64,000 bases of DNA, taken from assembly GCA_965228855.1 (NCBI GenBank), contig CBDDIJ010000002.1, positions 128,001-192,000 of the forward strand, in the 5' to 3' direction. This document shows positions 1-64,000 of this stretch, one piece after another. The stretch's first letter is position 1. Each line of letters opens with the position of its first letter. A program made the translations under genes and the position numbers. Source of the DNA: Candidatus Obscuribacterales bacterium (GTDB taxonomy: Bacteria; Cyanobacteriota; Vampirovibrionia; Obscuribacterales; Obscuribacteraceae). Below the pieces are notes generated by a model. That model was not told the DNA's origin, searched no databases, and was given only the letters and a program-made list of their open reading frames with translations.

Positions 1-723
1 AATCGTCAAATCAGCAATCGCACGTCCAAGTTTTTCTGTCTGAAAATACGCCTGAGCGCGCAAGTAGTAAATCTCGGTGATTTCCGGTCCGAGATCAATT
101 GCTTTATTGAAGTCGACCAGAGCCTCGTCAAACTTACCAAGTGCAAGGTGTGATGTGCCTCTTCCGATATAGCCAATAACAAAATTCGGATCTAATTCAA
201 GACAACGATCATATTTCTGAACAGCAGCATCATGCGCTCCTTCGGAAACAAATTCGACGGCCTCGTTGAAAACGCCCTCAACATCAGCGGTTTCCGCTCC
301 ACTTGTAACAGGCAACGGAGTTTTCTCGATTTGCTCCAGACGAAACTGAAGGTCGCGAACGGTTTTCAGCCAATCGCCTGCAGCTGAAGTTCCATCCCAG
401 AGGTCACGCAATTCCGAGGTAGATAAAATTCGACCGGTTATAGCCGCAGCCCGTGCCGCCAGCGCATCCGGAGCCTGGTATCTCTGCGACTTAATCCACA
501 GAGCAACCTCCGTCGGCAGCTTCGCCGAGGGAAACTCGCGAGAGGCAGCGATAACTTCTGAGGCAGCCACGGCTCTTTCAGCATCCCCGGCGTCGATGAA
601 ATTGTCGGCACCGTCAACAATATCAATTGCTTCGCGCACCGGGTCGCCGGTTTTTGAAACAAGCAAGATCTGGAGCCAATCTTTCGCTCCATCATTTCCG
701 AAACTGCTGGTATCCCATTCCAT
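1..723 (-). CDS. DUF4259-like N-terminal domain fused to TPR repeats (runs off the window edge)
   Basis: Not in the ORF track. Hand translation from ATG at 723 gives MEWDTSSFGNDGAKDWL...AVAASEVIAA...SELRDLWD (DUF4259-like), followed by TPR-like helices (GYIGRGTSHLALGKFDEALVDFNKAIDLGP). Confidence 0.75.
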   Translation of the reverse strand, partial: MEWDTSSFGNDGAKDWLQILLVSKTGDPVREAIDIVDGADNFIDAGDAERAVAASEVIAASREFPSAKLPTEVALWIKSQRYQAPDALAARAAAITGRILSTSELRDLWDGTSAAGDWLKTVRDLQFRLEQIEKTPLPVTSGAETADVEGVFNEAVEFVSEGAHDAAVQKYDRCLELDPNFVIGYIGRGTSHLALGKFDEALVDFNKAIDLGPEITEIYYLRAQAYFQTEKLGRAIADLTI

Positions 724-951
724 TTGCGCTTCACTCGTTGCTAGGTCGACGTCTAGTTTATCAATTCCCCATAAGCCGGATCTGCCCCGAAATCGGACAA
801 ATTTCACCAACTCACAAACTTGACTACAGACCGAGGTTGCCCCGGTCGCAAACGCTTACGTATGCCGTGCCTGACATCCAGAAGCCGGGGGGCGAGAAAG
901 GTGATATGTTATAACTTTGCGTCAACAGTTCCGTGATTTGGTTAACTGATA

Positions 952-1404
952 ATGAGCGATTCAATCATCGTCCTGGAAACCATCGCCAATCAACAAGATA
1001 TTGCTGCAGTCGGCGCCATGTTGAACGACTACAACACGGAGCAGGGATTGGTTTTCAACCCGCAGTCTCTTGCGGTTTTTATTCGAAACAACGATACCGG
1101 TCGCGTGATCGCCGGTCTGAAAGGATCGACTCACTGGGAATGGTTGCGGATCAAACTGCTTGCCGTGCATAAATCGGCTCGCAATAAAGGTTTCGGCACG
1201 CAGCTGCTGAATGCGGCCGAGAAGGAAGCGATCGATCGTGGCTGTAAATTCGCATTCGTAGACACTTACAGCTTCCAGGCGCTGCCGTTTTATAAAAAAT
1301 GCGGCTATGAAGTTTTCGGTGAATTGCCGGAATATCCAAGTGGTCACAGCAGATTTTTTCTGCGCAAAACACTCGTGAATTCTTCCCCAACCGACAAGAA
1401 TTGA
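952..1404 (+). CDS. GNAT family N-acetyltransferase
   Basis: RNKGFGTQLL acetyl-CoA motif; DTYSFQALPFYKKCGY. Confidence 0.92.
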   Translation: MSDSIIVLETIANQQDIAAVGAMLNDYNTEQGLVFNPQSLAVFIRNNDTGRVIAGLKGSTHWEWLRIKLLAVHKSARNKGFGTQLLNAAEKEAIDRGCKFAFVDTYSFQALPFYKKCGYEVFGELPEYPSGHSRFFLRKTLVNSSPTDKN

Positions 1405-1419
1405 TAGGAAACAGTATCG

Positions 1420-2430
1420 GTGCGCCTTTTCGCCTGCTCGCTTTTTGCCATACTCATCGCATCATTCGCCTCTCCGATAAAAGGGGAAACAACCCTGGCG
1501 CGCGGCGTTACGACCAAACCAGCCGTTCGCTATCACGTCAAAATGAAAACCAAAGTCGTCATTCCGGCATCAGGACCGGCGTGCAAGCAAGTGCGCGTTT
1601 GGCACGCGCTGCCGACGACGCGCCCCTGGAGCAAAACAACTGCAGTCCCAGGCGTAACGGCGCTCAGCTACTTGCCTAAAACCGGAAAGCTGGAGCTGGA
1701 AAAGGACAGGCTGTCCGCGCATGTTTACTTCGAGGACAATTCGCAGTTTCGCCCCAATGATGTACGTTATTTCCAGTCGGAATTTTATGTTTATTCAAGC
1801 GACCGAGATTTTGATCCGGGCAGCCGAGCCGTGATCTGGAACCGCTACACGGCAAACGATCACGTCGGTGCTGAGAAAATTCCTGCCGTGAGAGCGGAAG
1901 TGGCGACCATCGCGGACGAACTAAAATCCAATCGAAACCCCGTTGAATTCGTGATCGAGGCGTCGAAGTGGATTAGAAACGAACTCGCTTATGACGCCGG
2001 CGTCGGCTACGGTCCCGACGATGTCGCGTCGGTTATGCGCTACAGGCGAGGACATTGCGGGCATCAGCAAGCGGTTTTCAAACAAATGTGCGCGCGCGCG
2101 GGCATTCCCTACAAGCCGGTTTTGGGCTTATTTCTGCACGCTCCGGACGGAAAGGACTCTTTGAGCAACGTGCGTCCGGACTTCGCCAATAACCACACCT
2201 GGTGCCAGGTTTGCTTTCCGGAGATAGGTTGGGTCGAGGTCGATCCCGGAGCCGGAGAAAAATGTTTCAAGATTCCATCTACCTTGATTCAAAACAACAC
2301 CGCCTTTGAAAATTACTCCGTCTGGGTCTCAGAACCAGGTCGCGCCTCTCGCGAACCCACCTGGACCTGGGTCGGCGGCAAATTCGTCTGCGACTACGGC
2401 GTCGAAAACAGCATCACCTTCCGCGACTAA
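1420..2430 (+). CDS. Secreted transglutaminase-like domain protein
   Basis: N-terminal signal peptide; Cys-His-Asp triad motifs GHCGH, NHTWCQV, GWVEVDP. Confidence 0.85.
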   Translation: MRLFACSLFAILIASFASPIKGETTLARGVTTKPAVRYHVKMKTKVVIPASGPACKQVRVWHALPTTRPWSKTTAVPGVTALSYLPKTGKLELEKDRLSAHVYFEDNSQFRPNDVRYFQSEFYVYSSDRDFDPGSRAVIWNRYTANDHVGAEKIPAVRAEVATIADELKSNRNPVEFVIEASKWIRNELAYDAGVGYGPDDVASVMRYRRGHCGHQQAVFKQMCARAGIPYKPVLGLFLHAPDGKDSLSNVRPDFANNHTWCQVCFPEIGWVEVDPGAGEKCFKIPSTLIQNNTAFENYSVWVSEPGRASREPTWTWVGGKFVCDYGVENSITFRD

Positions 2431-2478
2431 CCGCCCCAGCCAAACCCTGCCTACACCGGAAGAACCCGCCAAACCCGC

Positions 2479-2785
2479 CTACTATATGCCAACGTATCCT
2501 CGGACTCCCAAAACCCTTCCCAGGCAGTCTTCTTCGAGGACTACTCCCGTCCCATAGCCTTGTTTTGCTCACTTTGGCTACGGTGGAATGACGGATTTTC
2601 GAAAATCCGGCAACGTACCGTAGACAAAACCCTGCTTACTATATGCCGACGTATCCTCCAATTCACGAAAACCTCTCTAGCCGGTCTTTTTCAAGGACAG
2701 CTCCTTGCTCGCCCTCTCGTTTTGCTCACTTTGGCTACGGTGGAATGACGGATTTTCGAAAATCCGGCAACGTACCGTAGACAAA
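2479..2785. repeat. Dispersed 56-bp twin-site element, two tandem half-elements (157-bp period)
   Basis: Identical cores TTTGGC-N11-GACGGA-N10-TCCGGC-N11-GACAAA at 2573-2628 and 2730-2785; outer boxes CTACTATA at 2479 and TTACTATA at 2636. Confidence 0.92.
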
Positions 2786-3222
2786 AGAATTCTTGACAAG
2801 AACACCTCGCGAACTCTTGACGACACGAACAATATCAATTGTCTCAAGCAAGCATCGCAGACGGTTTAAAGGACGATTAGACAAACTCAATGGAAAAACT
2901 CTTCAACTAGCTTGAAATAGCTCGCGGTCAATTCATAGGGTAAGCAGTCAAATCTTTTCTCTCAGTTTGAAACCGTTCACGCCAAAATCGCTGTTCCACT
3001 TCCAGTTGCACAAAGTTTCTCTGCCAGACGAGCAGCGGATAGAGAGAAGATTTTGATATTCAGCATTGACACCAGATACGGTGCAGTGCATCTCCAGCGA
3101 CTTTCGCAACACTTGCGACAAAATCGCGCAGTGCTGCTGTTTGAATGCATTGTTATCGGGCACGAATTGAAACTTCCATCGTCTGGGAGTTCAAGGTGCT
3201 CGAAGAACCCGGAGCCAAAAAC

Positions 3223-3963
3223 ATGTCCAGCAAAGCCAAAACCATCCTTGGGATTATCGCCGTGACGGCGTTCCTCGCGCTCGCCATCAACGTGCTCTTC
3301 TTCGACAAGGGACCGACGCCCCCGGTCACGACCTCGGCGAACGTCGTCGAAGTGACGGACAAGAACTTCCAGAGCGAAGTTCTCGACTCGAAGATTCCCG
3401 TGCTCATCGACTTCAACGCCACCTGGTGCGGTCCCTGCAAGACCTACTCGCCGATCTTCCACAAGGTCGCCGACCAGTACGCGGGTAAGGTGAAGTTCGT
3501 CAGCATCGACGTCGACAAGGCGCCGGCTGTGGCGAATCTTTTCGGCATCACCGCCATTCCCGCCACCGTTTTCCTGAGCGAAACCAATGGCGTCATCAGC
3601 GCCGGCGCAGCCTCGGGCGCTCTCGACGAAGCCACACTCAAGAAGCTCGTCGACTATTGCCTGACGCCTGGCGCGAAGCTCATTCCGCTCTTTGAACGCA
3701 AGAAGCCCGGTGATGCAAACGACCCCGCCGTCGCCGACCCGAACGCGCCTGCGGTGAGCGACCCGGTGACGAGCGACCCGGCGACGCCCGACCCGAACGG
3801 CGCGACGCCCAAAACGGAGGACCCGACGCCTATCATCCCGAAGGAGAACAACGCGACGCCGAAATTCGAATCGATCCCCTTCGATAAGGAGCTGCCGCGC
3901 GTCGACCCGCTCCCGAAGAACGACGGACCGCCGAAAACCGAACAAATCGTCCCGACCCACTAA
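3223..3963 (+). CDS. Membrane-anchored thioredoxin with Pro/Asp-rich C-terminal tail
   Basis: WCGPC active site; N-terminal TM helix; GGAG RBS before ATG 3223. Confidence 0.9.
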   Translation: MSSKAKTILGIIAVTAFLALAINVLFFDKGPTPPVTTSANVVEVTDKNFQSEVLDSKIPVLIDFNATWCGPCKTYSPIFHKVADQYAGKVKFVSIDVDKAPAVANLFGITAIPATVFLSETNGVISAGAASGALDEATLKKLVDYCLTPGAKLIPLFERKKPGDANDPAVADPNAPAVSDPVTSDPATPDPNGATPKTEDPTPIIPKENNATPKFESIPFDKELPRVDPLPKNDGPPKTEQIVPTH

Positions 3964-3994
3964 GCGGTCGCCCTGACCTGAACTAACCCCATCA

Positions 3995-4032
3995 AGTCCT
4001 CCCGGAAACCGCATCCGGGAGGACTCTTCTCT
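3995..4032 (+). terminator. Probable intrinsic terminator
   Basis: AGTCCTCCCGGA/TCCGGGAGGACT stem followed by a pyrimidine tract, 30 bp after the thioredoxin stop. Confidence 0.6.
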
Positions 4033-4055
4033 TCCAATTCCGCCTACAAACCCGC

Positions 4056-4303
4056 CTACTATACCCCGAAGTATCCGCATCATCCGGAGACCTCCCGCAG
4101 GGCTGGCATTCTCAGGATCAGTACTCAACGTTTCCTCACCAAAACCCTCGCTTTGGCTATCCTGCAATGACGGAATCGGCTAAATCCGTCATCGCAGGAT
4201 AGCCAAAGACTTCTTTTTCAGAAGGCGCCAAAGCGATTAAGAGCCTAAAAACCCCACCATGAGCTACTTGCCGGGATTTACGAGATACGCCCGCATATAG
4301 TAG
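4056..4303. repeat. Complete symmetric dispersed element (248 bp)
   Basis: CTACTATA at 4056, core 4152-4207, TATAGTAG at 4296-4303 (96 bp either side); an extra box lies at about 4375-4392. Confidence 0.92.
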
Positions 4304-4478
4304 TATATCGGGAGACGCCAGAGCAAAAAAAGCCCGAAAAGATGCCGTGGCGGGCGTTGCTCGATGCGCGTCTCCACGCCTGCATATAGTAACAAAACCG
4401 CACAAAAGCAATCAGAGCCGCATTACTGCGGATGATTGCCTTGAGTCCGACTGGACTCGTGCGACCTGCTAAGCATGC

Positions 4479-5138
4479 CTAAAAGCCGAGCTCTCCGCGC
4501 ACGCGGTCCAGGTTTTCCTGAACTGTCACGGCGATGTTCTTGCAGTAGTTCGGCCACTCTTCGCACACCTGCTCAGCCTGCCACCAGATCTCACGAGCCT
4601 CCACGAAGTTGCCGCGCTCGTACGTCAGGCACGCGAGTTGGTTCAGCACCTCAGCGCAGAACCAGTGATCGCGGCGAAGATGACTCTCAACCTCAGCCAT
4701 CGCGCGGTCGACGTGAGCCTGCGCCTCCTCCCAGCGATGTTGCCGGCGCGCAGCGTCGCAGGCACTGTTATGCCGCCGAGCGCGTTCCAGCGCCGCATTC
4801 ACCTCTCGGCGACTACAATGAACCGGTTCCGGCTCGACGGTGAAGTTCATGGTCGTCAACCACGAACCATTCACGCGGAGACCGTTTGCATCCGGGTGCA
4901 GGATCAACGCGGTTCCGGGCCCACTCTTACGCGGCGCCACCGCCGGCGGCACCACCACGTTAGCAGGCTTCTCAGCCTCACACCCGCCATCCTTGACGCC
5001 AGGCTTGACACCGAGCATCTGCCGCAGATGCCGGAAGTGCCGCTCTTGCTTCCGGTCTTCCCGCTTTCGCAGAAACTGCCGCACACCCACCGCCGCTAAA
5101 CCGAACAACGCTGCCGCTCCGATCAGATAGTTTCTCAT
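4479..5138 (-). CDS. Membrane-anchored TPR protein
   Basis: N-terminal hydrophobic helix; AEVLNQLACLTYERGNFVEAREIW TPR; AGGAG RBS. Confidence 0.75.
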   Translation of the reverse strand: MRNYLIGAAALFGLAAVGVRQFLRKREDRKQERHFRHLRQMLGVKPGVKDGGCEAEKPANVVVPPAVAPRKSGPGTALILHPDANGLRVNGSWLTTMNFTVEPEPVHCSRREVNAALERARRHNSACDAARRQHRWEEAQAHVDRAMAEVESHLRRDHWFCAEVLNQLACLTYERGNFVEAREIWWQAEQVCEEWPNYCKNIAVTVQENLDRVRGELGF

Positions 5139-5215
5139 CTGATGCTCCTTTTCGCCTGAAGTTTGTAAAAGTAACTGGTACTGAAATCTTGCCGCGAAAT
5201 GACCGCAGCACAAGC

Positions 5216-6166
5216 CTAGCCGTCGAAGGCTTCGGCTGTTCCGATAGCGAAGGTGAACGGTCCCGCCTCCATCGCGGCGTAAACCGCAGCGAGTTCATCA
5301 CCGTTCAGATCGACTTCGACACGCGTGCGCGTGTTGAGATCGTAGACTTCCGCGCCGCTGTCGCCGATCACGATCACCTTCATGTCTTTGAGAAACTGCA
5401 CCCGGCGGACATAGACCCGGTGCCCCGTTTCAATTCGCACACTGACACCCTTGTCCAGATCAGCAATCCAGAGATTGCATCGTCCGGTAGCCCTGTAGGT
5501 GGAGCCGGCGAAAACAGCAATTCTACCCACCGGGTGGATGGCATGGGCCCAGCACTCGAAGTCGAGATCCTCGTCCGCGCCGACAAAAGCACGCTCCAGT
5601 GAGTCTCCCGTTTCCACATCCACACAATAGACGGCACCACCCGCGGTGAGCGCCAGCACGGATTCACCTTGCCCGGTGAACATCACCCGCACGATCGCTG
5701 AGCTGCAGACTTTCCGGAGAAACCGCTCTTTGCGCACAGTCCCGTTGTTCAGATCAACCACGGCAACGCTGCCGGTCGAGGTTCCAACGGCGAGCTTGTC
5801 CCCCTGCTGGCTGTAGGCGACGGACTGGGCACGAGCGAGCGGCATCGGTTTCAGCCAGGCACCGAGAGCAACATCGTAGAACTCCACGGAGTTCACCTTG
5901 TCACCATATACGATGGCACACTCTTGGTTGCGAGCGCCGTTGATCTCGGTCTTGAGCACCGGTCGAAAAGCCATACCGAGACACGCCACAGCGTTCGGCA
6001 CTTCGACTGACACGCCGGTTTCCGTGTCAATCAACCATGGAGGCTCACCGCGCGCAACCACGCCGAGCACTCCCTTGTTAGAACCAGGCGCCGGCGAAAC
6101 CAGGTCACGAACCAGGCTCCCGCGCGCGTCGATGGCGAACTTCGTAATCGAAAAAGTTCGAGTCAT
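5216..6166 (-). CDS. WD40/beta-propeller-like protein
   Basis: Blades such as SVAYSQQGDKLAVGTSTGSVAVVDL; AAGGAG RBS before ATG 6166. Confidence 0.7.
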   Translation of the reverse strand: MTRTFSITKFAIDARGSLVRDLVSPAPGSNKGVLGVVARGEPPWLIDTETGVSVEVPNAVACLGMAFRPVLKTEINGARNQECAIVYGDKVNSVEFYDVALGAWLKPMPLARAQSVAYSQQGDKLAVGTSTGSVAVVDLNNGTVRKERFLRKVCSSAIVRVMFTGQGESVLALTAGGAVYCVDVETGDSLERAFVGADEDLDFECWAHAIHPVGRIAVFAGSTYRATGRCNLWIADLDKGVSVRIETGHRVYVRRVQFLKDMKVIVIGDSGAEVYDLNTRTRVEVDLNGDELAAVYAAMEAGPFTFAIGTAEAFDG

Positions 6167-6574
6167 GAGAAACTCCTTGTGTTGGCACCCGCACATTCGG
6201 CGAGTGTAATGCCTCTGAAAACATGAAAATCTCCTGCCCGCGCGAATCCCAACGACCATAGTCGGGCTCCTAATTAACTGCTGTAGTCTGCTTATCTGCT
6301 TGCGGCGTTTGTTGTTTCAAACAAAATTCCAGGGATTAAAACCAACCTAACAGTCCCCACCGAATTCACCAAGATCTTTTTAGGCTATAAACAGAATCAA
6401 GCATCAACGTGGAGAAGCTCACCAGAAGCAAGAATCAAGCATTCGAGAACATAAAAACTCTTAAGCGCTAGTTTGTGCCACTAAGAATTAAACTGGGAAC
6501 CAGGTAACAACTTAAGCCCGCGAGCACTACCGATATTGAAAATAAACGAAACTACTTCGCACAACACGACCTGC

Positions 6575-6821
6575 CTACTATATACCACAGCATAAGCCAA
6601 ACCGACAAAAGCCATTACCCGCATGGTTTTCAGCCAATCTTCAAGCTCACTCTTGATCGAAACCCGACAGTTTGGCTATCCCACTACGACGGAATTCGCA
6701 AAATCCGGCATTCCCTGATAGACACCGAGCCGAAAATCGACCCGCTTGAAGGTACAAAAACTTCGAAAACCACCACTGAGAAGCCATCGGGCAAAACCGT
6801 TTATACTGCCTTTTATAGTAG
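6575..6821. repeat. Complete symmetric dispersed element (247 bp)
   Basis: CTACTATA at 6575, core 6671-6726, TATAGTAG at 6814-6821. Confidence 0.9.
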
Positions 6822-6837
6822 ACTTCAGGTGAAGAAG

Positions 6838-6883
6838 CATCGACGCGGAGAGGCACCATTGCTGGTGCCTCCCTTTGTCGATG
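6838..6883 (-). terminator. Hairpin downstream of the PLD gene
   Basis: CATCGAC..GAGGCACCA/TGGTGCCTC..GTCGATG inverted repeat. Confidence 0.5.
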
Positions 6884-6902
6884 TTCCCCTCACGCCTTGG
6901 CG

Positions 6903-8777
6903 TTAGGCGGCTTTGGAAAGCCGCTGGAAGCCGGTCGTGAAGTACTCCAGTTCACGCCGAGACTTGCTCGACAGGTACTTCGGAGTGAAGAAGCGGTCCT
7001 GCCACTTCGCCGTGGGCTCCAGGCTGGCCTCGAACGTGCCCCCGTCGTTGCGGACCATCGACCGGAACCGGTAGTGGTCGTAGACGTCGAGGATGTGCGC
7101 GAGGTACGCAGCAGCGAGGCGATGGTTGCCACGAACGATGAGGAGGTTCTCGTCGTTGGAGTAGCTCGCCTTGAAGCCCAGGTTGTGGCTGCCGAGGATG
7201 ACCACCGGGTCGTCGCCGAACGGGTCGACCACCACGATTTTGTCGTGAATGATCGAGTGGGCTTCCGGAAGCTTCAGAAGCTCCTTCTGCCACTTGCCGA
7301 CCGCCGTTTCCAGCGAATCGGCGGCGATGATCACCGGCCGCTTCTTGTCGTGGTGGAAGATCTGAACCGGGGCTGCCACTTGCGCGGCGGCGGTCAGATC
7401 CGCGAAGGTCCCGCTCACGTCCGGCGAGATGATGCCAGCCGCAGAGCCGTCAGCCGAACTCGCCGGGACCAGCAGACCCGATTCACCGCGAACGAAGCGG
7501 TTGGGCTGCTGAGGCGTGAACGGCTTGGGCAGAGCCTGCGGGCTGGACACCGCGCCGCGGTAGAACAGGTGCTTCTTCCCGAACTGCATCCCGTTGATCT
7601 TGCTGATGATCGAGGGGAAGCCCGGGTAGAACGCGAGGAAGTAGACGCCTTCCTTCGCGCCGTCGATCGCGTCGAAGACTTCGCCCATGTCCACGGGAAC
7701 GGGAGGCTTGGTCTTCGGCTTCACCTTCTCGACGGTGTTGGGCGAGAACCACGCCTGAATGCGCGTCCCGTCCTTGAGCACGACTTCCTTCGGCTTCTTG
7801 CGATTGAAATCGCGGAGCGCCGTGCCCTGCAGTTCGCCCTTGTCGGTGTCTTCCTTGAGGGCGTCCCAGGCCGCGCCGTAGATCTCGCCGAGTTCCTCGG
7901 AGATGACCGACAGCGCGTTGTTGGACTGGCAGCAGAGACCCGTGAACGTCGAGTTCGCACTCGCCGTCAGAACCTCCACCGGGCGACCAGCCTTGTTGTA
8001 CCGCACGTGGGACTTGTTGTGCGGCAGCGACGACTTGGGCAGGATGCGGTCGTGAACTTCCGCTTCCGCCTCATGCAGACGCTTGCGGGCATCCGCGTTG
8101 GTCTCGTCGTTCTCGCCGGCGTTGCCGAGGATGAGGCTGAACACGTCCGTGTTCGCCAGCAGGAAGTCGACGATCTCGGGGTCGGCAAGCTCATAGAGCG
8201 CCGAGTACACGTGACCGTCTTCCGCCTTGGCTCGCTCGAACACGCCCTTGATGAAGCCAGGCAGTTCGCCGGCGAGCATCGTGCGAATCGGGCTGTCCGG
8301 CTTCTTCAGCTCCTCGATGAGCTTCTCGGGGTCGGGACTGCCGTCCTCGAGCTTGGGCAGCATCGACGCCAGCTTCTGCGTGGACAGGATGCCGCGGTTG
8401 AAGCAGGCCTTCATCTGGTCGCTGATCTCGGTCGAGCGCGTCACTTCGTTGGTCGTGACCGCCATCTCGGCGAGAGGCTTGAGATTGTCGGGCTCGCCGA
8501 CCATCGGCACGATTTCGTACTTGTAGGTCTCGCCGGTCTTGCCGCCGAAATCCTTCCACTTGAAACCCTGAATGGGCCACTCGTCCGTGGTACGCGAAGT
8601 CCAGCCTTCGCCGTCCTTCTTCTGGCTGGGGAACGGCAAGTACGCCGGAAGCGTAAACTTCTCGCCGGTCGCGACGTTGATGCGGCGCACCGAGAAGCCG
8701 AGGCAGTTCTCGATGGCCTTGTCGGTCAACCAAACGATGACCGAGCAGGTGTTGTTTCCGAATGCTACAGCTTTCAT
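6903..8777 (-). CDS. Phospholipase D superfamily protein (two HxK motifs)
   Basis: HDKIVVVD...GSHN intact; HNKSHVRY...ASAN degenerate; AAGGAG RBS. Confidence 0.88.
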   Translation of the reverse strand: MKAVAFGNNTCSVIVWLTDKAIENCLGFSVRRINVATGEKFTLPAYLPFPSQKKDGEGWTSRTTDEWPIQGFKWKDFGGKTGETYKYEIVPMVGEPDNLKPLAEMAVTTNEVTRSTEISDQMKACFNRGILSTQKLASMLPKLEDGSPDPEKLIEELKKPDSPIRTMLAGELPGFIKGVFERAKAEDGHVYSALYELADPEIVDFLLANTDVFSLILGNAGENDETNADARKRLHEAEAEVHDRILPKSSLPHNKSHVRYNKAGRPVEVLTASANSTFTGLCCQSNNALSVISEELGEIYGAAWDALKEDTDKGELQGTALRDFNRKKPKEVVLKDGTRIQAWFSPNTVEKVKPKTKPPVPVDMGEVFDAIDGAKEGVYFLAFYPGFPSIISKINGMQFGKKHLFYRGAVSSPQALPKPFTPQQPNRFVRGESGLLVPASSADGSAAGIISPDVSGTFADLTAAAQVAAPVQIFHHDKKRPVIIAADSLETAVGKWQKELLKLPEAHSIIHDKIVVVDPFGDDPVVILGSHNLGFKASYSNDENLLIVRGNHRLAAAYLAHILDVYDHYRFRSMVRNDGGTFEASLEPTAKWQDRFFTPKYLSSKSRRELEYFTTGFQRLSKAA

Positions 8778-9254
8778 AATCTGGCACTCCTTTCAGTGCT
8801 CTCCAGTCGTTGAGCGCGGCTCTCGACCAGAGTTTTGGGATGTGCGAACGCGGCAAACCGGAGTTGAGTCCAATTCGCCGTGAGCGCGTGATTAGAAATC
8901 TGTGTTGCTACATCAGCCACTTAGCTGCGAGAAACACAATCTGATTTTTGGTGGAGCTTGTCGTTTTGTTTTGTTTGAGCTCTCTTTTTTGCCAAAAATG
9001 GAAGATAACTAGCCCTACCGGAATTGCTGTCACGCGCGCAATAGATTTGGAGAAACAGATACTTTTGGCAATAGGTGAGATTAAGAGCCGAAGGTCGGGA
9101 TTTTTAAAAGCATTTCAGATGCTTGGAAGAAAAACGAGCTGAGATTATCCTTTGATGTAATTAGTGAATCTACGATAAATCGCAAGGTCTCCTAACTCGC
9201 GCGAGAGGGTCAACGCGAACAATCACGAAGCTCGCGCGCCGTCTAATCTTCCTC

Positions 9255-9465
9255 CCCGTCAACGAGCCAGCGACAAAATTCACCAGATCCGTCGCTCTCT
9301 GATTGACAGGGCTCCCGTCGGACAACTCTAAACTCGACCTGTCAACGAGCCAGCGACAAAATACACCAAATCCGTCGCTCTCTGATTGACAGCGCGCCTC
9401 AAAATCCATTTTGTCAACGAGCCGGCGACGAAATCCGCAAAATCCGTCGTGACGAGGAAGGTTCG
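9255..9465. repeat. Three tandem variant 56-bp cores without outer boxes
   Basis: CCYGTC-AACGAGCCAGC-GACAAA-N10-TCCGTC-GCTCTCTGATT-GACAG at 9255 and 9338, with a degenerate copy at 9410. Confidence 0.85.
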
Positions 9466-10169
9466 CGCCTTCAATCCATACGAGATTCGCCGCGATCAAC
9501 GACTCATGTCACGCGGCCGTCACACGAGGTCTGTAATCTCTGAATCGGCGAAAGCATTACTATTTAAAACCTAAACCCCGCTCGCAACCACAGTTTCGAG
9601 CGCGTTTCATTGTCCACAAACAAAATGCGGACAGAAGACCACGCACCACCCATGGTGCCAAACGCGCCCAAACTTCGACTTTCGATTGGTTGCGTCCCCA
9701 GAAGCGATGCTTGCAATTGCACCTGCATGCGCGTTTCAGCCACTTTCGTCCCATTCAAACCAATCACGTCCTCACTCAACTCAGCTTATAAAACCATATC
9801 GATCAAACTCGATATATTGTTCCCGTCGTCCGGATTCACATCCTTTTCGACATAAGCCCGTTCCATTACCACAAACGGTTCAATCTCCACCCCTTCTGAT
9901 TGATCTCAGATGTTTCAAGTCGCGACTAAATCGTCGCGTCTTTCATCATGGACAGAATTCCAGACTGGAAGCGGCGTTACGTTGATTTCGCTGACTAAGG
10001 CGCTGCGAACTTCACCTGCTCCAGAGCGAAAAACCTTCACCTATACAGCTCAAAACGCACAACCGGTGTTCTAATCGTGCACCCACAAATCCTGCATCCA
10101 TCAGAATCCTACCGACACTCGCGTTCAAACCACTCGCATTCGTACTTCCCCAAACTCACGGAGTCACTC

Positions 10170-11081
10170 ATGGCAAATCTCGAGAACCAAACCAAAAGCA
10201 ATGATCGCGTTTCCGAAGGCAATCAATTAAACGACATCCCAGCCGCGCGAACCGAAGCTTACAACTCCTTTCAATACAGCCAGAACAGCGACTCTACGAG
10301 AGCGGCCACGGAGAAGCAGGTAGCTCTGGGAAATTTGCCTTCGTTCAGCATTGACACCGGCATTGGTGGCACAGCCGACAATGCACGCGGTGGCGCCGAT
10401 GGTGCCAATCGTTTTCAAGCGTTAAGCGATACTGGTTTCGGACAAAATGAGCCGGGCGGTGACGCAACCTTCCAGCTTGCCGCAGCAGGCTCACGAACCG
10501 AGACGAGAGAGGCGAGAACGTCACGCGGAGACCGCCACCGACACGACCACGGCGAGCCCGACGGTCGTCCGCCGGTAGACGCGCGCGCTTCTGAGAGGTT
10601 TAAATCGGAACACGACAGAACCGTCCAGTCCGTCAGAGACCAGATGCCGGAAAGCGTTCGCGACACTTTGAAAGACATCAAAACAACTCCAGTACGTTCG
10701 ATACTGCACGGCGAGGCTGGCGGCGTCTATGATCCAGACTCGAAAGAACTGCTGCTTGCAGAAAAACGCCCGGGCAATGTCAGCCTGGAAAGCGTCGTGA
10801 AACATGAGTTCGGGCACGCCTACGACTTCAACCAGAAAGACGGCAAGCCATTGTCGGAAGACAAGGAGTTTCGCAAAATGGTCGACGATTACACTAAAAA
10901 GCACCCGGACCTTCGTATGCAGAAAACGGCTCAGGGCGACAATTACTATGGTGAGGTCTTCGCCGACCTGTTCGCTGCCAACCTCAACGCGCCCGGCAAG
11001 GACCTCGCCGCACCGCATGTCGACAGACAAATGCCGGCTGCCAAAGAATGGGTCCGCAGAAAAATGATGCGAAGCAATTAG
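10170..11081 (+). CDS. Zinc metallopeptidase-like protein (HExxH) with disordered N-terminus
   Basis: KHEFGHAYD plus downstream EVFADLF; GGAG RBS before ATG 10170. Confidence 0.75.
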   Translation: MANLENQTKSNDRVSEGNQLNDIPAARTEAYNSFQYSQNSDSTRAATEKQVALGNLPSFSIDTGIGGTADNARGGADGANRFQALSDTGFGQNEPGGDATFQLAAAGSRTETREARTSRGDRHRHDHGEPDGRPPVDARASERFKSEHDRTVQSVRDQMPESVRDTLKDIKTTPVRSILHGEAGGVYDPDSKELLLAEKRPGNVSLESVVKHEFGHAYDFNQKDGKPLSEDKEFRKMVDDYTKKHPDLRMQKTAQGDNYYGEVFADLFAANLNAPGKDLAAPHVDRQMPAAKEWVRRKMMRSN

Positions 11082-11099
11082 TCAAATCCCCTCAATCCA

Positions 11100-11156
11100 C
11101 CTGCCAACGGTCAGCTTTCCGCCTTTAAAGGCTCGCGAAAGCTGCCCGTTGACAGA
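11100..11156. repeat. Degenerate copy of the 56-bp core, or a terminator hairpin
   Basis: CTGCCAACGG..AGCTTTC / GAAAGCT..CCGTTGACAG. Confidence 0.45.
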
Positions 11157-11187
11157 GCGCAATAACATCTGCTAAGTTGATGTTATT

Positions 11188-11213
11188 GTCATATTACGAT
11201 TTCTGCATATGTT
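11188..11213. promoter_or_regulatory. Putative ArsR/SmtB operator upstream of sulP
   Basis: GTCATATTACGATTTCTGCATATGTT, 16/26 identical to the perfect palindrome at 13757. Confidence 0.5.
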
Positions 11214-11416
11214 TAATCTTTCGGCCGACCACACTCGGCATCGTTGATGCTAGAAGCTAAACAGCCAACCTGCAACCCCCCAGGGTGGTCAATTCAGCTT
11301 CGCTCGCCGAAATTAACAAACCGGCAAAAAAATCATCAGTACGCTTTTGAAAATTCCCTTTCAAAAGCATCGTTGCATAAAACCTTCGCGATCAATCGTA
11401 TACATCGGAGTCATCA

Positions 11417-12991
11417 ATGACTACTTCAGCGCTCGACCCTTCAACTGCCACGGAGAAAACCGACCGAAAGAAACAACTCACCACTGAGCTTTGCGCTGCG
11501 ATTGTCCTCCTCTGTATCGCATTGCCGCTCAACGTCGGCGTCGCCATCGCATCCGGCGTCCCAGCTGAATTCGGCATCATATCCGGTGCCATCGCATCGC
11601 TAGTCACCGGCTTCGTCACCGGCTCGTCGGCTCTAGTATCCGGACCTGATGCTGGTATCGGCGTTCTGGTATTCGACCTTGTTCAGCAATATGGTTTAAA
11701 AAATCTCGGAGTGATCGTTGTCGTCACTGGACTGATACAGCTAGCTATCGGTTTGACACGGTCCGCCAAGTGGTTCCGAGCGGTATCACCCGCGGTGGTC
11801 AACGGTATGCTCGCAGGCATGGGACTGATCATCATCTTTACTCAGTTCCATATAATGCTGGACGACAAGCCGAAAAGCACCGGCTTGATGAACATGCTTC
11901 TCATGCCCGAAGCACTACTGAAAGGGATCACTCCAAATGAGAGCACGTCGCACCAGGAAGCAGCGATTCTTGCGCTGGCGACGATCGCCGTAGCCGTCGC
12001 ATGGACTCGCTGGGCACCGGCAAAGCTCAAAATTGTTCCGAACGCTCTGGTAGGAATCGCCACAGTCACGCTAGCCGCCATGTTCTTCGACATGCCCGTG
12101 AAATATGTCACCATCCCGGCTTCACTGACTCAAAACATCTCCCTTGTTTCAATCGATTCAGTCATCGCGGCATTTCAAAATCCCGAGATGCTCGGGGCGG
12201 CTGGAATGTTGGCATTCATTTGCAGTGCGCAATCACTGATCACGCTGAGCGCGGTCGATGACACGGCATTGCGACGTGGCGGTTTGTATGATCGAGAGCT
12301 GATCGCGCAGGGCGTCGGTAATATCGCATGTGGTGCCATCGGTGCGCTGCCGATCGTCGGCGTTCTCTTGCGCAGCATGGCGAACAAACAGAATGGTGCC
12401 GTCACACGCATCCCTAACGTGCTTCACGGCATCTTGATGATTTCAACTATCATTTGCCTCCCCTGGCTTCTCACCTCGATTCCAACGAGTGTGCTCGCCG
12501 CCATCCTGGTTTTAACCGGGACGAGAATGGTGCTCGGAATTTGGAAGTCGGTGAAAACATACGAGAAGCGCGAGCTGCAGATACTTGCCCTGACAGCGGT
12601 TGCGATTATTTCAACCAATCTATTTACCGGCGTGCTGATCGGTTTCGTCGCTGCACTGTTAAAACAACTCTATACACTTTCACACCTGGATATGCGTTTG
12701 GAAACACAGCGCAACAGCAATATCGCGATCCTTCACATGCGCGGTGCCGCTACGTTTCTGCAACTTCCTCGCATAGAAAGCATGCTCGCTCAAATTCCGG
12801 ATCACACCGAACTCCATGTCAGACTCGATGAGATTCGATATATAGATCATGCATGTCTTCTAAACCTCGTTCAATGGGAACGCCATCACAGAGGGCGCCT
12901 CGTGATTGACTGGAGTCGAAGCGGTATGCAATTTCGCAGATATCCGATGCGCACCAGTCAGCTCGAAGCAGATCTCGCCAATCAAAACTAA
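11417..12991 (+). CDS. SulP/SLC26 family anion (bicarbonate/sulfate) transporter with STAS domain
   Basis: ALPLNVGVAIASG, VSGP, RELIAQGVGN motifs; C-terminal YIDHACL STAS-like segment. Confidence 0.92.
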   Translation: MTTSALDPSTATEKTDRKKQLTTELCAAIVLLCIALPLNVGVAIASGVPAEFGIISGAIASLVTGFVTGSSALVSGPDAGIGVLVFDLVQQYGLKNLGVIVVVTGLIQLAIGLTRSAKWFRAVSPAVVNGMLAGMGLIIIFTQFHIMLDDKPKSTGLMNMLLMPEALLKGITPNESTSHQEAAILALATIAVAVAWTRWAPAKLKIVPNALVGIATVTLAAMFFDMPVKYVTIPASLTQNISLVSIDSVIAAFQNPEMLGAAGMLAFICSAQSLITLSAVDDTALRRGGLYDRELIAQGVGNIACGAIGALPIVGVLLRSMANKQNGAVTRIPNVLHGILMISTIICLPWLLTSIPTSVLAAILVLTGTRMVLGIWKSVKTYEKRELQILALTAVAIISTNLFTGVLIGFVAALLKQLYTLSHLDMRLETQRNSNIAILHMRGAATFLQLPRIESMLAQIPDHTELHVRLDEIRYIDHACLLNLVQWERHHRGRLVIDWSRSGMQFRRYPMRTSQLEADLANQN

Positions 12992-13093
12992 CTCGCAAGA
13001 CATCGATGGTCAGCGCCATCTAGCGCGAACAAACTCCGTCGAACTCACTTGATAATCAAACTCAGTCTATTGTTTCGGTAATTACATGTTAGG

Positions 13094-13519
13094 ATGAAGC
13101 GGTCAATGGTAATTTGTCTATTCGAAAAAATGGATCGAAAAGTCGTTTCGGAAGAACTTTCGCGCTTCTTTGGAGTGCTGGCTCACCCATTGCGCGTCTT
13201 GATTGTGGAAGAATTGCGAAACGGCGAATTGACGGTCACCGACCTCAAGGATGCCCTTAAGGTGCCCCAAGCCTCAGTCTCACAGCATCTGGGTATTTTG
13301 CGCGCCAACAGAATCGTGTTGGAGCGCAGAGATGGACGCCACGTTTACTATCATTTGCGCCAGCAAGACCTGGCAGAACTCGTTGTCGAATGCATCAAAT
13401 TTGTATTGCCGGACGACAAAGAGTCAAAACGCATTATGTCGGCACTGGATCTGGCGAAATCCACCTGGTCTCAAGAGAAGACGCAGGTCAAATCGATCAA
13501 GCGCAAGACATCGCGCTAG
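13094..13519 (+). CDS. ArsR/SmtB family transcriptional regulator (start may be ATG 13130)
   Basis: LAHPLR...ASVSQHLGILR...RDGRHVYYHL. Confidence 0.92.
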   Translation: MKRSMVICLFEKMDRKVVSEELSRFFGVLAHPLRVLIVEELRNGELTVTDLKDALKVPQASVSQHLGILRANRIVLERRDGRHVYYHLRQQDLAELVVECIKFVLPDDKESKRIMSALDLAKSTWSQEKTQVKSIKRKTSR

Positions 13520-13756
13520 TGCGCTATTACTAAACAACGATAGAACATCGTGCCAATTACACGTCGACTGAACAACTCGCAACCACCGCACCGATTTCGT
13601 CAGGACTGAGCCGAGTCGCACCGGTTTGTTGTGTTTACGCTAAGTTTAAACACAACCACCGGCTCCGCCCTCAATAGCCGCGACTTCCACCAACCTTGCG
13701 GTTTTCGGACCTCTAATCTTGACACCTTCCCCTCCTGATGATAAAGTATTTATATC

Positions 13757-13782
13757 GACATATTGCAACATTGCAATATGTC
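13757..13782. promoter_or_regulatory. Perfect 12-2-12 inverted repeat, ArsR/SmtB-type operator
   Basis: GACATATTGCAA-CA-TTGCAATATGTC upstream of the USP gene. Confidence 0.75.
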
Positions 13783-13855
13783 AACTTGTCCGACTGGGTG
13801 ATTTACTAAACACGCACTCCACACGGCGCGGTGCAACCGCCAACGGTGCGGGAGA

Positions 13856-14416
13856 GTGACGATGCTATTCAATAAAAGAAACCGAGACAACACCAATAGC
13901 GATACCGCACATCCATCCGGAAAAGGTGTCGATAAGTATGGTTTGCGCATCGTCGTGCCAATTCAGGACGAAGAGCAAGGTCGGCTTGCCGTCAACGTTT
14001 TGAAAGGCAGCAATCATTCAAGATTTTCAGTCATCCGACTTTTTCACTGCGTTCCCAATCTCCATTTCACTAACAGCTGGATCAATCCTATGGAAGTGAT
14101 TCAGATGCACGACAGCCAGGTCGCGGATCAGGAGAAAGCTCGCAATCAGCTTAAGGAGCTCGCTAGGGAGCTGGCGGCGGCCCTACCGGGAGTACGAATC
14201 ACGTTTAACTCGGTAGTCCATGAATCGGTCGCCGATGCGATCGCAGACGAAGCGAATAATCTAGACGCCAATATGATTCTTATGGTCAACGATCCGAAGC
14301 GCAAGAAGCATTGGCTATTTCCTGGCGTGAGCAACCGCATTCTTCGGACCGCAAAGTGCCCGGTTCAAATCATCAAACCCGCAGATCATCACGACGGCAT
14401 GGTTTTCGTTGCATGA
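13856..14416 (+). CDS. Universal stress protein (UspA family)
   Basis: IVVPI...ADAIADEA...ILM...GVSNRILRTAKCPVQII. Confidence 0.85.
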   Translation: MTMLFNKRNRDNTNSDTAHPSGKGVDKYGLRIVVPIQDEEQGRLAVNVLKGSNHSRFSVIRLFHCVPNLHFTNSWINPMEVIQMHDSQVADQEKARNQLKELARELAAALPGVRITFNSVVHESVADAIADEANNLDANMILMVNDPKRKKHWLFPGVSNRILRTAKCPVQIIKPADHHDGMVFVA

Positions 14417-14802
14417 GTCGACTCAAAAAGTGCCTACTGCTGCTGTTGTTCCTCGTTATCGGTTTAACCGGTCTCGATTTCAACATCGCTCTGGCAAACA
14501 CGAGTGGACATCAGTCCAATATGGCCTTCGAAGCGCAGCCACTGGAGCCGGAAGAGCTGGACTGTCCTGAAGGTCCTCGCCATCGCCACCACACAAAACT
14601 GGTGATTGCCAGTACAGTTCATATCTCGCATTCGTCCAGTTCATGCGCCCCTTCATCAGCGCCGCCCCTTTCTATAATTGCGTACGCCGGTCAGTGTCCC
14701 ACGCAAGCATTGCTTGAATCATGGCGCGACAAGCGCGAAGAACACTTCAGTGCACTAAAATCCGAGCCCCTCTGGCTGAGGTACAACGTCCTTCTGATTT
14801 GA
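14413..14802 (+). CDS. Small exported His/Cys-containing protein
   Basis: ATGA overlap with the USP stop; signal peptide MSRLKKCLLLLLFLVIG; HRHH; C-terminus PLWLRYNVLLI. Confidence 0.6.
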   Translation: MSRLKKCLLLLLFLVIGLTGLDFNIALANTSGHQSNMAFEAQPLEPEELDCPEGPRHRHHTKLVIASTVHISHSSSSCAPSSAPPLSIIAYAGQCPTQALLESWRDKREEHFSALKSEPLWLRYNVLLI

Positions 14803-14913
14803 ACGAAACATCGGCTGCAAGCGGTTTTTAAACAGAAACCGCTATTCCGTTTCGTTTAGAGTCTGACGGCAAAGCTTTATGTTTTGCCGGAAGCATAGCA
14901 GAGGGATGTTTTT

Positions 14914-15552
14914 ATGTGCCAAAGTCAAACCACGAAGTCGCAAGACTTCCAGCGTACCTACTCGCTTTCTGTTCCGACCCATCGGCTCTCTGAGGTTCGC
15001 ACAGTCGTGATCGCCTGCTCCGAAATTGGTGCTTTGCCTCGTTTACGCGAACTAGACATGCTCGAACCTGTCGCGTATCTGACGATGCCCGGCGGCACTC
15101 TGCAGCTCGCCTATGAACAGGAGCCGGATGAAGACGTCGTCCGCTTTTTAGAGTCCCTTTTGATGAGCGCGAGTCAAGCCGAGTTCATCGTCACATGCCT
15201 GCACACCAAGTGCGCTCATTTCCTGGATGGAAAGGCGTCTCCGCATCTAGCGCTCGTTGGCGCCGAATCTGAAGATGAACATAACTCTCACAAGTCGACG
15301 AAACAGCCGAGTGACGAAGAGTCGGATCTGAATCTTTCGGCAGCTGCCGAGCCCATGCCGCAGCAGGAGATGGTTAAGAGTCAGCTTCTCGGTTTGAGGA
15401 GGCTTCTCAAGGCGAGCAAACCGCTCGCCTCACGAAAACTGACCGTGAGCGGTTGGTTGTACGAAACAGAAATCGATTGGATTTCCTTCTACGACAACGA
15501 AACCGACCTGTTTCTCCCACTCAGCGCCAAAGTCGAACTCTATTGCGAGTAG
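14914..15552 (+). CDS. Divergent beta-carbonic anhydrase-like protein
   Basis: IACSE (cf. CSDSR), HTKC (HxxC), VSGWLYETE (cf. VHGWVYDI). Confidence 0.7.
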   Translation: MCQSQTTKSQDFQRTYSLSVPTHRLSEVRTVVIACSEIGALPRLRELDMLEPVAYLTMPGGTLQLAYEQEPDEDVVRFLESLLMSASQAEFIVTCLHTKCAHFLDGKASPHLALVGAESEDEHNSHKSTKQPSDEESDLNLSAAAEPMPQQEMVKSQLLGLRRLLKASKPLASRKLTVSGWLYETEIDWISFYDNETDLFLPLSAKVELYCE

Positions 15553-15805
15553 CATCAGGCAGGAAAGTTTCTACATAGGTAGCGTTATAGTCCGAGTTCA
15601 CCTTAAGCACGTTTCAACTGAAAAGGTGGTGCGGTTTTTGACTTGTGTTTTGCAAACGCCAACTCTGTTTATGTTTCGAGATTCAATTCAAGATAATTGC
15701 GATAACCTAATGATTCTCAAGAGGCCTTAAGAAATCGTAGTACAAATTGAGTGTTGGATATACAACGGGCACCACTTAATTCTGCAAACATAAGGAGTAC
15801 CGGAG

Positions 15806-16939
15806 ATGACGGGAATCTTCTACGACCTGAATAGCTATGGTCACGAACAAGTTTCGTTCTTTCACGACAGAGAAACCGGATTGAAAGCCATCATCGGCAT
15901 TCACAGCACTGTTCTCGGACCATCGCTTGGTGGCTGCAGAATGTGGAAGTACAACGACGAACAAGAAGCGCTTCGCGATGTACTTAGATTGTCACGCGGA
16001 ATGACCTACAAAGCCGCGCTAGCAGGGCTCAACCTCGGCGGCGGAAAGGCAGTCATCATCGGCGATTCCCGTCAAGACAAAACCGATGAGATGCTCAAAG
16101 TGTTTGGTCGCGCTGTCGACTCACTCGGTGGACGCTACATCACCGCGGAAGACGTCGGCATGACAGTCAAAGATATCGACACCATCAGAACAGTAACCAG
16201 CCACGCAGTCGGCGGCAGCAACGAAGGTGGCTCCGGCGATCCGTCAGTGATGACCGCATTCGGCGTATTCCAGGGCATGAAGGCAGCTCTCAAGGCAGCA
16301 GGCATGGGCGAGTCGCTCGAAGGTCTCCGCGTCGCAATCCAGGGCGTAGGCAACGTCGGCTACCACCTCTGCAGCTACCTCTCAGCAGCAGGCGCAGAGC
16401 TGGTCATCACCGACATCTATCCGAATCAGGTCGAAAAGGTCGTCCAGGAATTCGGCGCGGACGTCGTATCGCCTGACCAGATCTACTCTACGAACTGCGA
16501 CATCTTCGCTCCTTGCGCATTAGGTGCAATTCTGAACGCTCGCACCATTCCGCAATTGAAGTGCAAAGTTGTTGCCGGTTCCGCCAACAACCAGCTGGAA
16601 ACCGAGAAAGACGGTTTCGAACTCTTCAATCGTGGTATCACATACGCACCGGACTATGCTATCAACTCAGGCGGTCTGGTCAACGTCGCAGCCGAGCTCG
16701 AGGGCTACGACCAGAAGAAGGTGATGGACAAAGTCGCCACCGTATACAACACCATTGCTGAAGTTCTCGACAAGAGCAAGCGCGAAGACATCCCGCCGCA
16801 TGAAGCGGCAGATGCTCTGGCTGAGCAACGTCTCGACGAGGCTCGAAAAACGAACCGCCGCAAAAGCAACACCGAATTGAGAAGTGAGTATCTCACCAAG
16901 CTCAACAAATCGATCGAGCTGACCGGGGCGTCCAACTAA
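15806..16939 (+). CDS. ldh: Leucine dehydrogenase (Glu/Leu/Phe/Val dehydrogenase family)
   Basis: LGPSLGGCRM, GMTYK, GGGKAVI, ITAEDVG, QGVGNVG, GSANNQL. Confidence 0.93.
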   Translation: MTGIFYDLNSYGHEQVSFFHDRETGLKAIIGIHSTVLGPSLGGCRMWKYNDEQEALRDVLRLSRGMTYKAALAGLNLGGGKAVIIGDSRQDKTDEMLKVFGRAVDSLGGRYITAEDVGMTVKDIDTIRTVTSHAVGGSNEGGSGDPSVMTAFGVFQGMKAALKAAGMGESLEGLRVAIQGVGNVGYHLCSYLSAAGAELVITDIYPNQVEKVVQEFGADVVSPDQIYSTNCDIFAPCALGAILNARTIPQLKCKVVAGSANNQLETEKDGFELFNRGITYAPDYAINSGGLVNVAAELEGYDQKKVMDKVATVYNTIAEVLDKSKREDIPPHEAADALAEQRLDEARKTNRRKSNTELRSEYLTKLNKSIELTGASN

Positions 16940-16940
16940 C

Positions 16941-17282
16941 ATGAGTTTCAACACTCTTGAAGGTGGTCTGGTTTGCCCTCACTGCAAGGCAGATATCATC
17001 TCGGGAGTTGGATTCAGACTAGGAAGTATTGCGAGTCTCCGATATAAGGTCGGGGACTCGCTTTCTTGGGAGGGCGACTATTGCCGCCCGAAAACCCGAC
17101 CCACCGCCATAGTTATCAAAACGGTCGGCTACTTCAACTGCGACAACATCAAATGCAAATCCTGGCAGGACTGCTATCCGGATGTGCAGCTCGGCTTGAT
17201 CACCGTTGAAGACAACGTGATCACCAAAGTGGAACCATACACCGGTCCCGAGCCCGAAACCGAATTCGCGATTATCGACTAA
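16941..17282 (+). CDS. Hypothetical Zn-ribbon protein
   Basis: CPHC and CDNIKC cysteine pairs; starts 1 bp after ldh. Confidence 0.7.
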   Translation: MSFNTLEGGLVCPHCKADIISGVGFRLGSIASLRYKVGDSLSWEGDYCRPKTRPTAIVIKTVGYFNCDNIKCKSWQDCYPDVQLGLITVEDNVITKVEPYTGPEPETEFAIID

Positions 17283-17292
17283 CGAAAAATGT

Positions 17293-17504
17293 CTACTAGC
17301 TCATTCAGGGAAATGCCTACTAACTCATTCAGTATCACTTTTCTGCGCCAGTATGCGTTTTCAAGCTTCAAAATCCTACTAGCTCATTCAGTATCATTTT
17401 TCAGCGCCAGTAAGCATTTCGGGCTTTCGAGCCCCTACCAAGAGAGGGCTTGTCTACGACCGATAGACGGATTTCGGAAAAAGCGTCAATCAGTCGTAGA
17501 CAAC
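17293..17504. repeat. Dispersed element with triplicated outer box
   Basis: CTACTARCTCATTCAG at 17293, 17317 and 17376; core 17449-17504. Confidence 0.85.
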
Positions 17505-17597
17505 CGGTGGAAACCTGACCAAGTTTCTTCTACGATTCGTCGCCATGAGCCTATCTAAGAAATCAGTGGCAGCCATCCGGGCTGCGCGTTGTCTCCC

Positions 17598-17865
17598 GCG
17601 CAGGTCGCTGCAATCTTGATTGCAGGTTTCCAAAGAAAAGCTGCAAACTAATTTGCAGCTCCCTGAATTTCGACTCGAACGTCAACGACTTGGTGCTTCG
17701 CGCAGGTCGCTGCAATCTTGATTGCAGGTTTCCAAAGAAAAGCTGCAAACTAATTTGCAACTGCCTGAATTTCGACTCGAACGTCAACGACTTGGTGCTT
17801 CGCGCAAGTCGCTGCAATCTTGATTGCAGGTTTCCAAAGAAAAGCTGCAAACTAATTTGCAGCTG
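17598..17865. repeat. 102-bp tandem repeat (about 2.6 copies) of twin CTGCAA-N6-TTGCAG palindromes
   Basis: Units begin at 17608, 17710 and 17812. Confidence 0.93.
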
Positions 17866-17875
17866 CAACTTCCTT

Positions 17876-18442
17876 TTACTTCTTATGACCACCCTTGCCG
17901 CTCCAGTGAATTTCCCAATTCGACCGTGGTATCGAAATCGGAAATCGTTGATTACGCATCGACAAAACCATCTTCTGGCCGCTCTCGAATGCCTTGGTTC
18001 GCCTCCCATTTTTCACGTACGTTTTGGCAAAGACATTCAATTCATCGGGGCGCCGAACTTGAAACTCCACACCGCGCCAGACCGAATAGTCCATCAAAAG
18101 ACTCACGTGACGAACAATCATATCGCCAGACGTCAGGTTCAGCCCTCTTAGCCCCTCCGGAACGTCCGCGAGCTGCTCTACGGAAACCGTCCCCTCACAA
18201 TCAGGCGCGATCAGCCGAACAAGAAGATAAGGGCAGTTCGGATCTCCTTCCTTGTAAACGCACGTGATTCGTTTCACATACGCTCCCGTTTCAGATCGAT
18301 CCAGGTAGGACTGAAGTTCCTCAAGTTTCATCGGCCGCTGCGGTAGGTTTTCCTCCGCAGAAAAACCGAACAAGAGACCGCCGAACACGGCGATGCCTGC
18401 CGACGCACAGGCGAATATCAAAAGCTGCTTACCTTTTCTCAT
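17876..18442 (-). CDS. Membrane-anchored hypothetical protein (paralog family 1)
   Basis: TM helix followed by MKLEELQSYL..VKRITC..LLVRLIAP. Confidence 0.7.
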   Translation of the reverse strand: MRKGKQLLIFACASAGIAVFGGLLFGFSAEENLPQRPMKLEELQSYLDRSETGAYVKRITCVYKEGDPNCPYLLVRLIAPDCEGTVSVEQLADVPEGLRGLNLTSGDMIVRHVSLLMDYSVWRGVEFQVRRPDELNVFAKTYVKNGRRTKAFESGQKMVLSMRNQRFPISIPRSNWEIHWSGKGGHKK

Positions 18443-18993
18443 TACGGCTTAGCCTTGAGCCAGGTAGTGACGTAGCCCGGATCATTAATCAGGCAAAGCG
18501 GTACATGCTCAGGATAAGGACCTAAAGCCTTACCATCTTTAATTACATCCTCAGTCCACTTTGAGCGGTGAAACGATACCTCAAAATGAATATTCTCGCG
18601 GAAGTCCACTCTTACCGAATCACATCGTCGAAAAACCCACTCAATTCTAGGATTCACGGGAAAGTCCGCTCGTACCAGACTACACGAAGAGCCAGGGGAC
18701 AGGGCAAACGGCAACTGGTCGGCACCAACCTTAACCACGCGTTCCGGCTCCACCAGCTCCACAACTAAGCTTGGGTAGTCCTTACTTGGATAATTAGAAC
18801 TGTTGCAAGTTACTCGCTTGACCCGTCGCTTAGCGACATCATCCTTTTCAAGAATCGCCTTGATGAGCTCCTGCCACTCGAGTCGAGGCATAAAGAAGTC
18901 TGGCGATGCGCTTAAACCGAAAGCAAACCCCCCGCCCGCCGAAAGCAGTGCGACCCAGCACACGCCACTGAAATATGTTTTTCGGCTCAACAT
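18442..18993 (-). CDS. Membrane-anchored hypothetical protein (paralog family 1)
   Basis: TM helix followed by LEWQELIKAI..VKRVTC..LVVELVEP; TAATG overlap with the next gene. Confidence 0.7.
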   Translation of the reverse strand: MLSRKTYFSGVCWVALLSAGGGFAFGLSASPDFFMPRLEWQELIKAILEKDDVAKRRVKRVTCNSSNYPSKDYPSLVVELVEPERVVKVGADQLPFALSPGSSCSLVRADFPVNPRIEWVFRRCDSVRVDFRENIHFEVSFHRSKWTEDVIKDGKALGPYPEHVPLCLINDPGYVTTWLKAKP

Positions 18994-19098
18994 AATTCCA
19001 CTCTACCGCGCATCGAATTCCAACGCGAATTAATCTAAATCGGTTGAACTTTTTGGTCGCTCAAAACGTATTACATTTTAGAACCCGCTGGAGGATAC

Positions 19099-20178
19099 GT
19101 GATGCAATTACACCGGACCGCCGTTTTGTGCGCCCTGGCGGCGCTTACAGTGCTGTCTACAAACAGTTCCGTGCGCGCCAATGCAAGGGCTGCGGATGCG
19201 GTTTCAACCTCAGTCGCGACCGACCTCCAGGATTGGAAGGATGCGAAACGCAACCGCATCGTGCCGGTCAAACTCTATCTTCCGACCTCAAAGCAAGGTG
19301 GTCCGTCCCCGGTTCTCATCTTCTCGCACGGTCTGGGCGGCAGTCGTGACGCCGCTCAATACCTCGGTGAATATCTCGCAAAGAAAGGCTACATCTGCGT
19401 GCACGTGCAGCACCCCGGAAGCGATACCGCAGTAGCAAGAGCCGCAATTTTCTCAAACAAAGGCGCCGCCGGTGGTGGCGGACTCAATGCACTTCGCGAA
19501 ATGCGTAATGGGTTCAGCAAAGAAAAATTTAGCGGCGTCAGAGCCGAACTCGGCAAAGCCGCGAATGGTCAAAACCTGATTCTGCGCGTTCAAGATATTT
19601 CGTTCGTTATTGACGAACTCGAACGCAGAAATAAAACAGATCCGCTCCTTGCGAAACGGCTTGATTTGTCGAAAATCGCTGTTGCCGGTCATTCATTCGG
19701 CGCAGGAACAGCGCTCGCGATTTGTGGACAAAACTATGGAACAGCAGCGAATCCTCGCACGGCTACAGACCCAAGAGTTAAGGCAGGCATTTATCTCAGC
19801 GCGCCGGTAAACGTCCGCGGCCGCGAACTCTCCGACGTCTACGGTCACGTGAAAGTCCCGGGCATAGTGATGACCGGCACCGAAGATTCGAGTCCGATTG
19901 GAAACACAAGTGCCGAAGCCAGACGAATCCCATTCGACGGAATATCAGCTCCGCATCAGTATCTCGTCAACTTCATCGGCGGAGACCACGCCATTTTCGG
20001 AGGACGTTCTTTCCGTCCGCAGAAATCCGGAGACGAACAATTTCATCAACAGATCAATCAAATCGTCGGCGAATTTCTGGACGCCTACTTGCTAGGCGAC
20101 AAGTCGGCGCAAGCATGGCTTGACGGCGACGGCGCGAAAAACTACTTCTCCAAATCGGCGAAATTCGAGCGAAAGTAA
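19099..20178 (+). CDS. Secreted alpha/beta hydrolase (dienelactone hydrolase/PAF-AH-like)
   Basis: FSHGLGGS, GHSFG nucleophile elbow, GTED, GDH. Confidence 0.9.
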   Translation: MMQLHRTAVLCALAALTVLSTNSSVRANARAADAVSTSVATDLQDWKDAKRNRIVPVKLYLPTSKQGGPSPVLIFSHGLGGSRDAAQYLGEYLAKKGYICVHVQHPGSDTAVARAAIFSNKGAAGGGGLNALREMRNGFSKEKFSGVRAELGKAANGQNLILRVQDISFVIDELERRNKTDPLLAKRLDLSKIAVAGHSFGAGTALAICGQNYGTAANPRTATDPRVKAGIYLSAPVNVRGRELSDVYGHVKVPGIVMTGTEDSSPIGNTSAEARRIPFDGISAPHQYLVNFIGGDHAIFGGRSFRPQKSGDEQFHQQINQIVGEFLDAYLLGDKSAQAWLDGDGAKNYFSKSAKFERK

Positions 20179-20195
20179 TCCACAGAAATTCCAAG

Positions 20196-20825
20196 TCACC
20201 AACGACCCGGCGCTTCAGCCGCTGGTCCGAGCAGCGCTTTATCGCCACCACCCAAACGCATCGCATATTCGACGTCTTCAAACGTTGTTGTTGTTCTCGC
20301 GACCTCAGGTTTCGTGATTCTGAGCGGAGCTGGCGGGTCCATTCGGAATAAAATGTTGTTTTTCAACACAATCGGAACGATCATCGCTATTCCAGCGTTG
20401 GCGGGTCTGACTATGTCCTGCGCGGGCTGCCGCATGCGCCCTGGAAAATTCACTCGTCCGACGTGCGCGAGGTCAGCCAGCGGCATCTCCTTTGCCGGGA
20501 CTACTTTCGTACACCGCGGCTCCTTAAACTCTACAAGAAAGTCCACCGCATGCGGAGCGACGACAGACCCAGTTCGGCATGTGATGCTCTTGATGTTTTT
20601 GCCGTGCTCTTTTCCAACCGCTTTGAGCAACTCCGAGAAAGTCATCGTTCCAGCATCGAAGACTGCAGGAGGTTGACTCTTCGGACCAAACATCAAAACG
20701 CCGTATGCAAGCCCCGAAACTATCGCGACGGTTCCGACGATCAAAGTCATACTTGTTAGCGAATTCTTTTGCATAGTTCTTTTTACCAATTCCTGCTCAA
20801 AGCGAAACAGCAAAAGATCACCCAA
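20196..20825 (-). CDS. Membrane-anchored hypothetical protein (paralog family 1)
   Basis: TM helix followed by MTFSELLKAV..IKSITC..FLVEFKEP. Confidence 0.7.
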   Translation of the reverse strand: MGDLLLFRFEQELVKRTMQKNSLTSMTLIVGTVAIVSGLAYGVLMFGPKSQPPAVFDAGTMTFSELLKAVGKEHGKNIKSITCRTGSVVAPHAVDFLVEFKEPRCTKVVPAKEMPLADLAHVGRVNFPGRMRQPAQDIVRPANAGIAMIVPIVLKNNILFRMDPPAPLRITKPEVARTTTTFEDVEYAMRLGGGDKALLGPAAEAPGRW

Positions 20826-20971
20826 AGATCACCCCCCAATTCCGTTTTAAAAGTAGGCACATGCGGGAAAATCTCAGGTTCAAGATTTTGGACAGCTTCA
20901 AAACTCAGCGAATTTAAACACAGACCTCCAAAACTGCACAATCTCCTCCTGGCACCACATCCGGTATTATA

Positions 20972-23197
20972 ATGCGAAAGAACTCGAAATCGGTCCCTAT
21001 CACAATCGCAGTGCTAATCGGCATGGCGGCTTTGCCCACAGCCGCCCAATGCGCAGACCAATCCAATGTTGGCGAGTCCAATAAAGCGATTGGAAAAATG
21101 ATGGATCAGATATTACTTCCGAGCTTTTCTGAGGAGCAAAAGAAAAAGCTGGAGAAGGCCGTCCGTGATTCACTCGACATAAGAACGCTCATAAATCAGG
21201 GCGACACTGCTTTTTCCGCAGAAGACTATTGCAAGTCGGCTAATTTTTACAGACGAGCTTTCTATGCAGGAAAACTGCTCGGGGAATACGATCATAAGCT
21301 TGGAAAGACGTTGGACTCTCTGCTAACCATAGACTTCAGGCTGAAGCTCGCAAAAAGCGAAATGTTGATGGCCAGCTACACCCAAGCATTGGAAAACTTG
21401 GAGGAACTGCGAAAAGACTTACCGGGCAATGAGTTGAACTCAGTGAAAACATTGAACGCAATCGCAGAAATTCACTACACAAACGGTCGATTTGAAGACG
21501 CGCAAGAGTCCTTAAATCTATCGACAAAGATCGCAGTGGACAACAAACTGTCCGATGCGTCTGTGGTCGAAACAAAACTTCTCGCTGCTATTATCGAACT
21601 TGCAGCAGACTCTCCCTTAGGTGGAATCAAACGATTTACAGAAATTGCGTCTGAAGCGGAACCGTTTGGCAAACCCGGAAAACAAGTTCAAGTAAGGGCA
21701 GCACTGGAACAAGCTAAACTCTACGAATCACGGTACCTTCTATCCAAGGCGAAAGAACGCGCTCAATTCGCATTGGAACTGAGCACCAAAGCGTTTGGTT
21801 CAAACAGTCTCGAAGCCGCAGACTGCATGACTTTTCTTGGCCTCCTTCTTCCACCGCTCGAGGGTAAAACACTCATTTCGAAAGCCGCTTCCATTCAGGC
21901 GCTTCATTTAGAAACAATGAGTCATCCTGCCGTGGCAAACACAATCCTCGCTCTGTCTGAGAACAAATCATTTAACTGCCGAGAAACTGAACTACTTTGT
22001 ACATCGGCTCTCGCTTCTATCGATGGAGTAATCAGCGACGAGAGCCCGCTACGTCAACATGGGTTGAGATTGCTGGCGTATGCTCAACTCAATGCTGATA
22101 AGAATCTGCAAGCGCTGAACACTTCCAAACTAAATTTACAGATAACGGAAAAGCTCTATAGCACTGAATCTCTGAAGTACGCCCGAGCACTTATAGACAG
22201 AGCAGTGTGTCTCGAAAAGTCAAATTTTTACACAAGCTCCACCGCTCGAATCGAAGGTGCAAAAGATGATACAGAAACTGAGGCAGCGCAGTCTGAGGGA
22301 GTCCAGCTTGCGGATCAAGCATACGAACTTATTCAGAAACTCACCGGAGCTGAGAGCTTAAATAGCGCCTCATGTCTAAGTACAAAATCCTGGATGCTGC
22401 TGTTGGCGAAAGAAAGAACTGATGCTAAGGAAGCAGCAAAACAAGCATTGAGGATCTGTGACAAGAGTCCGGATGCTGCCGGTGCGTCAACTGTTAGAGG
22501 ACGTGTAACCGCAGTAATCAGGCACATCGCAATAGAAGACAAAGACTGGAAATTAGCGCAAGAAGGACTAGCATCAAGCATGCTTGGAACCATCGAGCAA
22601 TTCGGAATTTGCAGCAAGAATTTCTTTGACATCCTAAAAGACTCGAACAAAATCCAGGAGAGCCTGAGCATCGCGAAAGACGAAGGCGAAGAAGAGGAAG
22701 TCGAAGAAGCCGAAGATGGTTCGCGACGTACGATAATTAAAGAGTCACTATCACTTCTTATCCTTCAGACGCTACCAACCGAGGAAACGGGCCTCGCGGG
22801 TTCAATGTCAATGCTCGCGAATTACTACGGAGGATTCGGCAAAGGCGAACCAGCTGCCAAAAGAGAAGCATCCCTGAAATCGCTTCTCAAAGGCGAACAA
22901 AAAGTCTATGGACCAGATAGCCCAAGACTAACTCGGCAACTCGTAGATCTAGGAAGTTTCTACCAATCGCAAAAGAAATTCGCTATGTCAGAGGAGTACT
23001 TTGCTAAAGCTGAGATGAATATCCAGTTGGGTCTTGGCGCCGACCATCCTGAACTACTGCTCGTCCTTCCCAAATACGCAGCGATGCTGCGAGAAAAAGG
23101 AGACCAGAAAGGCGCTGATTCAAAAGAACTCCTCGCAGACAGCATTCGCACCAAGTACGAAATCCCGAAGCCTAAACCTCGGATAATTCCAGAGTAG
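20972..23197 (+). CDS. Exported TPR-repeat protein
   Basis: Signal peptide; kinesin-light-chain-like TPRs (FGSNSLEAADC, GLGADHPELL). Confidence 0.85.
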   Translation: MRKNSKSVPITIAVLIGMAALPTAAQCADQSNVGESNKAIGKMMDQILLPSFSEEQKKKLEKAVRDSLDIRTLINQGDTAFSAEDYCKSANFYRRAFYAGKLLGEYDHKLGKTLDSLLTIDFRLKLAKSEMLMASYTQALENLEELRKDLPGNELNSVKTLNAIAEIHYTNGRFEDAQESLNLSTKIAVDNKLSDASVVETKLLAAIIELAADSPLGGIKRFTEIASEAEPFGKPGKQVQVRAALEQAKLYESRYLLSKAKERAQFALELSTKAFGSNSLEAADCMTFLGLLLPPLEGKTLISKAASIQALHLETMSHPAVANTILALSENKSFNCRETELLCTSALASIDGVISDESPLRQHGLRLLAYAQLNADKNLQALNTSKLNLQITEKLYSTESLKYARALIDRAVCLEKSNFYTSSTARIEGAKDDTETEAAQSEGVQLADQAYELIQKLTGAESLNSASCLSTKSWMLLLAKERTDAKEAAKQALRICDKSPDAAGASTVRGRVTAVIRHIAIEDKDWKLAQEGLASSMLGTIEQFGICSKNFFDILKDSNKIQESLSIAKDEGEEEEVEEAEDGSRRTIIKESLSLLILQTLPTEETGLAGSMSMLANYYGGFGKGEPAAKREASLKSLLKGEQKVYGPDSPRLTRQLVDLGSFYQSQKKFAMSEEYFAKAEMNIQLGLGADHPELLLVLPKYAAMLREKGDQKGADSKELLADSIRTKYEIPKPKPRIIPE

Positions 23198-23219
23198 AAT
23201 ATGAACGAGAAATGAACCT

Positions 23220-23870
23220 TCAACTCCTGCCAGGAGCGCCTGACAGTCCTGACAGCGCAAAGTCAGTAAGCCGCATCAGCGCCTCGTCTACATTGAATTC
23301 GGACGCATCAGCATACCGCTCACGAATCAACTTTTGCCGCGTCAAAAAACATACTATTAAACTGAGCATAAACTCAAATCGCCACTCGTGATCAGCCTCT
23401 TCGAGAGTCGGATTCACTCGTCGAAACGCATCGATAAATCTGTTACGACAAGCCGCAAAGTTTTTGTCTACTAATGTGTAAACGGGTTCCGGCTCCATCT
23501 GCGCTCTTCCAAGGAATTGAGCAAGAACTTCTCCGCTCTTCCCACGCTTTTTCACCATCCGAATCGGCGGTTCGTAAAACGCTTGTATGACATCAACGAG
23601 CTTGATCCGCTTGCGAGCCAGAACCTCGTCAAGCCGCTTCAGCTGTTCCTCTACAACTGGAGCAGCGAATCGTTCCACGACCGCGACGAACAAATCCTCC
23701 TTGTCACCAAAGTGATAAGCAATCGCGGCAACGTTTACATCAGCATCCTTAATGATGCCTCTCAGCGAAGTCCCGACGTAGCCGAAATTCGCAAAGTGAC
23801 GTTCTGCAACATTGAGAATATGTTCTCGCGTGCTAGCTTTTGACTGCGTCTTCACTGAGTGCTGCTCCAA
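23220..23870 (-). CDS. TetR family regulator (PsrA-like)
   Basis: TREHILNVAERHF...VNVAAIAYHFGDKEDL HTH. Confidence 0.92.
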   Translation of the reverse strand: MEQHSVKTQSKASTREHILNVAERHFANFGYVGTSLRGIIKDADVNVAAIAYHFGDKEDLFVAVVERFAAPVVEEQLKRLDEVLARKRIKLVDVIQAFYEPPIRMVKKRGKSGEVLAQFLGRAQMEPEPVYTLVDKNFAACRNRFIDAFRRVNPTLEEADHEWRFEFMLSLIVCFLTRQKLIRERYADASEFNVDEALMRLTDFALSGLSGAPGRS

Positions 23871-23922
23871 ATTGTTGAAAACAGTTTAGCACCTATTGTC
23901 AATTAGATGATTCAAGCGTATG

Positions 23923-23942
23923 ATTCAATCATCCGATTGAAT
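23923..23942. promoter_or_regulatory. Putative TetR operator in the divergent promoter
   Basis: Perfect 8-4-8 palindrome ATTCAATC-ATCC-GATTGAAT between tetR and the methyltransferase gene. Confidence 0.7.
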
Positions 23943-24026
23943 TTCACCAGGCACGGGCACCACCCTTGCCGCCTGCCGCGCTCTGGCACAATTCCATGCG
24001 CGGCGACACACCAGCACGGAGGGCAC

Positions 24027-25079
24027 ATGAACACATCCATAAGCCGACGAGATGAACGCGGTCGCATTCTCGACGAAAACACAGCCAGGTATAAGCTAAA
24101 CGATATCTTCTGCGCTGCCTGGTTAAGCCACGCCCTAACTGCATTGATTGACAATAACGTCTTTGACACCATTGAAGATAAACCGATGAGCGCCGATGAA
24201 ATCGCACAGAAGAACGGCTTGCACGCCCCATCGCTGTACCGCGCGATGCGAGCCGCAGCCGCCAACGGAATTCTGGTGGAACACGAAGATGGGGTGTTTG
24301 AGCACAATGACGGGTCCCGCCTGCTTCAAAGCAATCATCCGCATAGCTGGAAAGGCATGGCGAAGATGTGGAATCACAAGTCATGCCTAGCTGCATGGGG
24401 AGAGCTTTCCAGCGTTCTAAAGGACGGACAAAGTGGAATAAAACACGCATTCGGCAAAACTCTCTATGAACATCTTGCAGAAGTTGAAGGAGGCACCAAT
24501 GCCTTCTCCGATGCAATGATCAGTAACTCCACCCACACATCAATGGCAATCGCGAAAGCATTTCCGTTCAGTAGATTCAAAACGGTGCTAGACCTTGGTG
24601 GCGGCATTGGAACCTTACTGGCTGCCATTCTCGAAGAACACAAACACATCGAGGGAATCAATTTTGAAATACCGGAACTGCAACAAGCCGCAGAAGAATA
24701 TCTTGGACAGCGACGTCTGCGAGATCGATTGAAAACAGTGGTAGGCAATTTCCTGGAAAACATACCGCCTGATGTCGATCTCTACATGATCAAAAACTCG
24801 CTCTGGAACTGGGATGACGAGAACTGCAAGATAATAGTTCAGAACGTTCGCGACGCGATTGGCGACAATCGCGACAGTCGGTTTCTCATAATTGAATACA
24901 TCATAGATGAACAGAACGCGCCGTGGACGACGCTATACGACTTGCAGATTCTCAACATGCCCGGCGGTCGCGCACGAACAATCGAAGAGTATATGGAACT
25001 TCTTGCTCGCAAAGGCTTCCTCGTCGAATCAGTTGAATTTGTCCAGGACCAAACGCTCTTGCTTGCCAGACCAATCTAA
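24027..25079 (+). CDS. SAM-dependent O-methyltransferase (dimerisation + methyltransf_2 domains)
   Basis: VLDLGGGIG, GNFLE, PGGRART; GGAGG RBS. Confidence 0.9.
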   Translation: MNTSISRRDERGRILDENTARYKLNDIFCAAWLSHALTALIDNNVFDTIEDKPMSADEIAQKNGLHAPSLYRAMRAAAANGILVEHEDGVFEHNDGSRLLQSNHPHSWKGMAKMWNHKSCLAAWGELSSVLKDGQSGIKHAFGKTLYEHLAEVEGGTNAFSDAMISNSTHTSMAIAKAFPFSRFKTVLDLGGGIGTLLAAILEEHKHIEGINFEIPELQQAAEEYLGQRRLRDRLKTVVGNFLENIPPDVDLYMIKNSLWNWDDENCKIIVQNVRDAIGDNRDSRFLIIEYIIDEQNAPWTTLYDLQILNMPGGRARTIEEYMELLARKGFLVESVEFVQDQTLLLARPI

Positions 25080-25340
25080 AAGCCATGAGCCGGTCAAGCA
25101 AACTGCGGCAGCGCTTTATGAACGTCGTCCTCTGCACTTGAACAGGTCGGACTCCCGCGACGAGCGCGCGGCGTGACGGCGCGTAACGTTTGCTTTCGTA
25201 CTGCGACACCGGAGCGCCTTACCGATTTATAATCATTGCCTCTCCAGTCGACGGAGTGTTCGCAACTTGGGCGGTCAGTGCCGCGGTTCAGGCGATGAAC
25301 ACCCTCTCTGGACGTTCATCGCACGCCCTAAGGAGGCACC

Positions 25341-26465
25341 ATGCCGAGCATCGAACGCGAATTCCTCATGATTCCTGGTCCGACACCTGTTCCGGATCGA
25401 GTCCTCGCCGCTATCGCGAAGCACCCGCTGGGTCACCGCAGCCCGGACTTCTCCGATATCTTGATGGAAGCAATCGACGGTCTCAAGTGGTTCGGCGACA
25501 CACAAAACGAGCCCCTCATCCTCACTTCGTCGGGAACAGGCGGAATGGACGGCGCGATCGCGAACACTGTGAATCGTGGCGAAAAGGTATTAAGCCTGGT
25601 TTGCGGAGTATTCGGCGAACGTTTCGCAAAAATCTCCGAAGCCTACGGCGCTGACGTAACCAGACTGAAAGCCGAATACGGTAAACCGATCGATCCCGAG
25701 GCAGTAAGAGAAGCGCTAGCCAAGGACACAAAGAAAGAGATCAAAGCTGTCACAGTCACACATAATGAAACATCGACCGGCGTAATCAATGATTTAAAAA
25801 CCATCGCTCAAATCGTAAAAGAGCATGGCGCCTTGATCCTCGTCGACGCAGTTACGAGTTTCGGCGCGACACCTGTTCCGATCGACGAGTGGAAACTCGA
25901 CATTGTCGTGACTGGAAGCCAGAAAGCGCTGATGCTTCCGCCTGGTCTCGGCTTCGCATTCGTGAGCGAAGACGCCTGGAAAGCAGTCGAGAAGTCGACA
26001 CAGCCGCGTTTTTATCTCGACTTCAAAAAATATTTAAAGTCTCAGAAGGAACGCACAACACCGTTCACGCCTAACGTTTCATTCATCGCCGGTTTGACCG
26101 AATCGATCAAAATGATGAAAGAAGAAGGCAAAGAAAATATCTTCAAACGCCATCTGCATCTTCGCGATACTCTCAGAGCGGGCGTTCGCGAACTCGGTTT
26201 AAAAACCGTTGTAGACGATTCGTGCGCATCGCCAACTATTACATCGATCTGGCCACCAGATTCAATCGATGTACCGACCATTCGAAAACAGCTCAAGGAG
26301 CGCTTCCGCATCACCGTCGCAGACGGACAGGAAGAGCTAAAGGGCAAAATTTTCCGCATGGGACACATGGGATATGTTTTCGAACGAGACCTGGGAATGG
26401 CTCTCTATGCGCTTAAGCAGATAGTTGGTAAACCAGCGGCGAAGAAAGAAGAAGCGCACGTTTAA
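25341..26465 (+). CDS. Class V aminotransferase (alanine-glyoxylate/serine-pyruvate type)
   Basis: MIPGPTP, HNETSTG, VDAVTS, GSQKALMLPPG, FRMGHMG. Confidence 0.93.
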   Translation: MPSIEREFLMIPGPTPVPDRVLAAIAKHPLGHRSPDFSDILMEAIDGLKWFGDTQNEPLILTSSGTGGMDGAIANTVNRGEKVLSLVCGVFGERFAKISEAYGADVTRLKAEYGKPIDPEAVREALAKDTKKEIKAVTVTHNETSTGVINDLKTIAQIVKEHGALILVDAVTSFGATPVPIDEWKLDIVVTGSQKALMLPPGLGFAFVSEDAWKAVEKSTQPRFYLDFKKYLKSQKERTTPFTPNVSFIAGLTESIKMMKEEGKENIFKRHLHLRDTLRAGVRELGLKTVVDDSCASPTITSIWPPDSIDVPTIRKQLKERFRITVADGQEELKGKIFRMGHMGYVFERDLGMALYALKQIVGKPAAKKEEAHV

Positions 26466-26613
26466 AATCTGCGCCGAAGCAAATCAGATTTTGATATCTA
26501 ATCAGTTTGGTTCAGAAACTTTCTGGGTCGAATAGTCGTGACTGTTTAGCTCCGAAAGGGCTGTTTTTGGGCACAATAATGGAACACCGCCTATTACCCG
26601 GAGCGCCCATAAA

Positions 26614-27159
26614 ATGACCGGAGATTCGAGAAAGGATGCACCGCCGCCGATGTCCCTGAAAGAGTATCAGGAGTACCAGCAAGCCGAGAAAGACATCGAG
26701 CGCATCAAAGACATGGTGATCAATTTGGCGCATGAGCACGCGTCGAAGTATCTTGGTCCACCGGATTTGAACTTGTGGAAGCAAGAGTTGGCGTACCTGA
26801 AGAAAAATCCACTCGATCCGGAGCGGCGCGAATTGCTTTTGACACTGGCGAAATCAGCTAGCTTCATGCCCATGTCGTGGAAAGACTTTCCGGAAAGTTA
26901 CGCGGTGCGATCCTATTTTTCGGAAAATTTAGAGCGATTGATCGGTGAGTTTGGTCATGAAGAGGTTCATCAACTCTTGCTCGAATATTTTGCTGGTGCG
27001 ATCCGCCTTGAGGAAAACCGCGACGACAAGTCGGCGACGGTTTTCTCCAACAAGAAGTTGTGTGCCGCATTTCGGCTGGTCATGAGCGTCGGCGCATGTG
27101 ACGCGGTAAAACAAATTTACGCGACTGAATATGAGGCGCCAGAGGCGGAAGAAACATAG
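26614..27159 (+). CDS. Hypothetical protein
   Basis: 181-aa helical ORF with RBS; no family recognised. Confidence 0.6.
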   Translation: MTGDSRKDAPPPMSLKEYQEYQQAEKDIERIKDMVINLAHEHASKYLGPPDLNLWKQELAYLKKNPLDPERRELLLTLAKSASFMPMSWKDFPESYAVRSYFSENLERLIGEFGHEEVHQLLLEYFAGAIRLEENRDDKSATVFSNKKLCAAFRLVMSVGACDAVKQIYATEYEAPEAEET

Positions 27160-27275
27160 TGATCGAACGGTGATCGCAGGTCGATGTTATTTGTTAAACG
27201 TTCGCGCAAAGGCTATACTGCTGAGGTAATCGGTATTACAATCACCTTGAAACCTTGCAGGTCACGGGGCCAAAT

Positions 27276-28316
27276 ATGAAGAGGTTTAAGAGCAGCAAAC
27301 GCTCGACGCAAAACCGCAAACAGCGCCTCAAGCCGCTTCTGCAGATAGCGACCGTAGTCGCCGGCGCGCTGCTCGTCGCGGGCGGCGCCCCACAGCCAGC
27401 AAACGCCTATTACTACTACCCGTTCTATTACCGTGGCATTTCGAATCTTCTGTATCCACTGAGATACGCTTCGTACGGGCTTTTCGGACTGGGCGGACCT
27501 GTGAGTTCGTGGACTTCGGCGTCGCCGTATCGCCTCGCGACCGGCAGGTTGACTGGCTATCCGTATATGTACGGTCCGCAGACAATGATGAATTATCAGG
27601 ACCCCGAACCCTACTATCAGCCGAGAAACCGCGTCAAACAGAAGCGTCTCGGGCAAGAATTCGGCGTTGATGAAGTCAACCATGCGCAATGGGCGGACGG
27701 AAACGACGACGCCCGACTCGCCACAGCGCCACCGCAGGCGGTGCAAGGCGGTTACGCTCAAGGCGCGACTCCCGGTCAGATTTCGTACAGTGGTGCGCCT
27801 CCTATATATCCAGCTGGAGCAGGTTTGCCCACGGCGACTCCCACTCAGTTCGGCATTCCCGCCGGCTATTCCCTGGTGCCAAATGGTTTGCCGACTACTC
27901 CAACTCCAGGACCCGACGGCATGCCGCCCACGCCACCGCCCATGGTATCAAAGGGTCCGGTGTCGCTTGCGCCGAACGCGCATGATCTATCTCCAATCGC
28001 AGCGGGTGGAACACCGAGAGCCCCACTAGCAGACGGTTTCGTTAATCACGTCAACACTCAATTTGGCGGCAATATAGAAACAGCACTCTTTGATCCATCC
28101 ACTCGAAAATATGCAAAAGTTTTAGGTCTTGTTTCCGACGACAACTTATTCGGCATGGACTTCACGAACACGCGAGTCGAACTCATCAAACAGATTTTCA
28201 ATGACACGTCGATTGACAGCGTCAGCAAACTAGGCGCAATCAAGATTTTGTTGAACGGTAGCGCAGCAAACTCAGCGCCCGCGAAGAACACCAATGGCGC
28301 GAACCGCGCTAAGTAG
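27276..28316 (+). CDS. Exported Tyr/Pro/Gly-rich hypothetical protein
   Basis: Basic N-terminus and signal peptide (PANA|YYYY); low-complexity centre. Confidence 0.75.
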   Translation: MKRFKSSKRSTQNRKQRLKPLLQIATVVAGALLVAGGAPQPANAYYYYPFYYRGISNLLYPLRYASYGLFGLGGPVSSWTSASPYRLATGRLTGYPYMYGPQTMMNYQDPEPYYQPRNRVKQKRLGQEFGVDEVNHAQWADGNDDARLATAPPQAVQGGYAQGATPGQISYSGAPPIYPAGAGLPTATPTQFGIPAGYSLVPNGLPTTPTPGPDGMPPTPPPMVSKGPVSLAPNAHDLSPIAAGGTPRAPLADGFVNHVNTQFGGNIETALFDPSTRKYAKVLGLVSDDNLFGMDFTNTRVELIKQIFNDTSIDSVSKLGAIKILLNGSAANSAPAKNTNGANRAK

Positions 28317-28649
28317 CACAGATTAGAACTTAGCTGAGAAGTAGGTAATGGCAGGTTAATCAAGGCTGGCATTGCAGCGCTCCACCTCTTTACAGCCGCT
28401 TCAAACAGGCAACTGGCGCGGTCCCGGCAAATAGGTTTCCAGCGACGAAGTTTTTCGCAGACAGTCAGCCCTAATTGAATACAGTAGATGCCTGTAATTA
28501 GACTGATGATACTTATTTCGTTTCTGATTCAAAAACCTGACTTTCTAATAGCTCACAACTAGGCATCCTCCACCTCGAAGAACCACCAATCATGCGGCTT
28601 AGCGCTTGATTGGACTTGTCGTGGTCGCTGCAAATCGAAAGGAACCCTC

Positions 28650-29285
28650 ATGTCCGCGCCGAAAGACCGCTTCGCGAGTCTTCCGGCTTTGATGTCCGAG
28701 CTTTCGGAAAACAAAGACTTCGTCATCCGCTCCCGCAAAAGGCGCAGCAAGGTGACGGTAATCTCTCCCCACGGCGGCTACATCGAACCTGGTACTTCTG
28801 CAATCGCGGAAGCTGTCGCGGGGCGGACTTTCAACTTCTTCGACTTCCAGGGGCTCCAGGTTGAAAAACCATGGGAACTCCATGTGACGTCGACGAAGTT
28901 CCGCCATCCGACGCTTGATGTGCTGCTTTCGCGGTCGGTGCATGCGGTTTCGATTCACGGGATGGGAAAGGTCGACAGCTGGAACATCTGGCTGGGCGGT
29001 CTCAACACCTCGCTGAAAACCCGCATCGCAGAGTCGCTCACGAAGGAAGGCTTCGCGGTTCTCACTGAATTTCCGAAGTACAAGGGCGCCAATCCACGCA
29101 ACGTCGTGAACCTCGCCCAGAATAAAGGTGTTCAGCTCGAGCTGCCGTGCGACCTCATCGACGCAATGTTCGTCAAGGGAGAAACGTTTTCCGGTCCCGG
29201 CACAAAGCCAAAGACCACCCAACTGTTCAAGCGTTTCGTAAAAGCACTACGAACCGCCATTCTTGCCGAAACAGGGGCGCGCTGA
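28650..29285 (+). CDS. Poly-gamma-glutamate hydrolase family (PghP/YmaC-like)
   Basis: SPHGGYIEPGTS, LHVTSTKF, VSIHG, GVQLEL. Confidence 0.88.
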   Translation: MSAPKDRFASLPALMSELSENKDFVIRSRKRRSKVTVISPHGGYIEPGTSAIAEAVAGRTFNFFDFQGLQVEKPWELHVTSTKFRHPTLDVLLSRSVHAVSIHGMGKVDSWNIWLGGLNTSLKTRIAESLTKEGFAVLTEFPKYKGANPRNVVNLAQNKGVQLELPCDLIDAMFVKGETFSGPGTKPKTTQLFKRFVKALRTAILAETGAR

Positions 29286-29330
29286 TGATGATGCTAAGGC
29301 ATCTCCCGCGCCCCTCACCACAACATTTTC

Positions 29331-29614
29331 CTACTATATGCCGAAGTTTCTCCTTTCTCCCAAATCGCCTGCAAACAGGGCGTTTCGAGCAATGCCCTCC
29401 GCACCCGCCCCTTCTTTGTCTACGCCAGAGCGCCGGATTTCGCCAAATCCGTCTACGCCAGAGCGCCAAGACATTCTACTATATCCCCAAGTATCTACCT
29501 TCTCCAGGAGAGCCCGTGTCTAGAGCGTTTCGAGCAATGCCCTCCTCCGTTCCCCTCCTTTGTCTACGCCAGAGCGCCGGATTTCGCCAAATCCGTCTAC
29601 GCCAGACCGCCAAA
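29331..29614. repeat. Dispersed element, two tandem half-elements (about 144-bp period)
   Basis: Outer boxes at 29331 and 29476; cores 29415-29470 and 29559-29614. Confidence 0.92.
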
Positions 29615-29634
29615 CCCGAGTCCCAGGACGTAAC

Positions 29635-31191
29635 TCAACGCGTTCGCTCGCGCGCAACTTCGCTCCAAGCGGCGAGTTCCGCCTTCGAAGCGGTACTCGT
29701 GCGCGCCGCCTTCGCGTTTTTCATAACCCGAAGAAACTCCCCGTAAAACCTCTTCGCCTCCGCATGTCGCTTCAACGCCTCAAGCGCCTGTGCTTTGAAG
29801 AAGTAACCTTCAACCCAGTTCTCGTCCCAGAAAAGCGCTCCATTACAAGCCCAAAGCGCATGCTGAAATTCTTTGTTGCGATAAAACGCGATTGCGATCA
29901 ACCGCGACACCTGCTCCGCCATCGTCGAGTCAGAATGCGCAACCCAGATGAAATCAGCGATTGCACCGTCGTAATCGTGCATGTCCATCAAGATCTTGCC
30001 ATGCTGGTGGCGCGCCGACGCATCCGTCGGAGACTGTTTTAGCGCCTTATCTAGAACGCTCAAAGCGCCCTTATAGTCGCCCTTTTCACGCAATTTAAAG
30101 GCTTCCCGCATTCTCGAATCAAACTTTGAAGCGCCTGCGCCCCCACCGCCTTCTGCACCACCATCAGTGGCACCGCTACGTCCAAGAGCACCGCTCTTAG
30201 TACCACTCTTTTGAACACTGGCAACGGCATTTTCCACACTGGAAGAGTAAAAACCTACCGCCATATCTGGTTCATTAATAGACGCCAATTCGAGGTCACG
30301 ACTAGCTTTCGCCTTATCACCCACTTTTTCGTAAGCAAGCGCTCGCAACAAATAGATTCGCCAATAGCCCTTATTATTCTCCAGCGCGAGCGTATAATCT
30401 TTGATAGCTTTCTGGTAGTTCTTCAGAATGTAATAGCAGCGCCCGCGTATCATGTAAGCCAGACCATGCCTCGGATTCATCGCAAGCGTCTTGGTGTAGG
30501 CGTCAATTGCATCGTTAAGTCGATCGAGGTTTATGTACGTAGCGCCGCTAGTGAAAAACATCTGCGCATGCGGCTTTAGTGAACGCGCTTTCTCCAAATC
30601 ACGCAGCCCCAACTCCATGTCAAAAACATATGCGCGACTCGTACCCCGCCAATAAAGCGCGGCAACGTTGTTTGGCTCGAGCGCGAGAATGCGATCGCAG
30701 TCAGCCACTGCATTTTTAAAATCCTTACTGAGCACATAGCTCTTCGCCCTATAGACCAGAGCAGTAGTGCTTTTCGGATTACGTCGTATGATTGCACTAA
30801 AGTCCTTAATCGCAGAACCAAAACGCTCTTCCTGAAGAAAAATGCGTCCTCGCACCATCAACGCCTGGTCATCATCCGGCTTTTCCTTGAGTATGTTTTC
30901 TAAAACAGAAAGCGCTCGATCGATTTTTTTCTTATTGGCCAATGCAACGGCTAGTTGAAGCCGAGGGTTGAGCGGGATCGGTTTCCGGCTTTGCAGTTGC
31001 ACCTGCTGCAGTTTGTCCGGCGATAGATGCGACTCCTTTTTACTGAACTCGGTTCCAACGGACGCGGACCGCTCTCCAGCGTCCGAAGTTGCCTTTGCCA
31101 CCACCGGCGATGACACGATCGTTCCACCAGCCAGTAGCATAAATGCAAACGGCACAATGGGACACTTCACAAATGCTAGCAATTTTTCCAT
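29635..31191 (-). CDS. Exported TPR-repeat protein
   Basis: Signal peptide after ATG 31191; many canonical TPRs. Confidence 0.87.
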   Translation of the reverse strand: MEKLLAFVKCPIVPFAFMLLAGGTIVSSPVVAKATSDAGERSASVGTEFSKKESHLSPDKLQQVQLQSRKPIPLNPRLQLAVALANKKKIDRALSVLENILKEKPDDDQALMVRGRIFLQEERFGSAIKDFSAIIRRNPKSTTALVYRAKSYVLSKDFKNAVADCDRILALEPNNVAALYWRGTSRAYVFDMELGLRDLEKARSLKPHAQMFFTSGATYINLDRLNDAIDAYTKTLAMNPRHGLAYMIRGRCYYILKNYQKAIKDYTLALENNKGYWRIYLLRALAYEKVGDKAKASRDLELASINEPDMAVGFYSSSVENAVASVQKSGTKSGALGRSGATDGGAEGGGGAGASKFDSRMREAFKLREKGDYKGALSVLDKALKQSPTDASARHQHGKILMDMHDYDGAIADFIWVAHSDSTMAEQVSRLIAIAFYRNKEFQHALWACNGALFWDENWVEGYFFKAQALEALKRHAEAKRFYGEFLRVMKNAKAARTSTASKAELAAWSEVARERTR

Positions 31192-31338
31192 ACCACTCAA
31201 ATGATTTAAGTGTACACCGTCGTATTCGCTCTGGCGAAGTTCGGACCCCGTCCTACATGCCGGTCGCTGCCGGTGAAACGTGATCATTTCAGGTTTCTCA
31301 GACGCCGTTCGTTGTACGCGCCAAACAGAGTCACGCAT

Positions 31339-31478
31339 TTTGTCTACGTTGCTATGACGCAATCGGCGAAATCCGGCATCGCCACGTAGCCAAACTTAAC
31401 CCACCCGAACGACCAAACCGACCAATCCCTCTCCCCCAGCCCGATTCCGGAACCCGTTTCTATGATTTTCTATAGTAG
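31339..31478. repeat. Dispersed element (core plus right box)
   Basis: Core 31339-31394; TATAGTAG at 31471-31478. Confidence 0.9.
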
Positions 31479-31492
31479 TAGAGCTTGAGAAA

Positions 31493-31518
31493 GTGTGATG
31501 GGCTGAAGCCCATCACAC
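31493..31518 (-). terminator. Intrinsic terminator
   Basis: GTGTGATGGGCT/AGCCCATCACAC stem with a T-tract on the minus strand. Confidence 0.65.
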
Positions 31519-31525
31519 CCCGCGT

Positions 31526-32272
31526 TTAGTGGCTGTGGTTGAAGCCGAAACGCACCTCGACCTCGCCCTCGTCGGTGTCGACGGAGATGACGCGGTCGAA
31601 CTTCTCGCAGCAGCCGCCCTCGAGCGTCTTCGCGTAGCGCGCCTCTTCCGCCTCGTTGCCGACGCGTGCGATGCGCAGGTTGTTGGCGTGCGGCCACTTC
31701 TTCCACGCGAAGAACTCGCTGTGGACGAGACGCATGGCGGCCGAAACCAGCTCGCTGGACCACCCCCAGCTCTTCAGCTTGTCCTCGATGCCGGGACCGC
31801 CGAGACACTTGAAGTCGTCCTGGCGCGCGAAGTTGCGCACGTAGTCCGGGCGACCGTTCGGGCCGAGGACCTTGCAGCCGAGCCGGCGCTGCTCGAGCGC
31901 GGCGGACTGCTCCTCGAGCGTCGACCATTCGCCATCGAAACATACGCGCTGCACGCCGTACTCGACGTAGCCCACGCGCTCTTCCAGCATCCGCGCCGCC
32001 GTCATCGCGCACGCGTCGCTGGTCAGCACCGGCGAGCGCGAGAACATGCGCACGAAGTGCTGCGCGTCATGCGGCTTGATGACCGGCATGCCGTCGATCG
32101 AGCGGATGTCGGGACCACCGAACATCTGGTCTTCCTCGGTCACCACCGCGGGATTGTACGGCACCTCCTCGGTGTCGAACGGCTCGCTGCTGACGCCGTA
32201 CTCGGCGATGCGGAACTCGAAGCCGTCGCCCTTGCGCGAACGGACGAGAAGAATTGCGTTGTCTGCACTCAT
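31526..32272 (-). CDS. Hypothetical protein
   Basis: Strong GC3 bias; AGGAGG RBS; ends CCEKFD..FGFNHSH. Confidence 0.75.
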   Translation of the reverse strand: MSADNAILLVRSRKGDGFEFRIAEYGVSSEPFDTEEVPYNPAVVTEEDQMFGGPDIRSIDGMPVIKPHDAQHFVRMFSRSPVLTSDACAMTAARMLEERVGYVEYGVQRVCFDGEWSTLEEQSAALEQRRLGCKVLGPNGRPDYVRNFARQDDFKCLGGPGIEDKLKSWGWSSELVSAAMRLVHSEFFAWKKWPHANNLRIARVGNEAEEARYAKTLEGGCCEKFDRVISVDTDEGEVEVRFGFNHSH

Positions 32273-32423
32273 GGTATAGCCTCCTGGTAAGGGTCTAGGT
32301 TAGACAGAGCTGATGCGGTTCTACCGCCCGCTCCGCCTGCGAACAAACAAAAGGCACGCCACCGCCCATGGTGAACACGGGCGATGGCAGCTTTGGTGGC
32401 TGAGCGTAAACAGCCCAGCCCGG

Positions 32424-33110
32424 TTACGCCGCGCACCTCTGCAGGTACGCGACATAAACCGCCTGCAGGTTGTCGGCATCCCTGCTCTCCGCTTCCGCCG
32501 GCGCCAACTGCATGGCGCGGAAGATGCGGATGTACAGCTCGACCGACTCCGGGCAGCAGTCGAGGCCGCCCTTGCCGTTCGCCCGGCGATAGTCGGAACC
32601 AGCCCGCGCGATGCGAAGCAGGTCCTCCTCCGTCGGGCTCGTCTCGCGGTCCAGCGCACCGGGCTGCACGAGCAGACCCTTGATGGTGAGCCCCGAGAGC
32701 TGCGGAAGCGAACGCCGCTTGCCGCGATAGTCGGTGTACTGACCGAAGGACGGCTTCGAGGCGTCCTCGGACACCATCAGCCTGACGCTGATGTTGCCGA
32801 CGCGACCGTGCTCGCCGCTGATGCGCAGCAGCGGGTCGTTGAGCACGTTCGGCGCCTCGGCGGCGCTGAGCACGCGCTGCGTCGCCACGGAGCGCACCGC
32901 GGGCGGTGCGGACGCGACGGGCGTCTTCGTGACCTTGATCTCGCCACCCTGGTTGAAGCGGAGCGCGGCGTAGCAGCCGAGCACCTCCTGCCAGTGACGC
33001 GCCGGCGTGTAGCGAACCACCGTGCGCTCCCCATCGATGAGGAACACGGACTTCACCGAACCGAGTTCGATGACCTTCGCGCCAGTCGGGATCAGGTTGC
33101 CTGCAATCAT
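32424..33110 (-). CDS. Hypothetical protein
   Basis: GGAG RBS before ATG 33110; strong GC3 bias. Confidence 0.7.
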   Translation of the reverse strand: MIAGNLIPTGAKVIELGSVKSVFLIDGERTVVRYTPARHWQEVLGCYAALRFNQGGEIKVTKTPVASAPPAVRSVATQRVLSAAEAPNVLNDPLLRISGEHGRVGNISVRLMVSEDASKPSFGQYTDYRGKRRSLPQLSGLTIKGLLVQPGALDRETSPTEEDLLRIARAGSDYRRANGKGGLDCCPESVELYIRIFRAMQLAPAEAESRDADNLQAVYVAYLQRCAA

Positions 33111-33249
33111 TGTCGTCTCCGTTGTGGATAGAAAGACACCACCACTAGCGGTGGCACCGCCAGCAGCCCGAACGGCCGCTGACGGCAGTAGCCGGGTTCT
33201 CAGCACTCAGCAGCTACGCGTGCCGCCGACCGCGCCGAATCCCCACCCG

Positions 33250-34833
33250 TCAGCAGCAGTGCTTGCCGCTGACGGTACCAACCGGACTTTCACCGGCAAC
33301 AGCTCCGCTCGCGCGAAACTGCTCGACGTGCCGCTTCAGCCACTCCAGACCGCCCGCCTCGTCGGAGAACTCCCCGCCGAGCTGAGCTTCCAGCGCAGCC
33401 TCTTTGAGCACGCCTATCGTCGGCCCCGCCTTGAACCCGTGCTCGATGATGTGCTTGCCGGTGATGAGGTGAACGGCACCAGGCCGCCTCGACGCCACCG
33501 GGTCGTTGCGCATCTCGTTCATCACGTTCAGGTAGAAGGCCATCAGCGAACTCGCAACCCGGTCAGCCCTGGGGCGTCCCGTGCCAATCGAGTCGCAGTG
33601 CTGCATCACGATCAGGTCGAACACGTCCTGCCGGTTCATCAACCGGGAGAGCCTGCTGCGCTTGATCTTCGGGTCATCGAAATCGTGCATCTGCATGTGC
33701 ATCAACACAATCTCGCGAACCCGCTTGGTGACTTCACCCGGCAGCTTCAGGCGACGGCAAATCGCCGCAGCGACCTCGGCACCTTGCTCCGCGTGCCCGT
33801 GATTGCTCACGCGGATGCGGTAAGGCAACAGCACTTGCTTCCAGCGCGGACCGACAGTGCGGCGCGCCAGCTTCCAGGTCTGGGTGCGAGGCTTGGCGAT
33901 GTCGTGCAGCAGCAGCGCGAGCCGCAGCGGGAACGACACCAGGCTAGCCTCGATGCTGGAGGTCAGAAACTCGTCGCCGGCAAACGCCGCCAGCTTCTCG
34001 TCCAACCCCTCGCGCGACGCCGAAGCGTTGACCACCTGGCGCGTGTGCTCCCAGGCAGAACCCTCCGGGTGCCAGTAGGGATCCTGGAACCCCTTGAGGC
34101 TCCGCATCGGCAGCATCTCCGGCAGAATCTCCTTCATCAGCCCCGTCTCCATCAGGAGGTCGAGACCGACAACCGGAGCCTTGCTCGTGAGGATGCCCTT
34201 CAGCTCGTTCGCGATACGCTCCCAGGCGACGATGACGCCAGGCTTGAGTTCAGGCGCGAACTGTTTCAGTGCCGACAGCAAAGCGGCGTCGACCTTGAAA
34301 CCGAGCTTGGCTGCGAAACGCACAACGCGCAACATCCGCAGCCGGTCTTCCTTGAAGCGCAGAACCGGGTCACCGACCGAGCGGATGATGCGGTTCTTGA
34401 TGTCGTCGCGCCCACCGAAGAAGTCGAAGATTTCGCCGGAGACCGGGTCTTCGAACATCGCGTTGATGGTGAGGTCGCGCCGAGCAGCGTCGCCCTTCAG
34501 CGCCTCGCGCCAGTCGCAGTCCGTGAGGAGCGTGACCGAGTCGGGGCGCCGAGCGTCGCCGTACTGACCGTCGTTGCGGAAGGTGGCCACTTCGACCTGA
34601 ACCTTCTCGCGAACGACGACGATGACACCGAACGCCTCGCCGACGAAGATGCAGTGGTCGTCAGCGAAGATGCGTTTGATTTCGTCGGGGTGGGCGTTGG
34701 TCGCGACGTCGTAGTCCTTCGGTTCGACACCGAGGAAACCGTCACGAACACAACCGCCTGCGAACACCCCGACATGACCTGCGGCCTGCAACTGTCTGGC
34801 GACAGCCGCGGCGATTTCTCTGGCATGTGACAT
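33250..34833 (-). CDS. cca: CCA tRNA nucleotidyltransferase with HD domain
   Basis: GGCVRD, DYDVAT, RRDLTINAM, EDRLR, HPEG, LHDIAK. Confidence 0.9.
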   Translation of the reverse strand: MSHAREIAAAVARQLQAAGHVGVFAGGCVRDGFLGVEPKDYDVATNAHPDEIKRIFADDHCIFVGEAFGVIVVVREKVQVEVATFRNDGQYGDARRPDSVTLLTDCDWREALKGDAARRDLTINAMFEDPVSGEIFDFFGGRDDIKNRIIRSVGDPVLRFKEDRLRMLRVVRFAAKLGFKVDAALLSALKQFAPELKPGVIVAWERIANELKGILTSKAPVVGLDLLMETGLMKEILPEMLPMRSLKGFQDPYWHPEGSAWEHTRQVVNASASREGLDEKLAAFAGDEFLTSSIEASLVSFPLRLALLLHDIAKPRTQTWKLARRTVGPRWKQVLLPYRIRVSNHGHAEQGAEVAAAICRRLKLPGEVTKRVREIVLMHMQMHDFDDPKIKRSRLSRLMNRQDVFDLIVMQHCDSIGTGRPRADRVASSLMAFYLNVMNEMRNDPVASRRPGAVHLITGKHIIEHGFKAGPTIGVLKEAALEAQLGGEFSDEAGGLEWLKRHVEQFRASGAVAGESPVGTVSGKHCC

Positions 34834-35257
34834 ACTGGGCTCCTTTCTGGCTTGTTAAGCGGAAAGCTAAAAAGAGCAAGCCGACGAGAAGCCACGCACC
34901 GAGCGAGTCTTCATAGTCGTCTGGCATTCGCGCGTACAACTCCACTCGTCAAAGACAAGTGAAGAAGCGTTTGAACTGGTGATTAGCCGCTCTGTTTGAG
35001 TTGAATTCCGTGGTTTGAATAAGAGAGATATCTCAACCTAATGAAATTCGGTTCATGAACACAAACAAAACCTCGTTGAATTAATCCGGCTCATGGTTTT
35101 AAACTCACTCGCTCATACGTGGTTCTCACACTGAGATCGAATTTGCGCTTACGCTAGGTCGCGCGCCATTTAATCTAATTTCCTTTCGCCTCTAAAAAAA
35201 CACTCGCGACCGTTTATGATTCTTGGTCACAACGATAATCAAAGCTCAGGAGCCTAT

Positions 35258-35788
35258 ATGAAATCACCTGGATTCTTACCCGCGCTAGCTACGTTGCTCG
35301 TGCTCAGCGCTGCGCCGTCGGCAAACTCGCAAGGCGCAACCGTCGGCGTCGACAATCTGCCAGACTCGGGCACGTACTTCATCGTCAGCGCCGAAAGCAA
35401 AGAAGCGCTCCAGCCGGTCGCCGGCACCGCCGGTCAAAACGTTTTCCTCTACGAGCACAACTCGAGCGGCATGCAAAAGTGGGTCGTCACGCGCAAAATC
35501 GATCCGAAGACCAAGAAGCCCATGAACCGCTACTCAATCCGCCTCGCCGGCGAAAACAACGACCTCTATCTGCAGCCCTTCCCCGCTCCGGACCACACGT
35601 GCATGATTAGCAGCGGCGTGTCGGCATTCTCGCTGGTTCCCACGGCTGGTTCGTACGTGATCAAAAGTGCCGCCCAAAACGGCGACGCGCTCTACATCTC
35701 GCCCAATCCGCCGGTTCAAACAGAAGCGCGTTTCGGTCCTGCTGACGGGTCGCAGAAATTCAGCTGGGATTTCATTCCTGCCAACTAG
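35258..35788 (+). CDS. Secreted ricin-B/beta-trefoil-like protein
   Basis: Signal peptide; GTYFIVS...GMQKW and SQKFSW QxW-like repeats. Confidence 0.7.
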   Translation: MKSPGFLPALATLLVLSAAPSANSQGATVGVDNLPDSGTYFIVSAESKEALQPVAGTAGQNVFLYEHNSSGMQKWVVTRKIDPKTKKPMNRYSIRLAGENNDLYLQPFPAPDHTCMISSGVSAFSLVPTAGSYVIKSAAQNGDALYISPNPPVQTEARFGPADGSQKFSWDFIPAN

Positions 35789-35872
35789 CCCAGCGAACGC
35801 CCATCGTCACCCTCGCCCTGCAAGCCTCGCCGCGACCGTCGTGCCGGTCGCTCGTCACTGACTGCTCGTCGC

Positions 35873-36277
35873 CCAGTGTGGAAAACAGGCCATCTTTGCA
35901 TCGATTTTGGATCGGTTTTTCACACACTGGTCCGCAGACAGTTGGTTCGCTAGTGGACTTCATCCCCGCCAACTAGCCAGAGGCGAACAGCCGACTGCGC
36001 TCAACCAATGTGTAGAAAACAGGCCATCTTTGCATCGATTTTGGATCGATTTTTCACACACTGGTCCGCAAACAGTTGGGTTCGCCAGTGGGGCCATAGT
36101 CAGCGCTCAACCAGTGTGTAGAAAACAGGCCATCTTTGCATCGATTTTGGATCGGTTTTTCACACACTGGTCCGCAAACAGCTGGTTCGCCAGTGGGGCC
36201 ATGGTCTGCTCGTCGCCCAGTGTGTAGAAAACAGGCCATCTTTGCATCGATTTTGGATCGGTTTTCTGCACACCTGG
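35873..36277. repeat. Four tandem copies of a roughly 60-bp imperfect palindrome
   Basis: CCAGTGTGTAGAAAACAGGCCATCTTTGCATCGATTTTGGATCGGTTTTTCACACACTGG at 35873, 36005, 36111 and 36217. Confidence 0.93.
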
Positions 36278-36498
36278 AAATTCACGGGTCAACATCGGTG
36301 CCCGAAACCCGAAAACACCGATCCACTATCTCTTTTAGTATACGCACCACCGGTAGTGACAATCAGAAGTGGCAAAGGTTAGACCGCCTGAACGTCTCTG
36401 ATTAGCAAACCCGACAAACCTGCGCGCACACTTCGAGACCCGGTCAGGGGACGGCAACACGCAGTCGCCGCCCCATGTTTCGCAATCGAGCGTTCTGC

Positions 36499-36813
36499 TC
36501 AGATGTCGTTCGGTGCCTTGACGTTGGCGCCGAATCCGATGTCGGGGTACTTCGCCATCATGCTGGCATGATCGGAGAAGTGCTCCCAAGTCACGCCGTA
36601 TCGATTCTCCGAAACCGCCTTGCGGGTCGGAGCGCAGGACCAGAGCAACGTGCTCCACTCCCCATGCGGCGCGCGGGTGTATTTGCACTTTCCGTTCATG
36701 ATGCAGACAGCCTCGTAGAGCTGTCCATTCATGCTGGCGAGCCAGTAGCCCATGTCAGGAAGCCGCGCGAGCTGCTTTTCCGTGAACGTCTTAAGTTTCG
36801 CCTTTGCAGGCAT
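36499..36813 (-). CDS. Hypothetical protein
   Basis: 104-aa ORF with RBS and codon bias. Confidence 0.6.
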   Translation of the reverse strand: MPAKAKLKTFTEKQLARLPDMGYWLASMNGQLYEAVCIMNGKCKYTRAPHGEWSTLLWSCAPTRKAVSENRYGVTWEHFSDHASMMAKYPDIGFGANVKAPNDI

Positions 36814-36895
36814 GCAGATCTTCCCTCTGTTTTGCGAGCTTGAAAGACGAGCCCGCGTGTTAAAAGCTACATACGGCGAGTTCGCGTCTTGCGAG

Positions 36896-37489
36896 CTACG
36901 CGTTCTGCATGCAGCTCGGTCCAGTTTCAGCCTTTTCTTCGGAGTCGCGCGCGTCGTCCAGGTAGATGGCGGCGATGCGGCGCTTGCACTGCGCGCTCAT
37001 CTTGTGCCACTTGCTGAACTGCGGGTGGTTGTAGGTCCGCGGACCAGGCGAGCACTTGCCCGCGAAGACCTCGGCGAGATACAGCGCCTGCTTCGCAAAC
37101 TCGACGCGATAGCGCGGTCCGTTGCGATAGTTGCCGGGCTCGAACTCGAACGAGCTGGCGCGCAGCAGTTCCGTCACCAGACGCGCACCGAGATTGAGCG
37201 TGCGGAGCGCTTGCCGAAGCTCGCGACGCTTGATGCCCTCGGCATACTCGAAGTCGGGTCCCTGGGAGTATGCGTCGCGCATCACGTCCCAGATGACGGA
37301 CTGCGCCTCGCCGAGCGTGATGAATTTCTCGCGCAGACCGTGGTTGTGCTGCTGCTCGGTGCCGATCGTTGCGATGAACTGCTCGATGTCGCGCTCCGCT
37401 TTGTCGTTGAGTGCTTTCAGCACCTTGTCGGCGTCGACGAGGGTCTCACGAAGGGCGGCGATGACGGGATTCGGACGGTAAAAGGTCAA
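36896..37489 (-). CDS. Hypothetical protein (start uncertain, probably TTG 37489)
   Basis: Codon-biased helical ORF. Confidence 0.6.
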   Translation of the reverse strand: MTFYRPNPVIAALRETLVDADKVLKALNDKAERDIEQFIATIGTEQQHNHGLREKFITLGEAQSVIWDVMRDAYSQGPDFEYAEGIKRRELRQALRTLNLGARLVTELLRASSFEFEPGNYRNGPRYRVEFAKQALYLAEVFAGKCSPGPRTYNHPQFSKWHKMSAQCKRRIAAIYLDDARDSEEKAETGPSCMQNA

Positions 37490-37823
37490 TTGCTTGTTCC
37501 ATCTGTTGGCCGGACTGAGTCTCGGCGTTGGGGTTTCGTTGTTCTGTGAAAAACCGCTTGCAGCGCTGCTTTTGCACAGGATTGTCCCCACCGACTTTCC
37601 GATAAAACCGCGAACGCTCGCACTCAATGCCGACAGCTGGTCTCGGCGGAGCCACAAATGTGGGTCGAAGACGAAATCAGGTTGGCGGGATGAATGGTCT
37701 GGGCTGGCGGAAATTGGGTGGATGTAAAGTGCGGAGAATCACCTATGCCTAACAGACTCAAGAGAAACACTTCAAGTAACAACACCAGTAACAATGTTCC
37801 GATCACGTAACACAAAAACATGC

Positions 37824-37963
37824 CTACTAGATCATACAGGACCTCGCCTCGACGGAGACACAGACCCGATAAGGGCTTTCGGCATCACCGTTTCAGCAGA
37901 CAGTTTCGTTGTCTACGGTGCGATGACGGAATTCGGAAATTCCGGCATCGCACGATAGACAGA
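37824..37963. repeat. Dispersed element (left box plus core)
   Basis: CTACTAG at 37824; core 37908-37963. Confidence 0.85.
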
Positions 37964-38025
37964 TACGGTCAATCGCTAGAGGTCGCTAGCTAGCACACCC
38001 GCGGATTACACGCGGCAGCTGTTCG

Positions 38026-40923
38026 TTACACGCGGCAGCCGTGTGTGATCAGGTCGAGGCGGTCGGCAACCACTTCGGCGCTGATGTTGACGACGAGCTG
38101 CTGGTCGCGACGAATCGCCTCTTCCAGCGTGCTGATGCGGGTGCGGTCCTGGGCGACCTCGGTTTCGAGACTGGTGACGGTGGTCTCGTTGCTGGTGACG
38201 ACGGTGGTGAGCTGCTCGACGCGCTCACGGCTGACGCGGACCTTCTCGGTCAGACGAGCGATGGTGTCCTCGCCGGTCGCGACCTTCTGGGTGAGCTGCG
38301 TGACGGTGGTCTCGCCGGTCGCGATAGCGGTGTTCAGGTTCGCGATGCAGGTTTCGGTCTCGCGAATCTGAACGGAGACGCGCTCGATGTTGGTGCGGTC
38401 GGCGGCGACTTCGCCCTCGAGCCGGGTGACGGTGGTCTGGTCGCAGGCGACGACTTCAGTCAGGCGGGTCACTTCGGTGCGGTCACCGTTGACTTCGCAC
38501 TCGAGCTGGTTGACGACGGTGCGGTCCTGAGCGACCTCGCAGGTCAGCCGGGCGACAGTCGCTTCGTCGACGCAGATCTGCTGGCCGATGGTCACGATGC
38601 ACTCCTCACCTTCGCGGATCTCGGTCTCCAAACGGGTGATGTTGGTGCGATCGTTCGTGATCGCGGTGGTGGCGTTGGTGACGCGGGTCTGGTCGTTCGA
38701 AACGACCGTGGTCAGCCGGTCGACCTCGGTGCGATCGCAAGCGACGATGTCTTCGAGACGCGTCACTTCGCACTGGTCGACGCGAACGACCTCGGTGAGC
38801 TGGTCGACGACGCACTGGTCCTCACGGACCTCGCCCTGCCACTTCGTCACTTCCTCGCGGTCCGCGCAGACCTCCTGCTCGAGCCGGGTGATGTCCTCCT
38901 TGTCGGTCTGGATCTCATGCCGCAGCCGGTCGATGGTGCACTTGCCCTCCTCGATCTCGCGGCGGTCCTGCTCGATCTCGCAGTCGTCCTGCGCGATGTT
39001 AGCCAAACCGACGCAGATCTCGGTACGCAGCCGGGTGACCTCGCTCGGGTCCGCGCAGGGCTGCTTCAGCAGGTCTTCCAGCTCCTTCGTGTCCTTGAGG
39101 AGCTCGGTGCGATTCTCGTGGCGGCGCTGACGGTCGGTCTTGAGCTCCTCCTTGTCGCGCGCGAGTTCCTCGCGAGCGGCGGTGAGGTCGGTCTCGTCCT
39201 TGATCAGCTCTTGGCGGGCGCCGGCGAGATCGTGCTCGTCCTCGGTCAGCTCAGCCTGCGCGCCATTGAGCGCCGCCTGATCGCGACCGAGTTCGGCTTG
39301 CGCCTCGGTGAGCGCCGCCTGATCCGTGCTCAGGGTCTGGCGCGCCGTGGCGAGCAGCTGCTCATCGGAGGTGAGCTTGCCCTGCGCGGTGGCCAACAGA
39401 GCGGTATCGCGGGTGAGGTCACTCTGGGCGGTCACCAGCTCGCCTTGGTGACGCACCAGGTCGCTCTGCGTCTGAGCCAGCTCGGCGCGATCGGCGTTGA
39501 GCTCCGTCGTCTTGCGACCGAGCAGTTCGCGGTCCGCGACCAGCTGCCCTTGCGCGGCGGTCAAGTCGGTTTTGTCCTTGGTCAGCTCGAGCCGAGCAAG
39601 GCGCAGCGCCTCTTCGTCGCGAGCCAACTCGTCGTTGGCGCGGGTGAGCAGGAGCTGGTCGGCGGTGAGCTGGTCACGGGCCGTGCCGAGCGCCGCTTCG
39701 TCGGCGGACAGTTCGCCCTGGTAGGTGGCGAGCTGCCCCTGCTGGGTGAGGAGCAGGGTCTGCTTGACCGAGAGAGTCTGGCGATCGGTCGCCAGCTGCG
39801 ACTGCGCCGTAGTCAGGCTCTGGCGGTCCGTGGTGAGCTGCGTCTGCGCACCGGTCAGGGACGTCTGGTCGGTGGTCAGCTGCGACTGCGCGCCGGTGAG
39901 CTGAACGCGGTTGCCAGCGAGCACGGTGCGCCAGTGGTCGAGCGCCGTGACGTCGATGGTGAGTTCGCCCTGCGCGTCGGTCAGCGCGGTCTGGTTGCCG
40001 TAGAGGTCCTGGAAAACCTCGTCGAGGGCGTCGAGGTCACGCCCGAGTTCGGCGCGCAGGTCCGAGCATTCCCCGTCCGCACAGTTGCCGTTACCGGGCT
40101 GACCGTTCGGCGGGCAGTTCGCCGGCGGCTGTGGCTGCCCGGTCGGCGGGCAGTAAACGACCGGCGGCTGCGGCCGCGGACCACCGTTCGGTCCGCAGTC
40201 CACACGGATGGGGGTGTAGTCGCAGTCCCAGTTGCCGCGCGCCGGCGCGACACCGCACGCGGTACCAGCCGGCGAGCCGTCCTGGTTGACCTTGACGAGG
40301 TTCGGGCCGACGTCCCAGGTCGGAACGTTCTCCTGGCTCGTGATGGTAGTCGTGCGGTTGTCCACGGAGATGCGCTTGTTCGCGCCGTAGTCCGTGATCA
40401 CCGTCGTGATGATGTCGGAGTTCTTCGCGACCGCGTCCATCTTTATGAACGTCCCGTCGCCCAGCACGAGCGTCCGCTGCGTCGTTGTCCAGTCCGTCGT
40501 GACGCCGTTCGCGTCTTCGTGGGGGTCGCCCCACTCGCGAACTTCCTGCTCGCCGCACGGGTTCTTGATGGTCACCGTCGAGCCGGTGATGTTGATGTTG
40601 TAGCCACCGCTGGTGGTGTAGCTGATCGGCTGACCGGCCGCAGTCTGCGAAAACTGACCGTCGCACTGGGTCTGAGTCTGGATAGGCGCGGTGTTGCAGT
40701 TGGTCGGGCGGCAGATCTGCACCTGCTCGGCCTCGAGCCGGATGTCGCCGACGCGCCCCACGAGCCCGCCGAGCTGGCCGAACTCGTTGACGAACCCGAC
40801 GGTCGGCACTTCGCGCGACTCCAGGTTCTCCACGCGCAGCCCGCGCACCGCGCGGCTCTTGGCGGGGTTGTTGATAAGCGAGGTCTTCTTCTTGCTGCCG
40901 AACAATTTGTTGAACAGGTTCAT
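38026..40923 (-). CDS. LEPR-XLL/Planctomycete-type N-terminus, DUF1521-like WGDPH domain and a roughly 670-aa 14-residue-repeat coiled coil
   Basis: LRVENLESREVP; VREWGDPH; LTTDQTSLTGAQTQ and VACDQTTVTRLEGE repeats. Confidence 0.85.
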   Translation of the reverse strand: MNLFNKLFGSKKKTSLINNPAKSRAVRGLRVENLESREVPTVGFVNEFGQLGGLVGRVGDIRLEAEQVQICRPTNCNTAPIQTQTQCDGQFSQTAAGQPISYTTSGGYNINITGSTVTIKNPCGEQEVREWGDPHEDANGVTTDWTTTQRTLVLGDGTFIKMDAVAKNSDIITTVITDYGANKRISVDNRTTTITSQENVPTWDVGPNLVKVNQDGSPAGTACGVAPARGNWDCDYTPIRVDCGPNGGPRPQPPVVYCPPTGQPQPPANCPPNGQPGNGNCADGECSDLRAELGRDLDALDEVFQDLYGNQTALTDAQGELTIDVTALDHWRTVLAGNRVQLTGAQSQLTTDQTSLTGAQTQLTTDRQSLTTAQSQLATDRQTLSVKQTLLLTQQGQLATYQGELSADEAALGTARDQLTADQLLLTRANDELARDEEALRLARLELTKDKTDLTAAQGQLVADRELLGRKTTELNADRAELAQTQSDLVRHQGELVTAQSDLTRDTALLATAQGKLTSDEQLLATARQTLSTDQAALTEAQAELGRDQAALNGAQAELTEDEHDLAGARQELIKDETDLTAAREELARDKEELKTDRQRRHENRTELLKDTKELEDLLKQPCADPSEVTRLRTEICVGLANIAQDDCEIEQDRREIEEGKCTIDRLRHEIQTDKEDITRLEQEVCADREEVTKWQGEVREDQCVVDQLTEVVRVDQCEVTRLEDIVACDRTEVDRLTTVVSNDQTRVTNATTAITNDRTNITRLETEIREGEECIVTIGQQICVDEATVARLTCEVAQDRTVVNQLECEVNGDRTEVTRLTEVVACDQTTVTRLEGEVAADRTNIERVSVQIRETETCIANLNTAIATGETTVTQLTQKVATGEDTIARLTEKVRVSRERVEQLTTVVTSNETTVTSLETEVAQDRTRISTLEEAIRRDQQLVVNISAEVVADRLDLITHGCRV

Positions 40924-41903
40924 GTTGATCCCTGAGATGATCCTTCTCTGTCGAGGTGATAGCCACCATAGCTACCGACCTTTGGAACTGATGCGAGAGG
41001 CAGCACGGGCTCACACGCCGCCTTTGGACAGTTGGCTTGTCGAATGGGAAACACACGCGACTCCATGCATTGAACGCAGAAGCCCATGTCAACACCATCT
41101 CGACACGATCATCATCACGAGGCAACTCGGTCGAAAAGCCTGAACACGGTTTGTCCAACTCATTAGGTCGAACGGTTCAGTAGTGGCTCTTCGCTGGAGT
41201 TCTAGGGATCGAGTCAGGCGCCTACCTCCTTTGGATAGCGCCGGAATGATAGTACCCAATGCCGCCTGGCGAGCCGCTCTTCTCAGGAGCGCTCATAGCC
41301 TGATGAAATTCCGAACCGGGGTTTAGTGCCGCCGTGTTTTGCGCGCCTGACCTCAAAAGGCGCATAGCAAGCCGAACGGTGGAAACGGTTTGTCGACGCA
41401 TATTGAAGGTGATTGAACCACCTTCGCGTAAAACAACCTCTCCGCCAACGCAATTTGACGCTCCAGAGCAGGTTTGAAACCACTTGCAACGGATGTGCAT
41501 GTCCGCGCAATCAGTATCAATACCAGTGCACTCCCCGGAGCATCACGAACGCAATCGCCACACAAGAGAGGGAATGGCCAAATTCTCTCTCTGACAGTAG
41601 AATCGAAACCCGAGCAACACCGGCACCACTGACGGTGCGCTCGGAGTTATCGATTCAATCTGCCTGTGGTGCTGGTGGCGGCTTATGTCCTAAATTGCGT
41701 GGGCGGAAAAGTTGCATTCAAATTCGCAAAGAAGCGTAACGCGTTGCAAGCCCAGGGCGTTTCCACTGACATTTGTTTACCAACAATTGCTTCGCAACGC
41801 GTTACGTTCTCACATTTGATATTGACCGAATCCCGACACGATGACGGTTTTGAAAGACCGAAAGCAATATCCCTCGCGCAATCGATTCAACTGACTCTAG
41901 TAG

Positions 41904-42057
41904 TTGCAAATAAGTTTGCAGTTTTCTGACCAAATCCTGCAATCTAGTTTGCAGCATACCTCTCACAACCATCCGATCGCACTAAATACACTTCAATTTC
42001 AGGTCGCTGCAATTTTGATTGCAGTTTTAAGCACAAAAGCTGCAATCAAACTTGCAG
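41904..42057. repeat. Two divergent copies of the twin CTGCAA-N6-TTGCAG element
   Basis: 41904-41954 and 42007-42057 (18-15-18 layout), 103 bp apart. Confidence 0.85.
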
Positions 42058-42302
42058 GTCTCAGCTTTGATTTCTCTCGGTGATATGCACGCCTGACGCG
42101 ATGCGTGATGGGACAGTTTGCACAGAGTTGCGTGAGGGTCAGCTTGGACAGAGTCTGCGTGCTGCGGACGCCGCCCTCTATCTACATTCGATAGTAGCAG
42201 TTGGATAAAAAATTGCCGTGCGAGGATGCCACGGCGAACGGACGGATTCACTTGCGTGAATCGTACGGATGATTCATCTAATTATTCAGGCAGCAGCTGC
42301 TC

Positions 42303-42701
42303 TCAACGCCGATTGACCGGACGCCGAATCAGAGGAACCTCGTCATCATAAATGACGGTGGAGCCCTCCTGAGCGATCACCGCGATATCACCTGCGGTGC
42401 ACGCTTGCCCGCCGGAAGCGACAAACAATTCCTTATCGGAACCGCTTGCTGTCACCGTTGCCGACGCACAATCAGGCAACGACGAGCCGGCGGTAGCGGG
42501 AATCAGTTTCGAACCCGGCCAGTGCTGAACGTTGCTGCCCTTGCGAGCATAAACGACACTGCCCTTTTGCGCGACGATCAGCGCCCCGTCTTGAGCGAGA
42601 CCGACAGATCCAGACGAAACCGACACACTCACTTGACCGGCTTGCACAACTGCCGAAAACAAAAGCACCGCCAGCGATACCAATTTCGCACACGTTCTCA
42701 T
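42303..42701 (-). CDS. Secreted hypothetical protein
   Basis: Signal peptide; short beta repeats (AQKGSVVYARKGS); ATGA overlap with the upstream gene. Confidence 0.7.
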   Translation of the reverse strand: MRTCAKLVSLAVLLFSAVVQAGQVSVSVSSGSVGLAQDGALIVAQKGSVVYARKGSNVQHWPGSKLIPATAGSSLPDCASATVTASGSDKELFVASGGQACTAGDIAVIAQEGSTVIYDDEVPLIRRPVNRR

Positions 42702-43588
42702 TGCATTTCCTCAGGGTTAATGGTTCTGTCTTCCTCGATAACTTCGGCGGGGCTACCCTGTGCCTCGTTGCCCGGCAGAGCGTCGGCGGCGTTTTGCAGA
42801 GCCTCGGCAGCGTTTTGCCGAGCCTGTGCCTCGATGTCCAGCAGAACTTCGGCAGCGCGGCGTTGAGCCTGCGCTTCGATACCGGTCAACGCTACCGCGA
42901 AGTCCGCATTCAGACGCGCCGAAACGCTACGCCCAATCTCATCGAAGGCTCGCAGAGGCGGCAAATCATCGATGAGAGGCTCGATTTTGCGTCCGATGAG
43001 GAATTTGGAAAGGGAAGCTGCTGATACTTCGCCCCTGTGATGTTTCCGCAAGTAATCATCCAGCGACTGAGAGTCGATGTGCTGGATTGCGATGGTTTCT
43101 GCCGTTGCGCTCCTGTTCGCGTTTCCGTCCTCGGATGTGCCCTTGCCGGACGCATCAGCAAACAGCCGCCAGGTAAACAGGTAAGCGCAAATCGCCGAGG
43201 TTTCCGCGAGATAGTCCTTGCAGGAGATGCGCGAGCGTTCCACCTCGAGACGCAAGGTTTCGAAACCGAACGGCATCGGCTGGTCACTCGAATATCTGAG
43301 AACGTCCCTCTCCCCGTCCCTTCGAGTAATCTCGATGCTAAGCGGATTCAACGTCAGTTCGTGCGGGACCTTCAACTCCGTCAGTCCATGCACATCCAGG
43401 GTGTTCATCAACCTCCGCCAAGTTGCATCACCGTCGCGGTCGGATTGAGCGATGATGCTCTCAAAACAGACGATAAGCCGAGCAAGAAAGATCTTGTCGA
43501 GCTCGGTCGACATGAAAACAGTTGGAAGAAAGTTCGTTCTGCGTCGCACCGTACCGAGTTCGGTGGTCTTCGAGTTTGATTTATCCAT
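42698..43588 (-). CDS. Hypothetical protein
   Basis: GGAG RBS; 296-aa ORF. Confidence 0.7.
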   Translation of the reverse strand: MDKSNSKTTELGTVRRRTNFLPTVFMSTELDKIFLARLIVCFESIIAQSDRDGDATWRRLMNTLDVHGLTELKVPHELTLNPLSIEITRRDGERDVLRYSSDQPMPFGFETLRLEVERSRISCKDYLAETSAICAYLFTWRLFADASGKGTSEDGNANRSATAETIAIQHIDSQSLDDYLRKHHRGEVSAASLSKFLIGRKIEPLIDDLPPLRAFDEIGRSVSARLNADFAVALTGIEAQAQRRAAEVLLDIEAQARQNAAEALQNAADALPGNEAQGSPAEVIEEDRTINPEEMQ

Positions 43589-43689
43589 ACATCTCCAGGA
43601 TTGATGGTGAGGGTTTAGGATGGCTCGGAAGCAGCGAACCCAGTTCGCACAGCACTTCCGAACCGGAGAAAATCGCGAATGCGTCGAGA

Positions 43690-44937
43690 TCAGGAGAACA
43701 TCATCGAAGCAAGCGATGCAACAAACGCTTCACTGCCCTCGACCGCCTCGAGCAACCAGTAAAGTTTGCTGGCGGCGACCATGAAGAACACGTGCAGCTT
43801 CTGACCTGCTTCTGCGAGAATCCGCTTAGCACGGGCGCGCAGATGAAACACCGTCGTAGCATCACCCCCTTGATTGCGCTCTTCTATAAGCGCCGCCAGG
43901 CGCTCCAGATCGCGCACGACTCCGGGATAATTGCCACTTTTGACCTTATAGACAAGCTCGCAAATCTCGATTCGCTTTCTCAAACCGCGAACAATAGCCG
44001 TTCGATTGCGCCTCATATAAAGCGCCGCCAGCGGCTCCAGCTCACGGATCAGAGTTTTTGCTTCTTGACCGACAGCCTTCTCCACGATGCGCATAAAATC
44101 GAGTTGATTCGCCGTAGCGATGAACAACTCGGCATTCTTCGGATCGCCGAGCGCGGTGTAAGTCTCTGAGAGCTCTTTATAGATTGCCAGACATTCGTTG
44201 CCGGGCAAGCTGCCATCAGCCTCATGCAGATCGACAATAGTGTGCAAAGCAGCGGCGGCTTCCTTAAATTTTTGCTGCTTCTTGAGCGTCTCGGAGAGAA
44301 CCACCAGGTTAGCAATCCGGTCCGCTCGCAGGCTTGCATCAGGTTTGACCGAACCTTCCACGACGCCACTATCTGCGGTATCAGCCAGCCCAGCCAACTG
44401 TTTCGCCTCTATAGAATCGGCGATGGACATCAGCAAGGTCTCAGCCTCGACATAATTGCCAATCATCAGACAGCAATTCGCCATCGTCTTTTGAGCCGCA
44501 ATCAGACGATCGTCTGTTTTGTCGCACGCGGTCTGAAAAATCTTCAAACCCTTTCGGTAAAAAACAGCTGCGTCTCCCGGCCGCCGGTACTCCCAGTACA
44601 GATCGCCGAGTGACATCCACTGGCGAGCCGTTATGGGGTCCTTCTTGCCGAACATCATGCGGTCGTAGGCGATAAAACGCCAGATAAACATCTCGCGCCG
44701 AGTGAACTCGTCTCGATACACAGACGGGTCGAACGCACCCGGCGATTTCTTTTTCAATGCCGAAGCTCCGGTCGCCGACATGGAACCGAAAGACTGAGAC
44801 ATCATTCGAATGCGATAAGGAGCCATCTCCGACCAGTCGTCGATCGCCTCTTGCAGCTTTAGACTGAGCCGCTTGGGAATGCCACAGACATAAACTATGG
44901 TTTTAAAAACCTTCAAAATTGCTTGCGGAAGCCTCAA
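43690..44937 (-). CDS. TPR-repeat protein
   Basis: TARQWMSLGDLYW, MANCCLMIGNYVEAE; AGGAGG RBS with TTG start. Confidence 0.8.
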   Translation of the reverse strand: MRLPQAILKVFKTIVYVCGIPKRLSLKLQEAIDDWSEMAPYRIRMMSQSFGSMSATGASALKKKSPGAFDPSVYRDEFTRREMFIWRFIAYDRMMFGKKDPITARQWMSLGDLYWEYRRPGDAAVFYRKGLKIFQTACDKTDDRLIAAQKTMANCCLMIGNYVEAETLLMSIADSIEAKQLAGLADTADSGVVEGSVKPDASLRADRIANLVVLSETLKKQQKFKEAAAALHTIVDLHEADGSLPGNECLAIYKELSETYTALGDPKNAELFIATANQLDFMRIVEKAVGQEAKTLIRELEPLAALYMRRNRTAIVRGLRKRIEICELVYKVKSGNYPGVVRDLERLAALIEERNQGGDATTVFHLRARAKRILAEAGQKLHVFFMVAASKLYWLLEAVEGSEAFVASLASMMFS

Positions 44938-45878
44938 TTAAGTTTCCTCCTTTCTGGATATTGCGTTTCCGCGAAGGCGCAGAACGATTTCGTCTGCACG
45001 TGGAGGTTGGCGTTTCTGTCCGAATGGCACGGAACAGGAAACGCGATTCGCAAATTTTGCGAAATTAAAACCGCTGTCGCTCTTGCAAACAGACACCGCC
45101 AGTGCGCGTGCAACCACGGGAGCTCATGAGCTTTTCGGTGGAATGCGTTGTGGGTAACCAGGGGCGCTTTTTGGTGATGTGGTACTAAATAGAGTGCAAT
45201 GCGAGAGGCGATATGTAGTAACAGAGAATTCGGCTCAGTGTCAGCAAAAGTTTTGTTAAAGGCTCGGTTTTACAACCTGAAACAACCAGCAACATTGGCT
45301 GCTTCCAGTGGAAAAATACTCAGATTCTTCGCACCAGTTGCGCCACCATGACATCCGCCATCCACTCGACAACAAGGAACAATGCTCATATATTCAGCAC
45401 TTGCGGATGTTTTAGAATCGGGACAGTCTTAACAGATACGAGATGCCAAGCGGAAGCGCAAGACAGAGGAAATGGTGGCGCGGCACGCATCAGGTTTTGT
45501 AGTGCGACATGTGCTGAACGAACGGAGCCGATAAGAATATGGCGTCCATGCGGCGGACGTTTACGAAGGCTCATATCATGAGCTTTCACGAAATATAAAC
45601 TAGCTTCGCTATTCCTCATTCCTCTTGATAATTTCAATTACATAACTCTCTGAGCAAGAACTAACTGAAATTGTTCGCTTTACATCGCGACTCTTTCCTA
45701 GTCTTCGATATCGCTAACTGTTTTTTTCTAGAGCTTCAACAAAACCCAAAAGCTCTCCAAGCTTCTAACTAATCCCGACACACAAATCGCCCGACTATGG
45801 CGATGCGTGGGTTGCATCTTCAAAATTTTGGACCACGCAAACCCTCATGAAATGTGGGTTTCCGGTCGGAGGTTAAAC

Positions 45879-47168
45879 ATGAAACATCCCGACGAACGCC
45901 AGACCTGGCGTCAGCTTCCTACGCGGTTTGCGAAGGAACTGCAGACGACGTTCGCGTCGCTCGGCAGTCGCAACTTCCGCGTCTATTCTTTGGGACAGGT
46001 CATCTCGCTGAGCGGGACCTGGATGCAGACAATCGCGCTGAGCTGGCTTGTGTACAGGCTGACGGGCTCCGCGACTGCGTTGGGTATGGTGTCGTTCGCC
46101 GGCAGCCTGCCCATTCTGCTGTTTACTTACTTCGGCGGGATGATCGCGGATCGTTACGACCGCAAGCGCATCCTGGTTACCACGCAATTTCTCGCGATGC
46201 TCGAGGCGGCGACGCTTACGGTGCTGACGTTCACAGGCTTGATCAGCGTTCCCTGGCTGGTCGTGCTGGCCTGCGTCCGAGGAACAATCACTGCAATCGA
46301 GCTACCGGCGCGGCAGTCGTTCATCCCCGACCTCGTGCCGAAACATCAGCTGCACAACGCCATCGGCATCAACTCTGCGATCTGGAACACGTCGCGCACC
46401 CTCGGGCCGGCGCTGGCAGGCGTCCTCATCGGCGTCTTCGGCGAGACAGTCTGTTTCGGTTTCAACACGGTGAGCTATCTCGCCGCGTTCCTGTCGCTGT
46501 ATCTCATCAAGATCCAGCCCCGCGAGAAAGAGACCGAAGCGGAGGCAAAACTGAATGCGCGCGACGCCGGTCGCGGCGTCTGGTCGGTCCTCATGGGTCC
46601 CGAGCTCAAGTACATCTTGCTGCTCTCCGCCGCGACCAGCATCTTCGGCTTCCAGTACGGCACACTGCTGCCAGTCGTCGCAGACAAGGTCCTCGGCGGG
46701 TCGGCGTCCACGCTCGGCTTCCTGTCGGCGGCAGCCGGTTTCGGCGCGCTGCTGGGAAGCCTGGCGCTCGCCAACCGCGGTCAGAGCAAATGGCTTCGCC
46801 GCGCCATCGGCTTCGCCTGCCTCGTGCTGGCGCTGGCCATCTCGCTCATCGCCTACTCGAATGTCATCGCCATCTCGTTTGTCGCTGTCGCTCTCGCCGG
46901 TGCCATGCTCAGCTTCCAGCTCAGCGGCGGCAATTCCATCGTGCAATCCTCGGTCAGCACCAGCATGCGCGGTCGGGTAATGGGCGTCTATTCGACGTTC
47001 ATGCTTGGATTCGCGCCAGTGGCGGCGATGATGGCGGGCTGGATGGCAGAAACTTTCGGAGTCAGCAACGCGCTCTACGTGAGCGCTGCGGCGGTCTTCA
47101 TCTCCGCTGCCACATATCTCCACTTTGCCAAGAGACAGTCCGGGCAGTCGACCGACACGCCGGACTGA
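45879..47168 (+). CDS. MFS transporter (MFS_3/DUF894 type)
   Basis: GQVISLSGTWMQ, GMIADRYDRKR, MRGRVMG. Confidence 0.93.
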   Translation: MKHPDERQTWRQLPTRFAKELQTTFASLGSRNFRVYSLGQVISLSGTWMQTIALSWLVYRLTGSATALGMVSFAGSLPILLFTYFGGMIADRYDRKRILVTTQFLAMLEAATLTVLTFTGLISVPWLVVLACVRGTITAIELPARQSFIPDLVPKHQLHNAIGINSAIWNTSRTLGPALAGVLIGVFGETVCFGFNTVSYLAAFLSLYLIKIQPREKETEAEAKLNARDAGRGVWSVLMGPELKYILLLSAATSIFGFQYGTLLPVVADKVLGGSASTLGFLSAAAGFGALLGSLALANRGQSKWLRRAIGFACLVLALAISLIAYSNVIAISFVAVALAGAMLSFQLSGGNSIVQSSVSTSMRGRVMGVYSTFMLGFAPVAAMMAGWMAETFGVSNALYVSAAAVFISAATYLHFAKRQSGQSTDTPD

Positions 47169-47245
47169 TTTACACGTCACTGCCGGTGGTGGCGTCAGTC
47201 TCCCCAGACTGCTCCACCACCGGCTCTTCTTCGTAGGGAAAAACC

Positions 47246-48028
47246 ATGAAAGACAACACGAACCGCTCCGGCGGCAGGCTCTTTCTGATCGGTGGCGCCG
47301 CAGAAAGCTGCCTCACGCACTTTTTCGAGCTGGCCGGCGGTGCAGAGTCGCACATTCTTCTCGTTCCTCACGCCAGTGAGAACTGGAAGAAAAACGGAGA
47401 CGCGCTGGCCGCCGAACTCCAGAACATGGGCGCCGCTTGCGTCGCCGTCGCGCTCCCGTCCGAGCCGTTCGCGATTCCGCGCGGCACCACGGGCATCTAC
47501 ATGCTCGGCGGTGACCAGTCGCAACTCGTTCGCCTTCTGGGGCAACGAGGACGCCTGGCGCTGCACCGTTACTACCGGCGCGGCGGTTTAATCGCTGGAA
47601 CCTCAGCCGGAGCGGCTGCCCAGGCAGATTTGATGGTGACGGAGGGCATGTCCGACAGCAAGCTCGTCGACGACTCGCTCCGCACCGGACGCGGCTTGGG
47701 CCTCGTTCGCGGCATGATGGTGGACACGCACTTCATGGAGCGAAACCGCTACAACCGCATGATGGCGGCGCAATTCTGCCGCAAGGGTGGACTCGCAGCC
47801 GTGGGTCTCGACGAGGACACCGGCATCATGATTGAAGGAGATGTCGCCACCGTATACGGTACCGGGTGCGCGAACTTCTTCGTGCCCGTTCGCGTGTTCA
47901 AGCAGAAGCACGCGCAGGAAGACGGCGCTCCGAGCCGGCTCTCCGTGGGCAATGTGACGGTTTCCTTCCTGTCGGCTGGCGCTCGCTTCAGCCTGCGCGT
48001 GATGGAGCCGATCCGGAACCAACCTTAG
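47246..48028 (+). CDS. Cyanophycinase-like peptidase S51
   Basis: GGDQ, GTSAGA, DTHF, GLDEDT. Confidence 0.85.
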   Translation: MKDNTNRSGGRLFLIGGAAESCLTHFFELAGGAESHILLVPHASENWKKNGDALAAELQNMGAACVAVALPSEPFAIPRGTTGIYMLGGDQSQLVRLLGQRGRLALHRYYRRGGLIAGTSAGAAAQADLMVTEGMSDSKLVDDSLRTGRGLGLVRGMMVDTHFMERNRYNRMMAAQFCRKGGLAAVGLDEDTGIMIEGDVATVYGTGCANFFVPVRVFKQKHAQEDGAPSRLSVGNVTVSFLSAGARFSLRVMEPIRNQP

Positions 48029-48228
48029 CGCGAGCTAAGATAGCCGTCCTTCAGAGCCGCGAGACTTCGCCCGGATTAAATCAACTGCCAGCGGTTGCCT
48101 GAAACGGGTCGAAGTCGTAGGTTCGAAGGCGTTCCCCAATTCCCCATCACCAGAAACCCGAACCGCAAGTCTCTCAGTAACACCGACGTATCTTTCCGAA
48201 CCTCTCTCTTATCCAGAAGGAGAACTGA

Positions 48229-48882
48229 ATGAAGTCGTTCGTCATGGTGCCCGGCGGCAAGCTCGTCCAGCAGCACAACCGCTTCGGGGGCGAGAACAAG
48301 TACGGGCACGACCGCTTCAGCGCGCTGGAGCGCCGCCGCCGCCTCGCCCGCGTGCTCGACCGCGAGTTCGACCTCACGGTCGGCGAGATCGGGCTGAGCG
48401 TGGTCGAGCCGGAGCGCGAGGTCGAGTCGACCTGGACGGTCCTCGAGCCCTGCAGCCGCTTCCGCCACAACGTCACGTTCGTGATCGAGGGCGACACCGA
48501 CCTGGCGATCCGCGTCTACGCGGCGCGCAACGGCGGCCGCCACCCCGAGAAGGTCAGCTGCGACTGCGGCTGCGGCCCGGACTACTTCGTGACCGAGGTC
48601 GACGGCTCGCTCTGCACCGCCACCGCGCGCCTGCGCAACTGCAACGTGCGCGAGACCCGCTCCGGCGACACCGTCGTCACCGAGCTCCGCGCCCGCGCCA
48701 ACCCGAGCTCGTGGGACTACCACACGCTCGAGCAGTTCCTCGCCCGCGAGGACGTGGTGGTCATCAGCAGCGCCGACATCTCCGAGGACGAGCGCCACTA
48801 CCGGATGCCCGTCCGCACCTCGCCCAGCGACTACCCGGACGACGTCCGCACGGTCGCCTGGCTGCTGAACGCCGAGCTCTAG
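48229..48882 (+). CDS. Hypothetical Cys-containing protein
   Basis: AAGGAG RBS; very strong GC3; CDCGCG motif. Confidence 0.75.
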   Translation: MKSFVMVPGGKLVQQHNRFGGENKYGHDRFSALERRRRLARVLDREFDLTVGEIGLSVVEPEREVESTWTVLEPCSRFRHNVTFVIEGDTDLAIRVYAARNGGRHPEKVSCDCGCGPDYFVTEVDGSLCTATARLRNCNVRETRSGDTVVTELRARANPSSWDYHTLEQFLAREDVVVISSADISEDERHYRMPVRTSPSDYPDDVRTVAWLLNAEL

Positions 48883-48890
48883 CCGTTTCT

Positions 48891-48923
48891 GAATGTGACC
48901 GGAGCACCCCTCTGGTCACATTC
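48891..48923 (+). terminator. Hairpin after the CDS
   Basis: GAATGTGACCGGAG/CTCTGGTCACATTC. Confidence 0.55.
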
Positions 48924-48937
48924 CCTCCCCCGAACCT

Positions 48938-49324
48938 CTACTATATGCCTTCATATCTCCGACAGTCCGCAAAACGAGCTCTACAACAGCCTTTCTAGAG
49001 ATCAGTAATGGGCGCAACGAGCTGCCAAGACCTCGTTTGGCAATGACCGATAGACAGTTTTCCGAAAATCCGGCAATCCCACGTAGCCAAACCCAATCGT
49101 TCGAAACAAAGGCTAGTGAAGCGATCGCCGGAAACATATGTGGACAAAACAGCTCCCGGCAAGAACGACTCACTACGGCTTTTAGTAATATTCAGAGACC
49201 AAAAATCTGGCAATCCCACGTAGCCAAACCCACTCGTTCGAAACAGAGGATAGGGACGCGATCGCCGGAAACATACGTGGACAGAGTCTCTCAGGCACCG
49301 ACAAGTCACTACGGTTTTTAGTAG
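48938..49324. repeat. Complete dispersed element with duplicated right half (about 137-bp period)
   Basis: Box at 48938, core 49036-49091, TTTAGTAA at 49181; second half-core 49206-49228 and TTTAGTAG at 49317-49324. Confidence 0.88.
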
Positions 49325-49380
49325 CACTGTTCGCAAAAAGACACCAGCCGAAACGCGACGGTTCCGGCTGGTGGTCCAGT

Positions 49381-51624
49381 TTAGAGGTCGACCTCGATGT
49401 CGATGTTTTTCTTATTGCGCAGGACGGTGACTTGAGTCTTGCCACCGGCGACGGTGTCAAACTGCAAGTCAACGCGCGCTTTACCGACATGCAATCCGGT
49501 TACCGTCACACTGCCGAGCCAGTCAGGAACTGCCGGCTCGATGATGCGGAGCTTGCCGGACTGCACCTCGATGCCCAGGCAGGCGGTCAGGATTTGAAAC
49601 ATCGTGCCCGCTGCCCATGCCTGCGGAACGCAGGAGACGGGATAGCGAATCGGTCCCTGAGTCTGCGGATTATCGAATCCGCAAAACAGTTCCGGCAGAC
49701 GTCGGTCCGGCTGATGCTGCGCAGCCGCAAACAGTCCACGCAGCACACGATGCGCATCCCTGGCGCGACCGACGGCACAGAGCCCTTCGAGCATCATGCC
49801 GTTGTCGTGCGGCCAGACCGAGCCGTTGTGGTAGCTCATCGGATTGTACGCCGCCTCGCCTGCAGCCAGCGTGCGAATGCCCCAGCCACAGAACATCTCT
49901 GGCGACATGAGCTTGCGGGCGACCAGCTGTGCGCGCGAAGCGAACAAAATTCCGGTCGACAGAAGATGCCCCGGATTGCTCGAAACCACGTCGCATTGCT
50001 CGCCGTCACGGTCGAGCGCCAACGCGACATACTCATGCTTCGGCATCCAGAAGTCGTTGTGAAACCGAATACGCAAAGCCTTGGCCTTGCGCGCCAGACC
50101 TTCAGCCAGGCGGGTTTCGCCGAGGTCGGATGCAATCCCGACGAGCCGAGCCCAGGCTTCGTAGAGATAGCCCTGCGGCTCGCACAGTGCGATCGGAGCA
50201 CGCGCGAGCGTGCCGTCCGAGTACATGATCGAATCGCCCGAGTCCTTCCACCCCTGGTTGGCGAGCGCCGCTCCGGCACGTCCACCGTAGGTGAGGTAAC
50301 CGGTCGGACCGACCTGCGAGTCCAGGAAATCGAGCGCCGCAAGGATGTTCGGCCAGAGCTTGCGCACAAGCTCCATGTCGCCGGTCGCCGACACATAGCG
50401 CGTGACGAGCATCAGCCAGAGCGGCGTCGCATCGACCGTCCCGTAATACGGCTTGAACGGAATCTCGCCCAGCCGAGCCATCTCGCCGAGCCGCAGCTCG
50501 TGCAGAATCTTGCCGGGACGCTCTTCCGTGAAGGCATCGTGCCGCTTGCCCTGATAGGCAGCCAGCACTTCAATCACCTCACGAGCGATCGACGGCTGCA
50601 CATGCAGCATCTGCAGAGCCGTCACAGCCTGGTCGCGACCGAATGCAGCGGCGAACCACGGAGTGCCAGCGCCGATGCACGTCCCCTTCGGCGTCGGCTG
50701 ACGCAGAACGTAGAGGTCACGCATCGCTCGTTCCAGAATGGCGTTGAATGCGGTATCACCGGTGGTGATAGTCGCACCGCCAGCCTGCCACTTCTCGAAG
50801 CCCTCCACAGCACGCTTCTGAGTGCCCTCGAAGGAACGCCGACGCCGGGCGGACTTGTCGTTCTTGTACGCGACACCGTCGATCTCGGCATCCGCGTGCG
50901 TGACGACTGATGACTCGATGACGTGCTCCTGGTGCGGCTTGAGATGCAGTTTGAAAACAGCCACGCCGTCCGTGATCGAAGGAGTCACGTCGCCGGAAAG
51001 AATCTCGACCGTCGACTTCATGACACTGCCATCCAGACCGCGATACGAGAAGACAAGCCGTTTCCCGACGCCCGCGAGACCGGAGGAACGCTTACCGCGC
51101 ACCTTCCCCTTCGCAATGTCGGTCACATCGACCGCCTCCATCGATCCGCGCGCGGGACGCTTGGCGCCTCGCACTTCGAACATGTCGGCGAAATCGGAAT
51201 CGAAAACGATCGCGATCTCCACCTCGACAGCCTTGCTGTGATAGTTGGTGACCACCAGCTTTTCGCTCAGTCGGTCCTCGATCACCATGCTGCGCGTAAC
51301 GAGAACACTCTGCTCCGGCAGGTCATCGACCTTGGGATTGCCGTAGACGAACTCCGCCTGAAAGCCGCTTGCAATGTCGCGCGCCAGCAGCCGCGGGTGG
51401 GTCTTGTTGATATAAATCTGCCACGCACTCATGTACCGAGTGTCGTCGCGAAACAGTCCGAACGGCGCCGGAACGCCACGCGAGAGCGGCATCATTCCCT
51501 GATCGTTCATGATGAGGAAGTGCGCGCCGTTCTTAATCACAATCCGGTCTTGGCTCGGATTTTCCGCCTCGTACTCGACGTTCGCGCCTTGCTGAACGCC
51601 CTGAATTTTTTGTACCGCTGTCAT
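49381..51624 (-). CDS. Amylo-alpha-1,6-glucosidase (glycogen debranching enzyme family)
   Basis: AGTPWFAAAFGRD, PGKILHE, NQGWKDSGD, YHNGSVWPHDN, PQAWAAG. Confidence 0.93.
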   Translation of the reverse strand: MTAVQKIQGVQQGANVEYEAENPSQDRIVIKNGAHFLIMNDQGMMPLSRGVPAPFGLFRDDTRYMSAWQIYINKTHPRLLARDIASGFQAEFVYGNPKVDDLPEQSVLVTRSMVIEDRLSEKLVVTNYHSKAVEVEIAIVFDSDFADMFEVRGAKRPARGSMEAVDVTDIAKGKVRGKRSSGLAGVGKRLVFSYRGLDGSVMKSTVEILSGDVTPSITDGVAVFKLHLKPHQEHVIESSVVTHADAEIDGVAYKNDKSARRRRSFEGTQKRAVEGFEKWQAGGATITTGDTAFNAILERAMRDLYVLRQPTPKGTCIGAGTPWFAAAFGRDQAVTALQMLHVQPSIAREVIEVLAAYQGKRHDAFTEERPGKILHELRLGEMARLGEIPFKPYYGTVDATPLWLMLVTRYVSATGDMELVRKLWPNILAALDFLDSQVGPTGYLTYGGRAGAALANQGWKDSGDSIMYSDGTLARAPIALCEPQGYLYEAWARLVGIASDLGETRLAEGLARKAKALRIRFHNDFWMPKHEYVALALDRDGEQCDVVSSNPGHLLSTGILFASRAQLVARKLMSPEMFCGWGIRTLAAGEAAYNPMSYHNGSVWPHDNGMMLEGLCAVGRARDAHRVLRGLFAAAQHQPDRRLPELFCGFDNPQTQGPIRYPVSCVPQAWAAGTMFQILTACLGIEVQSGKLRIIEPAVPDWLGSVTVTGLHVGKARVDLQFDTVAGGKTQVTVLRNKKNIDIEVDL

Positions 51625-52305
51625 GAGTTACTCCTCTGCGGTTGCTTGCTTGCCGAGAAAGCGCTGTGAATACTGAGTCTCGCTGTCAGGTCCTGGATTT
51701 CGCGCGACAAAATTCACATCGTTCGAAAACGATGTGCTCCGTCGAAGGCGAGGCAGGAGGCGAGGCTGCGAAAGTTTGGAAGGTATGGTTAACCGGGGTT
51801 TATTGTTTTGATTAACCTGACCATATCAATTCTCTAAGCTCTAAATCTCAGGTTTACAATGAACAACAAATACCGTAAGCGCGCCCATAGCTTCAGTCAT
51901 GAGTCTTAATACACAACTTCTCATTTACTTGATGCGATTGGCCCAACTAACTCACCAACCTCACGAATGAAATACTTTTCAAACGCAAACCTCGCGCGAA
52001 TACGGAGATGCAGTCACTGCAAGCGGTTTCAGACCCAAAGCCAAATCGTTTAACCAAAGCTTTCGATTACCGTTCGTAATAAGTCTGGAGAAAAAACAGT
52101 TGAAAGTGTGAGTTTGTTGCCAGTCTTCACGCACACATCAATTCAGGTCCACTCAGCAGAAAAACAGCTCGCAGCGCCACTCTCGAAAACTTCTCCGGTT
52201 TCGTCAACGGGAATATGAGGTGTCGCTCCGGATCTGATAAGACGTGCTCGCATTCAGCAAGACGCAGTGAAGACGAGAACCCGACTAACCAAGGAAACAG
52301 ACCAT

Positions 52306-53556
52306 ATGCAAAGCGCATTCGCCAACAGCAATCTGCAATTCGCTCTGAACCTGCTCGGCCACGCCTATGACGCCTCCCTCAAGGAGAGCGATCCCGGCAA
52401 GAAGCAGGTGGTCCAGATCTCTCCGTTCAGCATCCGGCGCGCTCTGACCATGGCGGCCATCGGCTCCCGCGGCGCCACGCGTCAAGCCATCCTCGACGCC
52501 ATGTGCTACTCCGCCGGCACCGACCTGACCGCTGTCAACGAGGACAACAAGGCTGTTGCCGACTTCCTTTCCACCGTCGAGTCGCGCGGTGACGCGCCGA
52601 CCACGCTGCTCCTCGCCAACGCGCTCTGGCTGCGCGACGACAAGGACCCGAACGGACCGGTCTTCCACCAGCCGTTCATCGACGCCAACGCCAAGTTCTT
52701 CAACGCCGAGTGCAACCGCCTCGCCTTCGACGACGCCGCTCTCGCCGCCATCAACGGCTGGTGCGACCGCAACACCAAGGGCAAGATCACCAAGATCATC
52801 GACGAGATCCCGGCGGACGCCTTCGCGTTCCTGACCGACGCGCTCTACATGAAGACGCCCGCCAAGGAGCGCTTCTACCGGGTCAACGACAAGGCCGGCA
52901 GGTTCTTCGGTCTGACCGGCGCCGGCGAAGACACGGTCTACATGCGCCAGCGCGGGGAGTTCCACTACCTGCAGTCCGATGGCGTCCAGGTGCTCGAATT
53001 CCCGTTCGGTCAGTACGGCTACTTCAACTTCTACCTCATCCTGCCCGACATCGGCTCCGACCTGACCGCCGCGGTCAAGTCGCTCGGCGCCAACTGGGCC
53101 GACTGGAAGGAGAACCTCCGACCCGGCTTCGGCATGGTGCGCCTCGCGCAGAACGAGCAGGAATGGGGCAAGAACGTGCTCCCGGAGCTCGCGCTCCAGG
53201 GCATGGGACTCGCCTTCACCGACAACGCCGACTTCGCCGACATGTGCACGAAGCCGCTCAAGATCGGCGCGGTCGCGCACAAGACCAAGACGAAGTTCTC
53301 GCACAAGGGCTTCGAAGGCGCCGCCGTCACCGCCGTCGGCATGATCGAATGCACGAGCGTCCGCATGCCGGTCGTGCGCAAGGAGTTCGACATCACCGCC
53401 AACCGCCCCTACGCCTGGCTCGTGACGGGCGGCGACGAGATCCTCTTCGCCGGTACGACCGTGAAGCCCACGGTACCCGCGGAGCAGGACGAGGACGATC
53501 CAACCGATCTGGGCTGGGACGTCCAGGACGACAAGGACCTCAACGTCCTCGCCTGA
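52306..53556 (+). CDS. Serpin (serine protease inhibitor)
   Basis: ISPFSI, INGWCDRNTKGKI, hinge GFEGAAVTAV, ANRPY. Confidence 0.9.
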   Translation: MQSAFANSNLQFALNLLGHAYDASLKESDPGKKQVVQISPFSIRRALTMAAIGSRGATRQAILDAMCYSAGTDLTAVNEDNKAVADFLSTVESRGDAPTTLLLANALWLRDDKDPNGPVFHQPFIDANAKFFNAECNRLAFDDAALAAINGWCDRNTKGKITKIIDEIPADAFAFLTDALYMKTPAKERFYRVNDKAGRFFGLTGAGEDTVYMRQRGEFHYLQSDGVQVLEFPFGQYGYFNFYLILPDIGSDLTAAVKSLGANWADWKENLRPGFGMVRLAQNEQEWGKNVLPELALQGMGLAFTDNADFADMCTKPLKIGAVAHKTKTKFSHKGFEGAAVTAVGMIECTSVRMPVVRKEFDITANRPYAWLVTGGDEILFAGTTVKPTVPAEQDEDDPTDLGWDVQDDKDLNVLA

Positions 53557-53723
53557 GCGCTCGGCAGGTCGTGATATAAACAGCCGCAGTCGCTGACGTT
53601 CCCCGGAGAGTCGCACACAAAGTGCGATTTCTCCGGGGTTTCGCCTGAAATTATTCCTACTATCCCATGTCGTGCCCCTCAGCCTTGTATAATCGGTGTT
53701 GTTGGCGCAGGACGGAAGACAAG

Positions 53724-54473
53724 ATGACCTCCACACCACAATCAGGACGCAAAATCGCCGGTGCAATCAGACACCGCCTGGTTTTGAACGTGGATGAACT
53801 CAAGATCCAGGATCGCAATCTCGTTTTAAAAGCGCTTGTGTTCATCGAGGAACAGTACGACAAGTACAGAAAGAAAACGCGGAGCTTTCCGGAGCGCGGA
53901 ATTCCATTGATTACACATCCGATGCGTGTCGCATTGGTTCTGCTTGAAGAACTCGAACTCAAAGACACTGGCGCGATCACAGCAGCGCTGCTGCACGAAC
54001 TGGTCGAGTGGAAACGAGACAAAGTCACCATCGCCGACATTGAGCGCAACTTCGGAAGACCAATTGCCATGCTGGTTTCCATTCTCACGAAACCACCGAT
54101 CGATGACGACGCCAGCGAAGAAGAACGCGCTCAAAAACTCGCAACTTACTATCGCAGAATCGAGCAGGCAAGCGTTGTTTCGAAGCTCGTTAAACTTTGC
54201 GATCGATTGGATTCTGTGCGTGAAGCGCCAGAGTGGCTTGAGGAAGATCGGCAGCGCAATTACCTCGAAGAGACCAAAGCTATCTATATTCCGATAGCAG
54301 CGGAAACTGATTCTTATCTGCACGAAGAGCTTCTCGCCGCTGTGGAAACGCTTGAGATGGCGATTTCCAACCCCAGCGCGGCGGATTCGAGCACGCTGAT
54401 TCCTCGATACGTTGCAATCAGCGATGTCGGAAACTCAGACGATGGTGAGCCGGGCTCAGACTCGACCCACTAA
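53724..54473 (+). CDS. RelA/SpoT-type HD-domain (small alarmone hydrolase-like) protein with altered motif
   Basis: HPMRVA, AALLHELVEW, FG..IAMLVSILTK, VKLCDRLDSVR. Confidence 0.8.
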   Translation: MTSTPQSGRKIAGAIRHRLVLNVDELKIQDRNLVLKALVFIEEQYDKYRKKTRSFPERGIPLITHPMRVALVLLEELELKDTGAITAALLHELVEWKRDKVTIADIERNFGRPIAMLVSILTKPPIDDDASEEERAQKLATYYRRIEQASVVSKLVKLCDRLDSVREAPEWLEEDRQRNYLEETKAIYIPIAAETDSYLHEELLAAVETLEMAISNPSAADSSTLIPRYVAISDVGNSDDGEPGSDSTH

Positions 54474-54542
54474 CACCTGGGGATAGAAGCCCGTTTCGCC
54501 GCCAAAATTGCAACGCGATAAGCGCAACTGTTTAACTCAAAC

Positions 54543-54896
54543 CTAGAAAATACCCTTCTGAAAGCCGTATTCAAGCGCTTGATGGTACTGTTCTTCAGTA
54601 AAACCCTTGCACAGAGTACAGAGTTCATCAAGAAATATACGATTCGTGTCCGGAAGCTCGAACTCGGTTCCCGCCGGATTCTCAGTCGCCCAGCGGAATA
54701 CCAGCCGGCAAGAATTATCGAACAATGCCCGCACCCGATTCCAAGCCGAGGCATACTGCCGCTCGGTAAAACCAGGAACCCGCTCCCGCAGTCGCTCAAC
54801 AGCATCTTTGCGCGCGACCTTATCAGTCGACTCAAGGAAGAGAAGAAACGCTCCTGTGAGCAATTCTTGTTTCTCAATCTCTGTCGTTTTCGTCAT
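54543..54896 (-). CDS. Hypothetical protein
   Basis: 117-aa ORF with internal repeat GFTERQY/GFTEEQY. Confidence 0.65.
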   Translation of the reverse strand: MTKTTEIEKQELLTGAFLLFLESTDKVARKDAVERLRERVPGFTERQYASAWNRVRALFDNSCRLVFRWATENPAGTEFELPDTNRIFLDELCTLCKGFTEEQYHQALEYGFQKGIF

Positions 54897-54988
54897 TTCT
54901 GCCTTACAAAGTCGCGAGGGGCTGACCGGCTACCAGCACTATTTTATGCCAGTTCGCGCAATTTTCAAAACGTCTTATATTGCTACGA

Positions 54989-55399
54989 CTAGGGCGCATG
55001 CAAACCGATTGCAGACAACACTGTCGATAGATATTTGATTAGACCGGATATGAGAGCAGCCGTAACGACCATGCTTGCCAGATTTCTTCTGTTCAATCGC
55101 CCAACCCACGAAAGCGCTACTGTCGCGAAAAGAACCGTGAACCATGCGCCCTCGAAAACTACGGCACCTAAGTGTTCCGTGCTGGTAGATTCGGAATAGT
55201 CCCAGTCGGCCTTCGTTCCGACTCTGCAATCAGTACCTAATCTGGGGTCTCTCGGCGCAGCGACTAAACCTTGAGCATGTGCCTGCGCAATTGAAAAAAA
55301 GCACAAGAACACAATCCACAACACTCCCTCGATGGGTCTGCGACGCATTCGTTTCAAAGCCACATTAGCTCCTCCCGCAAGAAGCTCCAAAGTGTTCAT
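54989..55399 (-). CDS. Small membrane protein, partial paralog of the upstream gene
   Basis: AHAQGLVAAP segment plus TM helices; TAATG coupling. Confidence 0.65.
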   Translation of the reverse strand: MNTLELLAGGANVALKRMRRRPIEGVLWIVFLCFFSIAQAHAQGLVAAPRDPRLGTDCRVGTKADWDYSESTSTEHLGAVVFEGAWFTVLFATVALSWVGRLNRRNLASMVVTAALISGLIKYLSTVLSAIGLHAP

Positions 55400-56010
55400 T
55401 ACATCACTGCGATCATTGTTCCGACGACAACCAATGCGATACCTGCAACCACACCGAAACTAGCCCAGTTCAATCTTTTGAGATAGGTCAAACCGAGTAC
55501 GCCCAAAAGGCTCGTAAACATAGTTCCCTGCATGATCGTCAGCTTCAGATTTTCCGGTGATCGTGCCACTATCTCCTGCATCACGCTGGAATCGATTTCG
55601 TTCATTTGACCGCCGTGGGCGTCAATTGGCGCACCGACCAAACCCTGCGCATCAGCATGATCAATGAATCCCGCCAAAACAATCGGCATCAGCAATGCCA
55701 ACGCCACCACACGCAGAACGTTTCGAATTCTTCGCAGTCCGACTGGACAGTTCTCGGTCATGATCGTGCCGTCAGATCGTCGATATAAACGAAGGCACAA
55801 ACGTCCCTCGTTGCGCCGAATCAACGCACCAGCCTCACGTTTCGACATCTCAGAAATATTGTAGACATTCAACTGACAGTGATTGCAAAATTTGATGCGC
55901 TCGTCCCCCTCCATCGAATCCCAGGGAACCGCACAGGGTGCGGAGATAAACGTACGTGCCAGTATTTCGTCGTCACCCAATTCACTTTTCTTTCGTCTAT
56001 TAGCCTGCAT
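55399..56010 (-). CDS. Membrane protein with N-terminal Cys motif (PCxxxWxxM...FCxxCxxxVY)
   Basis: PCAVPWDSMEGDERIKFCNHCQLNVYNISEMS..LCLR; ADAQGLVGAP. Confidence 0.75.
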   Translation of the reverse strand: MQANRRKKSELGDDEILARTFISAPCAVPWDSMEGDERIKFCNHCQLNVYNISEMSKREAGALIRRNEGRLCLRLYRRSDGTIMTENCPVGLRRIRNVLRVVALALLMPIVLAGFIDHADAQGLVGAPIDAHGGQMNEIDSSVMQEIVARSPENLKLTIMQGTMFTSLLGVLGLTYLKRLNWASFGVVAGIALVVVGTMIAVM

Positions 56011-56272
56011 AAAAACCGCCTCCAACCTCAAGTTGCGCGATGTCCCAGTTTCAGCTTAGTCAACCAGGCGAAATTGGTCACGCGTGATTACACGACTGAC
56101 ATGCAAGATTTAAACGAACAGCGCTTCCCTGCTCGTGTTTACACCAGTTAAGCGGCTCAAAAAAAACGAGCATCAACCCAAACTCAAATAATGTTCGGAG
56201 AGAAAACAGCTGCTAGAGTTACCACTGAATCGCGAAGTCATTCCACGCGAAAGACCTCCACCAGGGAGCCTC

Positions 56273-57049
56273 ATGGATACAAGCGAAATTCTAGACCGAA
56301 TGAAACAGACTTACTCAGAGTGCGATTCATTTCGCGAAGTCAGCCGAGTCCCATCTTCCCGTGCCCAAGCGACAAAAGGCAGACTGGATGCCGATCTCGA
56401 ATTCAGACTCTGGTTCAAACGACCATCATGTTACCGCGTCGAAGCAAAATTTGTATGTTTCGATACCACTGAAGAGAACCATGAGCAAGGACTGAAGCCA
56501 CATAAACAGTTTATCGACCGGGGTCGCGCGGCGGCGTTGGAGTTTGATCACTTTCTGCTTGTGGGCGATGAAAACTCGGGCACCGTCATTCAATATGCGG
56601 GACAGTTCGATCGGACCCAACGACAAAAAATTCAGCATTTCGCTAATGGTAGAGCGGCAATAGCAGAACGAAAGAGCGCAGCTCGGACGCTTTCACTGTT
56701 TGAGGAAACGCCTTACTACTTACAAAACATACGAGGTCTGGTCAGCTTTCCCGAACAAACAGTTGGAAAACGGACGTGCCACCATATAGTGGTTTACTCT
56801 ACTGCGGCTTACGTCGAAACACATCTCTGGATAGATAAGCAGGATTTTTTGCTGCGAAAAATTCAGCAACCGGTGCATGCCGTTTTGAAACCAGCTCTGA
56901 GCCTGCTTCGCCACGCTCCGTTTAAACTTGGCGACTTCCTCTCCACCGATCTGCATGGCGATGAAATGAACATGCACACCGAATTTATCGTCCTTGAGAC
57001 CGAAGTAAACCCGGATATCGACCCATTTGTGTTCGAAGCGAGGCTTTAA
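56273..57049 (+). CDS. LolA-fold-like hypothetical protein
   Basis: EILDRMKQTY, WFKRPSCYRVE, HLWIDKQDFLLRKI, NPDIDPFVF. Confidence 0.65.
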   Translation: MDTSEILDRMKQTYSECDSFREVSRVPSSRAQATKGRLDADLEFRLWFKRPSCYRVEAKFVCFDTTEENHEQGLKPHKQFIDRGRAAALEFDHFLLVGDENSGTVIQYAGQFDRTQRQKIQHFANGRAAIAERKSAARTLSLFEETPYYLQNIRGLVSFPEQTVGKRTCHHIVVYSTAAYVETHLWIDKQDFLLRKIQQPVHAVLKPALSLLRHAPFKLGDFLSTDLHGDEMNMHTEFIVLETEVNPDIDPFVFEARL

Positions 57050-57372
57050 ACCGCACGTGGAGCGAGAGGATCGTTCGCAAATTCCAAGATTTCCCTGCCA
57101 ACGACCCGCGCAGGATATCAACGAATCATGGTCTTGACTAACCCCCGCCAGAAAATGTGCAGAATCTGCTACAAAATTTTCCTAATTTGGCCTCAAAAGT
57201 TACACATTTGCTACTACGCAATGTCGCATTTGTTTTCAAGAAACAAGAAGTCATCGAAAAGCGCATTTACTGCGCCTCTCGATGACTCCAAAAATGCGCG
57301 CCCGGTGAAGCGAGAGAGCTGGATTTACATCCAAGCCCTGCTCGCTTCACTCGGGTTGGCATGCCACCACAT

Positions 57373-58011
57373 TTAGCGGCAGCCTCCTCCACAACCACGG
57401 CGAGAGCGCCGCGTTTTCTTAGCAGCCCCTGAGGCGGCGCTGGTTTCGACAGGCTTGTCAGCGGCAGCGACAGGCTTTTCCGCCGTCGGGACAGCGCCCG
57501 GTTCGACAACCGTAGAGTCAGCGCCGGAAGCGGCGCAGCTCCCAGCCGGCTGCGAAGCGGCCTTCTCGGCAGCTTCCGCAGCAGCCTTCGCCTCAGCCGC
57601 AGCGAGCCGCTTGCGCAGCCGCTTGCCGTAAGGCGTGATACCGCTCTCGATGGTCAGCGGTTTGTCATCCTGGTCGACGGCAACGTACACGACGTAGCCC
57701 TCGGTGACCGGGATGTACTCACCGTTTCGCTCGACGTCCACCCAGATGTGAGTGGAAACCGACGTCTTGCCGATGCGAGTGATTTCGACCCAGCAAGTCA
57801 GCACATCGCCGACATGCACAGGCTTCTTGAACTCGACTTCCTTGAAGTTGACGGTGACGAAACGATGCTTGCAAATCTTCTTGGTTTCGACGACACCAGC
57901 CACGTCGATGTGGCTCAGAATCACGCCACCGAAAATGTTGTGGGCGGGATTGGTGTCCTTGGGAAACATGACTTCCCGGATAGCCGGGCAGCCGCGTCTG
58001 TTGAGCTTCAT
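57373..58011 (-). CDS. Acyl-CoA thioesterase (YciA-like hotdog fold) with Ala-rich tail
   Basis: PKDTNPAHNIFGGVILSHID, FKKPVHVGD, YVAVD. Confidence 0.9.
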   Translation of the reverse strand: MKLNRRGCPAIREVMFPKDTNPAHNIFGGVILSHIDVAGVVETKKICKHRFVTVNFKEVEFKKPVHVGDVLTCWVEITRIGKTSVSTHIWVDVERNGEYIPVTEGYVVYVAVDQDDKPLTIESGITPYGKRLRKRLAAAEAKAAAEAAEKAASQPAGSCAASGADSTVVEPGAVPTAEKPVAAADKPVETSAASGAAKKTRRSRRGCGGGCR

Positions 58012-58052
58012 GGGTAACCTCGTAAATAGTTAGACTGACGACCGAGCGGGCG

Positions 58053-59597
58053 TCAGCGTGCGCGAATGTTCTTCACGAGCTTCGCGAGGTTCGCGAGACT
58101 GATGATGTCGTTTCGTCGCGTTTCACCGTAATCGGGCACAGCGCAAAGCAGGCACTGTTCTTCATACAGCGACTTCAAAAGCAATATGGAATTGTTGTGA
58201 ATCAGCTGCGCAACGCGAGCGAATTCAACTGGGTCGACAGACTTGGACGCGTCAGTCGAGCTGGCTGCAGCTTCCATCGCCAGCACCGCCGCCGATACCA
58301 CGTGCCGAGCCTCAAGCACTTCGGAGTACTTGTTGCCGCGCGGAAGCAGCTTCGCGATTTTCTGCGCGGTTGCCTCGTCCTTGTTGCCCCAGGTCATCAG
58401 TTTCGCGAGCGACCGATCGCCCAACGACTTCAGATTCTTGTTGCAAATGGCGTCAGCCACGACCGACAGAACAGCGCTCAGGTCGCTGAGTTTCACCTCA
58501 GTGTAAACCGTTCCCGCGCTATCTTGAAACACGACCTTCTCGTGCAGAGCGCCACCACATGCGATAGCGGCTCGCTGGCGCAATTCGGTACCGTAGACTT
58601 TGGCATCATCGAGACCAAGCCGCTCCACCACCTCGATGGCGAAGAGGGCGCGTACGACATCAGCAGGATGCTCTTCGGCGCCCTTACCCGGCTCGAAACC
58701 CGCTTTGTTAGCAGACTTCTGCTCCGGGTTGTGAGCGGCAAGAACGAGCATGCCGCCGTTCGCGTACATCGGTCCCATGTTCAAAACACCGGCTGCATCG
58801 GCAAGCAGCTCCGGGAGCCACTTCTCGAAGAGCTGGAGCATGAACGCCTCGGTAGGCGCATTCTTGCTGCGTCCCAGCGAGAAAATCGAGCCGGTGCGCA
58901 TTTTGATCGTCTTGCTGACGCCAACCAGGGAGCCGGACTGGAACGCGTTCTTGATCGCATCCTGCACGTTCGACTGAACTTCAGCTTCGAAACCGACCAC
59001 GCCATCGTGAATCACATGGCCGCCAACCTCGTGCGCGTCGATCAGCCAGAGCGGAACGAACGTCGCATGGTTAGCCGGCTTCGAGATGAGAGAGACCGGA
59101 AGTTCGGCGCTCGCGGCCAGCGTGAACGGTTCAGACTTACCCATGGCAAAGAACCCGAGGGGGTCGAGCTCCGGCCAGCGCAACGTCTTGCGCGCCTCGG
59201 ATCGGACCTTCGGGTCGTCCATGAAGCGCCGATAGAAGTTGCTCGCCAGCGCTTGAAACGCTCGCAGGTTATCGGTTTGCTTGGTATCCGCGAGCTGTAC
59301 GACAGGCTGAGCCAGTGTGCTGAACACGGACTCGAGCTGAGCGATAACTCGAGCACGAGTGGCGGCGCTCCCTTTGCGAGCTGACTTTTCCGCCTGTTTC
59401 ACGGCCTCATCGAGCACATCAACGTAGGGCTGATGATAGCGAGAAGGCAATAGTCGCCGAGCATCCGCCACCGTCTTCTTGAACTTCTCGAAATCCTTTT
59501 CGTTTTGAAAAGGCTCCTGAAGAGTCACTTTCGAAGACAGGGCCAGACGCACGCGCGATAAGACTGTGGCGTAATCGCCCAGGTATTTCCGGGTCAT
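58053..59597 (-). CDS. Hypothetical protein, possible zincin (HExxxH)
   Basis: AHEVGGHVIH plus downstream ELLAD. Confidence 0.7.
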   Translation of the reverse strand: MTRKYLGDYATVLSRVRLALSSKVTLQEPFQNEKDFEKFKKTVADARRLLPSRYHQPYVDVLDEAVKQAEKSARKGSAATRARVIAQLESVFSTLAQPVVQLADTKQTDNLRAFQALASNFYRRFMDDPKVRSEARKTLRWPELDPLGFFAMGKSEPFTLAASAELPVSLISKPANHATFVPLWLIDAHEVGGHVIHDGVVGFEAEVQSNVQDAIKNAFQSGSLVGVSKTIKMRTGSIFSLGRSKNAPTEAFMLQLFEKWLPELLADAAGVLNMGPMYANGGMLVLAAHNPEQKSANKAGFEPGKGAEEHPADVVRALFAIEVVERLGLDDAKVYGTELRQRAAIACGGALHEKVVFQDSAGTVYTEVKLSDLSAVLSVVADAICNKNLKSLGDRSLAKLMTWGNKDEATAQKIAKLLPRGNKYSEVLEARHVVSAAVLAMEAAASSTDASKSVDPVEFARVAQLIHNNSILLLKSLYEEQCLLCAVPDYGETRRNDIISLANLAKLVKNIRAR

Positions 59598-60204
59598 AAC
59601 GCGCTCCTATTCTTGTTTTCGGACAGCTTCCAGTACAGCGAAAGCTGCCATGGTCCTGTCTAGGTTGCGGTTTAAAACTAGTGAAAATGCTTGTGCGTAA
59701 GAGATGAGTGATCGGAGAAAGAGAAAAAAACTAAAGCTCCCCAAAGTTACAAAGAGGGAGACGTTTACTTCAACGTTTTCGTGAATCAAGAACTTTATAC
59801 GTTTTGCAGATATCCAGATACTGACATCCGAACCCCTCTTGAGATCGACAGTTGTCGAGCACCATCTCTTTCAATTGCACGGATAACTATTCGCGCTTGA
59901 CTTCAAGAAGTCTGAGAACCCAGTTCTCAAGAGCATTTATGACTAGCGAAGCTTCACCGCATTTCCGTGCGCGAACCGCGCTTTCCTTGAACTGCGCACT
60001 AATTTCTGTTGGCTCGACTGGTCGAAGTTGCGCTTGCGAACTGGATTGCGACTGCTTTAAGTTTTGATGTCAAAAGTTTTTTTCTAAGAACCAGTATTTC
60101 TGAACGTCAAAAGTCTTCCACCGACCTGAAAATTTGAATCGCGTTTCTATTCAAACACGCGCGACGGTATCGCACGTGGTATCACAATCAGAAGGAGCCA
60201 TCCG

Positions 60205-60912
60205 ATGGATGAAGCTCAATATCTTGCGCTTGTTCGGCACGGCGAGAGCTATGCGAACGTTGAAATTGCCAAGGCAAGCGATGGGTTGTATTACGCCATC
60301 TCTGGTTCCGACCGCGACGTCGGCATCACGCCGAACGGAGAACTGGACTGCCTGAGAGCCGGTTCGATTCTCGCTCGACTCTTCCCGCGCTCTTTCCCGA
60401 TTTCCCGAATCTGGAACAGCGAGTTCCGCCGAATCTGGCAGTCCTCGGATCATATTCGCGGACATCTTCCCTATCCGGTCGAAACCGTCATCGACAAACG
60501 GCTCAACAAGCGGAGCTACGGACGGTTCTGGAACCTCACTTACGAAGGTGTTCGTGTTCTTCATGAGCACGAGGACAGCATCTACAAAGCCCTTGGTCCG
60601 CTGAAGTACCGACCGCCCGAGGGTGAGAACTTTTACGACCTGTTCGAACGCGTCGATGAGTTCATGCTCGGCGATCTCAACGAAGCGACAGGAAATCAGC
60701 TGGTCGTCGGGCACTCAGCGGTTCTGCTGGCGATGCAACGCAGCCTTGAAGGGCTGAATGACATGGAAGTCGTGCGCCAGTACGAAGACATCGCAATACC
60801 GAACGGCTACGTGATGCTCTACCGGCGAACTCGTCGAGATCAGCCATGGAAGCGAGTTTACATCTCCGATTATCTTCACGGAGAAACAGGCAAACTTCCG
60901 GAAGTCGCATAA
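60205..60912 (+). CDS. Histidine phosphatase (phosphoglycerate mutase family)
   Basis: LVRHGES, PPEGEN, VVGH. Confidence 0.9.
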   Translation: MDEAQYLALVRHGESYANVEIAKASDGLYYAISGSDRDVGITPNGELDCLRAGSILARLFPRSFPISRIWNSEFRRIWQSSDHIRGHLPYPVETVIDKRLNKRSYGRFWNLTYEGVRVLHEHEDSIYKALGPLKYRPPEGENFYDLFERVDEFMLGDLNEATGNQLVVGHSAVLLAMQRSLEGLNDMEVVRQYEDIAIPNGYVMLYRRTRRDQPWKRVYISDYLHGETGKLPEVA

Positions 60913-60931
60913 CGACTTATTCCGACTTCGA

Positions 60932-60966
60932 ACCGTGGGACTGGCCACTCAGCCAGTTTCCACGGT
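60932..60966 (+). terminator. Hairpin after the phosphatase gene
   Basis: ACCGTGGGACTGGC/GCCAGTTTCCACGGT. Confidence 0.5.
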
Positions 60967-61454
60967 CAAGTTAATGCGTCAGGAGCCACCTCCGGCTAGT
61001 GATATGAGAGCTAGCGCAAGCGCTTGACTTCATAAAACAGCTCACATCTTTGAAAGCTGTTAAAGAGTCACCGCACGCCCGACAAAGGTTTCAAAGAATC
61101 AGACGCGCGCGCGGGATTTTTAGAGCCCGTTAACCTGCACCAATACCTCTTTGAAACATGTAACAGCCCCTGGTAGGCATAAGTGTATTTCTCTCCGCTT
61201 CAACTGAAGGGCACGTCTAACCAAAAGCGGATTCCGTCTAACTAGTCTCGTTATTGATCAGCCTCTCTGTGAGTGGGTTGAGCAATACCGATTTCGCAAC
61301 CACGGACTAAGCAGAGCTAAAGCGAAAACCGGACAGCCCCTCATCCGTCAATCGCCAATCAAGACAGTGGGCGCAAATGCACCACTGCCCGCTTCTGACT
61401 TCCGTAATTCCTGTCCAAGCCAATGGTGACTTGGAATTTAACCGGAGACTTAGA

Positions 61455-63398
61455 ATGCAACACCTGAATAAGTTCGATTGGGCTCTGGGTAAGCGCGTTT
61501 TCGCGATGACCAAGCCTTACTGGACTGCCTCGGGGCCCAATCAGAAGTGGCTCCTCGGCGGCTTCCTCGCTTTCCTCCTCACCTGTGCGTGGGGTCTGTA
61601 TATCGCCTTCAGCGTCGCCACCGCTGTTCCCGTCGCCGAGCTCTGGCCGTCGGGCATCGTCAGCATGTTCCCGGCCTCCTGGGTGGACACGCACAAGTTC
61701 GTATTCGCAGGATGGGCCACCATCGCGTCGCTCGCCCTGCCGTCTGCGTACCTGTGGTTCACCCGCAAGGTGATGAACCGGGGCTGGCGCCTGCTCGGTC
61801 TGCTGATCGCGCTGCTGCTCGCCGTCAACGGGCTCAACGTCCTGTTGTCGTTCCTCAACCGCGACATGATCAACGCCCTGCAGGTGAAGGAAGTCAATGC
61901 CTTCTGGCAGTCCATCACCATCCTGGCGTCGGTCTTCATCATCGGTATTCCGATCGTCGTCTGCTACCGCTGGGTCCGCGACCTCCTCGGCAACGCCTGG
62001 AGAGAGTGGTTCACGGAAGAGATCATGGGCCTCTACTTCGCGAAGCGGAAGTTCTACAAGATCTCGCAGATGGGCACGGTCGAGAACCCTGACCAGCGTA
62101 TCTCGGAAGACGTGAAGCTCTTCACGCAGGGCGCGCTGCGCTTCATGCTCATCGTGCTCGACTCGGTCATCACCGTGCTGTCGTTCGCGACTGTGCTGTG
62201 GAGCATCTCGCACCTGCTGTCGGCGACCGTCATCATCTACGCGATCGTCGGTACCGTGGTCACCGTGCTGTTCGGCAAGCGCCTGATCGGCATCAACTAT
62301 CGCCAGGAAGAGTTCGAAGCGAACTTCCGTTACCAGGCGGTCCACGTCCGCAACAACGCAGAAGCCATCGCCTTCTACCAGGGCGAAGCCATGGAGAAGC
62401 AGAGCATCCTCTCGCGCTTCTCCGAGGCGATCAAGAACTACAACTTCCTGATCCGCTGGCAGCGGAACCTGGCGTTCTTCACGCAGGGCTACGACTACCT
62501 CGTGGTCGTCCTGCCCATCCTCGTGCTGGCGCCGCTGTACTTCATGGAGAACAGCACGGTCAACTTCGGTCAGATCATGCAGGCGAACTCGGCGTTCGGC
62601 CAGATTCTGTCCGCGCTGAGCCTGTTCGTCGCCGAATTCGCGACGCTCTCGCTGTTCGCCGCCAACGTCAATCGTCTGGGCGACTTCATGGACGAGCTGC
62701 ACAAGCCCGATGAGCCGAACACCGCGGAACATCCGCGTATGTCGGTCGCCCGCGGCGCCAACATCTCGCTGAAGAACGTCACGATGATGACGCCGGACTT
62801 CGCCCGCACCCTGGTCACCGGCGTCAACGTCGATGTCCAGCCCGGCGAAAGCCTGCTGTTCGTCGGTCCCTCGGGGTCCGGCAAGAGCTCGCTGCTGCGC
62901 GTCATCGGCGGTCTGTGGGATGCCGGCACCGGCCAGGTGACGGCGCCTGACTCGAAGGAGATGTTCTTCCTGCCGCAGCTGCCGTACCTGCCGCTCGGGT
63001 CGCTGCGTCTGCAGCTCACCTACCCGAATGCGAACAGCAAGGCCACCGACGCCGAGCTGGCTGCGGTGCTCAAGACCGTCAACCTCGATGGTCTGATCGA
63101 GAAGTTCGCCAAGGACGGCGGGCTGGACGCGGTCAAGCACTGGTCCGACGTCCTGTCGCCCGGTGAGCGTCAGCGTCTGGCGTTCGCTCGCCTGCTCCTC
63201 AACAAGCCGAAGTACGCGATTCTCGACGAAGCGTCGAGCGCGCTGGACCCGGCCAACGAAGAGCTGCTGTACACCATCCTCAAGCAGAGCGGCACGACCT
63301 TCCTCTCGGTCGGTCACCGCGAGAGCCTGCGCGCCTACCACAGCAAGGTGCTCGAGCTCGACGGCAAGGGCGGCTGGCGCATCGTCAAGGGCAGCTAA
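61455..63398 (+). CDS. ABC transporter, fused permease/ATPase (ABCD/YddA/BacA-like)
   Basis: NPDQRISED, EAIAFY (EAA loop), GPSGSGKSS, PQLPY, LSPGERQRL, ILDE, SVGHR. Confidence 0.93.
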   Translation: MQHLNKFDWALGKRVFAMTKPYWTASGPNQKWLLGGFLAFLLTCAWGLYIAFSVATAVPVAELWPSGIVSMFPASWVDTHKFVFAGWATIASLALPSAYLWFTRKVMNRGWRLLGLLIALLLAVNGLNVLLSFLNRDMINALQVKEVNAFWQSITILASVFIIGIPIVVCYRWVRDLLGNAWREWFTEEIMGLYFAKRKFYKISQMGTVENPDQRISEDVKLFTQGALRFMLIVLDSVITVLSFATVLWSISHLLSATVIIYAIVGTVVTVLFGKRLIGINYRQEEFEANFRYQAVHVRNNAEAIAFYQGEAMEKQSILSRFSEAIKNYNFLIRWQRNLAFFTQGYDYLVVVLPILVLAPLYFMENSTVNFGQIMQANSAFGQILSALSLFVAEFATLSLFAANVNRLGDFMDELHKPDEPNTAEHPRMSVARGANISLKNVTMMTPDFARTLVTGVNVDVQPGESLLFVGPSGSGKSSLLRVIGGLWDAGTGQVTAPDSKEMFFLPQLPYLPLGSLRLQLTYPNANSKATDAELAAVLKTVNLDGLIEKFAKDGGLDAVKHWSDVLSPGERQRLAFARLLLNKPKYAILDEASSALDPANEELLYTILKQSGTTFLSVGHRESLRAYHSKVLELDGKGGWRIVKGS

Positions 63399-63548
63399 CC
63401 AGCTACTCAGGACGGCGCAAACCGAAACCAGCCGAAGTCGGATACGAAGGTGTCGTGCCACCACAAGTGGTGCGACACCTTCCCGGCGGGGCGGATGGGA
63501 AGCAGCTTTCAACAGCTGTTCTTTCCCATCTCGCCTTTCAAACTCCGT

Positions 63549-63687
63549 CTACTATATAGCCTCGTATTCACTCAAGCCCGCATCCCGCTGGCGGCAAGCC
63601 TCTTGTGCCCTCATCCGGACGCCTCAAATTTTCTGTCTACGCCACATTGCCGGATTTCGTCAAATCCGTCATAGCCACGTAGCCAAA
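63549..63687. repeat. Dispersed element (left box plus core)
   Basis: CTACTATA at 63549; core 63632-63687. Confidence 0.9.
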
Positions 63688-64000
63688 CCTCACAAAATCA
63701 ATACGGTTCCGCTCCAAACACAAGAAGCTTATGAATGAGGTGTGAACTGATTCAACGACCGCGTAAAACGGTTTCAAACAAAAGAACTCGACAGCTTGTC
63801 GAAAGCATCCAAATTCCGCATAGTCAGCGGGATCAAGCGTACTCCGCACCCTGCGCGAGCTAGCGCTCTTGATGACCCCGCCCCGCATGGCCCGGGAATT
63901 TTGGGGGAATCGTGAACTATCTCTAAAGCATCCAACGCAGCAACTTTCCCGTTCCAAGTGCGCCAAAACCGCGCACCGCTTTTGGTATCAAGAATATGCA

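What the first reader, a model, noticed from the sequence alone, without database searches (positions are those of the whole stretch)
2479..63687. Dispersed 56-bp twin-site intergenic element family with rigid geometry: candidate undescribed recombination or chromosome-binding system
Seen: 14 cores at 2573, 2730, 4152, 6671, 9255, 9338, 9410 (degenerate), 17449, 29415, 29559, 31339, 37908, 49036 and 63632, plus a half core at 49206. All fit 6-11-6-10-6-11-6 without gaps: roughly YYYGKC-N11-GMCRRA-(WTT..AAA)-TCCGKC-N11-GMCARA. That is two GKC-N11-GMC palindromic sites 33 bp apart (about 3 helical turns). The N11 segments and flanks vary greatly while lengths do not. All copies are intergenic, about one locus per 6 kb. 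No transposase or integrase is in the window and I see no target-site duplication. Established: tyrosine-recombinase core sites are inverted arms around a 6-8 bp overlap, and integron attC sites are about 57-141-bp two-site palindromes. Inference: each site reads GKC-WW-N7-WW-GMC, which suggests a genome-wide array of recombinase-type or nucleoid-protein sites rather than a recently spread MITE.
Basis: partly seen in the sequence, partly recalled or inferred. Interest (0 to 1): 0.9.

Follow-up and report, generated by a model that had tools for sequence, protein, structure and literature searches.

The report
Twin-site repeats with partner nuclease gene
About 200 copies of a rigid two-site DNA repeat lie between genes, mostly near the replication origin, in an uncultured relative of cyanobacteria and bracket a gene for a predicted phospholipase-D-type nuclease with a DNA-binding domain; related genomes pair other versions of this gene with their own two-site repeats, so the enzyme likely binds and spreads them, which would be a new kind of repeat-making system.

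Summary
Observation confirmed and extended. The genome (Obscuribacterales) holds 211 cores at 160 loci; 175 lie in a 1.04-Mb zone around dnaA. Each core is two 17-bp dyads 33 bp apart, under purifying selection. Of 145 main-type loci, 140 carry a polar dyad (ATACKW-N7-TAGTAG) at helically phased distances, just past the terminators of GC-rich catabolic operons. The partner is probably not a tyrosine recombinase. 25 kb left of the window, two cores bracket a gene for a PLD (HKD) nuclease fused to a HipB-like helix-turn-helix. This family was found only in Obscuribacteraceae among the genomes searched. Its loci carry 32-34-bp twin dyads at 11 of 26 sites (nulls 2-3%). In 4 of 4 other genomes tested, the flanking twin dyad is a genome-specific dispersed family (54, 16, 7 and 5 copies). 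Strains swap core-only, core-cargo-core and array-gene-array units at the same slots, and two IS110 elements target the cores. It works like a REPtron but fails the REP, CGTC-REP and attC tests. Binding, cutting and spread by the enzyme are inferred, not shown. No paper or earlier scan note on this system was found.

The parts
2573..2785 (.). two main-type cores in tandem (2573-2628, 2730-2785; period 157)
2479..2497 (-). polar flanking dyad p (TATAGTAG arm at 2479-2486, facing outward)
4056..4303 (.). complete unit p - spacer - core (4152-4207) - spacer - p, between the terminators of two convergent GC-rich genes
6575..6821 (.). complete unit p - core (6671-6726) - p; one related population carries 960 extra letters at 6566-6568
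9255..9465 (.). TTGAC-subtype array of three cores (9255, 9338, degenerate 9410), no p
17293..17504 (.). core 17449-17504 with triplicated p (17293, 17317, 17376)
17609..17861 (.). second family D3: three copies of TGCAA-N6-TTGCA x2 at 33-bp pitch, period 102
29331..29614 (.). p plus two cores (29415, 29559)
31339..31478 (.). core plus right-hand p facing the 3' end of a GC-rich operon
35876..36271 (.). third family D2 (four copies); a similar copy lies upstream of PLD-HTH paralog C2:67395
37824..37963 (.). p plus core 37908-37963
41905..42056 (.). two D3-family copies
48938..49324 (.). p, core 49036-49091, half core near 49206, and duplicated right-hand p
63549..63687 (.). p plus core 63632-63687, downstream of a GC-rich ABC transporter gene

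Best explanation
The 56-bp cores are twin dyad sites that bracket a nuclease-HTH gene (C2:103074, 25 kb left of the window) and are likely bound by its HipB-like helix-turn-helix, whose PLD nuclease domain likely nicks nearby DNA and so would spread the repeats by copy-and-repair, making the system a probable REPtron analogue built on a different enzyme. Inferred working: one protein dimer sits on each 17-bp dyad, two dimers on the same helical face 33 bp apart. Each dimer would form one HKD active site (recalled for Nuc and BfiI). Breaks repaired from a sister or another locus would give the tandem arrays and whole-slot replacements seen, without target duplications. The main family has settled in slots between terminators of GC-rich catabolic operons near oriC, 7-10 helical turns from an older host dyad p. 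It is kept there by purifying selection, so it is probably partly domesticated.
For: Shown: cores lie 170 bp before and 39 bp after gene 103074. A 54%-identical paralog in G007 sits inside arrays of the related TTGAC subtype, 4 and 6 copies. Pfam gives PLDc_2 + HTH_3, both below the curated cut-offs. H107, K109, D114, S122, N124 and E133 are invariant in 24 of 24 aligned members. The model has pLDDT 91 and its top fold hits include NucT, PLD3, Zucchini and Nuc, with BfiI lower; the best sequence hits of the HTH are HipB and C-proteins. Twin dyads at 32-34-bp pitch lie within 900 bp of 11 of 26 full-length loci (8 of 20 outside G000 and G007), against 7 of 300 and 16 of 464 in two nulls. The flanking dyad is a dispersed genome-specific family in 4 of 4 tests: G013 54 copies, 1 of 61 genomes; G010 16, 1 of 5; G045 7, plus one 1-mismatch hit in G010; G005 5 and G006 1, 2 of 61. 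The central GGATTT-N4-AAATCC-type linker recurs with other arms. In two well-supported pairs, related proteins go with related sites. D3 and D2 lie beside paralogs 1043472 and 67395. Turnover: 12 of 90 mapped hits from other populations are not at G000 loci; two slots hold different units in G000 and G007.
Against: No binding, cleavage or mobility data. 15 of 26 full-length loci show no 32-34-bp twin dyad at my threshold. G000 has 15 TTGAC-type loci but lacks the paralog that these flank in G007. Paralog 918k has lost its HKD motif, and the G013 reading frame held a stop. Positions are mostly old: 63 of 69 loci have a core in G007 and the other 6 could not be anchored. The gain/loss sites show replacement by unrelated DNA rather than clean empty sites, except one TTGAC array. 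Coupling to p is not general: TAGTAG or TAGTAT lies within the scanned flank at 3 of 26 sides in G010, 1 of 16 in G013 and 3 of 10 in G005. The PLD domain resembles Mokosh and DrmC defence nucleases, so the dyads beside the gene could be simple autoregulatory operators.
Confidence: 0.6

Rival explanations
1. The dyads are operators of an autoregulated defence- or toxin-like PLD-HTH gene. The protein binds them, but the copies spread by host slippage and recombination and were kept as regulatory or roadblock sites at operon ends.
For: HipB and C-protein-like HTH; the PLD matches MkoC in 24 of 24 members; a core lies in the gene's upstream region; purifying selection, 4.9% against 14.9% at fourfold sites; TrmBL2, an HTH+PLD-fold chromatin protein, is among the fold hits.
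Against: Copies also lie just downstream of the gene and in tandem arrays. Convergent gaps are favoured, 52 of 125 against 22 of 278, unlike operators. The catalytic motif is invariant in the aligned set. New families recur lineage by lineage.
Confidence: 0.2
2. Core plus p is a host transcription device, either an activator platform driving outward antisense promoters or an insulator, that shuts off or bounds the GC-rich operons; the nuclease link is incidental.
For: p points into the 3' end of 108 of 278 GC-rich genes and into 0 of 280 5' ends within 260 bp. A strong hairpin follows p in 87 of 99 such cases. Core-to-p distances are phased: 75, 86-88, 96-98, 107-110. The two bases before TAGTAG are mostly TA only in G000 and G007, giving a -10-like hexamer.
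Against: p exists without cores across the genus (84 matches against 2 for an N9 control) and its -10-like bases vary there. No RpoN. It does not explain why twin dyads follow PLD-HTH genes in other genomes. It may still describe a secondary role.
Confidence: 0.1
3. The sites are tyrosine-recombinase (dif- or attC-like) crossover sites.
For: Arms around a 7-bp centre; two family-restricted XerC-like genes lie inside the zone; modest inverted identity of the two N7 segments, 3.51 against 2.82 +/- 0.12.
Against: Both genes lack catalytic residues and occur in core-less genomes. RYYYAAC and GTTRRRY match 0 of 422 half-cores. There are 117 different N7 among 320. No inversion at a core in the 800 kb compared with G007.
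Confidence: 0.04
4. The cores form a centromere-like or nucleoid-anchoring array for the origin region (RacA/ram or XerD/XDS type).
For: 175 of 211 copies lie in 13% of the genome around dnaA and the skew minimum. XerD binding at non-dif sites to unload SMC is a precedent (PMC11840125, passages).
Against: The distribution follows the GC-rich operon ends, not distance to oriC. Five congeners have no exact core match. Copy numbers of other families are small.
Confidence: 0.06

Closest known systems
REPtron: RAYT/TnpA-REP with GTAG REPs, REPINs and BIMEs (PMC8266576, passages; PMC3733652, abstract and passages)
   Same: A nuclease gene bordered by its cognate palindromic repeats; many more copies dispersed between genes, mostly downstream and in convergent gaps; tandem clusters; lineage-specific repeat families; IS110 targeting (REP targeting by IS110 seen as search listings PMC1525189 and 10.1101/2025.01.17.633520).
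   Different: The enzyme is a PLD/HKD nuclease plus XRE HTH, not HUH/Y1 (no PF01797 match). There is no GTAG foot (0 of 422). The repeat is a pair of dyads at fixed 33-bp pitch with weak stem covariation, pointing to double-stranded recognition. The copies cluster near oriC and are phased to a host dyad.
CGTC-tagged REPs (PMC3733652, passages)
   Same: CGTC or CGGC tags followed often by AT face outward from the core centre (393 of 422 halves); no HUH transposase partner.
   Different: The defining 8-9-bp stem with a 4-5-nt loop after the tag is found in 2 of 422 halves.
HipB and restriction-modification C-protein operators (PDB hits; tandem-operator layout recalled)
   Same: XRE-type HTH; paired dyads near the protein's own gene.
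   Different: Fused to an apparently intact nuclease domain; up to about 200 dispersed copies, mainly at gene 3' ends.
PLD-family nucleases Nuc, NucT, Zucchini, BfiI; defence proteins MkoB/MkoC and DrmC; TrmBL2
   Same: PLD fold with HxKxxxxD-GSxN-E motif.
   Different: Compact PLD-CxxC-HTH order with no helicase. I found no report of a PLD nuclease with cognate dispersed repeats. TrmBL2 has the HTH first (recalled).
Integron attC and Xer dif-like sites (features recalled)
   Same: Two-site palindrome of about 56 bp near gene 3' ends.
   Different: No RYYYAAC or GTTRRRY ends, symmetric gap-free arms, no cassette arrays, no active cognate recombinase.

Membership tests
GTAG REP / REPtron | HUH (Y1) RAYT gene in the genome | tested here: not met
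   PF01797: 0 matches in G000 (95% complete); control rang in 6 of 14 genomes
GTAG REP / REPtron | GTAG tag at the 5' foot of the hairpin | tested here: not met
   0 of 422 half-cores
GTAG REP / REPtron | cognate nuclease gene bordered by the repeats, with dispersed copies elsewhere | tested here: met
   the gene is PLD-HTH, not RAYT
GTAG REP / REPtron | enzyme cleaves cognate single-stranded repeat | not testable with these tools
   needs purified protein
CGTC REP | tag followed by 8-9-bp stem and 4-5-nt loop | tested here: not met
   2 of 422 halves
Integron attC | RYYYAAC ... GTTRRRY ends | tested here: not met
   0 of 422 at either end
Integron attC | covarying bottom-strand hairpin with extrahelical bases | tested here: not met
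   MI at most 0.33 for stem pairs; gap-free symmetric arms; only a weak inverted N7 excess
Tyrosine-recombinase core sites | catalytically complete recombinase that co-distributes with the sites | tested here: not met
   in-zone paralogs have R to K, a deleted Lys loop and H to Q; present in core-less genomes
MITE (DDE-mobilised) | target-site duplication and conserved interior | tested here: not met
   no TSD excess; spacer identity 29%
Sigma-54 enhancer-promoter | RpoN in the genome | tested here: not met
   PF04552: 0 matches; control rang in 4 of 14
PLD-superfamily nuclease (for the partner protein) | HxKxxxxD plus GSxN and Glu in a PLD fold | tested here: met
   invariant in 24 of 24 aligned; fold hits; activity untested
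Rfam RNA family | match at gathering score | tested here: not met
   0 matches in the window

The most novel reading that the evidence does not exclude
A phospholipase-D-family nuclease fused to a fast-diversifying helix-turn-helix acts as a domesticated mobiliser of its own twin-operator repeats: a REPtron invented independently of HUH enzymes and working on double-stranded DNA. Changing the HTH founds a new repeat family. In this lineage one family has colonised the ends of a separate, GC-rich, origin-confined catabolic gene set and may now regulate it.
Probability: 0.45. Interest if true: 0.93.

Novelty: categorically new. Interest (0 to 1): 0.86.

Why it matters
How dispersed bacterial repeats arise and spread is known in outline only for RAYT and GTAG REPs; CGTC and untagged families have no assigned enzyme (PMC3733652). 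Here a second, unrelated enzyme class comes with several natural protein-site pairs of one geometry. That makes recognition rules, cleavage and spread directly testable, and could give a small (257 aa) site-specific nuclease scaffold with swappable specificity. The work also exposed an origin-confined set of about 350 GC-rich catabolic and second-copy genes whose operons end at these elements, an unexplained piece of genome organisation in Obscuribacteraceae.

Tried and rejected
Rfam: nothing. RAYT: none. Sigma-54: no RpoN, and only a partial activator hit. Single-subunit phage-type RNA polymerase, suggested by a recalled likeness of p to phage promoters: no PF00940 match, but the control rang nowhere, and two recalled motifs found nothing. 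GIY-YIG: 3 matches; I judged by coordinates that none is bracketed by cores. XerC-like pseudo-recombinases as binders: rejected on co-distribution. Pfam scans of 193 small basic proteins from the zone, a filtered subset, gave no convincing regulator; the G007 copy of the PLD-HTH protein was in that set and scored no family at 1e-7. Replichore orientation: not informative, since the core is near-palindromic. Direct or inverted copying of p spacers across a locus: no signal. The palindrome search had an unfair reversed control and was replaced by the N7/N9 pair. Viral contigs: 0 matches. GC-rich genes as recent foreign or phage DNA: orthologs in congeners are also GC-rich and largely syntenic; 3 of 30 had PHROG hits; one gene shows a graded series of homologs, two of them labelled Melainabacteria. 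Expression: no RNA holder listed, and the laid runs were contigs only. The window's own 624-aa PLD gene is unrelated to the partner. The all-against-all BLAST timed out and was redone on a subset. The wide fold search was not run. Literature searches that found nothing on this system. Scan look-ups with nothing matching; one search returned two RAYT notes only.
Full report
OBSERVATION. The pattern GKC-N11-GMC-N16-GKC-N11-GMC occurs 13 times in the window against 0.14 expected. The degenerate copy at 9410 and the half core near 49206 are present. The window is G000:C2:128001-192000 of an 8.2-Mb genome. In the genome the exact spacing gives 213 matches, any other tested spacing 3-44. A PWM gives 211 copies, 0 in the reversed genome, at 160 loci; 3 of 211 overlap my gene calls (home-made caller). 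Most named records carrying the pattern are titled Ca. Obscuribacterales. Among 41 relatives the exact pattern is found in G000 (151), G007 (135) and G006 (2, on short contigs) only; there is no match in viral contigs.

ANATOMY. Each site is a 17-bp dyad, GKC-(TA/AA/AT/GC)-YS-NNN-SR-(AT/TT/GC/TA)-GMC; the centres are 33 bp apart, around a GGATTT-N4-AAATCC linker. Stem covariation is weak (MI at most 0.33). The two N7 centres of one core are somewhat more often inverted copies than chance, 3.51 against 2.82 +/- 0.12 of 7, with 7 of 160 perfect. I read this as double-stranded protein sites with occasional internal conversion. Against G007 (800 kb fetched, about 93-95% identical), 77 aligned cores differ at 4.9% of positions with no gap between the first GKC and the last GMC, while the 100-bp flanks differ at 12% and fourfold sites of ordinary genes at 14.9%. 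Cores at different loci share a median 64%, spacers 29%, and there is no target duplication. The family is therefore old and constrained. Tandem copies (periods 72-73, 144-146, 156-158 and others) vary in number between strains.

THE LARGER UNIT. Reading outward, 215 of 320 flanks carry TAGTA(G). It is one arm of a polar dyad, p = ATACKW-N7-TAGTAG. Centre-to-centre distances from the nearer core site peak at 75, 86-88, 96-98 and 107-110 bp, that is 7 to 10 helical turns. 140 of 145 main-type loci have p, against 1 of 15 loci of the TTGAC subtype. p is older than the core. My sums give 84 matches with N7 against 2 with N9 in the 8 genus genomes, 45 against 13 in 29 other family genomes, and 32 against 26 in 24 genomes outside the family. 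In core-less congeners it often stands alone after a terminator (output partly cut).

GENOMIC SETTING. 175 of 211 cores lie in C2 77-1121 kb, around dnaA at 793 kb and the cumulative skew minimum at 789 kb. The same zone holds 354 genes with GC3 above 0.72; C3 has 1 such gene among about 2,760. These genes run towards the elements: p points into the 3' end of 108 of 278 and into 0 of 280 5' ends within 260 bp. 17 p's do face such 5' ends, all 244 bp or more away. A strong hairpin follows in 87 of 99 3'-facing cases. Of 150 scanned G007 orthologs, those with a Pfam match are largely peptidases, lipases, beta-oxidation enzymes, glycosidases and transporters, and many have no match. Several are divergent second copies of ordinary genes. 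Ribosomal genes are not GC-rich, and orthologs in congeners are GC-rich too. I cannot explain this compartment.

TURNOVER AND PARASITES. 63 of 69 G000 loci have a core in G007; 6 could not be anchored. Of 99 hits from other populations, 78 map to G000 loci, 12 do not and 9 did not map, most of those with chance-level scores. Two of the 12 fall on cores that are IS-interrupted in G000; the other ten mark six places where G000 lacks the core. In the alignments I could read, G000 has unrelated DNA or another repeat family there, with one fairly clean TTGAC-array indel (output partly cut). Two IS110-type elements sit in cores: 3 of 3 copies at one position and 4 of 4 at another (Pfam for the second; the first by visible similarity).

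THE PARTNER. One replaced slot (C2:1002 kb) holds a gene related to C2:103074, which has a core 170 bp upstream and another 39 bp downstream. Both have a PLD-like domain plus an XRE helix-turn-helix, mostly below Pfam cut-offs. G000 has five paralogs, all in the zone. One lies beside a D3 array (TGCAA-N6-TTGCA twice, 46 copies, only at 33-bp pitch) and one beside a D2-like repeat. G007 has an extra 54%-identical paralog inside 4 + 6 TTGAC-type cores, at a slot where G000 has a single main core. At another slot G000 has a degenerate paralog and G007 a core-cargo-core unit. The family is found in 22 of 36 family genomes and 0 of 24 others (some hits cover the PLD part only) and in 0 of 200 further phylum genomes. 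It is very diverse: 324 clusters at 50% identity with E up to 1e-10. HxKxxxxD, SxN, a Glu and a CxxC are invariant in 24 of 24 aligned members (five candidate rows were left out). The AlphaFold model (pLDDT 91) matches NucT, PLD3, Zucchini, Nuc, TrmBL2 and BfiI. By sequence the HTH is closest to HipB and C-proteins and the PLD part to MkoC and MkoB.

CO-OCCURRENCE TEST. Of 33 loci I dropped 6 partial hits and 1 duplicate ortholog. 11 of the remaining 26 have a twin dyad at 32-34-bp pitch within 900 bp, 8 of 20 when G000 and G007 are excluded. The nulls give 7 of 300 and 16 of 464. The arms differ from genome to genome, but the pitch and often the A/T linker recur. I then searched four of these flanking dyads, chosen for clear arms, and each is a dispersed family nearly private to its genome: G013 54 copies, G010 16, G045 7, two of them bracketing the gene, G005 5 and G006 1. 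In the tree, the 103074 and G007-paralog proteins group at 100/99 and have related sites; the G005 and G006 proteins group at 100/100 and share a site. That is two pairs only, and the deep branches are weak. Phasing to p is not a feature of these other families.

MECHANISM. Shown: geometry, selection, flanking of the gene, family-by-family pairing, slot replacement, IS110 targeting. Recalled, not from any call: single-HKD PLD nucleases work as dimers with one active site and a phosphohistidine intermediate, BfiI can transesterify, and HipB and C-proteins bind paired operators. Inferred: two PLD-HTH dimers occupy the twin dyad on one helical face and nick nearby DNA; repair then duplicates or transfers the repeat, with or without cargo, which fits the lack of TSDs and fixed ends. 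The main family likely succeeded because slots between convergent terminators are safe, and it may be aimed or retained through p. A secondary role at operon ends (roadblock or antisense promoter) is open. I give this reading 0.6; operators spread by host processes 0.2; a host transcription device 0.1; an origin anchor 0.06; recombinase sites 0.04.

COMPARISON. It works like a REPtron (PMC8266576, passages; PMC3733652, abstract, outline and passages) but is not one: no HUH enzyme, no GTAG foot, no CGTC-REP stem, no attC ends. PMC11840125 (passages) was read for the XerD/XDS precedent. All other papers were seen as search listings with abstract openings only; no supplement was opened. Searches for this lineage's repeats, its codon compartment and PLD-HTH with repeats found nothing relevant. 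The library lacks most subscription papers, and ISfinder and REP catalogues could not be searched.

VERDICT. A real, selected, lineage-specific repeat family with a probable dedicated PLD-HTH partner, repeated with other sequences across Obscuribacteraceae. Novel in enzyme class and recognition geometry; the mobilising step is unproven. Interest 0.86.

Noticed in passing
G000:C2 about 62-1121 kb and the end of C5 (includes the window): About 350 genes with GC3 above 0.72 are interspersed with ordinary genes only around oriC. They are catabolic or second-copy genes, GC-rich in congeners too, with lower fourfold divergence (8.8% against 14.9%) and a GC-favouring substitution balance. One gene in the window (48229-48882) has GC3 of 1.0.
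   Followed up: partly
L347:2074-2847 (G000:C2:103074-103847); paralogs at C2:67395, 918k, 1002489, 1043472: PLD nuclease + CxxC + XRE HTH family; the 918k copy has lost the HKD motif.
   Followed up: yes
L013:1147-2031 and L011:1150-2061 (G000:C2:369829, 923144): Two XerC-fold proteins lacking the catalytic Arg, Lys loop and His; the first is 90-93% identical in six congeners. Possible domesticated DNA-binding proteins of unknown target.
   Followed up: partly
G000:C2:774697, 858558, 1120767 and C2:197206, 987644, C5:860952, 1461411: Two IS110-type elements, each at 99.8-100% identity between copies, inserted only in cores at two fixed positions; usable for bridge-RNA target prediction.
   Followed up: partly
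G000:C5:1113-1209 kb, C3:954-1068 kb, C3:1507-1533 kb: A palindrome AACCGATATCGGTT, 32 matches in three tight clusters, none in the origin zone; parS-like clustering, unexplained.
   Followed up: no
G000:C2:754907 R, 1110628 L, 721792 L; C3:1620122 L: p lies 24-26 bp before start codons that have their own -10-like hexamer just upstream, placing p near the -35 region of apparently leaderless promoters.
   Followed up: no
G000:C2:103004 and 8 other places: A motif AATTGAACTTTTT upstream of the PLD-HTH gene (also in the G007 paralog) recurs near other genes; possible shared regulator site.
   Followed up: no
G000:C2:707292, C3:444928, C3:3546826: Three of 19 sigma-70-family genes end next to a core; one is a GC-rich paralog inside the zone.
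   Followed up: partly
G000:C3:724518-727973: Array of 21 tRNA calls, with a core nearby at 729320.
   Followed up: no
G000:C2:1-62 kb, C4 second half, C1: GC-rich blocks without cores or p and with a different codon pattern; island or binning contamination.
   Followed up: partly
window 38026-40923: 965-aa GC-rich secreted-type protein with long 14-residue-period repeats and no Pfam match.
   Followed up: no
L073-L075: True cores on one contig of a record titled Acidobacteria; one maps at 82-90% to G000 C2:564 kb, so probably mis-binned.
   Followed up: partly

Follow-up and report, generated by a model that had tools for sequence, protein, structure and literature searches.

Helically phased boxes beside twin-dyad repeats and a proposed one-ended mode of DNA copying in an Obscuribacterales genome

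The genome of a Candidatus Obscuribacterales bacterium (hereafter G000) carries a repeat family in which a short box recurs at discrete, whole-turn distances from a 56-bp core, and comparison of related sequences indicates that the fixed end of local rearrangements lies outside this box and not in the core. We propose, with about even weight for and against, that the box placed at 11.1-bp steps from the core marks this fixed end and that a PLD-HTH protein, which joins a phospholipase-D-type nuclease to an HTH, binds the core, nicks the DNA beyond the box and primes inward resynthesis. The elements were followed from a stretch of 64,000 nucleotides (the window), and our literature search found no paper describing this repeat family.

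Architecture of the elements

A genome-wide pattern scan showed that the core has a fixed length, as 210 of 213 cores measure exactly 56 bp, and the same scan of the reversed sequence returned none. Each of the 210 cores consists of two 17-bp dyads 33 bp apart, with the fixed triplets G[GT]C-N11-G[AC]C. The 8-letter box is present on 197 of the 420 core sides, of which 193 fall into four distance classes, at 72–74 (8 sides), 82–86 (76), 92–98 (96) and 104–109 bp (13). Similar arms were removed before computing ladder statistics, leaving 165 distances with class means of 72.9, 84.4, 95.6 and 106.5 bp and a slope of 11.14 ± 0.13 bp per class. None of these distances occupies the 17 trough positions, where a smooth normal curve would put 46% of them, and a period of 10.5 bp fits the ladder worse than 11.0–11.2 bp (r.m.s. 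1.22 versus 1.13). The peaks are as discrete as the first-pass annotation of the window had anticipated, but they form four classes instead of three and are separated by about 11.1 bp instead of 10.5 bp. Fourteen of the 15 distances that it listed were reproduced, 12 with at most one box mismatch and two with degenerate boxes (17376, 73 bp; 49188, 97 bp), and one distance of 96 bp was not located.

Mirror-symmetric elements, initially described as the complete form, do exist but are a minority: 42 of the 210 cores are two-sided, 119 are one-sided and 49 lack a box. The coordinates of the first two such elements in the window hold (Table 1), and the element at 48938–49188 has its box and core, with two mismatches in the right box. 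As for the boxes reported to stand alone, the one near 4375 belongs to a truncated outer duplicate, the one at 36324 is degenerate and the one at 53658 has no core nearby. The exact form TAC-N11-GTA occurs in 69 of 191 boxes, too few for it to be called usual, and the box profile contains neither a -35 element nor a TG extension. The arms between box and core are mutually unrelated in sequence and carry phased A/T tracts. An AAA..CC..GG..TTT palindrome had been described in the arm; it pairs no better than column frequencies predict and is thus read here as two phased A/T tracts.

Cores fold into stable hairpins (median z of -3.6; 57 of 80 below -2), yet their columns covary more with neighbours than with hairpin partners. 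At variable hairpin pairs, mutual information does not exceed 0.11, except for pair 7/50 and the central pair, compared with 0.3–0.86 for neighbouring columns, and complementary pairs are slightly in excess (for example 0.52 versus 0.36 at 16/41). The ladder, its recurrence in G026 with an unrelated core, the unrelated arms and the neighbour covariation support a bent or looped double-stranded protein–DNA complex, as the first-pass annotation had suggested, and an 11-bp helical repeat fits tightly bent DNA according to the excerpted text of PMC10888926.

The same distance classes occur in close relatives of G000, the only other genomes in which the core family was found, and the same box accompanies unrelated cores in other genera. 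G026, from another genus, combines this box with an unrelated core and a ladder of the same type: its distances, obtained from 13 of 20 matched cores, lie at 94.5–96.5 (5), 105.5–107.5 (7) and 118.5–119.5 bp (2) with one outlier at 67.5 bp. Among its distances below 130 bp, 14 of 15 thus belong to three classes spaced by 11 bp. Clear enrichment of the box was seen only in G000, its close relative G007 and G026.

Table 1. Repeat elements and associated features in the window
Feature	Position	Strand	Remarks
Element 1, left box	4056–4063	+	96 bp from core; GTA at 4071–4073
Putative nick zone, -10 to -1 outside element 1 left box	4046–4055	+	Hypervariable between orthologues family-wide
Element 1, left arm	4064–4151	+	Divergent sequence, phased A/T tracts
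Element 1, core, subtype A	4152–4207	.	56 bp long; pair of 17-bp dyads at 33-bp spacing
Element 1, right box	4296–4303	-	96 bp from core
Truncated outer duplicate of element 1 right arm	4305–4393	-	Includes the 'lone' box 4385–4392
Element 2, left box	6575–6582	+	96 bp from core
Element 2, core	6671–6726	.	
Element 2, right box	6814–6821	-	95 bp from core
Two tandem box-arm-core units	2479–2785	+	Period 157 bp; both 94 bp
Two box-less subtype-B cores	9255–9393	.	83 bp apart; degenerate third near 9412
Truncated outer duplicate, degenerate box 17376 (73 bp) and core 17449–17504	17317–17504	+	59-bp period
Sister twin-dyad family D3, three copies	17604–17865	.	102-bp period; without phased box
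Two tandem box-arm-core units	29331–29614	+	Period 145 bp; 84 and 83 bp
One-sided element, core and box at 84 bp	31339–31478	-	
Sister family D2, four copies	35863–36291	.	Copies match those upstream of PLD-HTH paralogue C2:67k
One-sided element, box at 84 bp and core	37824–37963	+	
Two further D3 copies	41900–42060	.	
Element 3: box (98 bp), core 49036–49091, degenerate right box (97 bp)	48938–49188	.	
Truncated outer duplicate: half core, arm, box	49199–49324	-	
One-sided element, box at 83 bp and core	63549–63687	+	

Genomic setting and conservation

Cores crowd a 1.05-Mb region around dnaA and prefer gaps between convergent genes: 70 of 161 clusters lie in convergent and 13 in divergent gaps, compared with 77 convergent and 112 divergent ones among 397 background gaps. 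Most boxes (125 of 170) point at gene 3' ends, the two box hexamers are mildly enriched upstream of gene starts (73 versus 48 and 68 versus 41 in 2361 regions), and 17 of 21 terminators outside boxes end 8–17 bp from the box. Neither the box nor the direction of duplication has a clear replichore bias. Rfam and tRNA searches of the window gave no match, and neither core nor gene matched the viral contigs. A giant plasmid, phage or island was rejected as an account of the region, which includes dnaA. Run X9, considered for expression, is probably DNA.

About 587 kb with 57 core clusters are collinear between G000 and G007, the one genome pair compared, and 56 of the 57 clusters occupy the same site in both, so spread to new sites must be slow or past. 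None of the 57 clusters shows an inversion or a flank swap in this comparison. Breakpoints lie within 130 bp of a core in 18 of the 42 indels that distinguish the two genomes and inside a core in only 6, several of which are IS110 insertions. This collinearity speaks against the earlier analogy with an attP intasome or res synaptosome exchanging strands at the core.

One-ended duplications and the box as a fixed end

We counted 76 tandem duplications with one fixed end in G000; 54 more were found in 1.2 Mb of G007. In the 76 cases the copy, of 22–239 bp, begins about 8–10 bp outside the box, and its inward end point varies. The exact upstream match extends over at most 2 bp in 61 of the 76, and a non-matching stretch of 7–10 bp precedes the inner box in 32, with an unchanged length where no terminator lies upstream. 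The -10 to -1 stretch is only about 40–65% alike between copies, even in recent duplications, which blurs the start point. In examples of orthologues lacking the duplication, the outer flank is joined directly to a single box; insertion of the copy at -9, with the spacer as the ancestral sequence, was rejected on the basis of orthologues. These alignments place the fixed end of the rearrangements outside the box and not in the core, a further departure from the attP/res analogy. Phasing of duplication lengths is weak (vector lengths of 0.36 and 0.51 near 10.2 bp).

Divergence from G007 on 33 sides is 0.03–0.06 beyond -11, 0.21 at -10 to -1, 0–0.03 in the box and 0.12–0.18 in the arm, the step at -10 being partly confounded because terminators or stop codons under selection are frequent in the flank beyond it and because box-less flanks near cores diverge too (0.08–0.12 from G007; 0.12–0.19 among metagenome loci). 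At metagenome loci, divergence at -10 to -1 reaches 0.30 (20 sides). The changes are not adenine-specific, with C/T changes about as frequent as A/G changes and all six classes present. In dispersed arm pairs (n = 10) the likeness begins at the box, and in 8 of them it ends at the far edge of the core; no target duplication was seen at dispersed copies. Gene-size indels break at -30 to +2 of the box in 9 of 35 cases, versus about 9% expected, in a zone where variable arms break alignments. Within the window, contigs of runs X5 and X10 (two related strains) lack the duplicate beside element 1, and in run X5 a 960-bp insert lies at 6567, 8 bp beyond the left box of element 2.

A PLD-HTH protein linked to the repeats

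A gene at C2:103074, 25 kb outside the window, encodes a 257-residue PLD-nuclease-HTH protein and has boxed cores on both sides, in G007 as well. The protein combines a PLDc_2 domain with an HTH in a PLD-CxxC-HTH layout, and residues H107, K109, D114, S122 and N124 of its HxKxxxxD-GSxN motif are invariant in 34 of 34 aligned rows; the paralogue C2:918k is without the motif. Its fold matches Nuc, NucT, Zucchini and PLD3, and also TrmBL2, and the XRE-type HTH part resembles HipB and restriction–modification control proteins. An atlas search returned HTH proteins only, with scores under 0.9, and a single-protein search gave 7 PLD-HTH-like relatives among 21 matches.

Of 107 genomes of the order, 56 encode a member of the family. 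Two paralogues each have a dispersed repeat family of their own upstream, D2 at C2:67k and D3 at C2:1043k, the D3 copies at 17604–17865 matching the array upstream of the latter. At C2:1002k the module of a paralogue replaces the core between two retained boxes, and in G026 a core lies about 100 bp upstream of that genome's own PLD-HTH gene. Twin dyads of their own, with an offset of 31–35, lie no more than 1 kb away from 20 of the 67 family genes, compared with 2–4 for four other offset bands; a score of 50 was reached in 1 of 200 random windows and at none of 11 loci of another PLD gene. The remaining 47 loci yielded no twin dyad at the score applied, with a detector that misses asymmetric dyads such as those of G026. 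A box need not accompany every paralogue, since it is clearly enriched only in the three genomes named above and D2 and D3 are without a phased box.

Structure prediction yielded a homodimer (0.47 versus 0.00 for the best control) whose runs share at least 63% of contacts, with pLDDT of at least 77; 20 of the 30 solved pairs, and one of the 23 single chains, attained the mark used for dimers. The predicted interface is formed by the HTH part only, the PLD domains being unpaired in the model, and may stem from model memory of HipB-like dimers. Two other PLD genes were considered as partners. The one in the window (6903–8777) was rejected: a search with it as query did not retrieve it from repeat-bearing G007, and it is present at 72–78% identity in G001, G004 and G005, all without a core-pattern match. 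The 228-residue one at C2:305.9k, beside three cores, is a signal-peptide-like Nuc protein outside the PLD-HTH family.

Discussion

In the mechanism that we propose, PLD-HTH would dimerize through its HTH part, as predicted, with one dimer per dyad, and two dimers 33 bp (three turns) apart would let their PLD domains pair into the two-histidine active site needed by Nuc/BfiI-type enzymes. The A/T tracts may bend the arm so that the box, read by the PLD domain or by a host factor, meets the complex on one helical face, and the PLD domain would cut 8–10 bp beyond the box. As in BfiI, whose 5'-phosphohistidine intermediate can join to a 3'-OH in the excerpts of PMC2853115 and PMC2475615, the nick would leave a free 3'-OH and a 5'-phosphohistidine link. 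A host polymerase could then extend through box and arm and stop at a variable point, and the outcome of rejoining would be a replacement with mutations, a nested tandem duplicate or, in rare cases, a copy at another site; foreign DNA might also be taken in at the open end. More tentatively, and at somewhat less than even probability, we suggest that the elements represent a new class of DNA that copies itself, with a PLD-fold nuclease in the role of an HUH relaxase. The HTH would pick a family-specific twin dyad and the shared box would set the nick; one-ended synthesis primed at this nick would introduce mutations into the sites, multiply and disperse them, and make them accessible to incoming genes. 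Core (specificity) and box (cut position) would then act as independent modules that can be swapped, and earlier versions of a site would be preserved in the truncated copies on its outer side.

An activator-dependent promoter is an unlikely alternative reading of the box: a -10 hexamer on either strand, with PLD-HTH as a TrmB-like regulator on the core, the ladder as an activator's face-of-helix rule, and duplications and mutations as side effects of open complexes. The mild enrichment of both hexamers upstream of gene starts, the TrmBL2, HipB and control-protein resemblances and the cores upstream of the protein's own gene are in its favour, and an outward start site would fall near -5, within the variable stretch. 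A promoter role is nevertheless weakened by the boxes facing gene 3' ends, and the clusters favour convergent and avoid divergent gaps, the profile has no -35 or TG extension, the catalytic residues are invariant, and box-to-core copies at new sites would be left unexplained. We give a similarly low probability to host chromosome-organizing or transcription-roadblock sites near oriC, where a host factor (e.g. a topoisomerase or nucleoid protein) would read the box and make lesions while PLD-HTH only binds the core. Crowding around dnaA, the preference for convergent gaps, retention at orthologous sites, the terminators ending close to boxes and the recurrence of the box with unrelated cores in other genera agree with such sites, but the narrow distribution of the core family, the equally long unmatched stretch where no terminator lies upstream and the lack of a clear replichore bias do not.

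Phased arm sites and bending tracts are the usual look of intasomes, and the elements share this look; the box could accordingly be an arm-type site and the core the crossover of a tyrosine or serine recombinase, with two-sided, one-sided and box-less forms as attP, attL/R and attB. All three forms exist, the genome has 17 PF00589 matches and indels often break near cores, yet we consider this reading very improbable given the absence of inversions or flank swaps at the 57 clusters, the few breakpoints within cores (several due to IS110), the 1.4 and 2.5 kb that separate the two integrase-family genes of the region from the nearest core, and duplications that begin outside the box. A single-stranded hairpin, serving as a REPIN-like HUH transposase substrate or a small RNA, with CTAC/GTAG of the box as the REP-type tetranucleotide, seems to us hardly probable. 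Cores do fold stably and, like REPINs as presented in the excerpt of PMC3116915, lie outside genes, occur as tandem clusters whose short spacer is not repeated, and flank a single enzyme gene in each family. Against a hairpin stand the fixed loop length, the weak mutual information at hairpin pairs and the missing Rfam match in the window; no Y1 HUH transposase (RAYT) was found in G000 (95% complete; 0 matches, the control responding in 6 of 14 genomes), and a hairpin has no need of an 11-bp ladder.

The proposed nick-primed copying has partial counterparts among known systems. REP sequences are targeted by IS elements, and IS110 elements target the repeats in G000. REPIN–RAYT systems, in the excerpted description of PMC3116915, likewise consist of extragenic palindromic repeats that number in the hundreds and form tandem clusters with a short unrepeated spacer, and every repeat flavour has a single-copy enzyme gene of its own alongside; here, however, the linked enzyme is PLD-CxxC-HTH and not an HUH tyrosine transposase, and the core appears to be a fixed-length, duplex-like site with a distant box at whole helical turns. 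IS91-family or one-ended transposition also has one fixed and one variable end (excerpt of PMC13181058) and resembles the present dispersed copies in that no target duplication was seen, and a covalent 5' link with a free 3'-OH is plausible here by analogy. The products here differ in being mostly local tandem copies, and the fixed end in being set at a distance from the specificity site; a Y2 transposase search, weak in that none of its controls responded, gave 0 matches. BfiI and Nuc share the single HxK motif per chain and the two-chain active site, and BfiI cuts outside its own recognition site, as the putative nick beyond the box would (excerpts of PMC2853115 and PMC2475615). Here, by contrast, the nuclease is predicted, its DNA-binding part is an XRE-type HTH and its sites are the host's own multiplying repeats.

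The lambda attP intasome and Tn3 res synaptosome have in common with the elements a helically phased accessory site with bending tracts between, but the present sites number in the hundreds and mutate fast, with no strand exchange seen at cores and no linked tyrosine recombinase: neither of the two such genes in the region lies within 1.4 kb of a core. Diversity-generating retroelements differ in the adenine specificity of their mutations, and MITEs in that few cores here are two-sided and dispersed copies are one-sided, box to core, without duplicated flanks.

To our knowledge, bacterial repeats are copied by DDE, HUH, tyrosine or serine recombinases or by reverse transcriptases; a PLD-fold mobilizer, if true, would add a new chemistry to these. 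Nicking beyond the box, if true, would explain the one-ended duplications and represent a new way for DNA to copy itself. The 165 natural spacing variants predict that an insertion of 5 bp kills and one of 11 bp keeps activity, and a nickase whose recognition and cut sites lie 100 bp from each other and can each be swapped on their own could serve as a tool. The mechanism may also explain the fast gene turnover of the 1-Mb origin region in this uncultured lineage.

The cores and their genomic setting

An iterated profile found 213 cores in the 8.2-Mb, six-contig genome (G000) and zero in a reversed contig; 210 are exactly 56 bp long, and each comprises two 17-bp dyads (G[GT]C-N11-G[AC]C) with centres 33 bp apart. 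A higher-G+C stretch of contig C2 (77–1121 kb), with dnaA at 793 kb, holds 175 cores. The origin-centred region C2:1–1150000 has a G+C content of 53–63%, versus ~50% elsewhere, and genes of mixed G+C. The 182-kb contig C4 has one half at 45% G+C and the other at 64%, and is possibly chimeric or contaminating.

The exact core pattern matched two of 61 genomes, G000 and its close relative G007. It also occurs in 46 stretches of one Obscuribacterales MAG and one of an Acidobacteria MAG contig in a species-level genome collection, and in 76 stretches of two metagenome assemblies, the longest matches being 77–97% identical to G000; viral contigs gave no match. Three cores lie on an 88-kb contig of an Acidobacteria MAG (L019), through either mis-binning or transfer.

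G000 and G007 align collinearly over 587 kb at 93% identity. Within this chain, 56 of 57 core clusters scored as core-like at the same site in G007, the 57th is visibly there with one extra base, and no flank exchange was seen at any of the 57. Core copy number per cluster differs by up to 1 versus 10, and at three G007 cluster sites G000 lacks a core, carrying a PLD-HTH module instead at two of them. Indels relative to G007 number 42 in 587 kb of the C2 origin region and 24 in a 570-kb control stretch of contig C5, a density ~2–3 times that of the control, where most lie close to the contig end. Elements favour convergent gene gaps, and 125 of 170 boxes point to gene ends according to gene calls made with a custom script.

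Core repeats are landing sites for IS110: two elements of this family (three and four near-identical copies) lie inside cores in all seven full-length matches, each at its own fixed point (~51 for one, ~38 for the other). Elsewhere in the window, a 965-aa ORF (38026–40923, minus strand) consists of 42-bp (14-aa) repeats with 65–69% G+C and has no Pfam match.

Coordinates of insertion elements, outer duplicates and the PLD-like gene of the window
Feature	Location	Strand	Remark
IS110-family element, 3 copies	G000 C2:774696, 858557, 1120766		
IS110-family element, 4 copies	G000 C2:197206, 987644; C5:860952, 1461411		
Outer duplicate	window 4305–4393		absent from contigs of sequencing runs X5 and X10, with related strains (two studies)
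Outer duplicate	window 17317–17375		
Outer duplicate	window 49199–49324		
PLD-like gene, 624 aa	window 6903–8777	−	relatives in 21/61 genomes

Boxes lie at discrete, phased distances from the core

Genome-wide, a box is present on 197 of 420 core sides, oriented inward, and 193 of these boxes fall in four distance classes, with means of 72.9, 84.4, 95.6 and 106.5 bp among 165 non-redundant arms. The first-pass annotation, whose coordinates are correct and 14 of whose 15 box-to-core distances we reproduced, had described three classes and predicted peaks about 10.5 bp apart: the peaks are indeed discrete (0 of 165 arms in the troughs), but they number four and are spaced by 11.14 ± 0.13 bp. A helical repeat above 11 bp has been reported for tightly bent DNA, compared with 10.45 bp for relaxed DNA (PMC10888926). 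Measured from the box, A/T tracts occur in the arms near +33 and +53; arms of the 96 class also have such tracts ~10 bp from the core. Other proposed features fared less well. Arm tracts pair no better than base composition predicts, which removes the suggested AAA..CC..GG..TTT palindrome; mirror-symmetric two-sided elements exist but are a minority (42 of 210 cores); and the supposedly usual TAC-N11-GTA form of the outer box is exact in 69 of 191 boxes.

The same distance classes recur in G007 and in metagenome loci, but both are close kin of G000. An independent test of the ladder is provided by G026, from another genus, in which the box motif is enriched (15 versus 2 in the control) and adjoins a twin-dyad core unrelated to that of G000. 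Taken from 13 of its 20 cores, 14 of 15 box-to-centre distances below 130 bp fall at 94.5–96.5, 105.5–107.5 or 118.5–119.5 bp.

D2 and D3, sister twin-dyad families, have no phased boxes. Single box-like motifs, ~95 bp by eye from a D2 core centre (window 36325–36341, minus strand) and 93 bp from a D3 core edge (C5:1605466), may be due to chance.

Duplications share one fixed end at the box

Exact boxes number 292, of which 96 are not at a phased core distance; among the matches listed, many unphased C2 boxes are outer copies of the adjoining box and arm. We found 76 such tandem box–arm pairs in G000 and 54 in 1.2 Mb of G007. The copies (22–239 bp) all start at the box end and end anywhere in the arm, the core or further, and a poorly matching stretch precedes the inner box (7–10 bp long in 32 of 76 pairs). 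In duplication-free orthologues, among the cases listed, the outer flank runs straight into a single box. The ten dispersed arm pairs are alike from the box inward, up to the far edge of the core in eight, which indicates that box, arm and core are the unit that reached new sites.

Beyond −11, orthologues diverge by 3–6%. Just outside the box (−10 to −1) the figure rises to 21% over 33 sides compared with G007 and to 30% over 20 metagenome sides; it is near zero within the box and 12–27% in the arm. This profile covers loci without tandem cores or outer duplicates and with gaps of at most 12 bp; changes around the box have no adenine specificity. Indels around the box are most frequent at −20 to −1 (30 in 53 pairs), and foreign DNA lies outside boxes at −8 in X5 (960 bp) and near −15 in G007 (a gene of ~830 bp) and G000 (385 bp). 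The divergence step near −10 may partly reflect selection on the flank, where 17 of 21 intrinsic terminators end 8–17 bp from the box (e.g., near window 2479 and 4385): the elements may advance towards terminators, or they may be placed at points where RNA polymerase stops. The unmatched stretch is equally long at boxes that face gene starts and have no terminator, and this speaks for a position set by the box.

Separately, D3 is tandem throughout, with a period of 101–103 bp (window 17604–17865 and 41900–42060) and up to 13 copies in a row (C2:1488.8k), and the box-poor subtype B cores repeat mostly every 73 bp. Units of such constant length point to cutting at a set distance on either side.

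A PLD-HTH protein family accompanies the twin dyads

The window's own PLD-like gene was rejected as the repeats' partner, being patchy and not tied to them. The proposed partners are PLD-HTH proteins of 257–290 aa, with a PLD domain, a CxxC motif and an XRE-type HTH. All five G000 paralogues are on C2 (67–1043 kb). The gene at C2:103074–103847 (25 kb to the left of the window) lies between boxed cores in G000, and so does its counterpart in G007; arrays of subtype B cores surround a G007 paralogue with 53% identity. Repeats found in the window also lie upstream of the 67k paralogue (D2, dispersed in 19 copies) and the 1043k paralogue (D3, 46 copies), and at C2:1002k a paralogue with its own repeats stands in place of a core, with two boxes kept. 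The copy at C2:917966–918772 lacks the HxK motif and is possibly inactive; at this site G007 carries a different gene together with two cores and two boxes.

At an E-value of 1e-15, 56 of the 107 Obscuribacterales genomes analysed have PLD-HTH matches, some of which cover the PLD part only. A sequence-free detector placed a twin dyad of offset 31–35 no more than 1 kb from 20 of the 67 PLD-HTH genes, with a different dyad sequence at each; other offsets gave 2–4 of 67, and a different PLD gene gave 0 of 11 loci. Some PLD-HTH genes (L286, L292, L302, L314 and L222) adjoin runs of at least three dyads rather than pairs, spaced 31–34 bp or 33/38 bp.

The catalytic residues are invariant in 34 aligned rows, and a structure model (pLDDT 82) matches PLD3, NucT, Nuc, Zucchini and TrmBL2. 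No NCBIfam family matched at its cut-off, and PADLOC gave partial domain matches only. The homodimer model scored 0.47, versus 0.00 for the best control, with contacts through the HTH part alone; that mark was reached by 20 of the 30 solved pairs, as against 1 of the 23 single chains, and the prediction may echo known HipB-like dimers. We consider it likely that PLD-HTH binds the core.

A probable duplex complex and a proposed nick-and-copy model

Cores fold stably (median z −3.6, 80 cores), as expected of any palindrome, and show a slight excess of complementary pairs. Columns couple most strongly with their neighbours (0.3–0.86 bits), versus at most 0.11 bits for variable hairpin partners, except pair 7/50 and the central pair, and no Rfam family matches. 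Fixed length, neighbour couplings and the 11-bp ladder favour a duplex protein site, in line with the first-pass reading against an RNA hairpin; cores could sometimes form cruciforms. A phased duplex complex at the elements is, in our judgement, very probable. The box itself is possibly a promoter, or possibly read by a host factor.

Alongside the observed geometry, one-ended duplications, boundary near −10 and gene–repeat pairing, we propose that PLD-HTH, predicted to dimerise through its HTH, would place two dimers on the core, one per dyad, bringing the PLD domains together; the arm would bend so that the box meets the complex on the same helical face, and the enzyme would nick 8–10 bp outside the box. 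BfiI becomes linked to DNA through a 5'-phosphohistidine, releases a 3'-OH and cuts outside its site (PMC2853115), and the link can be transferred to a 3'-OH (PMC2475615); by analogy, such chemistry would be what nick-primed synthesis with one fixed end requires. Ku-based end joining would be an alternative way to close the break, and G000 has two Ku genes. The whole chain, from PLD-HTH on the core through bent arm and nick beyond the box to primed synthesis, we hold to be evenly balanced between right and wrong.

The phased spacing first described is real and better founded than originally claimed. The looped or bent complex first suggested stands on its discrete 11-bp ladder, but the accompanying analogy to att/res sites, which share the phasing, gives way, as no crossover was seen between G000 and G007, to a nick-and-copy reading that involves a PLD-HTH family not described before. 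REPIN–RAYT (PMC3116915) is most similar in layout, but no Y1 transposase was found in G000. One-ended transposition of IS91 likewise has one fixed end (PMC13181058); a Y2 transposase search gave no match but was uninformative. In the mostly open-access literature on Obscuribacterales/Melainabacteria repeats, PLD nucleases and PLD transesterification, we did not find this system. This analysis contributes the recurrence of the 11-bp ladder in a second genus, the description of one-ended duplications, and the pairing of twin dyads with PLD-HTH genes across the order.
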